Below are positions 1 to 64,000 of a DNA stretch of 64,000 bases, in pieces. A program made the translations under genes and the position numbers. Origin of the DNA: Hormiphora californensis (Eukaryota > Animalia > Ctenophora); NCBI GenBank assembly GCA_020137815.1, contig CM035356.1, positions 4,960,001 to 5,024,000 on the forward strand. The letters run 5' to 3'. Position 1 is the first letter of the stretch. Every line of letters begins with the position of its first letter. The notes under the pieces were generated by a model. That model made no database searches. It was not told the origin of the DNA and saw only the letters and a program-made list of their open reading frames with translations.

Positions 1-126
1 TCCTCACGTCAACTCACCGACACAACACCCACGGACAGAACTAACAATGCCACATCTCGTTCAGGTGTCCAAAATAAAACCCCTCCTAAGGTAACACCGA
101 GAAAAGTACTTCCACCACAGCCTCGA

Positions 127-903
127 TTGACAATCCACTGTGATGATGTAAAGGAGACGCGGACTGCTATCGATAAAGCCTTGGAAACCATACCTATTTC
201 TCAAGCAAGGAACTTTTCTTCCTCGGTAAGAATTTGGTTTCCCAATGAGGAATGTCAACGATTGGCCTCTGAAAACTTGAAGACTGCTGGAGTGCTAGAG
301 AAAAATGTCAGAGTGTCTGCTGAGGTAATGTCGAAAGTAGAACTTAGGTTTGTTCCTGTTGACTTACTTCCAAAAGATGCCACAACTGAGGAATGTAGGA
401 AATTCTGTCTTGAGAAGTTAACTGCAAAGAATGAAGTTCTGAGGACCTGCAAAGACCTCTCAATTGTCTATTTCAAACGCATGCAGGCAGACCCGGATCT
501 AGCCACAGTAGTCTTGAAACTGCCAGTACAATTGAAGGACAAGCTAATGGCTGACGGAAGGGTCTTCTTCCAAATGTCCTCCGTCAGAGTGTCTCATCGC
601 GTACACATCAAGAGATGTCCTCACTGCCAAGCCCTCGGCCACTACCCTGATAAATGCCCGAAGAAATCCCATCCAGCGACATGTATGTATTGTGCAGAGG
701 AACATTCTACTGAAAGCTGTTCACTGAAAGAGGACACTGAGAAACACTGCTGTAAAAACTGTATCAACAATTCAGGACTCTCCTCAGATGTTAAACCTCA
801 CCATGCTGGCTCATCTAAATGCCCAACGTACAAAGAGCACTATGATCGTATGTCAAAAAACTACCGTCAACGCAGCACCTTGCTCTCAAATACGGCAATC
901 TAA
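127..903 (+). CDS. LINE ORF1 (gag-like nucleic-acid-binding protein); true start probably upstream of the window
   Basis: CPHCQALGHYPDKC (CX2CX4HX4C), CMYCAEEHSTESC and CKNC...HHAGSSKC knuckles, directly upstream of the RT ORF. Confidence 0.85.
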   Translation: MTIHCDDVKETRTAIDKALETIPISQARNFSSSVRIWFPNEECQRLASENLKTAGVLEKNVRVSAEVMSKVELRFVPVDLLPKDATTEECRKFCLEKLTAKNEVLRTCKDLSIVYFKRMQADPDLATVVLKLPVQLKDKLMADGRVFFQMSSVRVSHRVHIKRCPHCQALGHYPDKCPKKSHPATCMYCAEEHSTESCSLKEDTEKHCCKNCINNSGLSSDVKPHHAGSSKCPTYKEHYDRMSKNYRQRSTLLSNTAI

Positions 904-3770
904 ACTGCAGATCGATGAACAACAAGCTTGGTGAAATCTACGGGGCGTGCTGCGATCTTGACCTTGACGTACTCGGTTTGACAGAAACCTGGCTAGAAGA
1001 CGGTGATGTAGTCACTCCTGCGCTGATGAAAGAACTGGGATACAATCTCTATAGTTCGGCAAGAGGGGCAAGAGGAGGCGGCGTTGCTATCTTAGCGAGG
1101 AAAGCATTACGTGTAATACCTATCAAGACTAAGAACAAGCCAACAACTTTTGAATGTATCGAAGCTACGATCGAAGGCGGGCATCTTCAGAAAACTAGAT
1201 TGGTTGTGGTATACAGACCTCCATCCTCTTCCAAGAGGGAGTTCTTGGCAGAATTCGAAGAATACATATCGTCACTAAACGGCCTCAGTGGACACCCTGT
1301 TATTTTGGGCGATTTCAATATCCATACTGAGGATGACGATGACCATACTTCGAACTCCTTCCGTGATTTGCTTGTGGATGAGCGATGGACACAGCATGTT
1401 GAGGATCCAACTCACGAAAGTGGCGGTACATTGGACTTGGTAATAAGCAGAGATGATGAAGCTTCCCCTAGGATTAGTGCAGTCGAGGTTGCAAAGTCCT
1501 CTGTTTCTGACCATTATGCTGTCACATTCTACTTACACGTCGGAAAACCAATTCAGCGAGAAAGAAAAGCTGTTCTGTGCAGAAACATGAAAAAGCTCAC
1601 CGTTGAGGTCCTATCTATGAAAATAGATGAGTCACCGCTGATGTCAAGTCCACGTCCCTCTACACTGGAAGGGTGTCTCAACCTGTATAACGTCTCACTT
1701 CGAGAAATACGGGATGAGATAGCTCCACTACAGGAAAAGGTTATTAAAGACTCGGATCACCCACCTTGGTATGATAAACTATGTGAGGAAGCTAAAACCT
1801 CCCGCAGGACACGAGAAAGAGCTCTAAAGACCACCTTGAAAGACTCCACGAAGAAAGAAGAACACAAAGAAGCTAGAACAGCGCTGAATAAAGCTATGAA
1901 AGAAACATCCAGATTTCTCATGAAAACCAGGATAAATTTCTATCGTGGAAAGCTTGACTACGTGGCTGATGATCCAGCTGCTGTCAGTGGGTTAATCAAC
2001 AAACTACTGGGAAAAGACAAGATCCCACAGGAGCTTCCAAACGGGGATTCTTCGAGTGAAACAGCCGAAAACTTTGGTACTTTTTTCAAATCGAAAATCG
2101 AGGATATCTACGAGACGATCAGAGTTGAAAACGAACAATCTGAACCGTTGCCAGAACTTCCACAAACGGACTACACTGGTGCCACATTTTCAGCCTTCCG
2201 AAAAGTAACTGAAGCGGAACTCAGTGCTATCATTCAATCTATGGAGAAAAAGCACTGTGATCTCGATCCAATCCCTACCAGCAAACTTGTAGGTGTTCTC
2301 CCGAAGTTACTACCTCTAATCTCTGACATTGTCAACAAAAGCCTACAAGAAGGTTTAGTTCCTGAGCAGCTGAAGCAATCACTGATTCGACCCTCGTTCA
2401 AGAAGAAAGGAAGCCCGGAAGAACTCAATAACTACAGACCGGTATCCAACTTAGCTTTTATATCCAAGCTAATTGAAAAGTGTGCGTCTATACAGCTTAC
2501 GGAGCACCTTGAGACGAACGAACTGTTTCCAGGAGTTCAATCGGCGTACCGGAAACATCATAGCACCGAGACCACACTGGTGAAAGTAGTGAATGATCTT
2601 CTTCTAATTACAGACACGAAGTCGAAGGCAGTACTTGTATTGCTAGACCTCAGTGCTGCCTTCGATACGATTAACCATGAATTATTACTTGGGAAACTGA
2701 GGAGGAATTATGGCGTTGAAGGTACTGCCCTTGAATGGTTTGCCTCCTACCTCAAAGATAGGAAAGCTTCTGTGAAAATTGAGACCTCTACATCCTCGCC
2801 CTTAGCCATCAACATCGGAGTGCCACAGGGCTCTATACTTGGACCACTGTTGTTCATTTTGTATACAAAGGAGTTAGAAAGTATTGCAAGGCACTATGGA
2901 CTAATGGTCGAACTATACGCCGATGATACTCAACTGTATGTTTCTTTCAGCAACGATTCTCTCCTAGACCTCGAGACGAAACTGCAGGGTTGCTTAAACC
3001 ACATCAAAGCGTGGATGTCCAAGAACTTCCTCAGACTCAACCCCAGCAAAACTGAAATCATCGTGTTAAACAACAAACATGATAAAACAGAAAACCCTGA
3101 AAGCCTTCAAACGATGAGCAACCATGAATCTACAAAGCCACTTACACTAGTAAGGAACCTTGGTGTATTTCTGGACTCAGAGCTCTCCCTATCTGGTCAC
3201 GTATCCAGAACCGTAAGGACGTGTCAACTAGCCCTTATGAATCTATGGAAAATCAACAGAATGTTGGGTGGTAATCTGAAAGTCAAACTCGTTAACAGTT
3301 TAATACACAGCAGACTGGACTACTGTAACAGCCTCCTTGCTGGTTCTTCTGCCAAAGACATAGGTCGATTACAGAAGATTCAAAACTCTGCGGCCCGTTT
3401 CGTCTTTGGACAACGCCTCTACCAAGGCACCACAAACCTTCGCAAACAGCTTCATTTCCTACCCGTTCGAGAAAGAGTGCAGTACAAGTTGTGTCTACTG
3501 ACATACAAAACACTGAATGGTATAGCCCCACCTTACCTATCGAAGATGATAACACTCCGTCAACCGAAGTTAAAAAGTCTACGAAGGGATGCTGACAAAA
3601 CCTTACTTGACAAGAACTATGCCAGATATTGTTCGAGTAAAGGTGCGTTTAGTGTCGCTGCTCCGGAAATATGGAATAGCTTACCTTCTTCTCTTCGGGA
3701 AAGCTCATCCATCACATCATTCAAATCCAACCTGAAAACCCACTTCTTCCGGAAGGCATACGAGTGTTAA
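846..3770 (+). CDS. LINE ORF2: AP endonuclease plus reverse transcriptase, intact; frame opens at 846, first ATG at 915
   Basis: APE motifs LNCRS, LTETWL, VYRPP, GDFNIH, TLDLV, SDHY; RT motifs NYRPVSNL, DLSAAFDTINH, GVPQGSILGPLLF, YADDTQLY; C-terminal LHFLPV...YK and RLDYCNSLL typical of L2/Crack. Confidence 0.95.
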   Translation, partial: SYVKKLPSTQHLALKYGNLNCRSMNNKLGEIYGACCDLDLDVLGLTETWLEDGDVVTPALMKELGYNLYSSARGARGGGVAILARKALRVIPIKTKNKPTTFECIEATIEGGHLQKTRLVVVYRPPSSSKREFLAEFEEYISSLNGLSGHPVILGDFNIHTEDDDDHTSNSFRDLLVDERWTQHVEDPTHESGGTLDLVISRDDEASPRISAVEVAKSSVSDHYAVTFYLHVGKPIQRERKAVLCRNMKKLTVEVLSMKIDESPLMSSPRPSTLEGCLNLYNVSLREIRDEIAPLQEKVIKDSDHPPWYDKLCEEAKTSRRTRERALKTTLKDSTKKEEHKEARTALNKAMKETSRFLMKTRINFYRGKLDYVADDPAAVSGLINKLLGKDKIPQELPNGDSSSETAENFGTFFKSKIEDIYETIRVENEQSEPLPELPQTDYTGATFSAFRKVTEAELSAIIQSMEKKHCDLDPIPTSKLVGVLPKLLPLISDIVNKSLQEGLVPEQLKQSLIRPSFKKKGSPEELNNYRPVSNLAFISKLIEKCASIQLTEHLETNELFPGVQSAYRKHHSTETTLVKVVNDLLLITDTKSKAVLVLLDLSAAFDTINHELLLGKLRRNYGVEGTALEWFASYLKDRKASVKIETSTSSPLAINIGVPQGSILGPLLFILYTKELESIARHYGLMVELYADDTQLYVSFSNDSLLDLETKLQGCLNHIKAWMSKNFLRLNPSKTEIIVLNNKHDKTENPESLQTMSNHESTKPLTLVRNLGVFLDSELSLSGHVSRTVRTCQLALMNLWKINRMLGGNLKVKLVNSLIHSRLDYCNSLLAGSSAKDIGRLQKIQNSAARFVFGQRLYQGTTNLRKQLHFLPVRERVQYKLCLLTYKTLNGIAPPYLSKMITLRQPKLKSLRRDADKTLLDKNYARYCSSKGAFSVAAPEIWNSLPSSLRESSSITSFKSNLKTHFFRKAYEC

Positions 3771-4187
3771 AAAAAAACAATGTGTGAAGACAATGTATAC
3801 TACGAGAATTGTGGTAGAGAGATGAGAGCGAGTTGAGGATCCTGAATTAGAGTGTGAAACCGTGAAGTTAGAACGACCAGTACTCTTTTCACTCACGCTT
3901 TCTAAACTGGTCTTTCTTACTAATTTATATTTAATACTTATTCTTTTTATGTGACGGATCCCCAGAACTCGGTAAAAAAAAGAGCCTGGGTTAAAAAATC
4001 AAAAAAAAAAAAGAAAAAAAAAAGAAAAAGTAAAGCAGAAAAGATCCAACAAATAAAAAAAAGAAAAGAAAAAAAAAAAAAAGAAAAAAAAAAAAAGACA
4101 ACAAAAAAAGGGGTAAAAAAAGGGGGGAAATATAAATTATAAATGGACACCAAAATTGGGGTATGGGGGTGGAAGGGTTGCAGTGAG

Positions 4188-4670
4188 GTGTTGTGCAGTG
4201 GAGCGTGTTGGGCTTTACTTATAGAAGTGCAGCCAGTATGGTGTAGTGCAGTGGAGTGTGTTGGGCTCTACTTATAGAAGTGCAGCCAGTATGGTGTAGT
4301 GCAGTGGAGTGTGTTGGGCTTTACTTATAGAAGTGCAGCCAGTATGGTGTAGTGCAGTGGAGTGTGTTGGGCTCTACTTATAGAAGTACAGCCAGTATAG
4401 TGTGGTGCAGTGGAGTGTGTTGGGCTTTACTTATAGAAGTACAGCCAGTATGGTGTAGTGCAGAGGAGTGTGTTGGGCTTTACTTAAAGAAGTGAAGCCA
4501 GTATGGTGTAGTGTAGTGGAGTGTGTTGGGCTCTACTTATAGAAGTACAGCCAGTATGGTGTAGTGCAGTGGAGTGTGTTGGGCTTTACTTATAGAAGTA
4601 CAGTCGGTATGGCATGGTGTAGTGGAGTGTGTTGGGCTTCACTTATAGAAGTACAGCCAGTGTGGTGAGA
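4188..4670 (+). repeat. 53-bp minisatellite (~9 copies) inside the LINE 3' UTR
   Basis: unit GTGTAGTGCAGTGGAGTGTGTTGGGCTYTACTTATAGAAGTRCAGCCAGTATG recurs at 4241, 4294, 4347 and onward. Confidence 0.9.
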
Positions 4671-5605
4671 TGCAGGCTACAGCGAGTATGACTTCTCTTC
4701 CGCTCCTTGGTTCTCCTACAGGTGAAGTAGTCGGATCCTCAGTCCTCACCCAGGTTGTATAAGACAGTATCGATTGTTTAAGGGCTAAAGCCCTGGTTCT
4801 AAAGTATTTATTTCTGGATCCCTAGATCCAAGAGCATATTTTATCAATCTGCAGTAAGCAGAGACAGTATATTTCATCATCCGATTTAAATGTTGTTTAA
4901 CTAACAAGACCTACCTTCAGAAAAATACCATCTTGCAATAATAATTGGAAATCCTTGGTATAGAACTAACCGCTTTTGAAACGAGAGTTAGTGAGACGAA
5001 GTCCGCACCAAGTGATGCAAGTAGTCAAGACCTAACAGAACTCGTGTTGTTCTTTAAAATATGGACAATGAAAAGCGGACAATAAATGTATATTTGTATT
5101 TGTATTTGTATTTGTATCTCGCGATCACTGCCATCACGCCCTACTTCCAGACCCACACTCCAGCTCCCTTATATCCCACCTATGACCTGCTGACACAATC
5201 CTATATCATTTCTTCCTGCAGTTCCATGGAACTAAATAGTCTGCCTCCCTGTCCTTACCTGGTTCGTTCCTGGGTTTCCCGTGTCCTAGGTGCTGTCTCT
5301 TCTTCCAGACCCTCTCTCCAGCTTCCTTACATCCCACCTAACCTACTGTCTCTACTCTGCACCATTCCTTCCTATATTCCTTCCTACATCCCTTCCTACT
5401 TTCTACACCATTCCTTCCTACATCTACCTGAGACTTAGTAGAGGGACCACCTATGACTGAGTCAATGAGTTAATATTTTCAAGTGTGCATTTTGTGTAAA
5501 TTGTTAACATTTTCTGGCCTCTGAGTTGTTTAGCAGAGTTTGAGTAGCTGAGTTTCCAGACTGGCTGAGTTTTATGCCGAAGAATGAAGAAAGAAGACCA
5601 TACAC

Positions 5606-5745
5606 ACCGTTTTTCTCAATACGTTTTTCTCGATAAAAAACTTGTCAAGGATACCGTTTTTCTCAATACGTTTTTCTCGATAAAAAACTTGTCAAGGATA
5701 CCGTTTTTCTCAATACGTTTTTCTCGATAAAAAACTTGTCAAGGA
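5606..5745 (+). repeat. 47-bp tandem repeat, 3 copies
   Basis: ACCGTTTTTCTCAATACGTTTTTCTCGATAAAAAACTTGTCAAGGAT at 5606, 5653 and 5700. Confidence 0.95.
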
Positions 5746-6297
5746 CTCTTCAGTGAGTGTGTGTTTGAAGGACAGCTAATTTATTATTTATTTATTACCG
5801 AATCTGTGTGTATGTGTTTGTGATTGTCTGTTTGTCTGTGAATGTGTTTGTACGTGTGTTAGTATGTTTTTGTATTAACCGTTTTGTATTGACTGCGGAT
5901 GTTGTGTTTTGCGTCTGTGACTTTGTGTATTCTGTTTAATCTGTTTTTATGTTTGTCTGCTTGTTTTGTTAGTTCGTTACCTTGTTTTCTATAACCCCTT
6001 GTTCCTCGTATTTTGTGCATCTAATGCTACTAGGATGTGTATCACTGTCTCTAAGTATTGTTTAAACCGCTTTAGGAAACCGCTGATGTGAACTGTATAT
6101 TTTCACCTCTCAGCCTTGTATCACTTTATTGGTGTATGGTGTAAGAGCGGGACGAAGTTATATATTAATTGTGTGACTTTGTGATAAATTGTGCGTAAAC
6201 TTAAACTTAAACTTAAACTTTTCATCAACTACAACGTAAAACTATTTATTGAGTATCAGCAAATGTCTATGTAAGAGCCCAGGAGGGCAGCAAGAAA

Positions 6298-7241
6298 ATG
6301 ACAAGCTCCGACGATGAAATGGATATACGGATCTACCTGCGGGAAACAGACGTTGAAGAGGAAGATATTCGATACTGTCAAGAACAAACGGTGGAGTGGG
6401 TAAAAGAGATATTAACCCTAACCGGTGGGTTCGGTGAAGTTGACCCGCGCCTAGTGCAGTACGGACAACATGCAGAGGACGTATGGAATGATCTGAAAGT
6501 TCCCTCCAGGAACAAATTCAATGCTCTGAACAAGCCAGTGCTTTTAGACCTTGTGGAGGAGGCATGCCGTATTCTTATGGAACATACCTTCCCAGTTACA
6601 GAACAGTTGTTAACAGTGGGTTACGAAACCTTGAAGATAAACCAGCTGGAGAAGGAGCTCAAAACACGAAGCGAAGAGCTAATAAAAACCCAGAGAGATC
6701 TGGTAGCTGCACAGGAGGAGCTGCTAAAAATGCAGAGACAGTTACTCGAAAAGAGAGAAACTGAAATCACCGCTGTTCAGACAACGGCACAGCAGGAACT
6801 GAAGAGTTTTGCATCTGTTCTGGAGAAAGAATGTGCCACTGCCCTGGCTCCAAAGAAGATACAGTCGGCTATCGTTGCAGCTTCGGAGGACCGTGGGTGT
6901 AACATCATCATCCATGGCCTGGAAGAGAGTGCTGAGCTTGAAACTCAACTAAAGTCTCTTTTTACTGAGCTTGAAGAGGCTCCGAAAATGAAATCTGTGA
7001 AAGACCTGTGAAAGTTGTGCTGAGGAGCAGAGAAGCTCAAATATCGATCCTGTCAAAGAAATGCCTGTTAAAAGGGACTGATAAGTTCGAAAAAGTTTTT
7101 ATTTCTCCCGATAGAACTGAGGAAGAACGGAAAGAACGGAAGCAGCTGGTAGTTGAGCTGAGGGAGAAAATAAAGCGGTCCCCTGGAACCCACTACATAA
7201 TCCGTGGAAAGAGGGTGGTAGAAGCACCAAGGGACGCTTGA
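6298..7241 (+). pseudogene. CR1/L2-type ORF1 (coiled coil, RRM-like region, CTD), frameshifted near 7000
   Basis: coiled coil, RGCNIIIHGLEES, then in a second frame RPVKVVL...KVFISPDRTEEERKERKQLV...HYIIRGKRVV; break lies at the direct repeat CTGTGAAAG. Confidence 0.75.
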
Positions 7242-7655
7242 ACATTCATACAAACTAGTTCTGAACTCTAATCTAATGATCTAGTAGAGTAAAACCGCTT
7301 TTGAAAGCAGGAAGATATCCGTAAAGTTTTTTCTTTTATTAGTGTTATCTTACCAATGTATGCTATAAAGCGGTATATTAAATGTTAATTGATGATGATG
7401 ATGATGATGTGGTTGCGTGGCTATAGCCGTTTGAAAAAAGTCGGTCTAAGTGTACTCTTTTGGTAGCACGCACCTGTAAACAGGCCGCAAGGCACCCAGA
7501 TTATAATCGCGCCCATTTTTTTTCGTCGTTTTTTAAAAAAAGATAAGAAATTGACTGCTGTCTGCTGTTTTTACCTGTTTTTATCATTGTTTGATTTCCC
7601 TTGGCTTAATATTGAAAACTAATCTCAAAATTTTCCCAAACTTTAGGGCTCCGCC

Positions 7656-9248
7656 ATGGTGTTACATACCTGCACAGTACCCATGAACTTTGGTAGACAC
7701 TACCTGGAGTTGAGGGGACTTAACGATCTACAGCTCATCTGCAGTGGAGGTGAAGTTGTCCGAACCAGTTCATTTCCCCTCGCTATGAACAGCTTGGTGG
7801 TGTCAGAGTTGGTGGGTGAACTTCAAATGAAAGAACTCGACGTGGAAGAGTTTTCCCATTCGTCCGTTCAATGTTTTGTTGAAGCTTGTTACACGGGATC
7901 TGTTATTCTCACCAGGGAAAACTTTCGAGAGGTTAACAAACTTAGTGCAGTGTTCAAAGTTCAGTGGATGATAGACGAGTGTCTAAAATTCTACACCGAC
8001 CTCTGCTCGGAGCTGACAACAGGATCTCTAGAGGCGGCATGGTTCCTATTTCAGGAAGCTGGGTACATCCTCAAGGAGAGGAACAACAAAGACCTTCAGC
8101 TTGTTCTGAGTACCAGTCTGGGTGGATTGTCTGACCTCCGATTGTCGCTGGTGAAAGATTTCACCTCCCGTGATCCCAACAAACAGGAGTTTGTGTACAC
8201 AAATCTGTGTATTTCCCTGGCTGGCAGATCAGTCACGGTTCTGTTTGAATGGCTCATTCCACACGTTGAGAGCAAGCCCCCTCCTGTGGAGCTTAGTGGT
8301 GTTGAGAAACGGTTACTGACGTCCGAAACACTGGCCCTTTGTTTCCAAGAGGATCCTGAATTGTACCAGAAGTTGGTTACAACACTGCAACATTCTCTGT
8401 CAAACGAAGATCTTGGAGCCTTGTTTACGATGTTCTCTTTGGTACAAAAGTCACCACCTGCTCCTTCTAGGAGGTCCAAGGAGAGTCCTCAGAAGTTAGT
8501 TTACCCAATTGAAATACCAGCGCTTGGAGAGTGCACATCATTGCTTGATGCTGTTAAAGTGATTGATGGAGAACCGAGAATTAATTCATGTGTCCAGTTT
8601 GTATCTTCTCTGCTTTACTGCGGTAATATATGTGGTGATTCTAATTCCCCGGAGATAGTTGATGCAATATCAGCAGCACTGGACAGGAGACGTTACAATA
8701 CTACCCATGGGTTACTTGGCGTATCACCAGTAATTTCAAATCCTTTTACTAGACGGTTTCCTGGATTGATGCAAGTTGTGAAAAAATATGTGGAAGGGAA
8801 AGAGGGCATTGGGCATAAACTAGGGTGTGGTTTGATATACAATGGTCGTCTAAAGATTCCATTGCAGCACTCTACACACATGTTCCTCAACCTACATGAT
8901 GGTCCTAGTTACTGTGATGAAAACCCAAAAGGATCCAATAAAAGATGTAAAGTGGCTTTCAAGGCTTCACTGGCTATACAAAATGAACAATCATGGCCAG
9001 CTATTACTCTCGAGTTAGTGACAGATCAAGGTATTTTAGAAGCTGAAACAGACGCTCACTTTCACCAAGACCCTGAATTTTTACAACACATAGTTGTTGT
9101 GGTTTTAAAAATCCCCCTTACATGCCGTACATGCTGCAGTACGAATCTCACCTCCCCTATTGCTTCACTCCCGAAATTTTACGCAATCTGCAAACTGGGT
9201 TTTAATTTGAAGTTTGTTGCCTGGTGGCCTTATCAAAATCTTGTTTAA
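7656..9248 (+). CDS. BTB/POZ-domain protein, tandem paralogue 1 (530 aa, intronless CDS)
   Basis: N-terminal BTB pattern DLQLICSGG...LAMNS...FVEACYTG...LSAVFKVQWMIDEC; novel C-terminal domain. Confidence 0.85.
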   Translation: MVLHTCTVPMNFGRHYLELRGLNDLQLICSGGEVVRTSSFPLAMNSLVVSELVGELQMKELDVEEFSHSSVQCFVEACYTGSVILTRENFREVNKLSAVFKVQWMIDECLKFYTDLCSELTTGSLEAAWFLFQEAGYILKERNNKDLQLVLSTSLGGLSDLRLSLVKDFTSRDPNKQEFVYTNLCISLAGRSVTVLFEWLIPHVESKPPPVELSGVEKRLLTSETLALCFQEDPELYQKLVTTLQHSLSNEDLGALFTMFSLVQKSPPAPSRRSKESPQKLVYPIEIPALGECTSLLDAVKVIDGEPRINSCVQFVSSLLYCGNICGDSNSPEIVDAISAALDRRRYNTTHGLLGVSPVISNPFTRRFPGLMQVVKKYVEGKEGIGHKLGCGLIYNGRLKIPLQHSTHMFLNLHDGPSYCDENPKGSNKRCKVAFKASLAIQNEQSWPAITLELVTDQGILEAETDAHFHQDPEFLQHIVVVVLKIPLTCRTCCSTNLTSPIASLPKFYAICKLGFNLKFVAWWPYQNLV

Positions 9249-9865
9249 CACTAAAATGATTGCATCATACTATTATTAAAGCAAATAGGGAAATCCTGTG
9301 TGACGTTTTTTACCATATATGGCATTTTGCACGTGCAGGTTTAGAGGTGGAGTACGGGTTTACTAGTGTACTGAATTTAAATAAAAACAGAAAACTACGA
9401 TGGGATCGGTAAAAGTTGAGAGAGAAACCAGTTTTTATTGAAAAGACAATGAAAAAAGTCAGCAACTCATATTATATTATGGTTTGATATCCAATCAAGG
9501 TTACATGTGTGGTTTTTTTATGATTCTCTAGTATGTAACTGTTAAATGACGTGTTGCATGTTTCATATGTCTAATATCCCTCATAGAGTAAAAGGGTAAA
9601 GTTACCATGACCAAATACCAATGTCCCAACTAATCCACCTGGCACTCACTCCCTTTCTCTATCGCACACCCTCTTTCTTTCTCTTTCTTTCCCTCTCTCC
9701 CTCTATTTATTTCCCAATCATCTCTCTCCACCCCTCCTACCTGACTGTAACTCGTGAACCTCATCTTGTCCTTATACTCCCTACTGTAACAACTTATTGT
9801 TCCCCTCCCTGTATTTCCTTGACACAAATCTAACCTAAACCCTTGTTCCCAAATAGAGAGTCACC

Positions 9866-11458
9866 ATGGTGTTACAGACCTGCACAGTACCCATGAACTT
9901 TGGTAGACACTACCTGGAGTTAAGGGGACTTAACGATCTACAGCTCATCTGCAGTGGAGGTGAAGTTGTCCAAACCAGTTCATTTCCCCTCGCTATGAAC
10001 AGCTTGGTGGTGTCAGAGTTGGTGGGGGAACTTCAAATGAAGGAACTCGACGTGGAAGAGTTTTCCCATTCTTCCGTCCAATGTTTTGTTGAAGCTTGTT
10101 ACACGGGATCTGTTATTCTCACCAGGAAAAACTTTCGGGAGGTTAACAAACTTAGTGCAGTGTTCAAAGTTCAATGGATGATAGACGAGTGTCTAAAATT
10201 CTACACCGACCTCTGCTCGGAGCTGACAACAGGATCTCGAGAGGCGGCATGGTTCCTATTTCAGGAAGCTGGGTACATCCTCAAGGAGAGGAACAACAAA
10301 GACCTACAGCTTGCTCTGGATACCAGTCTGGGAAAATTGTCTGACCTCCGATTGTTGCTGGTGAAAGATTTCACTTCCCGTGATCCCAACAAACAGGAGT
10401 TTGTGTACACAGATCTGTGTATTTCCCTGGCTGGCAGATCAGTCACGGTTCTGTTTGAATGGCTCATTCCACACGTTGAGAGCAAGACCCCTCCTGTGAA
10501 GCTTAGTGGTGTTAAGAAACGGTTACTGACGTCCGAAACATTGGCCCTTTGTTCCCAAGGGGCTCCTGAATTGTACCAGAAGTTGGTTACAACACTGCAA
10601 CATTCTCTGTCAAACGATGATCTTGGAGCCTTGTTTACGATGTTCTCTTTGGTACAAATGTCACCACCCACTACTTCTATGAGTTCCAAGGAGAGTCCTC
10701 AGAAGTTAGTTTACCCAATTGAAATACCAGCTCTTGGAGAGTGCACATCATTGCTTGATGCTGTTAAAGTGATTGATGGAGAACCGAGAATTAATTCATG
10801 TGTCCAGTTTGTAACTTCTCTGCTTTACTGCGGTGATATATATGGTGATACAAATTCACCAGAGATAGTTGATGCAATAACAGCAGCACTGGACAAGAGA
10901 CGTTACAATACTACCCATGGGTTACTTGGGGTATCACCAGTAACTTCAAATCCTTTTGCTGGACGGTTTCCTGGATTGATGCAAGTTGTGGCACATTATA
11001 TGGAAGGGAAAGAGGGCAATGGGTATAGATTAGGCAATCATTTGATATATCATGGTCCTCTAAAGATTCCATTGCAGCACTCTACATACATGTTCCTCGA
11101 CCTACATGAGGGTCCTAGTTACTGTGAAGAAAACCCAAAAGGATCCAATAAAAGATGTAAAGTGGCTTTGAAAGTTTCACTGGCTATACAAAATGAACAA
11201 TCATGGCCAGTTATTACTCTCGAGTTAGTGACACATCAAGGTATTTTAGACGCTAAAACAGACTCTCATTTACATCAAGACCCTGAGTTTCTACAGCACA
11301 TGTTTGTTAAGGGTTATAGTTGTGGTAATTTGGTACCCCTTATATGCTGTAGTAATCTCAACTCCCCTAATGCTTCACTCCTGAAAATCTACAAAGACTA
11401 CAAACCTGGATTTAATGTTGGAATGTATGTCTATTGGCCTCTCAAAAAACTTGAATAA
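9866..11458 (+). CDS. BTB/POZ-domain protein, paralogue 2 (530 aa)
   Basis: N-terminus nearly identical to paralogue 1; acceptor-like CCCAAATAG 9 nt before the ATG. Confidence 0.85.
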   Translation: MVLQTCTVPMNFGRHYLELRGLNDLQLICSGGEVVQTSSFPLAMNSLVVSELVGELQMKELDVEEFSHSSVQCFVEACYTGSVILTRKNFREVNKLSAVFKVQWMIDECLKFYTDLCSELTTGSREAAWFLFQEAGYILKERNNKDLQLALDTSLGKLSDLRLLLVKDFTSRDPNKQEFVYTDLCISLAGRSVTVLFEWLIPHVESKTPPVKLSGVKKRLLTSETLALCSQGAPELYQKLVTTLQHSLSNDDLGALFTMFSLVQMSPPTTSMSSKESPQKLVYPIEIPALGECTSLLDAVKVIDGEPRINSCVQFVTSLLYCGDIYGDTNSPEIVDAITAALDKRRYNTTHGLLGVSPVTSNPFAGRFPGLMQVVAHYMEGKEGNGYRLGNHLIYHGPLKIPLQHSTYMFLDLHEGPSYCEENPKGSNKRCKVALKVSLAIQNEQSWPVITLELVTHQGILDAKTDSHLHQDPEFLQHMFVKGYSCGNLVPLICCSNLNSPNASLLKIYKDYKPGFNVGMYVYWPLKKLE

Positions 11459-12205
11459 AACTTTAATTATTGCATGTTTAGTGACTCCAAGTTCCAGCAC
11501 AGGAAACACGATGAGATCGGTGATTGAGAGATTAAACAGTTTTTATTGAAAGACAATTATAGAACTCGTACAGTTTTAATATGGCATATAAAATACTAGC
11601 GCACCCATTGGGTGCGCCCCAAGTAAGGGCGTTTTGATAACCCACCCGGCTCCGCCAGGTGGCCCTCTTTTTCCCACATATGTCACCAATTCAATGGTTG
11701 CCATGGCAACTAAATCGGTAACTATGGAGACTGAATTGCTAAATTATGTTCCGAAATGATCACAAACTGCCAGCAAAGTAAAAACAACTGCTCCCAAAAG
11801 AGGGCCGGGTGTTAAACGTAACGCTTTGGGTTTGACATCTGATTTAGAGTTCTATTCGACACTCCCATAATGATGGGTGTGGTAATTTAAACATGTGACA
11901 CTGTGCAGTGTACAGAGCTGATGACTGTGAGATATGTGACACTGACAGGGCCTGGTTTCTGATGAGATGAAATGTGATCGGATAGCAGGAGCAGTGAGCA
12001 CACATCAAGAGGACCCAAAACAATTTAAATCAGTGCCATAGCAACATGAAGTGGTCATGGCAGGAAGTTATCATTCCAGGAACGCGCGCATCGGAAGGAG
12101 AAGTTAAAGCAGTCGTTGCCCCTTCATACCATTTCCCCTCCCTGTATTTCCTTGACACAAATCTAACCTAAACCCTTGTAACTTGTTCCCAAATAGAGAG
12201 TCACC

Positions 12206-13789
12206 ATGGTGTTACAGACCTGCACAGTACCCATGAACTTTGGCAGTCACTACCTGAAGTTGAGGGGACTAAACGATCTTCAGCTCATCTGCAGTGGAGG
12301 TGAAGTTGTCCGAACCAGTTCATTTCCCCTGGCTATAAACAGCTTGGTGGTGTCAGAGTTGGTGGGCGAACTTCAAATAAAGGAACTCGACGTGGAAGAG
12401 TTTTCCCATTCTTCCGTCCAATGTTTTGTTGAAGCTTGTTACACGGGATCTGTTATTCTCACCAGGAAAAACTTTCGGGAGGTTAACAAACTTAGTGCAG
12501 TGTTCAAAGTTCAGTGGATAATAGACGAGTGTCTAAAATTCTACACCGACCTCTGCTCGGAGCTGACAACAGGATCTCTAGAGGCGGCATGGTTCCTATT
12601 TCAGGAAGCTGGGTACATCCTCAAGGAGAGGAACAACAAAGACCTACAGCTTGCTCTGAATGCCAGTCTGGGTGGATTGTCTGACCTCCAATTGTCGCTG
12701 GTGAAAGATTTCATCTCCCGTGATCCCAACAAACAGGAGTTTGTGTACACAGATCTGTGTATTTCCCTGGCTGGCAGATCAATCATTGTTCTGTTTGAAT
12801 GGCTCATTCAACTCGTTGAGAGCAAGCCCCCTCCTGTGAAGCTTAGTGGTGTTGAGAAACGGTTACTGACGTCAGAAACACTGGCCCTTTGTTACCAAGA
12901 GGATCCTGAATTGTTCCAGAAGTTGGTTACAACACTGCAACATTCTCTGTCAAACGAAGATCTTGGATCCTTGTTTGCGATATTCTCTCTGGTACAAATG
13001 TCACCACCCACTACTTCTAGGAGTTCCAAGGAAAGTCCTCAGAAGTTAGTTTACCCAATTGAAATACCAGCTCTTGGAGAGTGCACATCATTGCTTGATG
13101 CTGTTTAAGTGATTGATGGAGAACCGAGAATTAATTCATGTGTCCAGTTTGTATCTTCTCTGCTTTACTGCGGTGATATACACGGTGACTCTAATTCACC
13201 AGAGATAGTTGATGCAATAACAGCAGCACTGGACAAGAGACGTTACAATACTACCCATGGGTTACTTGGGGTATCACCAGTAAGTTCAAATCCTTTAATT
13301 GCTAGACGGATTCCTGGATTAATGCAAGTTGTGGCACGTTATGTTGAAAGGAAAGAGGACATTAATAATAATATAAATTTGAGTGAAATATACAGTGATC
13401 GTCTAAAGATTCCATTGCAGCACTCTACATACAATTTCATCGACCTACATAATGGTCCTAGTTACTGTGATGAAAACCCGAAAGGATCCAATAAAAGATG
13501 TAAAGTGGCTTTGAAGACTTCACTTGCTATAAAAGATGAAGAATCTTGGCCAGTTATTACTCTCGAGTTAGTGACGGATAAAGGTATTTTAGACGCTGTA
13601 ACAGATGCTCACTTTCACCAAGACCCTGAGTTTCTACAGCACATAGTTGTTGCTGGTTTTAGTGGTAATTTGGTCCCCCTTACATGCTGTAGTAATCTCA
13701 ACTCCCCTAATGCTTCACTCCTGAAAATCTACAATGACTGCAAAGCTGGTTATGATTTAGATGTGTATGTCTGGTGGCCTCAAACTTGA
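12206..13789 (+). pseudogene. BTB/POZ paralogue 3 with a premature stop
   Basis: GTT AAA in the paralogues is GTT TAA at 13106-13108; the frame continues unchanged to 13789. Confidence 0.8.
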
Positions 13790-14266
13790 CTAGCACTTTA
13801 ATTATTGTACTGAGTAAGTTTAGTGACTCCAAGTTCCAGCACATGAAACACGATGAGATCGGTGATTGAGAGAGAAAAAACAGTATTTGTTGTTAAGACA
13901 ATGAAAAAAGACACCAACTCATATTATGGTTTGATATCCAATCAAGGATGTGTGTGTGGTATTGCATGATTCTTTAGTAACTGTTAAATGACGTGTTGCA
14001 TGTTTCATATAAGTATATCCCTCACAGAGTAAAAGGGTAAAGTTACCATGTTCCTTTCTTACTGTTGGGTTATTATATTAAAGATATAATGATTATTTTA
14101 ATTTTTCATACTTTTTATTCCCTCTTATTTGCAGTGCTTACTTCCAAAACATGGCTTGACCAAATACCAATGTCCCTAATCAACCCAGCACTAACTCTCC
14201 CTTTCTCTCTATTTTTTCCTTGACACAAATCTAACTTAAACCATTGTTCCCAAATAGAGAGTCACC

Positions 14267-15859
14267 ATGGTGTTACAGACCTGCACAGTACCCATGAACT
14301 TTGGTAGACACTACCTGGAGTTGAGGGGACTTAACGATCTACAGCTCATCTGCAGTGGAGGTGAAGTTGTCCGAACCAGTTCATTTCCCCTCGCTATGAA
14401 CAGCTTGGTGGTGTCAGAGTTGGTGGGGGAACTTCAAATGAAGGAACTCGACGTGGAAGAGTTTTCCCATTCTTCCGTCCAATGTTTTGTTGAAGCTTGT
14501 TACACGGGATCTGTTATTCTCACCAGGAAAAATTTTCGGGAGGTTAACAAACTTAGTGCAGTGTTCAAAGTTCAGTGGATGATAGACGAGTGTCTAAAAT
14601 TCTACACCGACCTCTGCTCGGAGCTGACAACAGGATCTCTAGAGGCGACATGGTTCCTATTTCAGGAAGCTGGGTACATCCTCAAGGAGAGGAACAACAA
14701 AGACCTACAGCTTGCTCTAAATACCAGTCTGGGAAAATTGTCTAACCTCCGATTGTTGCTGGTGAAAGATTTCACCTCCCGTGATCCCAACAAACAGAAG
14801 TTTGTGTACACAGATCTGTGTATTTCCCTTGCTGGCAGATCAATCACGGTTCTGTTTGAATGGCTCATTCCACACGTTGAGAGCAAGCCCCCTCCTGTGA
14901 AGCTTAGTGGTGTTGAGAAACGGTTACTGACGTCCGAAACACTGGCCCTTTGTTCCCAAGAGGATCCTGAATTGTACCAGAAGTTGGTTACAACACTGCA
15001 AAAATCCCTGTCAAACGAAGATCTTGGAGCCTTGTTTACGATGTTCTCTTTGGTTCAAAAGTCACAACCCTCTACTTCTAGGACGTCCAAGGAGAGTCCT
15101 CAGAAGTTAGTTTACCCAATTGAAATACCAGCTCTTGGAGAGTGCACAACATTGCTTGATGCTGTTAAAGTGATCGATGGAGAACCGAGAATTAATTCAT
15201 GTGTCCAGTTTGTATCTTCTCTGTTCCACTGCGGTGAAATATACGGTGATTCTAATTCACCAGAGATAGTTGATGCAATAACAGCAGCACTGGACAGGAG
15301 ACGTTACAATACTACCCATGGGCTATTTGGGGTATCACCAGTAAGTTCAAATCCTTTTGCTAGTTGGCTTCCTGGATTGATGCAAGGTGTGAAACGTTAT
15401 GTGGAAGGGAAAGAGGGCATTGGACATAGGTTAGGCAGTGATTGGATATACAATGGTCCTCTAAAGATTCCATTGCAGCACTCTACACACATGTTCCTCA
15501 ACCTACATCATGGTCCCAGTTACTGTGAAGAAAACCCAAAAGGATCCAATAAAAGATGTAAAGTTGCTTTGAAAGTTTCACTGGCTATACAAAATGAACA
15601 ATCTTGGCCAGTTGTTACTCTCGAGTTAGAGACAGATCAAGGTATTTTAGACGCTAAAACAGACGCTCACTTTCACCAAGACCCCGAATTTCTACAGCAC
15701 ATTTTGGTAACGGGGTATAGTCGTGGTGATTGGGTTTCAGTAATAAACTGTAGTAATCTCAACTCCCCTACTGCTTCACTCCTGAAAATCTACGAAAACT
15801 GGAAAGCTGGAAATTATTTGCAGATGGGTATCTGTTGGCCTTATCAAAAACTTGAATAG
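14267..15859 (+). CDS. BTB/POZ-domain protein, paralogue 4 (530 aa)
   Basis: full-length ORF homologous to paralogues 1-3. Confidence 0.85.
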   Translation: MVLQTCTVPMNFGRHYLELRGLNDLQLICSGGEVVRTSSFPLAMNSLVVSELVGELQMKELDVEEFSHSSVQCFVEACYTGSVILTRKNFREVNKLSAVFKVQWMIDECLKFYTDLCSELTTGSLEATWFLFQEAGYILKERNNKDLQLALNTSLGKLSNLRLLLVKDFTSRDPNKQKFVYTDLCISLAGRSITVLFEWLIPHVESKPPPVKLSGVEKRLLTSETLALCSQEDPELYQKLVTTLQKSLSNEDLGALFTMFSLVQKSQPSTSRTSKESPQKLVYPIEIPALGECTTLLDAVKVIDGEPRINSCVQFVSSLFHCGEIYGDSNSPEIVDAITAALDRRRYNTTHGLFGVSPVSSNPFASWLPGLMQGVKRYVEGKEGIGHRLGSDWIYNGPLKIPLQHSTHMFLNLHHGPSYCEENPKGSNKRCKVALKVSLAIQNEQSWPVVTLELETDQGILDAKTDAHFHQDPEFLQHILVTGYSRGDWVSVINCSNLNSPTASLLKIYENWKAGNYLQMGICWPYQKLE

Positions 15860-16207
15860 CACTTAAGTTATTGCATGTACTGAGTAAGTTTAGTGACTCC
15901 AAGTTCCAGCACATGAAAAACGATGAGATTGTGGTTGAGAGAAAAGACAGTATTTGTTGTAAAGACAATGAAAAAAGACACCAACTCATATTATGGTTTT
16001 ATATCCAATCAAGGATGTGTGTGTGGTATTGCATGATTCTTTAGTAACTGTTAAATGACGTGTTGCATGTTTCATATATCCGGGGGGGTCGTCATGTTAA
16101 TGTTAATGTTTCATGAAAATTTTTAAAATGTTAACATTAACATTATTAACATTATTAACATTATTAACAAAAAAAGAAGCTTTTTTAAGTCTTTTTGAAG
16201 CTTTTAA

Positions 16208-17507
16208 GTGTACGCTAACCAAAATTTTTCTTCGAGTGCAGGGAAATCTCTCACCGCAGGGTTGTAGGCCATGCCAAGGAGACCTCAAATATGCAATTTT
16301 AGCCCTCAAGTCGAATTCATATTTTTGCTACAGCCGTTTTAAAATCGTCTTGAAAATTTCTGAAAAGACGTTTTTGACACCCTAAAAATACATTTTCAGG
16401 GCTAGAAGCTTAAAATTATGGGGATTTGAAGGGGATAGGAAGGTTTATCGACACAAAAATTTTTATTGAAATCGGTGATGATTTTCGTTCGTGAGATTGA
16501 TTTACTTTTTTCCCTCTTAAAGGCCCTATTTAGCAAAGTTCCGAAAGTTTGTGAAGGCTGTAAATTGGTGAAAAGTTGCGTCTAACGATTATCTAAGTGG
16601 CCACAAATTTTTGGCGTGTCCTTATTTGAGACAAGTTGTACAGAGCTTTTTTTGTGAAAGCCGTTTTTTTAGAAATAAAGAAATAGCCTGTATCTCAAAA
16701 ACGACTGATTTTAGAGACCTGAGACCAAGCTTAAACGATTCAGAAGGTCCGATTTTGGGGGGGTCTTCTGAGAGACATTTTTCTCCTACTTCAACGGTTT
16801 TCGCTGTAATTGCGAAAAACAAATCCTTTAAAGAGGGCAAAAGAGGAGTTCCGACAGCCTGCTTCGTGCTGCTTTTCCACCTTCTTGCTAAATCCTTTTT
16901 CGCAATTACAGCAAAAACCGTTGAAGTAGGAGAAAAATGTCTCTCAGAAGACCCCCCCAAAATCGGACCTTCTGAATCGTTTAAGCTTGGTCTCAGGTCT
17001 CTAAAATCAGTCGTTTTTGAGATACAGGCTATTTCTTTATTTCTAAAAAAACGGCTTTCACAAAAAAAGCTCTGTACAACTTGTCTCAAATAAGGACACG
17101 CCAAAAATTTGTGGCCACTTAGATAATCGTTAGACGCAACTTTTCACCAATTTACAGCCTTCACAAACTTTCGGAACTTTGCTAACTAGGGCCTTTAAGA
17201 GGGAAAAAAGTAAATCAATCTCACGACCGAAAATCATCACCGATTTCAATAAAAAATTTTGTGTCGATAAACCTTCCTATCCCCTTCAAATCCCCATAAT
17301 TTTAAGCTTCTAGCCCTGAAAATGTATTTTTAGGGTATCAAAAACGTCTTTTCAGAAATTTTCAAGACGATTTTAAAACGGCTGTAGCAAAAATATGAAT
17401 TCGACTTGAGGGCTAAAATTGCATATTTGAGGTCTCCTTGGCATGGCCTACAACCCTGCGGTGAGAGATTTCCCTGCACTCGAAAAAAATTTTTGGTTAG
17501 CGTACCC
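16208..17507. mobile_element. 1.3-kb foldback element with ~610-bp TIRs, flanked by TTAA (Kolobok-like termini), nested in the element above
   Basis: TTAA|GTGTACGCTAACC...GGTTAGCGTACCC|TTAA; near-perfect arms 16208-16819 and 16896-17507 around a ~76-bp spacer. Confidence 0.85.
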
Positions 17508-17710
17508 TTAATCCCGCTTTAATAGATCATTTGCGTTATTTTTGACAATATTATACGTACTACCCATCCAATCAACACTGATATACAGTCGAACCCCGAT
17601 TTAATGGCCCCCGATTTAGTGGCACCCCGATTTAGTGGCAGGATTTTTTCCCCAAAAATTTTTTTGAATTTTTTTTGTGAATTTTTTTTTGAATTTTTTT
17701 GACCCGCCAC

Positions 17711-18857
17711 TAGTGCGGTAATATGACGAAAATTTTTCGGCATAATCGTTCTAAAGCTAATTCCACTTCTAGGGTACTCTATAGGGTCCCTAGAATCAAC
17801 CCCTGAAGTTGTCGCAAGATCGGCGATGAAGAACTTGCCTTAATTGGGCCTAATTGGTGCTTTCAGCCTGAAGCCAAAACCATAAGTACCCTTAAAATAG
17901 GAGTATAGACAAAACCGAGGGCACTAAAGTGATCAGCGTCCTCGCATTAGTGGGGGTAGGTGCTGGAATTAAGTCTCTATCTCATCTGGTTAATTAGTTA
18001 ATTGGATAATTAGATCTGCACATAGCCGTTTTCGGCCATATGGCTATAGCCACTTAGGAATGGTTTAGAGACATTTCACGGGTGCCATCTTGTAGACAAT
18101 GGCCAAGTTGTGGGTGGTCGACGTCGGACTTTTATGCTCTATCTCCAACCGTTTAGCCGTTATTTGGTTTGCTCAAAATCGGGCTTTTTACCGTTTTTTG
18201 CTCATTTTGAGCACCTTTAAAGCCAAATAACGGCTAAACGGTTGGAGATAGAGCTTAAAAGTCCGACGTCGACCCCCCATAACTTGGCCATTGTCTACAA
18301 GATGGCACCAGTGAAATGTCTCTAAATTAACCATTCCTAAGTGGCTACAGCCATATAATGGCCGAAAACGGCTATGTGCAGATCTAATTATCCAATTAAC
18401 TAATTAACCAAATGAGATAGAGACTTAATTCCAGCACCTACCCCCACTAATGCGAGGACGCTGACCATTTTAGTGCCCTCGGTTTTGTCTCTACTCCTTT
18501 CCTAACATAGCTATAGCCATATGGCCAAAAACGGCTATGCGCAGAGCTGATTATCCAATTATCTGATTAACCAGATGAGATAGAGACTTAATTCCAGCAC
18601 CTACCCCCACTAATGCGAGGACGCTGATCACTTTAGTGCCCTCGGTTTTGTCTCTACTCCTATTTTAAGGGTATTTATGGTTTTGGCTTCAGGCTGAAAG
18701 CACCCTGTAACCAATCAGGCCCAATTAATGCAATTTCTTTATCGCCGATCTTGCGACAACTTCAGGGGTTGTTTCTTGGGACCCTATAGAGTATCCTAGA
18801 AGTGGAATTAGCTTTAGAACGATTATGCCGAAAAATTTTCGTCATATTACCGCACTA
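17711..18857. repeat. Internal ~1.15-kb palindromic module of the composite transposon
   Basis: TAGTGCGGTAATATGACGAAAATTTTTCGG... mirrored by ...CCGAAAAATTTTCGTCATATTACCGCACTA; partial internal duplication at ~18500-18660. Confidence 0.85.
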
Positions 18858-19549
18858 TTTATACATTAAACTGGTGTTCTTTACTCGTATACCCCTCCTT
18901 TGTTATAATGACCCTTTTCTTACCTCAAAACCTTTGATGAAATCCAAACAATTATCCTAGCTATGAAATATCTGCCATGGGAGATAGTGAGTTTATGATA
19001 GAAACACCTAAACACACCTAAAAACACATAAAACAGCTATAAACCGACTAAAAACATCTAAAACGCGATTTTTGTTAATTTTGTTAATTTTGTTAATTTT
19101 GTTAATGTTTCACCAAGGGTCGTTTGTTAATTAACAAAACATTAACAAAATTAACATGACGACCCCCCCATATATCCCTCATAGAGTAAAAGGGTAAAGT
19201 TACCATGTTCCTTTCTTACTGTTGTTTTTTATCGAAATTTTTATTTCCATTAAAAATAACAGGGGGTTGAAATAATACTTTCTATCCCCTGTTGTTTGCA
19301 GTGCTTACTTCCAAAACATGGCTTGACCAAATACTTGGCTCCGCGCGAAAAAGAGGGCGCGACGTGCCCAAACCAAATACCAATGTCCCTAATCAACCCA
19401 GCACTAACTCCCTTTCCCTATCGCACACTATCTTTCTCTCTCTTTCTTACCCAATCATCTTATTGTTGCCCTCATTTTACCATTTCTCCTCCCTGTATTT
19501 CCTTGACACAAATCTAACCTAAACCCTTGTTCCCAAATAGAGAGTCACC

Positions 19550-21169
19550 ATGGTGTTACAGACCTGCACAGTACCCATGAACTTTGGCAGGCACTACCTG
19601 GAGTTGAGGGGACTTAACGATCTACAGCTCATCTGCAGTGGAGGTGAAGTTGTCCGAACCAGTTCATTTCCCCTCGCTATGAACAGCTTGGTGGTGTCAG
19701 AGTTGGTGGGGGAACTTCAAATGAAGGAACTCGACGTGGAAGAGTTTTCCCATTCTTCCGTCCAATGTTTTGTTGAAGCTTGTTACACGGGATCTGTTAT
19801 TCTCACCAGGAAAAATTTTCGGGAGGTTAACAAACTTAGTGCAGTGTTCAAAGTTCAGTGGATGATAGACGAGTGTCTAAAATTCTACACCGACCTCTGC
19901 TCGGAGCTGACAACAGGATCTCTAGAGGCGACATGGTTCCTATTTCAGGAAGCTGGGTACATCCTCAAGGAGAGGAACAACAAAGACCTACAGCTTGCTC
20001 TGAATACCAGTCTGGGAGAATTGTCTGACCTCCGATTGGCGCTGGTGAAAGATTTCACTTCCCGTGATCCCAACAAACAGGAGTTTGTGTATACAGATCT
20101 GTGTATTTCCCTGGCTGGAGGAGAGGAAGTGATAGTTCTTTACGAGTGGCTGATTGGGAATATTGAAGGTAAGCCCCCTCCTGTGAAGCTTAGTGGTGTT
20201 GAGAAACGGTTACTGACGTCCGAAACACTGGCCCTTTGTTCCCAAGGGGCTCCTGAATTGTACCAGAAGTTGGTTACAACACTGCAACATTCTCTGTCAA
20301 ACGATGATCTTGGAGCCTTGTTTTCGAAATTCTTTTTGACTCTGGTTCAAATGATACCAGCTGCAACCCAATCCTCCAGTAGCTTCCAGGGAAGTCCTCA
20401 TCATGTTATATACCCAATTGAAATACCAGCCTTCGGAGAGTGTACAACATTTCTTGATGCTGCTAAAATAATTGACGGAGAACCGAGAATTATCTCCGGG
20501 TTCCAGTTTATATGTTCTCTACACTATTGTAATGCCATGTATGACGTGCATGATGTGACATCTTCACCGGATGTTGTTGATGTGATAACAGCAGCACTGG
20601 AGAAGAGACGTTACAATACTACCCATGGACTATTTGGAGCTAAATGTGCCGCTTATGGCTTTTCAGGTAGCTTTTCCTAAAATATATGAGGTTGTGGAAC
20701 AGTACATGGAAGGGAATTAAGTACAGGGAGGGGCATGAGTTAGATAGCTGTGTGGTATACAATGGAAGGCTAGAAACCCCTTTGGAGCATTCTACAAAAC
20801 GTGTTTTTTGACCTCCATGCTGGACCTAGTTACTGTGCAGAAAATCCACGAGGATCGGGTAAAAGATGTAAGGTGGGATTTAAGGTGTCACTTGTGGTGA
20901 AGGATACACTTTCCTGGCCAGTTGTTACTCTCGAGTTGGTGACAGATCAAGTAACTTTGGGACTTGAAACAAACGTTCATTTTCACCAAGACCCTGAACT
21001 CCTACAGAACACGTTTGCAATGGGTTCCAGTGGTGACGAATGTTGGGTCCCTTTCATCTTGTGTAGTGATCTGAACACCTCTACTGCTTCACTTCGTGTA
21101 CTCTTTGGAAAGTGTAATCAGAACAATATGGGAGTAGAAATCTTTTGGCCTCGACAGAGACTTGCTTGA
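19550..21169 (+). pseudogene. BTB/POZ paralogue 5: divergent C-terminus, several frameshifts/stops at ~20670-20800
   Basis: homologous segments FPKIYEVVEQYMEG, GHELDSCVVYNGRLETPLEHST and FFDLHAGPSYC lie in different frames; some shifts are in homopolymers and could be sequencing errors. Confidence 0.7.
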
Positions 21170-21270
21170 CTTTACTACTTCTTAGATCTACTATACTAAT
21201 TCTATTGGCACCACCGGCCGGTAGTGTTGAAGATCTAGTTATCTGCAATTTGCGGCGAGTTCGTAGTGTT

Positions 21271-21379
21271 CAGGAACCGACTGAATCAGGAAATACTGGT
21301 CCCTGATTGGCTGATAACCAGTCACGTGACCTAAATAACGAGTTCTGATTGGTTGTTTACTTGTTTCGGTCGGTTCCTG
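21271..21379. mobile_element. 109-bp hAT-like MITE
   Basis: TIR CAGGAACCGAC / GTCGGTTCCTG; 8-bp TSD GTAGTGTT / GTAGTGTC. Confidence 0.85.
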
Positions 21380-21396
21380 GTAGTGTCCAATGGTTA

Positions 21397-22287
21397 TTTT
21401 ACTGCGTCTACATCGCCAATTGGCGATATGCCGCCAAATTTCGCCAAAATTTGGCAATTGGCGAATGACCTCTTTCGCCGATTTGGCGCCAAAAATTGCG
21501 TATAATTAAGTTATCTCCAATGCTACCTTGGCCCCGCACAAATATTTCCCTGAGACCTGCAGTATTCGACAGTGTTCCTATGCAATGTGTTATGTAATGT
21601 GTTATGTAACATGACTTTCAAGTGCTCATAATTGCCCCTTTAGTAACTCTTTCAAGATCTATTGCATGTTTTTAATACCCCACATGTATAACACATAATA
21701 GGACCTTTTTAGAAGAACAAATTATATGATCAGAACGTGAAAACACTGTTTTGCTACTAAAACACAAGGTTTATTTCTATTCTGAAATTTTAATACACCC
21801 TCCTTGTCCCTCATCCTCATACTTACCTGACGCCGGGGATCTGGCCGATCTTTCAGGGTCAACCCCCGAGTGGAGTCGTACCATTGCACACCGGTACGAT
21901 GAAGCTTGCAGTTGTGACAAATGTTCATAGTCTGGGCGTGTAATTTGTGGTAGCGGGTGCTGCGGAAACGCGGCACCTCCTAATTAATCTAATAATAATA
22001 TAATAAATTAGGAAGCTGGTGTCTCATGCTAAGATTTCTCTCACCTGATACGCTCTCTCGACTGACCAATATCTCATGACCAACATGATCGTTCTAACCC
22101 TTCTTTACATTTCCCCAGAAATAGGGTCGAGCAAGGCACGTTTAGGCATGTCAAACCTCTCCAGAGGCAGTGTTGTCGTCCGGGATGATGTTAGATGGAA
22201 AGGAATTGGACGTGAGTGTAAGTTGATGTTAGTCACCACTGAACAGCTCTCTTTGGTCTCATTATCACCAGTATTATTATATGGCAT
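21397..22287 (-). CDS. Putative small multi-exon gene of unknown function
   Basis: phase-compatible GT-AG exons at about 22287-22157, 22093-22045, 21980-21828 and 21578-21528; no recognisable domain and more than one frame is open. Confidence 0.3.
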
Positions 22288-22875
22288 CTATCTATCTGTA
22301 TTTCTCGCTCTACATCTCTTTCTCACTCTACATTCTCTCTGTTTCTCTATCTCCCTATATCTCACTCCCTATCTCTCTTTCTCCCGCTAAAAGAAGGTAA
22401 TAGAAGGTGAACTCTGTCTCTCTTCCTATGTTTCTCTCTCTCTCTCTCTCTCTCTCCCTCTCTCTCTCCCCCTCTCTCTCTCTCACCCTCTCTCACCATA
22501 TATCTCTCTTATCGTTCACTCCCTCGACCTAGCCTCATGATTGGGCGTCGGGTAAAAGAAATATGAAGGGAGAGAGAGATGGAGAGACAAGGAGAGAGAT
22601 ATAGAGCGAGACAGAAAGAGAAAGAGTGAGAGACAGAGCGAGATATATAGAGAGATAGGGAGGGGAAAAGAGGAGAGAGAGCGAGTGAACGAGAGAGAGA
22701 TATATAGAGGGGAGAGATAGGGAGGGAAGAGAGAGAGAAGGGAGATAGAGCTATAGATCTCGATACTCTAGAGAGAGCAGAGAGATCTCTCGCTTCTCTC
22801 TATCACTCTCTCTCTCTTCTTTCCTCGCTCGCTCTCTCTCTTGCCGTCTCTCTCTCGCTCTCTCTACTCTCTCCT

Positions 22876-22911
<36 letters not shown>

Positions 22912-22917
22912 CCTATT

Positions 22918-22992
<75 letters not shown>

Positions 22993-23479
22993 TCTCTCCT
23001 CTCGCTCCTGTTGTGTCATTCGCGTTGAGTTCCGAGTTTCGGACCCAGATAAGAGATAAGAGGTGTCTTATCATGTCTTCCTTATAATATTTGTTTATCG
23101 TTGTCCGTCCTTTCGTTTCTTCTTCCCCCAACACCGCCAGTTCAAATCTTTGTTTATTTAATTTTAATTTGCTTCCTTAAAATTAAGTTTTCTTATCTTT
23201 TTAAGTTTAATCTGTATGCTTTGTAATTTCAACTTCTACCCTCGCTCTTTACCAGTTTACAGTTCTGTCTGTATCTCTTGAATTGCGGTAGTATGTAGCC
23301 ATAGTAACCAATTATTATACTCATCTCCTTACATCACCGCGTGCAATATCTCTTTTTAAACTCCACCATCTTCCCATCTCTCTTTCTTTCCTTCTCTCTG
23401 TCATCACGGCTAAATATTGACGTCTTTTTATTTATTGGACCACCCATAGTTTGTCCACATTCCTGAACAATCGTCCTCT

Positions 23480-23620
23480 GACACCCCGATCTCTCTCAGG
23501 AGGGATATTAACCCAGAAATGTCCTATAACACCCCGATCTCTCTCAGGAGGGATATTGACCCAGAAATGTCCTATAACACCCCGATCTCTCTCAGGAGGG
23601 ATATTGATCCTGAAATGTCA
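23480..23620 (+). repeat. ~48-bp tandem repeat (3 copies) spanning the acceptor and ATG of the zinc-finger gene
   Basis: ACACCCCGATCTCTCTCAG|GAGGGATATTGACCCAGAAATGTC repeated; the last copy carries the ATG at 23615. Confidence 0.8.
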
Positions 23621-25752
23621 GAAATGGATGATATCTTAAGCGGAGTATATGATCTCCTAATGAAGGCCTACCCTACTGAAGGTAATATAACACACATACC
23701 GAGAGGCAAACACACTGACAGTGTCCACTGCAAAAGTCGGCCGGGTTTTCTCAACAAATGAAAGTCCGTCTGTTTGTCATGGAAGTGGAAACACATCCAT
23801 CCCAATGAAATGGACGTAACGCGCGACGTCCTTGAGTGTGATTGGAGTTGAAGTTGCGCGCAGCCTTGTCACGTGACTTACTGGAACATATTCCCCAAAA
23901 CAGCAACTTTTCTCTCTTGGCCACCTGGAGGACAACAATTCAGTTCCTATTTCTTATATCCACAACATCCCTTCCAGCAGGTACATCTGGAGGTATTGGT
24001 GCTCAATCATGTCTCGTTGATTCCATGTTAACGAGTTCTCAACTGATTCGACTCCGACTGAAGGCCCCTGGTCTTCTGATCATGCCCCCGGAGACTTCCA
24101 TAAAAAAGGAAGAGTTGTCGGATGATGGACTCATTCATGGAGGGGCCAAGAGGGCAAGGATAGAAAATAGGTAACTCTTGATTGTGCCATTGAGACTTGA
24201 TAACCATCCCACAAGATACTTGTTCGACCCTGTGTCACCACGCACGGGAAACTCTTTGATGTAAAGGAGGGTTAGAAAATAACATACAAGGGTTACTGTC
24301 ATTGCAAGTGCCCCACGTCCTATCTAATAATACTAATTCCTCCCCTTTTCTCTCAGACTACCCTCACCAGAGGAATTGATTGTGGTTGAGCCTGCAACTA
24401 TCCTTCCAAAGACGCCAGTACAACACCCAGGGAACACTGTGCCTCCCAATGTTGTGGCCGTGAATGTTCACAATGAAATACCACATATCCACCACCTTAT
24501 GGAACCACTCACACCCCTGGTAGGTCGCCTGAAACTGTGGCCGCGGTGCTGGATAACCAACAAGAAGTCAATCTCCCCCTAAAATATCGATTTGATTGTT
24601 TTACAATACATACTACCAAGCTGGGTATTTTGCCGATTTAACCGTTATATCCTTAATCGGGTTATGATGAGGTTATGATTAAAGATATAAAATCCAAGCT
24701 ATACCTACACGATTGCAATATCCTCCCTTGTTCCAGGAAGAATACCGGAGAAGAATTCAGTTCCGAAGGTGTGGGGAGTGCGCTGCGATTCTACCAACTA
24801 ACGGACACCTTGCAACTCACCTGAAATCGGACCACCCTGCTCTGAAAATGTGGAAGTGCATGGCCCATACTACATGCCCACTGGTTAGTGCCGGGAAGAG
24901 AGAGAATGCTCATGAGACTTACTAAATGATGATTCATAATGTTCCTTCAGTTGACACAAGAATTACAAAATAATCACTCATAATTCAGGTGTTTACTAAA
25001 TAATGACTCATAATTCAGGTGTTTACTAAATGATGACATAATTCAGGTGTTAATTCAGGTGTTTACTAAATGATGACTCAATATTCAGGTGTTTACTGAC
25101 ATGAGGATAATGAAAGCTCACGTGTACGAGATGCATATAAAGGAATGTCCCCTGTGTAAATGTCCCTTTGAAGAGACCTCATTAGCACGACATATCATCA
25201 CCACACATGCTGCTCTAACCACCTGCCCCTTCTGTTCGGCTCAGGTTTGTGTTAGACTAGAATGTTTAGACTCTCTAAATCAAAATTAGGATATTCAGAT
25301 TCTTTGAGTTATCTTTCTTTCTCTCTTTTTCCCTTTCTATCACTCTTTATCTCCCCCTCTCTCTCTCCCTCTCTCTCCCCCTCCTCTCTCATTCTCTCCC
25401 TCCCTCTCCCTCCCTCTCCCTTTCTATCACTCTTTATCTCTCTCTCTCCCACTCTCTCTCTCTCTCTCTCTCCAGTCTTCCTCCTTCTCTCTCTCTCCCT
25501 CCCTCCCTCTCTCTCCCCCTCATCTCTCATTCCCTCCCTCCTCTCTCTTTGCAGTACCACGACCAGCACGATCTAATGGTCCACGTCAAAACTGCCCACG
25601 AAGTATCAACGAGACGGAAACAAGGTGGTAAACCGGACAAACAGACAGTGCCAACATTTCCTGTGGCTGTAGCAGGAAATGTAGCGGGACCCCGTGTTAG
25701 GACCAATACGGAGTCTACCATCAGTGTCAAAAGTGAAACTACCTCCCCGTGA
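23615..25752 (+). CDS. C2H2 zinc-finger protein, 6 exons (23615-23681, 23981-24170, 24357-24519, 24737-24883, 25089-25244, 25555-25752)
   Basis: all junctions GT-AG and phase-consistent; fingers CGEC...HLKSDH, CMAHTTC...HVYEMH, CPLC...HIITTH, CPFC...HVKTAH. Confidence 0.8.
24975..25098 (+). repeat. ~30-bp tandem repeat spanning the exon-5 acceptor of the zinc-finger gene
   Basis: TAATTCAG|GTGTTTACT in 4-5 copies; the last copy is the in-frame acceptor at 25089. Confidence 0.85.
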
Positions 25753-26067
25753 TAGCAACTGGCCCGGGCGGGTGAAACTACCTCCCCGTGATAGCAACTG
25801 ACCCGGGCGGGTGGAAATCATTGATATGCATTATGCTGTCAGGCCAATGCTCTGACCACAGTTCTCGGGCGCTCCGAGAATGGGTCAGGCCAATGCTCTG
25901 ACAGTTGATATGGCATTGTGGTACCTTCTCTCGGCTCCCTGTGTAGCACGGAACAAGCTGTCAAGTCCCCTTGGAATGAACATTGAACAATTAGTGCAAC
26001 GCGACATTTGGAGCGACATGAAAGAATTACCATATATGAAAACTCTATTACGTCATCCCGAACTTTT

Positions 26068-32872
<6,805 letters not shown>

Positions 32873-33027
32873 GAACTTTTTGCCCATCTACCCAATATAT
32901 CTACTACACAATATTTTGTACCCACAATGTTTTTTAATAACCGCTAAATCATATATAGCTGTAAATTATTCCTTCCCCAACCCCGTTCATTATCCTTTCT
33001 TCTCAATGTAGTATGGTTTGGTGAGAC

Positions 33028-40797
<7,770 letters not shown>

Positions 40798-40834
40798 GCA
40801 GTAGTATTTAGAGACTGTATAGTCTGATGTACTG

Positions 40835-40901
40835 CAGTCAGACCCTGATTTAACGGGATGCTCAGGGAAAGGGGTTTGCCCGGTATATCGGGGTCCGACT
40901 G
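40835..40901. mobile_element. Short Tc1/mariner(pogo)-like MITE remnant; related ends at ~17586 and ~48754-48835
   Basis: imperfect TIR CAGTCAGACCCTGAT...ATCGGGGTCCGACTG; TA-CAGTCGAACCCCGATTTA at 17584. Confidence 0.55.
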
Positions 40902-41216
40902 TTATAGTCTTGTGTATATTATTTATTGCCAATCACATTTTAGAGAGAGAGTTGTACAGTATATGAGATCAGTATTTTTATACCATGTGCATGTGTAAAT
41001 ATAAGTCAGCTTTTTACCGTGTTTTGTGTGTAGAGTTATTATGTAACTTATATATTGTGAACAACTGATGTTTCTCTCCTTCCCCCAGCTTGAATGAATT
41101 ATGCAGTCCCAAAAATGTGTACAAATTGTACACTTTAATTCCCCTCCCCAGTATCTGTTTAAGGGACCAACTTACAAAAGTATACCCGGGTAATATCCTC
41201 ATTCAAACTCTATCTA

Positions 41217-44200
41217 CTAGATCATGATTCATACCCCCTACCTTTCTATCTAGATATCATGATTCATACCCCCTACCTTTCTATCTAGATATCATGATTC
41301 ATACCCCCTACCTTTCTATCTAGATATCATGATCCATACCCCCTACCTTTCTATCTAGATATCATGATCCATACCCCCTATCTTTCTATCTAGATATCAT
41401 GATTCATACCCCCTACCTTTCTATCTAGATATCATGATTCATACCCCCTACCTTTCTATCTAGATACCATGATTCATACCCCCTATCTTTCTATCTAGAT
41501 ATCATGATTCATACCCCCTACCTTTCTATCTAGATATCATGATCCATACCCCCTACCTTTCTATCTAGATACCATGATTCATACCCCCTACCTTTCTATC
41601 TAGATATCATGATTCATACCCCCTATCTTTCTATCTAGATATCATGATTCATACCCCCTACCTTTCTATCTAGATATCATGATCCATACCCCCTACCTTT
41701 CTATCTAGATACCATGATTCATACCCCCTACCTTTCTATCTAGATATCATGATCCATACCCCCTACCTTTCTATCTAGATATCATGATTCATACCCCCTA
41801 CCTTTCTATCTAGATATCATGATTCATACCCCTACCTTTCTATCTAGATATCATGATTCATACCCCCTACCTTTCTATCTAGATATCATGATTCATACCC
41901 CCTACCTTTCTATCTAGATATCATGATTCATACCCCCTACCTTTCTATCTAGATATCATGATTCATACCCCTACCTTTCTATCTAGATATCATGATTCAT
42001 ACCCCCTACCTTTCTATCTAGATATCATGATTCATACCCCCTACCTTTCTATCTAGATATCATGATTCATACCCCCTACCTTTCTATCTAGATATCATGA
42101 TTCATACCCCCTATCTTTCTATCTAGATATCATGATTCATACCCCCTACCTTTCTATCTAGATATCATGATTCATACCCCCTACCTTTCTATCTAGATAT
42201 CATGATTCATACCCCCTACCTTTCTATCTAGATATCATGATTCATACCCCCTACCTTTCTATCTAGATATCATGATTCATACCCCCTACCTTTCTATCTA
42301 GATATCATGATTCATACCCCCTACCTTTCTATCTAGATATCATGATTCATACCCCCTACCTTTCTATCTAGATATCATGATTCATACCCCCTACCTTTCT
42401 ATCTAGATATCATGATTCATACCCCCTACCTTTCTATCTAGATATCATGATTCATACCCCCTATCTTTCTATCTAGATATCATGATTCATACCCCCTATC
42501 TTTCTATCTAGATATCATGATTCATACCCCCTATCTTTCTTCGATATAATGATATGTAATCCCCATGTTTAACAGAGATCATGATTATCATGACAGAAGG
42601 AAAAGTACTACTTCTATATAGATTATACTAGATTACTACTACTTAGTCCAGTTCCCCGCATTATACCCCATCTTATCTAGAACTCTATCCGATTACCCCT
42701 ACTTTACTATCTAGATATCATGATCATCCCCTATCTTCTATCTAGATATGATTCATACCCCTAAAATTTCTATCTAGATACATGATTCATACCCTATTCC
42801 ATCTAGAATCATGATCAACCCCACCTTTCATTAGATACAGATTCATACCCTCCCTACCTTCTATTACTACATATCATGACTCATACCCCTACGTTGCTAT
42901 CTAGATATCAGATTCATCCGCCTACTTCTATCTAGATATCATGATTCATACCCCCACCCCTTTTTATTAGATCATATTCAACCCCTACCTTTTTATCTAG
43001 ATACATGATCATACCCCCTTTCTTTCTATCTAGATATCATGATTCATACCCCCTATCCTTTCTATCTAGATATCATGATTCATACCCCCTACCTTTCTAT
43101 CTAGATATCATGATTCATACCCCCTATCTTTCTATCTAGATATCATGATTCATACCCCCTACCTTTCTATCTAGATATCATGATTCATACCCCCTACCTT
43201 TCTATCTAGATATCATGATTCATACCCCCCTACCTTTCTATCTAGATATCATGATTCATACCCCCTACCTTTCTATCTAGATATCATGATTCATACCCCC
43301 TATCTTTCTATCTAGATATCATGATTCATACCCCCTACCTTTCTATCTAGATATCATGATTCATACCCCCTATCTTTCTATCTAGATATCATGATTCATA
43401 CCCCCTACCTTTCTATCTAGATATCATGATTCATACCCCCTACCTTTCTATCTAGATATCATGATTCATACCCCCTATCTTTCTATCTAGATATCATGAT
43501 TCATACCCCCTACCTTTCTATCTAGATATCATGATTCATACCCCCTACCTTTCTATCTAGATATCATGATTCATACCCCCTACCTTTCTATCTAGATATC
43601 ATGATTCATACCCCCTACTTTCTATCTAGATATCATGATTCATACCCCCTATCTTTCTATCTAGATATCATGATTCATACCCCCTATCTTTCTATCTAGA
43701 TATCATGATTCATACCCCCTATCTTTCTATCTAGATATCATGATTCATACCCCCTACCTTTCTATCTAGATATCATGATTCATACCCCCCTATCTTTCTA
43801 TCTAGATATCATGATTCATACCCCCTACCTTTCTATCTAGATATCATGATTCATACCCCCTACCTCTCTATCTAGATATCATGATTCATACCCCCTACCT
43901 TTCTATCTAGATATCATGATTCATACCCCCTACCTTTCTATCTAGATATCATGATTCATACCCCCTACCTTTCTATCTAGATATCATGATTCATACCCCC
44001 TACCTTTCTATCTAGATATCATGATTCATACCCCCTACCTTTCTATCTAGATACCATGATTCATACCCCCCTACCTTCTATGTAGATATCATGATTCATA
44101 CCCCCTATCTTTTCTATCTAGATATCATGATTCATACCCCCTATCTTTCTATCTAGATATCATGATTCATACCCCCTACCTTTCTATCTAGATATCATGA

Positions 44201-44973
44201 TTCATACCCCCTACCTTTCTATCTAGATACCATGATTCATACCCCCTACCTTTCTATCTAGATATCATGATTCATACCCCCTACCTTTCTATCTAGATAT
44301 CATGATTCATACCCCCTACCTTTCTATCTAGATATCATGATTCATACCCCCTACCTTTCTATCTAGATATCATGATTCATACCCCCTACCTTTCTATCTA
44401 GATATCATGATTCATACCCCCTACCTTTCTATCTAGATATCATGATTCATACCCCCTACCTTTCTATCTAGATATCATGATTCATACCCCCTACCTTTCT
44501 ATCTAGATCATGATTCATACCCCCTATCTTTCTATCTAGATATCATGATTCATACCCCCTACCTTTCTATCTTGATATCATGATTCATACCCCCTATCTT
44601 TCTATCTAGATATCATGATTCATACCCCCTACCTTTCTATCTAGATATCATGATTCATACCCCCTACCTTTCTATCTAGATATCATGATTCATACCCCCT
44701 ACCTTTCTATCTAGATATCATGATTCATACCCCCTATCTTTCTATCTAGATATCATGATTCATACCCCCTACCTTTCTATCTAGATATCATGATTCATAC
44801 CCCCTACCTTTCTATCTAGATATCATGATTCATTATACCCCCTATCTTTCTATCTAGATATCATGATTCATACCCCCTACCTTTCTATCTAGATATCATG
44901 ATTCATACCCCCTACCTTTCTATCTAGATATCATGATTCATACCCCCTATCCTTTCTATCTAGATATCATGAT
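41217..44973 (+). repeat. 35-bp minisatellite (~107 copies) containing the WDR13 acceptor and start codon
   Basis: unit TAGATATCATGATTCATACCCCCTACCTTTCTATC; the last copy runs directly into ATG ATC CCC TCA... at 44969. Confidence 0.95.
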
Positions 44974-45832
44974 CCCCTCAATAAGTGCGTTGGAACAGCA
45001 GAATATACAGAAGATACTAGCGCTAGATGCTCGGCTACAACAACAACAGGAATGCAACGCCGAAATCTGAAGACACTTTACATGAGGCGCAGGTATATTA
45101 ATTGGCGGGAATCATCGTAAACCTCTGGTTATGATGTCAATTAACTTTTCTTTGATAAATGATAATTGTTAATTGACATTTGCATTACGATTAACATATT
45201 ATGTTAATTCTCTTTCCCATGATTCATGACAAGACTCTCGATTTATGAAGGAAAGCAACACTCAGTTCCCCCTTCCCCCTTCTTATTACTACTACTTAGG
45301 TCCCAGTTGCTACGTGAGAAGTGTGATAGAGATCGGTATTACCAGACTAGATCGAAGCTACTGTCTGTGAAGTACCCGGGCGTCAAGACACTGGGTAAGA
45401 TATTAATTAGGAGATGGGATGGGACAGAGGTATACTGTATAATAGGGAGATGTATCTCTCTAGATGGGTGTTGGTGGTAATTGCGCCTTTGTAAGACGGG
45501 ATAAACGTATTATAGCGAGGGGAGAGAACTGAGAAAACGTACCTGTTATATCTTCAAAGAAAGTGGCTCTGTAAAACATTTCTTTGAATCTTCCAGCCAA
45601 CTCAAATAATGTAGCGCTTGACTATTCTTGAGTCTCATGATTGATAATAGTTCTTGTGTTTATTGGACAAGTTAGACTCGCTGGATATTATTGGATGAAA
45701 CCAGATATTTCGGTGTTTAACACCATCATCAGTAGTAGCTAAAAATAGAACATATTACGAATAGGAATCAAAATCGAAATTCATGTCAAAACAATCACGT
45801 ACTCTCTATCTCTCTCACTCTCACTCTCTATA

Positions 45833-45884
<52 letters not shown>

Positions 45885-46609
45885 TCTCACTCTCACTCAC
45901 TCACTCTCTCTACTCAACTCACAAACTCTATCTCTCACTCTCTCCCCCTCTCTCTCACTCATTCTCACATCGGATCAGATATACATAAATTCAGATTGTA
46001 CTATACACAGAGCTATGACGAGTACTCTAGGACTTTTTTTTTCTTTTTTTTTTCTCGCGACCTCTCCGCGTCCTTAGTGTCACCGAAGGCTAGCGCTATC
46101 TCTAGGACTTATCAACTATTACTGACTAGGAAGCCTAGAGCACTCTCACACTCTTTCTTGTTGTTCAGAGTAGGTTTCAGTTGTTGTATGAAATCAGCTT
46201 CACTAATCTTTCTCTGTATAGTTCTCGAAAGATTCGATTTCAGTATTTCCAAACTTAAAATAGGGGTACTACCCTCGTGTGTCTCACTATAAAGAGACAC
46301 ACGAGGGTAGTACCCCTATTTTAAGTTTGGAAATACTGAAATCGAATCTTTCGAGAACTATACAGAGAAAGATTAGTGAAGCTGATTTCATACAACAACT
46401 GAAACCTACTCTGAACAACAAGAAAGAGTGTGAGAGTGCTCTAGGCTTCCTAGTCAGTAATAGTTGATAAGTCCTAGAGTACTCGTCATAGCTCTGTGTA
46501 TAGTACAATCTGAATTTATGTATATCTGATCCGATGTGAGAATGAGTGAGAGAGAGGGGGAGAGAGTGAGAGATAGAGTTTGTGAGTTGAGTAGAGAGAG
46601 TGAGTGAGT

Positions 46610-46671
<62 letters not shown>

Positions 46672-47032
46672 TATAGAGAGTGAGAGTGAGAGAGATAGAG
46701 AGTACGTGATTGTTTTGACATGAATTTCGATTTTGATTCCTATTCCTAATATGTTCTATTTTTAGCTACTACTGATGATGGTGTTAAACACCGAAATATC
46801 TGGTTTCATCCAATAATATCCAGCGAGTCTAACTTGTCCAATAAACACAAGAACTATTTTCCAGCCAACTGCTCGGTCTTTTATACTAAACTTTACAAGA
46901 TTACATCGAGCCTTCACTAGATTACATTCCTTCCAACTTATGTTTTTCTGGCCTTGTTCCCCCTGGCTCCCCCTCTCGCCGCTATCCCTTCGCGTTCTAG
47001 GGTTAGAGCATTTCTCTCTAGATCAAGTTATC

Positions 47033-47098
<66 letters not shown>

Positions 47099-47128
47099 GC
47101 TCTCTCTCTCTCTAGTTAACATAACAAA

Positions 47129-47162
<34 letters not shown>

Positions 47163-50086
47163 AGTTAACATAACAATCTCTCTCTCACTCTCTAGACAAC
47201 AGATCAAGTTCCCGTACGGAAAGTATGCACAGTAGAACGTGCAGTATGGACAGCCTCGATATTATTGCAGTAGGCAAGCCAACACCGGGTCATCTTACGC
47301 CGCAGCACCTTACACCTAATATCAGGTACAGCCTAGCAGTTTAGTGTGGTGGTGGTTGTTATGTTCTAACCCTCCCTTTACATTTGTGTGGGGCGCCCGA
47401 AACACAGTATAGCCAGGCAAGGTGGTGGTGGGTGTAAATAAAAATCTTAAATCCGTGAGATGAAGTTGTCGACAGGACTGGTATCCGACATGCTTCCCTA
47501 AATAATAAAAGTTTTTTAGGGACGCCTTTTAATAATTTTATCGGTTACATTCCCATCATTCATTTTTATCTTTTTAATTTTACCCTTTATCTAGGAAGAC
47601 GTCCCCACGACATCCCGCAGTGAGCGATAAGAATAGCTATGCTTTCACTGACATGCCTCACATATTCGATCAACATTCAAAGTAAGCCCCACAGATCATG
47701 CGTTAAATAATGTTCCCAATTCCTGGCAATTCATTAACTCACTTACCACTGTGTATTCAAACAGTTCCCCTTCTCTTCAGGGCAGTTCGAGTTGTTAGGT
47801 TTGCCCACAACAGTTGTACTATGCTGGCATGCTGCTCCGATGATTTCACCATCTCTCTATGTTCCCTTACCCCTTACGCTGTTCTCAACCTTCTCCAGGG
47901 ACATACCGGACCTGTCAGGTATAGGGATTGCTCCTTCATAAAACATTATTTTGCTCCTTCATAAAACTACCCAATTACCTCTAATTTTCTCAGAGATATG
48001 GATTGGTCTATTGATAATAGTATGATCCTCTCTGGATCGTCTGATGGAACGGTTCGATTGTGGAACTGTGACCAGGGCAAATGTATACGGGTTGTCACTA
48101 ATAATAGCCCTATTTCTGCTGTTCGCTTCCAGGTGATTTATAGTGGCAAGAAAGGGAAAACGGCTAAAGTATAGCATTTATAGTATGTACATATTTAGTA
48201 ATATTTAGTAATATTGATATTTAGTTAATGTTTTATAGTTGTTTGGGGTGCTGAGAAATCAGTTAGTTAAATATTTAACTGTGGCTACTAGCCAGAATTG
48301 TAGTAGCCAGAGTTGTAGTAGCCAGAGCTGTAGTGGCCAGAGAAGTGGGTCACCTGTTTGGAGTGCTGAGAAATATTTTATTTCAGCCAATGAACAACAA
48401 TGTATGCGTAGCTGGAGACGAGGATGGCGTTTTGAAGGGATACAACCTGAGCACTGGAAAACAACTTTCAGGTACAAAATGATTATTAACATTTGCTATA
48501 GAAACTTTCCTTGTGTTTTAATAACATGTTTCAGGATCACGTGAGAAGATAAGTAACAGTTTGACCTGCCTGGAGTTCGGGCCTAACAGCAGTATCGTGT
48601 GGGCTAGCAACAATAAAGGACAGATATTCGCTATCAGTGTCCATCCTTTGGTAGGTGGTGATGTTTGGTAATGAAATTACCCCTCCGGAAAAGCTCATAT
48701 ATGCAATATAATAACAGGGGTGACTTCGTAACCAATGGTAATGTCGTTAATCACAGTCGGACCCTAACTGGAACCCCGATTTACCGGTTCGACTGTATAG
48801 TGTATAGTATACACTATACAGTTGAACCGGTAAATATATATAATACACTGTATACCCCATTTGTCGAGCTAGCTTAGCACCTACCAAAGTTTTTGAAATA
48901 TCCAGACTTTCCGTAATTATCATCGTACGAAATGTCTCTATTCCCAATTATTATCGCCTCCCAATTTGTGACATTATGTAACCATGTCCCTTCTTAACTT
49001 TAAACTCTCAACCACAGACGTGTCAGATGAAAAAGATGAAGGGAAGTGGGGTTCCTGGGGGAGGGTCTATTGTCAGTTTGGCGGTCCGTGCAGGACACCC
49101 AACCCCCCTTCTTATTGCATCCTCTACATCTGATTACATTTTCATGTTTACCATTGAAAGTAAGTCCCCCTAGTTTGTTTGTTTGTGTTACAAATAGTTA
49201 TTGAATTGTCGGGGGACCATTGTCATAAATTCGAAAGTTCGCGATATATCGACACTCCATAGTTCCCCTACTTTCTAATTTTCTCATACAAGACTGTCCT
49301 CGACTCGCGGCCCTCTATCTTTCCCACTTCACTCACACAACTACAATTTCAGAGGAGGTTCTACTCCTTCAAAGAAAGTGTGCAGTACGACTAAATGGAC
49401 TTCCAATTAGGAGCGTGTTCTGCCCCATAGCAACCGCAAATAGGGTAGGTAATCGAAAAACAGAAAGTAGAAGTACCCCAAATTGGTAACAATTAACCGA
49501 ACTATTCCCTCGATTTGCACTAGTTTGTGCTTTAGCTGACCAGCTATTTCCCAGGGTGCATTCACGGTATCTGGTTGTGCCGATGGATCAGTCCTGGTGT
49601 TCGATATGGAGAAGGGCAAGGCCGTTAACAAACTCCAGGGACATTCCTGGTAAGTTGATATATATATTTGGAAGCATTTGGAATCACTTTGTGGTGTGAG
49701 TTTGTGGTGTGGGGGTTGGGGGTTTGGGGGGTTGGTATAGTGAGTTCTAATCATTATATAGGGCTTGTCAGCCAAATGTTATCGCTGAAACGACCTCATA
49801 CTATTCTGTACTATCAGTTGATTGTTTGAGTAAAACAGTGCCGGAATAATGGACTGGCGGACTGCACATTACCGGAACATGTTCAATTATCATCCAGTGA
49901 CCACTTGAATCGCATAATAAATATGTCTGTTACTACTTTAATTTGAGCGTCAATCAGTACTTAATTTTCTCTTCTTTTCTTCTATCGAAGGAGCTGGGAA
50001 GTATTTATTAATGTTTGCTGTTGCCCTGAATCACGCGGAGTACAGCTATTTCTGGTTATCATTTCCTCTCTCTCTCTCTCTATATA

Positions 50087-50123
<37 letters not shown>

Positions 50124-50817
50124 GAGGCATAAACTCTGGCCACTGGCGCGTTATTTCAGATAACTTTCTCCCAGCGCGCCGCTGGGAGAAGTTAGCTGGA
50201 GTTTATCCGCCGCTGGCGGATAAACTGGTTTAAATCACGACGACGATCCCGAGGCGGAGCCGAGGGAGAGGCGGAGGGGTTTAAACCTATAACGTGCCAG
50301 TGGTCAGAGTTTATGGGTTATATACCCTGCTTTAGTTGTTTATTTCAAGTATTACACACCAACAAGAGAGAGAACACTAATCAAAACACACAAAGAGAAC
50401 TGAGAAATAGTTAAAAACACGTCACAATTGAGTGTACACTGTTTGGTAACAGTTACTAAGCAGTTGCTAAGGAAAGAGAGTGAAAGAAATAGCCTGATAA
50501 GGGGCATGTCACAAATAACACAGAGAAAGAGATAGTGAGACAAAAGGGGAGATAAAGAGAGAGTAATTGACGGAATGTGTCCTTTCTTTCTCTCCAATGT
50601 AGTGTGTAAGTGTTGCACATAGTGTTCCCTCTGTATTTTAGTAAGAACTGATCATTTACACACACTTTGAATGTTACGTAGGAGTTAAAAATAAATAACC
50701 TGCCAGTGGGAAATAATCTGCCGCTGGACTGGCTGTTTACTGAGAGCGCGCTAGTGGGACTTCTCGCCACTGGCGCATTATTTAAGTTAGCAGGGTATAT
50801 ATATATATATATATATA

Positions 50818-50848
<31 letters not shown>

Positions 50849-50982
50849 CTCTCTCTATATATCTCTCTTAGTAAATGTATGTTTCTCTCCCTAGCTGCCT
50901 ATAGAGTACTACAATTCAGTCTTGCTTATACCTACCAATACACATAGACATCGGTCTCCCTCTCTCACTATCTCTCTCACTA

Positions 50983-51030
<48 letters not shown>

Positions 51031-51280
51031 CCTCTACCTCTTCCTCCTTCCATCTGTTTGTATTACTGATTTCCATCTTCTGTCAAGCTTTTCGACTATC
51101 TTAGCCTGACGTTTTAAAGGACCACTTACTGACCACAAACACGCAGAAGAGATAGGCGATAGGAGAGAGAGCAGAGGCGAGGGGAGGAGAAGAAGAGCAA
51201 ACTAAAAGAGAATCTACCATGAGAGCAATAGAGAATAGAAGGAAATATAGGAAATACATATACGACTGAAAGCTCCTATA

Positions 51281-51337
<57 letters not shown>

Positions 51338-53829
51338 CTGTGCAGTTTGCGTATTTTCTCATTTACATTTATCCTCCCTCTCATCCGACTGTCTGTATAT
51401 ATTCCCGTATTTAACTGTCCCAAGCCACAGAGAGATAGGAAAGTCACGTGACTGCAACAACTCACGTGATCATCATCATCATCATGGCCTCCTCTTTGCC
51501 GTCCTCTCTTCAATGCCAGGACTCTGCTCTCTCGCCCGCCCTCAATCTTGTCTCCAGTTTTTCCAATCTTCTCTCCCAGCCCACTGCAGACCACGCCCTT
51601 GCTCCGTTCCGTATTCCCCAACTTCTCCACCTCAACTCCACTGCTAACACCTCCTCGGATGAAATGGAAACTGACGTTAGACGGCCCCCAAAACGAACCA
51701 AGCCACTTCTTCTCGACATGGCCACTGGTGTTTCACCTGACTCCCCTGCTCCCCGGGTAACAGGATCCAAGACACACTTTGTGTCCACTCCCCGGCTCAG
51801 CAGGAGGCTTCTCAATGCAGGCCTCCTCAGCAGTAGTAGCGTGGAGGGTCCCCCAGGAGGAGGGGAGACAGTTGGAAGTGTTGAGATGGCACCAGCTGAA
51901 CGATCTTCATCTTTACCAGGACAACAACAACAACCGCTCCTACCAGCCACAACAACGAGATCTCTTTCAACAAGCCGCGTACCACCGGGTGTTGAGTTCC
52001 ATTTCTCACCCACAATGGATGCGCGCCCTGCATCTCCCATCCCCATGGTAACAATCTCACCTCCTTTGGGTGGGAGTCTGGAGGACGTAGCAGAACAACT
52101 CAACCCCCAATCACCGGCTGTTGATGGCACCCACCACCCTGTCATGGAGGAATCAAATAGCATCTTCTCAGTTACTCCGGATCCTAAGATTCTCCAACGA
52201 TTAATTGATATCTCCGTAGCCCAGCCGGTGCTGCCACCCGCGTTTGAAACAGGATCTTTCCAGGTGATATCTGATCCGGATAACATCACTGGGGATCAGG
52301 TGACACCATCCCAGCCGGTACTTCAAAGTTTCTCCGTTACCTCTCCACGAGTTTCAAAGAAGGTAACCATTAGCAACAACAAACAGCAACAGGTGAAATA
52401 ATGACATGTGACAAATCGATGGGTAAACTTGCTAGTTCAGCACAAGATATTTCTGTGCCCATCCCCAACAACATGATAAGAAAGTGCGGATCAAGCCGAG
52501 ATATATCCTCCTCAGCACCTCAACAGCAGACACTCCGAGATATGATGGGACCACACAGGACTCACCATGTTTCCGCACAGGATGTCACCATGACAACGAA
52601 ACTATCGAGTTATGATGAAGTTCCCCCTCCAAATCAACACAGGGGTTCAATACAAAGTGAGAATATCCTCCACAAGTCTAACGAGGCTGATGATAAGTGT
52701 ACCAAAGTGGATATCCTCCATAAATCTAAAGTGGAGGACGATCCGGGATGCGACACGTTCTCTCTTGACTCCTCGATATACAGCGGTATGGGCAAGCACT
52801 CCTCGACAATTTCAAGGAACCTGAACAACTACGCCAGTACTCTTCCAAAGGGTCCTGTCCAGAAGCAGCTCAACAAAAGCCTGACTAGTCTGAGGACTGG
52901 GATGTGTGGAAATGATGAAACTATCTACGAGAAGATTGATAGGAATGATGTTTCAAAGAAAACCAAGGATAACATTTGTACAACATTGAACCTCCCACCG
53001 CCTCTCCCACCCCCATCTGCCATCTATCTGTCCGCCCCTACCTGGTGTTCGTGCCGGAGATGCTGTGATGGAGACACAGGGTTTGTGTGTTGTCTCTCTC
53101 TACCGGAGCTTATCTTCCTCTCTAACGGATCCCAGTGTGTTACCAAGAGCAGTCTCTTCTGTGAGGTTGTCCTCAACAAGGCAGGGTTGAGGTTGAGCGA
53201 TTGGCTGGGTAAGAAGACGCTAAGTGGCTCTACGGTCCAGAAGAACAACACGTACCGACATCTGGCGTACAACTCCTTCGTCCAGTTGGTATCGAGTAAT
53301 GTGAGGAAGCAGTGGACAGAGAAAGTGTTACCTTCATGTGTTGTCACGGCAATAAGACAGATTTATCCCTCCGCAAACAACCGATACAACGGACCAGTTC
53401 GATCAAAATGAGATAGAGAGATTAGGTAAGGAGCATATTTTGTGTTGGAGAGCTTGCTGTGTACTATATATCTGTCCATGTAGCTACGGGGGATTACCTA
53501 CAACTCTGGCACATGCAACTCTGGCTCATAGAAGTGTGATCTGATTAGGTCACCGCTAGGGGGGGGGGATGACATACCCTAAATCGCATGCGTTATCTGA
53601 CACACATGTTATCTGTCACAGATGCTATCTGTCACACATGTTATCTATCACACATTAACAATCTATCACACATGTTATCTGTCACACATTATCTTAATCT
53701 ATCACACATTAACAATCTATCCCCTGCAGCCCGGTATACGCGGTGTGTTTGAGTTACGATGAGAACGTTCTGATTAGTGCTGACTCCAGTGGAACTGTCA
53801 TTGTTTGGCAGAAAAAGGAACCCGCATAA
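44969..53829 (+). CDS. WDR13: WD repeat-containing protein 13, multi-exon; small apparent frameshifts in early exons are probably consensus errors
   Basis: IQKILALDAR...LYMRRRSQLLRE, HIFDQH..AVRVVRFAH...LACCSDD, DWSIDN...SGSSDGTVRLW, VSGCADGSVLVFD...AVNKLQGHS and final exon PVYAVCLSYDENVLISADSSGTVIVW all match WDR13. Confidence 0.9.
45700..45736 (-). ncRNA. Minimal type I hammerhead ribozyme, inverted copy
   Basis: reverse complement of 46768-46804. Confidence 0.75.
46036..46099 (-). mobile_element. Short poly(A)-tailed retroposed insert in one Penelope arm
   Basis: poly-T tract plus ~47 unique bp, flanked by the 11-bp direct repeat CTCTAGGACTT; absent from the other arm. Confidence 0.7.
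46768..46804 (+). ncRNA. Minimal type I hammerhead ribozyme (Penelope-associated)
   Basis: ACTA-CTGATGA-T-GGTG TTAAA CACC-GAAA-TATC-TGGT: conserved core, 4-bp stem II, short stem I, minimal stem III. Confidence 0.75.
50124..50795. mobile_element. Non-autonomous element inserted in a (TA)n microsatellite, possibly Crypton-type
   Basis: (TA)n on both sides; split inverted repeats CATAAACTCTGGCCACTGGC / GCCAGTGGTCAGAGTTTATG and TATACCCTGCT / AGCAGGGTATA; CCGAGGCGGAGCCGAGG motif at 50249. Confidence 0.5.
51484..52401 (+). CDS. Ser/Pro-rich, probably disordered ORF nested in the last WDR13 intron; likely the N-terminal half of the next ORF
   Basis: ~305 open codons of non-repetitive sequence; the stop overlaps the next ATG (TAATG). 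Confidence 0.6.
   Translation: MASSLPSSLQCQDSALSPALNLVSSFSNLLSQPTADHALAPFRIPQLLHLNSTANTSSDEMETDVRRPPKRTKPLLLDMATGVSPDSPAPRVTGSKTHFVSTPRLSRRLLNAGLLSSSSVEGPPGGGETVGSVEMAPAERSSSLPGQQQQPLLPATTTRSLSTSRVPPGVEFHFSPTMDARPASPIPMVTISPPLGGSLEDVAEQLNPQSPAVDGTHHPVMEESNSIFSVTPDPKILQRLIDISVAQPVLPPAFETGSFQVISDPDNITGDQVTPSQPVLQSFSVTSPRVSKKVTISNNKQQQVK
52401..53411 (+). CDS. Protein with a C-terminal P2X7 cytoplasmic ballast / Nanor-like Zn-binding domain, nested in a WDR13 intron
   Basis: WCSCRRC...CC...CVTKSSLFCEVVLN...NNTYRHLAYNSF...VLPSCVVTAIRQIYPS...YNG parallels P2X7 WCQCG.C...CC...CITTS.LF..LVL...RHCAY...LPSCC...IR..FP....YSG. Confidence 0.8.
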   Translation: MTCDKSMGKLASSAQDISVPIPNNMIRKCGSSRDISSSAPQQQTLRDMMGPHRTHHVSAQDVTMTTKLSSYDEVPPPNQHRGSIQSENILHKSNEADDKCTKVDILHKSKVEDDPGCDTFSLDSSIYSGMGKHSSTISRNLNNYASTLPKGPVQKQLNKSLTSLRTGMCGNDETIYEKIDRNDVSKKTKDNICTTLNLPPPLPPPSAIYLSAPTWCSCRRCCDGDTGFVCCLSLPELIFLSNGSQCVTKSSLFCEVVLNKAGLRLSDWLGKKTLSGSTVQKNNTYRHLAYNSFVQLVSSNVRKQWTEKVLPSCVVTAIRQIYPSANNRYNGPVRSK

Positions 53830-54792
53830 CATGTGAGAAATAGCTGTCAGAGCATTGTTCTCACGGAGAAATAGACAGTTTGCTTCTGAACACTACACTA
53901 TTGACAAAAGGATTTAAACTGTGTTTATGGGTTTTTTCATTTCGATCAACGATACCTTTTAGTTTTTGAGAACTAGGCGAAAATGTTTTATTGAAGTGTT
54001 ATGATAATAATAATAAAGACTGAGCTCTAAAATTTAATTGCTTCTGTAATGATGATGTATTATGTGTGTTACAGTGCTGCTTGTAGTGGGAATACGGTGT
54101 CTGAATAATACGGTATTTGACCATTACGGTTTCTGAAATACATATGTATTTGAAATACATATATATTTCGGTGTCACGTGTTTTCAATCTGGCGCTCTGA
54201 TTGGTCTCGTCTTACCGTTTTTCACTGATACCGTGTTGAACCGATACTGTATTCTCACTACAAGCACCCATGTTACTGTTTTGAATTTGAAATTTCGACA
54301 TTGTTAACTGGTTTTATCATTTGGTTCGGACATGTCTTGTCTTGTTGGTAGGCGGTAAATGTTAACCAGATCTGATAGAATACGTACATGCATAACTCAG
54401 TCATTTCTTTTGCAAATTGGTTAAGAAATGGCTGAGGTATGGGCAAAACCGTGCGTCTTGTTACTCAACAATTCATCTCGGTTGTCATTGTGAATAAAGC
54501 ATGCTGATCTCGTGACAGAGGGTGTATCTCTGATGGAAACTAATAAAATGCAACTCACTTAAGACAGCTCACAGCCGACAGACAGGCGAAGAAGAAAAAA
54601 ATGGTGAAATTTTTTAAAGCTGTCTGGCGCCGCGCAAAACTATGCCGCGCAACAAAATCGTTGCGCGGCCCCTTTTCTTGAGCGCGTGCTGTAAAATTAT
54701 CATGTTTAAAAAAATAATAAAATGCATTTTTGAAATTTTTTTTGAAAAGTGTTGCTGGGTGTTTCGTGAGTGCTGACAAACGGTTTTGTAGC

Positions 54793-54851
54793 GTTAGGGC
54801 AAGAGTAGGGTTAGGGTTAGGGTTGGGGTTTGGGTTTGGGTTTGGGTTAGG
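54793..54851 (+). repeat. Interstitial telomere-like (TTAGGG/TTTGGG)n tract, probably part of a TE remnant
   Basis: GTTAGGG...GGGTTAGGGTTAGGGTTGGGGTTTGGG; neighbouring motif AGCACGCACCTRTAAACAGGCC also occurs at ~7465. Confidence 0.7.
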
Positions 54852-55364
54852 TCTTAACATTTCCTACCAGATAAACTTTGAATTAGCGAAAACGGTTAGA
54901 GCCATTTTAGTGAATCAACTTTTTTGGCAGCACGCACCTATAAACAGGCCACGAAACACCTAAATCGTAACGGCGGCGCCCCTACCAACTTTGCTTTGCT
55001 TTTAAACTTTTGAACTCGCCGAAAAGCGTTAAGCGGTGTTCCACTTGAAAGGCGTTCCATTTGAAAGGCGCTGTATCATCCCGCATTGCATTTGACCTGT
55101 CGCACATGCCATTTGCCGAATGTTCCATTAGCATGTTATCAAATATTCGCCTTGTGCACTGATCATCCTCGTTAGATGGGCCTTTAACCGTTGCAAATTG
55201 CAATTCACGGGCCTTGATCATTCAGCATTTGCATTCCCACAGACTTGATGCGCTATTAGAACACTTCATTTAGTTTCGCCTTAGTCATTCCGCGTTTTGT
55301 TCGATTCTCCCTCGCAATTGATAGCTGCATGTCATTCACGGCACGCCATTTCACAGGATCACTC

Positions 55365-57213
55365 ATGAGCGAAGAAGTCAGCACACAGCCCCCCATTGCA
55401 AGTATAATTCGCAAGTTCGAGAAACTCCACCAGATGAAACCATGTCAATTGAAGGAACTTTCCACTGAGAGACCGGTCACCGCTCCACCATCCCTACCCT
55501 CCCAGAAGAAGGGCGTGGTAAAGAGGTGAGTAGCCCTGTATAGTCGACTTTTTTTAACTAATAATAAGGGACAGGGGGGTTCAAAACACACATAATTTCA
55601 GACGTACATATCTCTGGTTCAGACGTACATATCTCTGGTTCCTGATGAGATGAAATTTGGAGATTAGGAAGAACTTGGCATGATCTTCCTAACCTCCAAA
55701 TTTCAAGTCTCTACCTCATCAGGAACCTGTAGTTTAGGAATACTACTGGTCCTCTGATTGATATATTTTCCCCATGTATTGCTTTATTATCTCGTTATGT
55801 TGTTATCTCGTTCATTCAGGAGGGATGATCTGATTACAAAGTTGTGTGAGGAAGTGTGCTACCTGAATAACCAACTGCAGTGTACTGATGCGTGCCACAA
55901 CAATAGGTAAATGTGTGTGTGAGTATTGTGTGAGTATAGACATACTACTGAGTGTTATTCATTTACCAATGTTTACTTAAGACATTACTCAGTAGAGCAA
56001 TACTGCTGCATTGCACCTGCAGCTTACCAATTGTAGCATCTTTATTCTGAAACTAATTAAATCTCTAATTAAATCTCTAATAAACTCTCTAATTATCCAG
56101 GAATTACAATGACTCAGAAACCCTGAGTCGGGCAATGTTCAGGGATAACTATTTTATAATATCTGGGGCAGTGTCACCCTCATTAGAAGCAGTTACTGAT
56201 CAGGTGAGAGAGATATATGTCCTCCACCACCACCCCACCCCCACCCCAACCCCCACCTCAACCCCCGCCCCGATATACCTCATTATATCAGCCTGATATT
56301 ACATTATAATCACACACCAACACCCCCACCAACACCCCCCCCCCCATCACCACCCCGCCCCGATATACCTCATTATCATCCTGATATTACATTATATCAT
56401 GCGTGGTTCCTCCATTATATGACACGTGGTTCCTCTATAGGTTGATTCCAACAACATGCTGACTGTCCAGGAGAAACCTGTTCAAATGAAAAAGACAATT
56501 GACTCTGATATTTCGTAAGTTTCGTTATTGGTGCATTACAGTAGTGCTAACAACAACAAAAATAGTACTGCAGTAGTGATGCAATAGTGATGCAGTATAG
56601 TAGTGGTCATGTGGTATTAGTTCCAGGTTGGGGCCGGTGTCCAAGGTTACACAAATCGCAGGTTGTTATGACAACCATTTCTCTCTCTCTTCCTGAAATA
56701 GGGTGTAGGAGGGGGGGGGGGGGGCTACTCTAGAAATTTGAGAGTTACCGAAGGGAGCATATAATTTGCCACTAAATTTATTCTACGGGGATTTCTGCAA
56801 TCGCGGCCCGTGCAGAATTTATGAGGCAAAGAGAAGAAAAATAATTTTGTATGGTTCAAAATTATTAGCTACTCTTCCAATATTTTTAGCACTATAATTC
56901 TCCCAACAGGTCCCATACCAGGTCACCAATCAACCAGCTGAGCTGTTCACCGGGTGCATCTCTCGTTACCATGGAGACCGTTCTGAATTTACCAAGCAGC
57001 GAGGGAGGGTTAACTACGAGTGTTGGCAACTACCACCTCAGGGAACCTCAACTAACTTCCTCTCTATCAGATATTGACAATTGTTTCGCAGACAACGTTT
57101 ATCGAACTTCCAGCCGGGTAGGCGTGTTTTGTGTTTGTATTTCAGATAGTGCAGTACTGCGTCATATGGGCCACCCGCACAGCACCGCCCACGACCCGGT
57201 CCAAGACGCCTGA
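55365..57213 (+). CDS. Uncharacterised 5-exon gene, ~242 aa (55365-55525, 55820-55906, 56101-56203, 56441-56514, 56910-57213)
   Basis: all four introns GT-AG with matching phases (2,2,0,2); no recognisable domain. Confidence 0.7.
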
Positions 57214-57635
57214 AAAATATTCAGCGGACTGCGTCTTAAACGTCGTGGACCGCGTCGTAAGGAAGGTTTTATGCGGACGACCAACATGACGGAGCTGATA
57301 CATCAAAAAACGAATTATAAATCTCGATTCCATTGTTAGATGAATCTGGCAGGGTTGCCATCACTCAGATGGAACTAGATCGATCTGCAATAATATCACC
57401 ATGCATGTACTGGATATGTTCACAAGCATGATATGCTCATAACTTATATATGAGTCATAAGATTAGTTTGATACACAGTAGGCCCTTGTTAGGCAACAAT
57501 ATAGAGAGAGAGGAAGTGAGAATAGTCGAGTAAATCATCCTGTGTCTGTTTATCTCTGTTTATTCCTTATGAAATCTGAGCAAGAATTGCATAGGAACGA
57601 AAATCTAAAAAACGTATCTTCTGCTTGTCAATGTT

Positions 57636-60600
57636 TTATTTACAGGGCGTTTTTAAACACAACATCATTCTTGAACTACATGAACATGTATCTCCCATCT
57701 CTTTCTCAATTCTCCATTTGTGCTTGCCGCCTTTTGCAGCACTTGTAACTGATTTCTTCTTCTTTTGGCCGGCACCTTTAGTATCATAATCTTTTGCAGC
57801 ACTTGTAACTGATTTCTTCTTCTTTTGGCAGGCACCTTTAGTATCTTTAATGCCTTTTGCAGCACTTGTAACTGATTTCTTCTTCTGGCAGTGTCATGAA
57901 GTACCTTTAATGCCTTTTGCAGCACTTGTAACTGATTTCTTCTTCTTTTGGCCGGTACCTTTAGTAATATAGTACCTTTAATATAGTACCTTTAAATCTT
58001 TAGTAGCAGTTTGGTACATATCTAGATATACTCATGTGCAAAAGAAAAGAGGTAAATATACTTGATGACTAGCTCCTATCACCTGGACCTTGTGAGTGGA
58101 GAGAGTTCCTAGTTAATCTATCTACAGAGAGTTCCTACAGAGTGAATACAGAGGGCGAGCGGGCCAACACCAAACGTTAAGATAGGAAATATCCTGTAGT
58201 TTGGGGAGTGTTGGATGGCCCTCATAACTAGGTGTCCTCTTCCCCAAGACGAGAGCGGCGCACTCATCGCCTCGGCGAAAACACGCTCTCGCTTTCGCGC
58301 TTGTTCCGCTCTCTCGCTTGAACGCTCTCGCTCTCTCTTTTCTCTATACGCCTCTCTCGCGCTTCTCTCGTCGGTCAATCTCTCTCTATCTCTGTCTTTA
58401 TCGCTGTTCGATCGCTGTTCGTTCTCGATTCTCTCGCTATCTTCTATCTCCTTCTATTTAGCGTTTATCACGATCATCTATCCTTTCTCGTTTTCTCTAT
58501 CGTATCCCTTTTGTCCAATCGCTCTCATCTTCCTTCTCTCTTATTAACCTCTCTTATTCTCTTTCTCTATCTTGGGGCCTGTCCCTGATATTTGTCAGGA
58601 GACTGCATAGATCCTCTTTTCGTTGTACCCCCCTCAAGCAACAAGCCTCGTTGTTTCAAAAAAACTGTTTTTGGGTTGGGTTTTTTTTCGTTTCTTTTCC
58701 CTTTTTAGAAACGGGTAACTTTGTATATTGGGGGAAGTGCGGAGAGAGATAAGCCCCCCCCCCCCCACTGGTCCGGGAAGGGGGTAACTCAGTCCGGAAG
58801 TTTGTTTGGGTTTTTTTTATGAACCAACCCCACCGGGGGGGGCCCAAACCTTTTTTTGTGGGGATGAGGGAAAAGCACAATTTTTTTTTGTAGGGGCCCG
58901 AAAAAAAAATCAAAAAAATCAAAAAAATCCTAAAAAAATTTCCAAATTTGTCATCTGTCCGTTTTGGTTTTTCAAACTCCTCCCACATTTTTTGGCTAGC
59001 CCCCCTGAAATTTGTACACGGGTCCCCGGGGACCAAGGGGATGTAATACGGGCTCAGTTTTTGACCCGATCTTTACAGATGACGAAAACGGGGGTGACGT
59101 CATTGCAAAAAAAACTTCTTTTTAAAAAACCTTTTCTAAGGCCCGAAAAGGGGTTTAAAATCAAAAAACTAACCAATAGGGGGGAAAAGAGAATCTTTTG
59201 AACTTCATTTTACTTGATATCATTTCCCTAACCCCCCAATTTTTAAAAGGGTCGTAAATCCGTGGGGAAAAGTTAAAAAATGCCAAAAAATACGTTTTTT
59301 TTTCACCTACCACCCAAAACCCTTATCCAATCGATATAAATTTGGCCCGTTATGTAAATTTTAACCCCCTTTGCCGGGGGTTTCCCGGAAAAGGGGTTTG
59401 GCAAGATTAAATGACCGGATTTCTTAAAATTTCCCACAATTTTGGAATTTTTCGTCGTTTTTTTTTTGGGCGACATATAACGGAACGAGGGGAAATTTTC
59501 AATATTTTAAAATTTTACATGCGCGCAAAAAAGAATTACCACCGGGCGGGGGGCGAAAAAAGCAGCGCTTTTTTGGGGAAATTCGCGCGTTACAGAAAAA
59601 TGTTTTTCCCGCCTCGCCCAAAATTGAAATTTGGGCCATTTTGCTCTAGGAAACCCAAAATTTTTTTTTTAAAAAATCAAACACAAAGTCACCGGGTTAT
59701 ATGACAAAAATTCCATTTACCACCAGGGGTTCCCCAGCAAAGGTCTTATACAAAAAAAATAAAAAAAAGTTTACTGCTGTCGGGAACTTCTTTGGTCCTT
59801 CTCAGGTCCTAGGGGGCGCTCGAGGGTCCCATTGGGCCCTTTTAAAAGGCCTTAGATTTTTTTATTTATTTATTTTACCTTCCCCGTCCCCACGATCCTA
59901 ACTAGAACAAGTCTTACTAACCGGGTCCCCATATTTTTTTTGGGCCGGAGGCCAAAATTTTCCCCCCCTTTTGGCCATTTTTTTTCCCGGGTCAATTAGT
60001 TTTATAAAGTTTTAAGAAGTTTTAACTTAAAATTTAAAAGTCTAAAAAAGGTCGATTTTAAATTATTGATTTACACTTGTGCTATACCCGTGTTAGTATT
60101 TAAAAATTTTGAAAAAAAAATCCCGGGTTTTGAACCCGGGGCCTTTTGCGTGTCAATATATGCCAATAACCAAACCCGGGGGGGAAATGAAAAGACTGCG
60201 ATTAGAGATTAATGTCGCCGCTTAATGGCCCGGGGGGGGGAAAGGGCCCATTCGGCTTTTTCTTTTTTTTGGCCTCCTTTTTGCCTCCCTTTTTTTTCCC
60301 GGCATGAGGGGGAATAATAGGGGATATTCGGCCGAAAAAAGAAATTTCATCAGAAAAAGCTTGGGCACACCCGAATTTTTGGGTGTTTCCAACTAGGATT
60401 TGGAAAGTTTGGTTAGATAACTTTAAAGGGTAGAACCAAAAAAATTTTTTTCGAGTGCAGGGAAATCTCCACCGTAGGGGTTGTGGCCATGCCAAGGGGG
60501 ACCTCAAATAGCAATTTGAGCTCTCAAAATCGAATTATATTTTGCTAAGCGCTTGAAAAAAAGAACTGAAAATATTTTTTTCATCTTAAAAAAACTTTTA

Positions 60601-62401
60601 AAAAATGACAAAAAATTTGTGGATTTGAAGAGGACAACGAGGTGAGTAGCCACAAAAAATTTTTTTGAAATCCGAGCTGATTTTCCGGTCCTGAGATGGA
60701 TTTCTTTTTTTTGACTTTAACGCCATATTTGGCCAAGTTCCGAAAATATGTGAAAGCTGTAAATTGGTCAAAAGTTGCGTCTAGGCGATTATCTAAGTGG
60801 CCATAAATTTTTGGGCGTGTCCTTATTTAAGATAAGCTGTACAGAGTTTTTTTTTCTGAAAGCCGTCATTTCAGAAATAAATAAATTCCCTGTATCTCAA
60901 AAACGGCTGATCGTAGAGACCTGAGACTATGCTTAAACGATTCAGAAGGTCCGATTTTGGGGGGTCTTCTGAGAGACATTTTGCTCTTACTTCAACCGTT
61001 TTTGCTGTAATTGCGAAAAACAAATTCTATGAAAAGGGCAAAAGCTAAACTCCAATATACGTAATTAGGGAATTTTAGCTAAGGAAGGAACCGAAACTAT
61101 GGAAAAATAGTAACAAGCTAATTCCTTCACTATTTGGTCCATATGGGTCCCTATAATCACCAAAAACAACAATCACAAAAAATCCACGATGGCGAAGATG
61201 GGTTTTGTTTTTTGCAATTACAGCAAAACGGTTTGAAGTGAGGAGCAAATGTTTCTCAGAAGACCCCCCTAAATCGGACCTTCTGAATCGTTTAAGCATA
61301 GTCTCAGGTCTCTACGATCAGCCGTTTTTTGAGATACAGGGAATTTATTTATTTCTGAAATGACGACTTTCAGAAAAATAACTCTGTACGACACACCTCA
61401 AATAAGGACGCACCCAAAATTTATGGCCATATAGAGAACGTTGACCTAAAATTTTAGCAATTTACCGCTTTTCACATTTTTTCGGAACTTGGCCAAATAT
61501 GGGTTAAAGTAAAAAAAAAGAAACCCATCTCAGGCCCGGAAATGCTCGGATTTCAAAAAATTTTTTTGGTTCACCTCTTTTCCTTTAAAAATCCAAATTT
61601 TTTTATGACCCTATCTTTAAAAATGTATTTTAAGATCCCAAAAAACTTATTTTCATTCATTTTTCAAGCATTTTTTGTAGCAAAAATATAAATTTCGACT
61701 TGAGGAGCTCAAATGGATATTTGAGGTTTCCCTTTGGCGGGCCTAAACCCTTAGGGAGAGATTTTCCCTCATCGAAAAAAATTTTTGGTTACGTACCCTT
61801 AACCCTGGAATTTTCCATGGAAAAAAAAAAAAAAAAGAAAAAAGGGGTTTATGAGTATACAAAAACTAGAGGACATACAGGCCAGTATAAGGGGACCCCG
61901 AAAAAACCTCTAGAGATTTATGGGGGGCCCCCCAAAAAATTTCCCCTTCAGCAGTTATTTTTTTTATTTTTTTGTTTTTTTTTGTTTTTTTTGAGGGAAA
62001 AAGCAGGGAATTTTTGGGTTTTTTTTTTTGGGGGGGAAACCGTCCCAAAAAATAAAAAAAAATTTTTTTTAAAAACAAAAAAAGTTGGTACCCCCCCACC
62101 CCATTTACAGGCCTAGATTATTTATAAAAAAAAAAAAAATATAAACTTGCTGGTTGGATCAGCTTTAATATTTATTTATTTAGTATATAATAGATTATAT
62201 AAAGGTAAAATGGGTTAGAAAACATCAACAAGTTTAAATTTGAAAAATTTGCGTCTACTTCGTGCCCCGGGTTCTGTACACGTGTAGTAGTTGTTGGCAG
62301 TTCGCCTGAAGAAAGCTATCGACAGTTAGAAGCGTTCGTCTTCCAACTAAGCTGAGAAGAGAGAATAGGATAAAAAAAGGGGGAGGGAAAAGGGGAAAAA
62401 G

Positions 62402-62441
<40 letters not shown>

Positions 62442-63150
62442 AGAGAGAGATCAGAGATAGAGGAATGAACCTGAAGTCTACATTGCTTGCAGTGCAGCTC
62501 CATATTATTTTGCAGTATAATCCCAGTTTCATCATGGTTCTGATGCGTGGTTTACACAGTTTTGAAATTTGTAAAATTTTTCTCTCCCCCTTAATGGCAA
62601 GTTTCACACCCCTTTTACTCACAGCCACGCAAAACCTTTTTTGGTTTAAAATATTTCCATTAGTTCCACCCACAAAAGTCAGTACATCCCAGTGGCACAG
62701 GCTTCAAAACCGGATTGGAAGATTTGAACTTCTGTGCCACTGGACACTGAATAGTGTGTTTGTGTGTGTATTGTGAGTTTAGTGTATCTTCAGAAAGTGC
62801 TCGACAGTGTTACCTGAACTAATCAGTATCTCTTCATCGTAAAATGTTATAATGATTTCTAAGTACTTGCTTTGCTATGCTGTAGTTCAGTTTTACGACA
62901 TGTTATGATATCATCCAACTTTATAAGCTGTGTGGTTTTAATAGATCACCACCACATAATATGTATATAGTTCATGGTATACCTATATCTGCCCCCCCCC
63001 CCGGCCCATTCAGTAACAAGTGATTACTGATTATATATTCTCACACTACTACGCTCATCAGACACCTGTGTGTGTGTTGTGTGATACTCTTTGCAAGTAC
63101 GGTTTTTGACTTTGCCCACCACTGCTTGTTGTTGAGGTCCTCTCTCTCTC

Positions 63151-63231
<81 letters not shown>

Positions 63232-63678
63232 CTCTGTTATTGATCGTTCTTTGATTTTTCTCACTTCTTTTCTCTCATCTCGCACACGTTCTATCCCATA
63301 CATTGCTTGTTGTTCTCTCAGTGTTGAATAAGATATTCCAAGATATACAAGATATAACACGATGTATTGTACATCATCCATTACCTCTCTGTTTTAAATT
63401 GTTGTACAATTGTTATAGTGCTGAATGACAACACTTTACATGGACACACTGTTTGGAGGTAAGATAAAACTACAAAATTTTAGTTTTTTACATTGAAATC
63501 TCGAGTAGAAATTTAAAAGAATATATTGTCACCCTCTCTCTCGATTACTACATTGAGCTTGGCAAGCATAATATTACTGATTGAAGTCCGATCATCAATT
63601 CTTCCTCAAGTATGTATGTCGTGTGAGGGAAAGAGGGAGAGACAGGGAGAGACAGAGAGAGAGAGACAGAGAGAGAGA

Positions 63679-63777
<99 letters not shown>

Positions 63778-63778
63778 C

Positions 63779-63817
<39 letters not shown>

Positions 63818-64000
63818 CTTCAAAGCCATGCTCCACTCCTATATGATCTGCCCCTCTTCCACCTCACGCACCAGTAATACCACCCTTCAGCCTTAGCCCT
63901 CACTACCACAGTAATGGCTCCAACAATACAAATAACCAGTGCAGCAATAGGGGTTATCACCAGCAGGTGCCTTGATATACTTTCAATGAGTTCAAATTTA
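57636..64000 (-). CDS. Putative multi-exon gene running out of the window, with a possible transmembrane segment
   Basis: scattered exon-like blocks with donors near 58082, 62468 and 62813; hydrophobic stretch LLVITPIAALVICIVGAITVVV at ~63900-63966; full model not reconstructed. Confidence 0.3.
57728..57965 (-). repeat. ~60-bp tandem repeat (4 copies), apparently spanning a minus-strand acceptor
   Basis: minus strand ACTAAAG|GTGCCGGCCAAAAGAAGAAGAAATCAGTTACAAGTGCTGCAAAAG; the last copy continues as GGKHKWRIEKEMGDTCSC...CK-stop. Confidence 0.7.
60427..61798. mobile_element. Second, diverged copy of the TTAA-flanked foldback family seen at 16208-17507, with a different ~185-bp spacer
   Basis: shared arm sequences TCGAGTGCAGGGAAATCTC and GATTCAGAAGGTCCGATTTTGGGGGGTCTTCTGAG; ends CGTACCC|TTAA; outer arms are error-rich. 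Confidence 0.8.

Follow-up and report, generated by a model that had tools for sequence, protein, structure and literature searches.

What places unrelated tandem repeats across exon-intron borders in the genome of Hormiphora californensis, and which of their many copies could serve as splice sites? An earlier note on the stretch of DNA analyzed here (64 kb, hereafter the window) had listed nine arrays straddling splice sites and proposed that such junctions are systematically amplified. All nine arrays were located where the note had put them. In eight, a head-to-tail unit combines exon bases with intron bases from a single border, as claimed; the exception is 57728-57965. The eight comprise five donor arrays in ARMC9 and three acceptor arrays, two in a zinc-finger gene and one in WDR13.

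Junction-spanning arrays in three modeled genes

Exon models were built for four genes, and all of their junction 16-mers were screened for nearby copies. The genes and repeats are as follows.

22119..25752, plus strand: C2H2-type zinc-finger gene, hand model with weak C2H2 Pfam matches
23473..23619, plus strand: 48-bp array of three copies over a zinc-finger acceptor, sites after 23499, 23547 and 23595
24963..25098, plus strand: 30-bp array over the intron-5 acceptor of the zinc-finger gene, five sites
25733..25813, plus strand: 39-bp duplication (two copies) over the zinc-finger stop codon, no splice site
33028..40797, plus strand: ARMC9, 12 exons, 779 aa with first-copy donors
33417..33501, plus strand: exact 40-bp duplication (two copies) at the intron-2 donor, 26 exon and 14 intron bases, 5-nt end homology
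36377..36478, plus strand: 26-bp array of four copies at the intron-7 donor, 20 exon and 6 intron bases
36854..38120, plus strand: 30-bp array of 42 copies at the intron-8 donor
38640..38981, plus strand: 32-bp array of nine copies at the intron-9 donor, first copy set apart by 81 bp
39603..40205, plus strand: irregular G-rich array with 13 copies of the intron-11 donor
41209..44973, plus strand: 35-bp array of ~108 copies, acceptor just 5' of the WDR13 start codon
44964..53829, plus strand: WDR13, 12 coding exons, start codon at 44969
55365-57289: gene model with an open frame

Of the 33 donors and 33 acceptors in the 16-mer screen, 5 and 2, respectively, have duplicates nearby; together with the first WDR13 acceptor at 44963, which was screened separately and is also duplicated, this amounts to 8 of 67 junctions. 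Donor copies numbered 2 at 33442, 4 at 36396, 42 at 36869, 9 at 38655 and 13 at 39651, and acceptor copies 3 at 23595, 5 at 25088 and 95-99 intact among ~108 units at 44963. All five duplicated donors belong to the 11 of ARMC9. The same screen detected no duplicates among the 22 donors of the other three genes, the other 22 WDR13 junctions or the 10 junctions of the gene at 55365-57289, for which searches of two pieces gave no Pfam support. Splice dinucleotides are kept in many array copies, and these copies score like the working site. The array units are unrelated in sequence to one another.

The note had also remarked that most units contain AG/GT. This motif is indeed present in 6 of the 8 units (all five donors, one of three acceptors), but it occurs in 14 of 28 unduplicated donors as well (hand count; P=0.049).

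Two further arrays, one of them among the original nine, were set apart from the junction cases.

57729..57966, minus strand: 60-bp array of four copies, junction reading without support
4187-4675, minus strand: 53-bp array of nine copies, candidate ninth junction case, excluded from all counts

Scored with an acceptor matrix derived from the real acceptors of this window (median 7.6, minimum -0.5), the minus-strand AG/GT sites of the 60-bp array reached only 0.1 to -7.6, and its in-array sites have just 33-44% pyrimidine. Its minus-strand translation is a 20-aa repeat rich in lysine that matched no Pfam family, and a degenerate repeat, of lysine-rich coding sequence or of the 3' flank, is the likelier reading. 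In the 53-bp array donors score 3.8-4.4 and the first copy below 3; it gave no Pfam match, and its recurring exon-part variant is non-synonymous.

Terminal copies as candidate authentic splice sites

When built from first-copy donors, ARMC9 is 94% identical, across 389 aligned residues, to a model from P. bachei and shows no insertion relative to its homologues at any of the five array junctions. A contig of run X8 (a probable RNA run) representing a diverged ARMC9 orthologue is colinear at the exon 7/8 junction, according to hand translation of loose ends. Later copies close the reading frame in four of the five donor arrays; in the intron-11 array the copy at +39 likewise leaves the frame open.

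For the zinc-finger gene, exons from 23596 onward give one open frame, and their joining to the first exon (22119-22211) is uncertain; 16 of the 20 listed exon differences fall at third codon positions. All three acceptors of the 48-bp array are in frame, and its unit end coincides with a candidate start codon at 23615. Among the five acceptor sites of the 30-bp array, only the last (25088) leaves the frame open.

The WDR13 model shows 73% identity to P0102 over 413 columns; P0002 and P0003 were of no help for this model. A related cluster includes a Bolinopsis WDR13-like sequence. The first exon contains two 1-bp frame errors, which probably stem from the assembly. The 35-bp unit consists of 25 intron and 10 exon bases and includes the start codon, 84 array copies form 10-codon start-to-stop mini-frames, and the stretch 42540-43000 is visibly noisy. 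Frame is irrelevant for this acceptor because it lies 5 nt ahead of the start codon. Two scans of metagenomes for ARMC9 or WDR13 loci of ctenophores confirmed none of 93 and none of 397 pattern matches, respectively.

The claim that the first donor or last acceptor copy is the in-frame one therefore holds uniquely for five of the eight arrays (ARMC9 introns 2, 7, 8 and 9, and acceptor 25088) and fails for ARMC9 intron 11 (+39 copy), the 48-bp array (three acceptors in frame) and WDR13 (pre-start). The terminal copy as authentic site agrees with protein colinearity at the five ARMC9 donors and the WDR13 start, and with frame in those five arrays. Homology, together with the human F7 and amphioxus cases discussed below, suggests that splicing would use the donor lying furthest upstream and the acceptor next to the exon.

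A probable origin as short DNA duplications filtered by selection

The eight arrays are 'mirage' minisatellites, and with moderate confidence we consider them ordinary short DNA duplications that would survive as the spliceosome keeps the exon-adjacent copy and the protein stays unchanged. Segments of 25-50 bp would be duplicated by slippage or end-joining, often between direct repeats of 3-8 nt. Duplications lying wholly within exons would mostly be purged. By computed geometry, about one in five tolerated duplications would cover a junction, because introns here are short (median ~190 bp with arrays collapsed). A copied border would be neutral only with the extra material on the intron side, which may account for the first-donor/last-acceptor polarity. 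Once seeded, an array would vary in length like any VNTR, as is partly shown below. Such arrays are likely harmless here.

Unit ends lie 12-26 nt inside exons and 6-27 nt inside introns, and none coincides with a splice site. End homologies of 3-5 nt were measured from fractional copies of four two-or-three-copy repeats, and homologies of 5 and 8 nt were seen by eye in the 30-bp and 35-bp arrays, respectively. The absence of unit ends at splice sites and the short end homologies argue for DNA slippage and selection over RNA templating. The earlier note had offered two interpretations, an RNA-templated or splicing-coupled process or selection tolerating junction-spanning duplications; the latter fits best and accounts for the direction of growth, and RNA-templated seeding is disfavored. 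In the RNA-templated scenario, reverse transcription of pre-mRNA or lariats, or reverse splicing, would copy junctions back into the gene. The junction association itself and a LINE reverse transcriptase gene at 915-3770 are compatible with it, although such genes are common in animal genomes. However, the units mix exon and intron sequence and neither start nor stop at a splice site, and the end homologies and the stop-codon duplication (25733..25813), which has the geometry of the junction arrays but sits at a non-splicing boundary, indicate DNA events, leaving write-back highly improbable.

Junction overlap compared with chance

Ten more complex repeats lie wholly within introns of the same genes, indicating that duplication is common here. 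Junction overlap was compared with a null comprising geometry and the selection filter only, with arrays collapsed to one unit and the 10 junctions of 55365-57289 included. These tests are post hoc, in one window picked as striking, with a hand-picked event list from which microsatellite-like repeats were excluded. Of 18 genic repeats, 8 span a junction where 3.1 were expected (P=0.004), and with periods restricted to at least 20 the figures are 8 of 12 and 2.7 (P=0.0009); adding three CT/GA-rich repeats gave 8 of 21 against 3.8 (P=0.02). In ARMC9 the ratio was 5 of 6 against 1.06 expected (P=0.0007), and without ARMC9 it was 3 of 12 against 2.0 (P=0.32). More than six copies were present in 4 of 8 junction arrays and 0 of 10 intronic ones (P=0.02; rank test P=0.008), and the four largest complex arrays of the modeled genes are all junction arrays.

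Systematic amplification is thus not shown, because the excess rests on one gene, ARMC9, and 32 further junctions of WDR13 and 55365-57289 are unduplicated. We regard the ARMC9 cluster as a local excess, given that the window was chosen for being striking.

A rather unlikely alternative is that exon borders are true hot spots, either by seeding more duplications or by letting arrays grow and persist better through repeated sequence exchange with the coding copy, which is conserved. Conceivable causes of duplication at exon borders are polymerase pausing, R-loops or nucleosome edges. This alternative would fit the 2.6- to 3-fold surplus relative to the filter null, the 5 of 11 ARMC9 donors, the junction position of the four largest arrays and the dispersal of first-copy-type units deep inside the 30-bp array. 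It would also fit the recurring exon-part variants of the two large ARMC9 arrays, all three of which are synonymous in the exon frame (~0.3 expected each). However, the excess disappears without ARMC9, all 22 donors outside that gene are unduplicated, and the window was selected for this pattern; the synonymous signal comprises three sites only and is absent from the irregular intron-11 array, where two recurring exon-part variants are non-synonymous. Ordinary duplication filtered by selection remains our preferred reading.

Arrays and their length variation in short reads

Three arrays (36377, 23473 and 24963) were compared with short-read contigs, and all three are present in run X2, the best-matching sample group. 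For the 26-bp array, X2 contigs stop at 36406 and restart at 36449 with raised depth between, and X5 contigs, which end at 36403 and 36454, hint at two or more copies. The 48-bp array is contained in contigs of X2 and X6; its depth in X5 is ~10-40x that of the flank and very different in X6, which is a hint only, as depth is not copy number. At the 30-bp zinc-finger array, an X2 contig skips from 25010 to 25051 and reveals a 40-bp shorter allele (27 letters fit both sides), with which loose ends in X5 and X6 are compatible. Length instability among alleles is thereby seen at 25010-25051. In the zinc-finger stretch X8 gave no match and X7 only a chance piece of 40 letters, and neither counts as evidence.

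These data bear on the notion that errors of long-read assembly lengthened the long arrays or even produced them. Noisy stretches (42540-43000 and 58600-62200) and the pair of frame errors in the first WDR13 exon would be in keeping with it, and the read comparison covers three of the eight junction arrays. Against it, all three compared arrays are present in short-read contigs and the unit variants are recurrent and patterned, so that we give error very little credence as an overall explanation; the exact copy numbers of 36854-38120 and 41209-44973 may change.

Arrays could also be regulatory, with extra sites diverting a share of transcripts to frameshift and decay, or short WDR13 upstream reading frames acting, such that repeat length tunes expression. 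Copies with intact signals scoring like the working site, the 84 WDR13 mini-frames and the minor use of near copies in human 6-16 and CBS, as described in the available text of PMC1557585, point this way. On the other hand, the units are mutually unrelated, length varies between runs, and young homogenized arrays should have intact signals anyway; in amphioxus, RT-PCR gave regular splicing according to the available part of PMC3087553. A regulatory role is accordingly judged very unlikely, and selectively tolerated duplication is retained.

Relation to known junction-spanning repeats

The note knew of no description of such repeats as a genome-wide system. At the gene level such repeats have precedents in amphioxus and human genes, and our literature search found neither a genome-wide test nor a ctenophore report of junction-spanning minisatellites. 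In the accessible text of PMC3087553 and PMC3902484, amphioxus 'mirages' are described for Adh3, the globins BflGb6 and BflGb9, troponin C and PGBD5, with undisturbed splicing and unstable length (PMC3087553). As here, they are tandem border duplications at 5' and 3' ends, several per locus, with units of tens of bases (10-72 bp in Adh3), unstable length and splice signals in many copies. Regular splicing was reported there and would be predicted here. The present arrays differ in occurring in a ctenophore, in reaching up to ~100 copies, in affecting five donors of one gene and in having two units that reach a start codon.

Human junction-spanning VNTRs, as listed in the part of PMC1557585 available, occur in F7 intron 7 (37 bp, 5-9 copies), 6-16 intron 2, CBS intron 13, LMNB2 and PDGF intron 4. 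They share a border-spanning first unit followed by identical pseudo-donors; in F7 only the most upstream donor is used, and dominance of that site was attributed to oriented scanning. The human cases described there comprise one donor-side array per gene, whereas here a single gene has five and three more arrays lie on the acceptor side. PMC10078293 addresses repeat length and splicing in humans, and its available text contains no junction-seeding test.

The Rogers model (available text of PMC4974935) derives intron gain from tandem duplication of an AGGT-containing exon segment. Tandem duplication with AG/GT (6 of 8 units) is shared, but no new intron arises here and the units contain intron sequence. 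Such intron gain was rejected for these loci: each array supplies one intron end, and the other end is unique, unduplicated sequence.

Implications

Overall, this is a known repeat type, here extended to ctenophores and unusually dense in ARMC9. Its five donor ladders offer a dense natural test of splice-site choice, and WDR13 places ~100 near-identical acceptors ahead of a start codon in an animal in which spliced-leader trans-splicing is common (as stated in the available portion of PMC8527503). Junction arrays can also mislead gene prediction and break assemblies. It is conceivable, though we think it improbable, that pleurobrachiid exon borders are real hot spots where minisatellites arise and grow, the conserved coding copy repeatedly re-seeding or correcting its array. 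In that case mirages would form a class of mutations linked to splicing and acting genome-wide, one that extends to the earliest-branching animals and takes in acceptors used for trans-splicing or placed at start codons. Were a genome-wide excess to be shown, repeat birth would be tied to gene structure, which would bear on intron lengthening or origin.

Gene models of the window

Four genes were modelled, the first three of which carry tandem repeats whose unit spans an exon-intron border (junction arrays):

33028-40797: ARMC9, 12 exons, 779 aa, matching Pfam ARMC9 families and aligned with ten homologues
44964-53829: WDR13, 73% identical to its homologue P0102
23596-25752: open frame of a zinc-finger gene with only weak C2H2 Pfam matches
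55365-57289: open frame of a gene for which a profile search returned no family match

An ARMC9 exon shares 96% identity with a Pleurobrachia bachei gene model, which marks the animal as a Pleurobrachia-like ctenophore. The WDR13 start codon at 44969 aligns with the first residue of P0102, and a related cluster includes a Bolinopsis 'WDR13-like' protein. Among the listed differences between the window and sequencing runs, third codon positions account for 11 of 13 in ARMC9 exons 6-8 and for 16 of 20 in the zinc-finger exons, which independently supports both reading frames.

Census of duplicated junctions

The 16-mer at each of the 66 modelled junctions was searched for nearby copies. These were found for 5/33 donors, every one in ARMC9 (2, 4, 42, 9 and 13 copies), and for 2/33 acceptors, both in the zinc-finger gene, while an eighth duplicated junction is the acceptor preceding the WDR13 start codon. 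Acceptor copy numbers are 3, 5 and 95-99; noisy stretches make the size of the last array, that of WDR13, approximate. Eight of the nine splice-site arrays claimed in the earlier note were thereby recovered, but 57728-57965 was rejected as an acceptor array, as its minus-strand AG|GT sites score no higher than the weakest real acceptors and have no pyrimidine tract; its sequence reads as a degenerate lysine-rich repeat. As to the claim that most units contain AG|GT, it occurs in 5/5 duplicated donors, compared with 14/28 other donors (P = 0.049), and in 1/3 acceptors.

A 53-bp x9 array at 4187-4675 may be a minus-strand donor repeat, with a putative gene model and a weak donor. Repeats or decayed duplications without the AG adjoin acceptors at 33609-33701, 47100-47195, 53592-53721, 56053-56095 and 56390-56435, where they occupy the branch-point and pyrimidine-tract zone; by eye, the sequence at 33609-33701 looks like an old acceptor duplication.

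Contigs across the arrays

Contigs from sequencing runs were checked for three arrays, the 26-bp array at the ARMC9 intron-7 donor and the zinc-finger 48-bp and 30-bp acceptor arrays. In run X2, contigs stop at 36406 and restart at 36449; these positions are set off from the ends of the 26-bp array by one word length, and depth between them is two- to threefold higher. Contigs also break at the 48-bp array, where depth is approximately doubled. The 30-bp acceptor array is 40 bp shorter in one X2 contig, a form that is compatible with loose ends in runs X5 and X6. Over the 48-bp array, X5 depth reaches ~10-40x that of the flank with no such rise in X6, a hint of length variation, given that depth is not equal to copy number. 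Assembly error as the source of the arrays is very improbable. Run X2 may derive from the same sample as the window. X5 and X6 are listed as one sample, but probably do not represent a single individual because their alleles differ at many places within 23300-25300. In ARMC9 intron 6, a short insertion of high copy number (35997-36062) shows very high contig depth and many loose ends in both X2 and X5.

Polarity and choice of splice copy

The earlier note had proposed that the first donor and the last acceptor copies are the in-frame ones. When first-copy donors are used, ARMC9 shows no insertion relative to homologues at any of its five array junctions, and later copies close the frame at introns 2, 7, 8 and 9; likewise, only the last copy of the 30-bp acceptor array leaves the frame open. 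The rule does not extend to ARMC9 intron 11, where a copy at +39 also leaves the frame open, to the 48-bp array, where 3/3 acceptors are in frame, or to WDR13, where frame is uninformative because the acceptor lies 5 nt upstream of the start codon. Splicing to an earlier WDR13 acceptor copy would put upstream frames of ten codons into the transcript; 84 such frames are intact. The WDR13 acceptor may be a candidate trans-splice acceptor, since at least 56% of long cDNA reads from Hormiphora carry spliced leaders (PMC8527503). As transcript-like evidence, one contig of a diverged ARMC9 orthologue from X8, a probable RNA run, is colinear over exons 7/8 (loose ends translated by hand) and shows conserved protein length, not copy choice in this animal. 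Array copies score similarly to working splice sites, so the suggested problem of near-identical decoys for the spliceosome is real.

Enrichment and origin

Eighteen complex repeats (period >=10) in the four genes were hand-picked from Tandem Repeats Finder output, leaving out the stop-codon duplication at 25733; 8 lie at junctions and 10 within introns. In the null model, one unit was placed randomly so that it either fell entirely inside a collapsed intron or crossed a border, using 34 introns (median 190 bp, including a tentative WDR13 5' intron) with repeats and nested frames masked. Junction repeats exceeded expectation over all genes (8/18 versus 3.1, P = 0.004) and for periods >=20 (8/12 versus 2.7, P = 0.0009). 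ARMC9 alone contributed 5/6 against 1.06 expected, whereas the other three genes showed no clear excess (3/12 versus 2.0, P = 0.32). The cluster is therefore real but local, the window having been selected for it; the systematic pattern once proposed is not evident across genes.

Unit ends fall well within exon and intron, none at the splice site, and share homologies of 3-8 nt, with none in the 26-bp array. A 39-bp duplication across the zinc-finger stop codon has the same geometry with no splice site involved. For these reasons we consider it probable that duplication at the DNA level would create border-spanning copies, that a selective filter would retain only those duplications that do not alter the mRNA, and that VNTR turnover would follow. 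Of the two origins offered earlier, tolerated duplication is thus favored, and RNA templating is highly unlikely given the unit ends and homologies. Biased seeding at junctions, or exchange between exon and array, is less likely, with some hints of a process beyond the filter: junction arrays are longer (>6 copies in 4/8 versus 0/10 intronic), and 3/3 recurring exon-part variants in the ARMC9 30-bp and 32-bp arrays (introns 8 and 9) are synonymous; however, the irregular intron-11 array carries 2 recurring non-synonymous variants. A regulatory role for the arrays is improbable.

Other elements

Further elements were observed in the window:

328-3770: element with an intact 951-aa open frame, presumably LINE-like from its endonuclease/reverse-transcriptase-like motifs
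7656-21170: five tandem intronless BTB/POZ genes (~530 aa each), N-terminus conserved, C-terminus visibly diverged, 2/5 copies interrupted
16200-18500: fold-back/palindromic insertion, self-inverted over 1.3 kb (96%)
26060-32880: nested fold-back element in the interval separating the zinc-finger gene from ARMC9, containing many copies of a short palindromic motif; its inverted arms (~1.9 kb) are 98.8% identical, and it has further inverted ends
45700-46900: fold-back/palindromic insertion in WDR13 intron 2, arms 335-380 bp (99%)
51484-53411: a back-to-back pair of open frames (305 and 336 aa) nested in WDR13 intron 11, possibly one nested gene or mobile element; the second frame has a match to the P2RX7 C-terminal cysteine-rich family (E=4e-17)

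Relation to known repeats

Similar 'mirages', in which both intron-exon borders are tandemly duplicated, occur in amphioxus globins and Adh3, where they are described as length-unstable, leaving splicing undisturbed and of unclear mechanism (PMC3087553); PGBD5 and troponin C are added in PMC3902484. Border duplication is common to the lancelet and window arrays. Among identical donors in human F7, the most upstream alone is used, and 6-16, CBS, LMNB2 and PDGF are named as comparable cases (PMC1557585). Such arrays have thus been described at gene level, but our literature searches, with most subscription journals outside their coverage, returned no genome-wide test and no ctenophore case. The observation is real, mostly as first described, and represents a dense, fresh instance of an already known repeat type.

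Follow-up and report, generated by a model that had tools for sequence, protein, structure and literature searches.

A channel-free ballast protein gene within the last intron of a WD40 gene in the ctenophore Hormiphora californensis

We found that a 64,000-nucleotide stretch of Hormiphora californensis DNA (the window) carries an intact gene, under purifying selection, for a protein that ends in the ballast domain of the P2X7 receptor and has no channel. The gene is almost certainly a functional gene of its host genome. Taken as a whole, the reading that we find somewhat better than even is that of a domesticated KolX-type ballast which, together with a disordered arm, would act as a soluble signalling scaffold.

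Results

The coding region begins with the ATG at 51484 and ends with the stop codon at 53409–53411 on the plus strand. As it stands in the window, it is divided into two overlapping frames, 51484–52401 (305 aa) and 52374–53411 (345 aa). We compared it with contigs from DNA runs of two samples, S1 and S2, which come from separate studies. Two S1 contigs were identical to the window where they align, and S1 may be its source. The frame was restored in all six listed organism-A contigs that cross 52380: X1, X3, X5 and X6 carried one base more, X2 was shorter by two, and a second X6 contig was shorter by eight on balance. The shallow metagenome contig X7 had 14 gap letters of unstated sign. Among the indels listed, those in the rest of the ORF summed to 3, 6 or 9 bases per contig, and the database protein P0003 spanned the frame junction without a break. 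Because six of six contigs from two samples restore one ORF of 641–642 aa, the interrupted frame most likely reflects a mistake in the assembly. The original prediction of about 1.9 kb of intronless coding sequence therefore applies to the single ORF of the read contigs, but not to the two frames of the window.

Table 1. Positions of the gene, its host exons and the features discussed in the text (window coordinates).
Feature	Position	Strand	Remarks
Penultimate exon of WD40 host	49555..49649	+	Phase-2 donor GTAAGT at 49650
Last intron of host, contains ballast gene	49650..53729	+	GT...CAG ends
Non-coding, high-copy element flanked by (TA)n runs	50125..50800	.	Separate from ballast gene
Candidate splice acceptor, spliced-leader or cis (putative use)	51320..51345	+	Pyrimidine share 0.88, CAG
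Two TCACGTGA E-box palindromes	51443..51469	.	Just ahead of ATG; 2 of 6 in window
Ballast gene CDS	51484..53411	+	641–642 aa in read alleles; two overlapping frames in window
Shared motif A	51544..51573	+	Residues 21–30; 26–31 onward in three relatives
Shared motif B, KPxLL after basic residues	51676..51723	+	Residues 65–80
Shared motif C, VLPP core	52222..52245	+	Residues 247–254
Frame break	52379..52381	+	Polymorphic AAC repeat; likely consensus error
Tyrosine motif ETIYEKI, predicted SH2 ligand	52917..52937	+	38 residues ahead of ballast
Proline-rich PPPLPPP, possible SH3/WW ligand	52995..53015	+	Just ahead of ballast
Ballast (P2RX7_C / ZCD / KolX-like) domain	53043..53411	+	Pfam, phmmer, fold
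AG/GTAAG donor	53424..53430	+	14 nt past stop; predicted partner is host's last exon
Last coding exon of host	53730..53829	+	Predicted second use as ballast gene 3′ UTR
First poly(A) hexamer after the two stops	54012..54017	+	Nine variants searched, 53412–54100

A check on selection, suggested along with the prediction, gave a strong synonymous bias. Of 51 distinct substitutions within the ORF, drawn from the rows with the best support (40 of 170 in one set, 40 of 124 in the other), 43 were synonymous, compared with an expected fraction of 0.22–0.26. The synonymous share was 19/21 before the break, 13/19 in the middle part and 11/11 in the ballast. In run X1, contig depth was 46–80 over the ORF and approximately 47 over the host exons, a rough measure that is not a copy number.

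The last 128 residues of the protein matched the Pfam family PF20478 (P2RX7_C) with 61–63 bits (best 63.2; gathering cut-off 23.5), and phmmer aligned the domain with residues 473–590 of rat P2X7 (E 3.8e-8), indicating that the Cys-rich region does have the expected P2X7 C-terminal pattern. An AlphaFold2 model of the domain, based on a 128-row alignment, had a pLDDT of 89.5. All 14 Foldseek matches of this predicted model at E ≤ 0.001 were P2X7 (TM 0.63–0.69). In a wide structural search, the rat P2X7 structure 6u9v was found with Z 11.1 (116 residues aligned at rmsd 3.1), and the next chain had Z 3.5; both comparisons with P2X7 that had been proposed, by profile and by model, thus agreed with the prediction.

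The zinc-site cysteines were complete (7/7, in three clusters), and all seven occurred in 10 of the 11 rows of alignment A1; the CC pair, which was shifted in the phmmer alignment, was placed by motif order and alignment A2. Three of the five guanine-nucleotide contacts of rat P2X7 (R546, H547, R574, R578 and K583) had kept their equivalents. Residues equivalent to R546, H547, Y550 and R578 were present, and the equivalents of R574 and K583 were V and S. Outside deuterostomes, PMC7016195 reports only R546 and R578 of the nucleotide site. From these residues, we expect the ballast to bind two zinc ions and probably a guanine nucleotide. No P2X channel family matched the ballast protein in Pfam, and no membrane helix was found, the best 19-residue hydropathy being 1.0–1.2 compared with 1.9 in a P2X7-like control; the predicted lack of a channel domain therefore stands. 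The domain shares with the P2X7 ballast (PF20478; 6u9v) its fold, at a TM of about 0.68, its cysteines, the four conserved equivalents and its C-terminal place. In contrast to P2X7, however, the ctenophore protein has no channel or membrane helix, has V and S in place of R574 and K583, has spacing loops of other lengths between the cysteine groups and carries approximately 515 low-complexity residues ahead of the ballast.

The nearest protein in our searches was a Pleurobrachia bachei model, 98% identical across the domain and 85% identical along a portion of the arm. A total of 201 matches had E ≤ 0.001; among the best 150 of these 201, nine further clusters showed 43–60% identity and 96–149 bits, after which the score dropped to 62 bits or less among the matches listed. 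One of the nine is Bolinopsis microptera XP_063683271.1 ("mucin-2-like isoform X1"), whose ballast is 57–60% identical and which shares the architecture, the tyrosine motif and both motif B and motif C, but which is annotated as a mucin, unlike the product of the ballast gene. Two other candidates, P0016 and P0074, were rejected as repeat artefacts without PF20478. In a tree of 31 hand-chosen rows, from which P0056 was dropped, the ten clusters formed one branch with support 100/98 and a long stem. A 151-row quick-search tree, with 4 rows omitted, also put the ten clusters together; in both trees, clade membership had been set by likeness to the query. Pleurobrachia bachei and Bolinopsis microptera are named members of this clade, and we take the other eight of its ten clusters to be ctenophore as well. 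With good confidence, the gene is conserved across ctenophore orders.

The domain is preceded by 410–713 residues in four full-length relatives and by approximately 1090 in a fifth, compared with a median of 56 residues in other matches (n = 110). The description "Nanor-like" is thus right as to the channel-free ballast and misleading as to the approximately 515 residues before it. Nanor and the other ZCD-only proteins (PTHR36981; PMC7016195) likewise have a channel-free C-terminal ballast and no other known domain; however, they are relatively short, whereas members of the ctenophore clade have long arms with shared short motifs.

The arm is rich in S, P and T, with a combined share of 0.29–0.35, as the predicted long S/P-rich region implied, and is likely disordered. 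Motifs A–C, taken from P0157, P0007 and P0155, occurred in the same order in the first frame of the window, indicating that both halves form one protein that starts near 51484. These motifs were picked by eye, and in shuffled sequences the score of motif A was reached in 4 of 300 cases and those of motifs B and C in none of 300 each. Motif B was also the top BLASTP segment against P0157 (E 0.014). P0009 had none of the three motifs and P0011 had motif B only. When the complete N-terminal 260 aa of the three relatives were used as a profile, the protein encoded in the window did not stand out, its score being equalled in 157 of 500 shuffles.

Closer to the ballast, 8 of 10 clade members had Y-E-x-[ILVY] no more than 70 residues from the domain, compared with 7 of 90 other matches. 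Eight was never reached in 5000 shuffles, a count to be read knowing that all motifs were selected after viewing the sequences and that the members are akin, with about five independent lineages having the tyrosine motif and two lacking it. According to PMC5417323, pYEEI is a ligand of all eight Src-family SH2 domains. A PxxP was present at the position of PPPLPPP in 4 of 10 clade members, and YxFEP upstream of the domain in 22 of 90 other matches compared with 0 of 10 clade members.

The entire ballast coding region lies within one host intron, on the strand of the host. The exons on either side of this intron join to give a single open WD40-like C-terminus, and the host exons matched WD40 families only in Pfam; the host may be WDR13, as the original prediction labels it. 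The GT–AG ends and the joinable exons support the same-strand position as predicted. By contrast, the accompanying claim that same-strand nesting is uncommon was not borne out, as PMC8527503 puts the number of nested genes in Hormiphora californensis at 2357, a large share of them parallel to the host, and reports leader sequences on 56% of long reads. The parallel nested genes described there are likewise ORFs within one intron, on the same strand and with a transposon on one side. The ballast gene differs from them in that it likely uses the last exon of the host, which would make its transcript overlapping and not strictly nested. Its nesting is ordinary for these animals. In two metagenome scans for the DNA around relatives, none of the 19 pattern matches of one and none of the 59 of the other were confirmed.

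No ATG occurs from the acceptor end at 51345 to 51484, and the mRNA may start near 51346 through a spliced leader or a local promoter. The ORF would be one exon, with the donor at 53426 spliced to the last exon of the host, which would serve as the 3′ UTR and supply the poly(A) signal. The AG/GTAAG at this donor, noticed post hoc, is the sole occurrence in the 4-kb intron and one of 19 in 128 kb over both strands, or approximately 0.007 per 50 nt. None of nine poly(A) hexamers was found from 53412 to 54012, i.e., until past the host stop. Because a strong donor follows the stop codon by 14 nt and the poly(A) signals are laid out in this way, the sequence suggests, on balance, that the ballast mRNA uses the last exon and poly(A) signal of the host. 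The term "stand-alone" therefore suits the ORF, which runs from its own ATG to its own stop, but not the transcript, which likely shares both elements with the host. A spliced-leader-like 16-mer at 49930–49947 was considered as a leader gene and rejected, as no GT follows it.

A similarity between the ballast and KolX, mentioned in the original prediction, is in print. In the text of PMC9587614, KolX of the Kol0 Kolobok has the ballast fold and Nanor is a likely domesticated KolX; the Kolobok range given in that text includes no ctenophore, and a word search of four of its supplementary files for four ctenophore names found none. The TTAA elements reported for the window are indeed present, for example at 26081–32859, with GG...CC ends and matching termini of approximately 50 nt. 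A search for TIRs flanking the gene was negative: none of 37 × 39 site pairs around it gave matching TTAA-bounded termini (best 11/14), and no bracketing 12-nt inverted repeats were found. The six frames of the window contained one ballast match. No intact, unspliced transposase-like ORF of at least 130 aa was seen near the gene by inspection; the Pfam run covered five other ORFs or exons of the window and one more exon. The stop is not followed by an A-run of at least 8, and the window contains a single ballast copy, so that, of the proposed "domesticated or retroposed" origin, the domesticated host gene is retained, and the window gives no sign of retroposition. In X1, the element at 50125–50800 had a summed contig depth of approximately 83,000–94,000 compared with approximately 47 in neighbouring bins.

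KolX (PMC9587614) has the same fold as the ballast and a coding region that is likewise in one piece. However, the ballast gene differs from KolX of Kol0 in having no TIRs, TTAA duplication or nearby transposase-like ORF and in being under purifying selection. We consider an origin of the gene from KolX fairly likely; the tree gives no direction, from host to transposon or from transposon to host. Constraint and the absence of TIRs agree with the prediction that an early-branching animal has a ballast protein free of a channel, as opposed to a live transposon.

Discussion

The locus could be explained in other ways. If the frameshift were true, it would be a pseudogene or two separate genes, as the window itself, out of frame at 52380, would have it. 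This is hardly credible given three different in-frame alleles over all six organism-A contigs of two samples, the other listed indels in totals of 3, 6 or 9 bases per contig, and a P0003 that runs across the junction. It is also very improbable that the gene is a KolX passenger of a recent or decaying Kolobok copy. KolX shares the fold (PMC9587614), and Kolobok-like TTAA elements are present in the window; however, the gene has neither TIRs nor a TTAA pair and no long transposase-like ORF close by, its depth resembles, by a rough measure, that of the host exons and not that of the adjoining repeat, and its synonymous bias is strong. The long N-terminal arm and the absence of YxFEP from the clade, compared with its frequency in other matches, also argue against a passenger. 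A further explanation is that the WD40 host uses the ORF as an alternative exon, yielding a WD40–ballast fusion through an acceptor at 51558. This acceptor (pyrimidine share 0.79) fits the phase-2 donor of the host with the frame staying open, and acceptor and donor flank the ORF as in a cassette exon. However, it lies at codon 25 and cuts motif A, splicing to the acceptors ahead of the ATG runs into stops within 34 codons, and the propeller would presumably lose its last strands. Five long relatives (P0007, P0009, P0011, P0155 and P0157) have their own N-termini without WD40, and a search of proteins of 519–2000 aa gave three matches, none with WD40, which is weak evidence. We therefore regard the fusion as improbable and retain a host gene with its own start.

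For the function of this gene, we propose that an ancient domestication of a Kolobok KolX gene gave rise to a host ballast protein. The ballast would be a folded hub holding zinc and guanine nucleotide, and the disordered arm would offer short docking motifs to partners. A tyrosine kinase could phosphorylate Y-E-x-[ILVY], 34–57 residues ahead of the domain, and an SH2 protein could then bind. This phosphotyrosine-scaffold role is tentative, at somewhat less than even odds. The same domesticated gene might instead act in the nucleus, in transcription, chromatin or transposon control, with motif B as an NLS. A nuclear role would suit a transposon accessory protein, and motif B is basic in the window protein; moreover, PMC7016195 cites a transcription-regulation hypothesis for zebrafish Nanor, and PMC9859053 calls the ballast's molecular function unclear even in P2X7. 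On the other side, no DNA-binding family was among the Pfam matches, the tyrosine motif is enriched in the clade, and the conserved part of motif B is its PxKPKLLEM core, which is more docking-like and, we assume, resembles MAPK D-motifs. We consider the nuclear role the less probable of the two, at well below even odds. More doubtful still is a view in which the ballast was a host signalling module already in the last common ancestor of animals, with ctenophores keeping a phosphotyrosine-scaffold hub, Kolobok having captured and not donated it, and a choice between cis-splicing and SL trans-splicing acting on the shared last exon. If this were true, the host protein would come from cis-splicing and the ballast protein from spliced-leader trans-splicing of the same transcription unit.

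Channel-free ballast proteins (Nanor) and the KolX link are already in print; what is new is the occurrence in ctenophores, the long arm with its motifs and the last exon that is probably shared. In the mostly open-access literature on ballast, Nanor, KolX and Kolobok that was covered, no ctenophore ballast gene was found described. The advance is moderate, because channel-free ballasts and the KolX link have been published and nested genes are routine in ctenophores. In Rump et al. 2020 (PMC7016195), channel-free ZCD proteins are spread over animals and none were seen in Mnemiopsis or ctenophores. The ctenophore family extends the ballast to a phylum where that survey found none, implying that the domain is older than the earliest animal split or was independently domesticated there. 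Its conserved linear motifs also offer a concrete way to test the idea that signalling complexes are organised by ballasts.

Mobile elements, repeats and the BTB gene array

We searched the window in six frames, and the Kolobok-like element yielded no match to the ballast domain; no coding frame was evident in this element either. Its termini match over about 50 nt, and it contains nested inverted repeats. The arms of the two foldback elements are 616 nt (first element) and 393 nt (second element) long, with a complementarity of 99%, and the minisatellite array shows a strong strand skew. The BTB assignment was made by running Pfam BTB on copy 1 of the array. The genes are spaced at about 2.1–2.3 kb, with one gap of 5.3 kb; in the window sequence, both copy 3 and copy 5 are interrupted.

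Features outside the host intron
Feature	Position	Description
LINE-type element ORF	846-3770	intact, 974 aa; endonuclease and reverse transcriptase
BTB-domain genes	7647-21169	five, intronless, tandem array
Long foldback elements	16204-17511 and 45643-46861	near-perfect
Kolobok-like element	26081-32859	6.8 kb, TTAA-flanked, GG...CC ends
Minisatellite array	41095-45000 (approx.)	35-nt unit

Host intron and ballast clade

The intron of the WD40 host gene that holds the ballast gene also contains a very high-copy non-coding element (50125-50800) with (TA)n runs on either side. The part of it that starts at about 50320 has ends matching over 11–12 nt; it may resemble non-autonomous Crypton elements. 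A 16-mer at 49930-49947 in the same intron is similar to the ctenophore spliced-leader 3' end, with no GT directly after it. Within the ballast ORF, 42 nt (52941-52982) recur in the DNA sequencing runs X2 and X3 on a different contig, where the flanking sequences are dissimilar.

Among the proteins grouping with that of the window, the clade member represented by database entries P0011 and P0156 is 1217–1228 aa long and carries an arm with repeated acidic NPDNFDRYG-type units. Together with P0012, it forms the deepest branch of the ballast clade in the tree.
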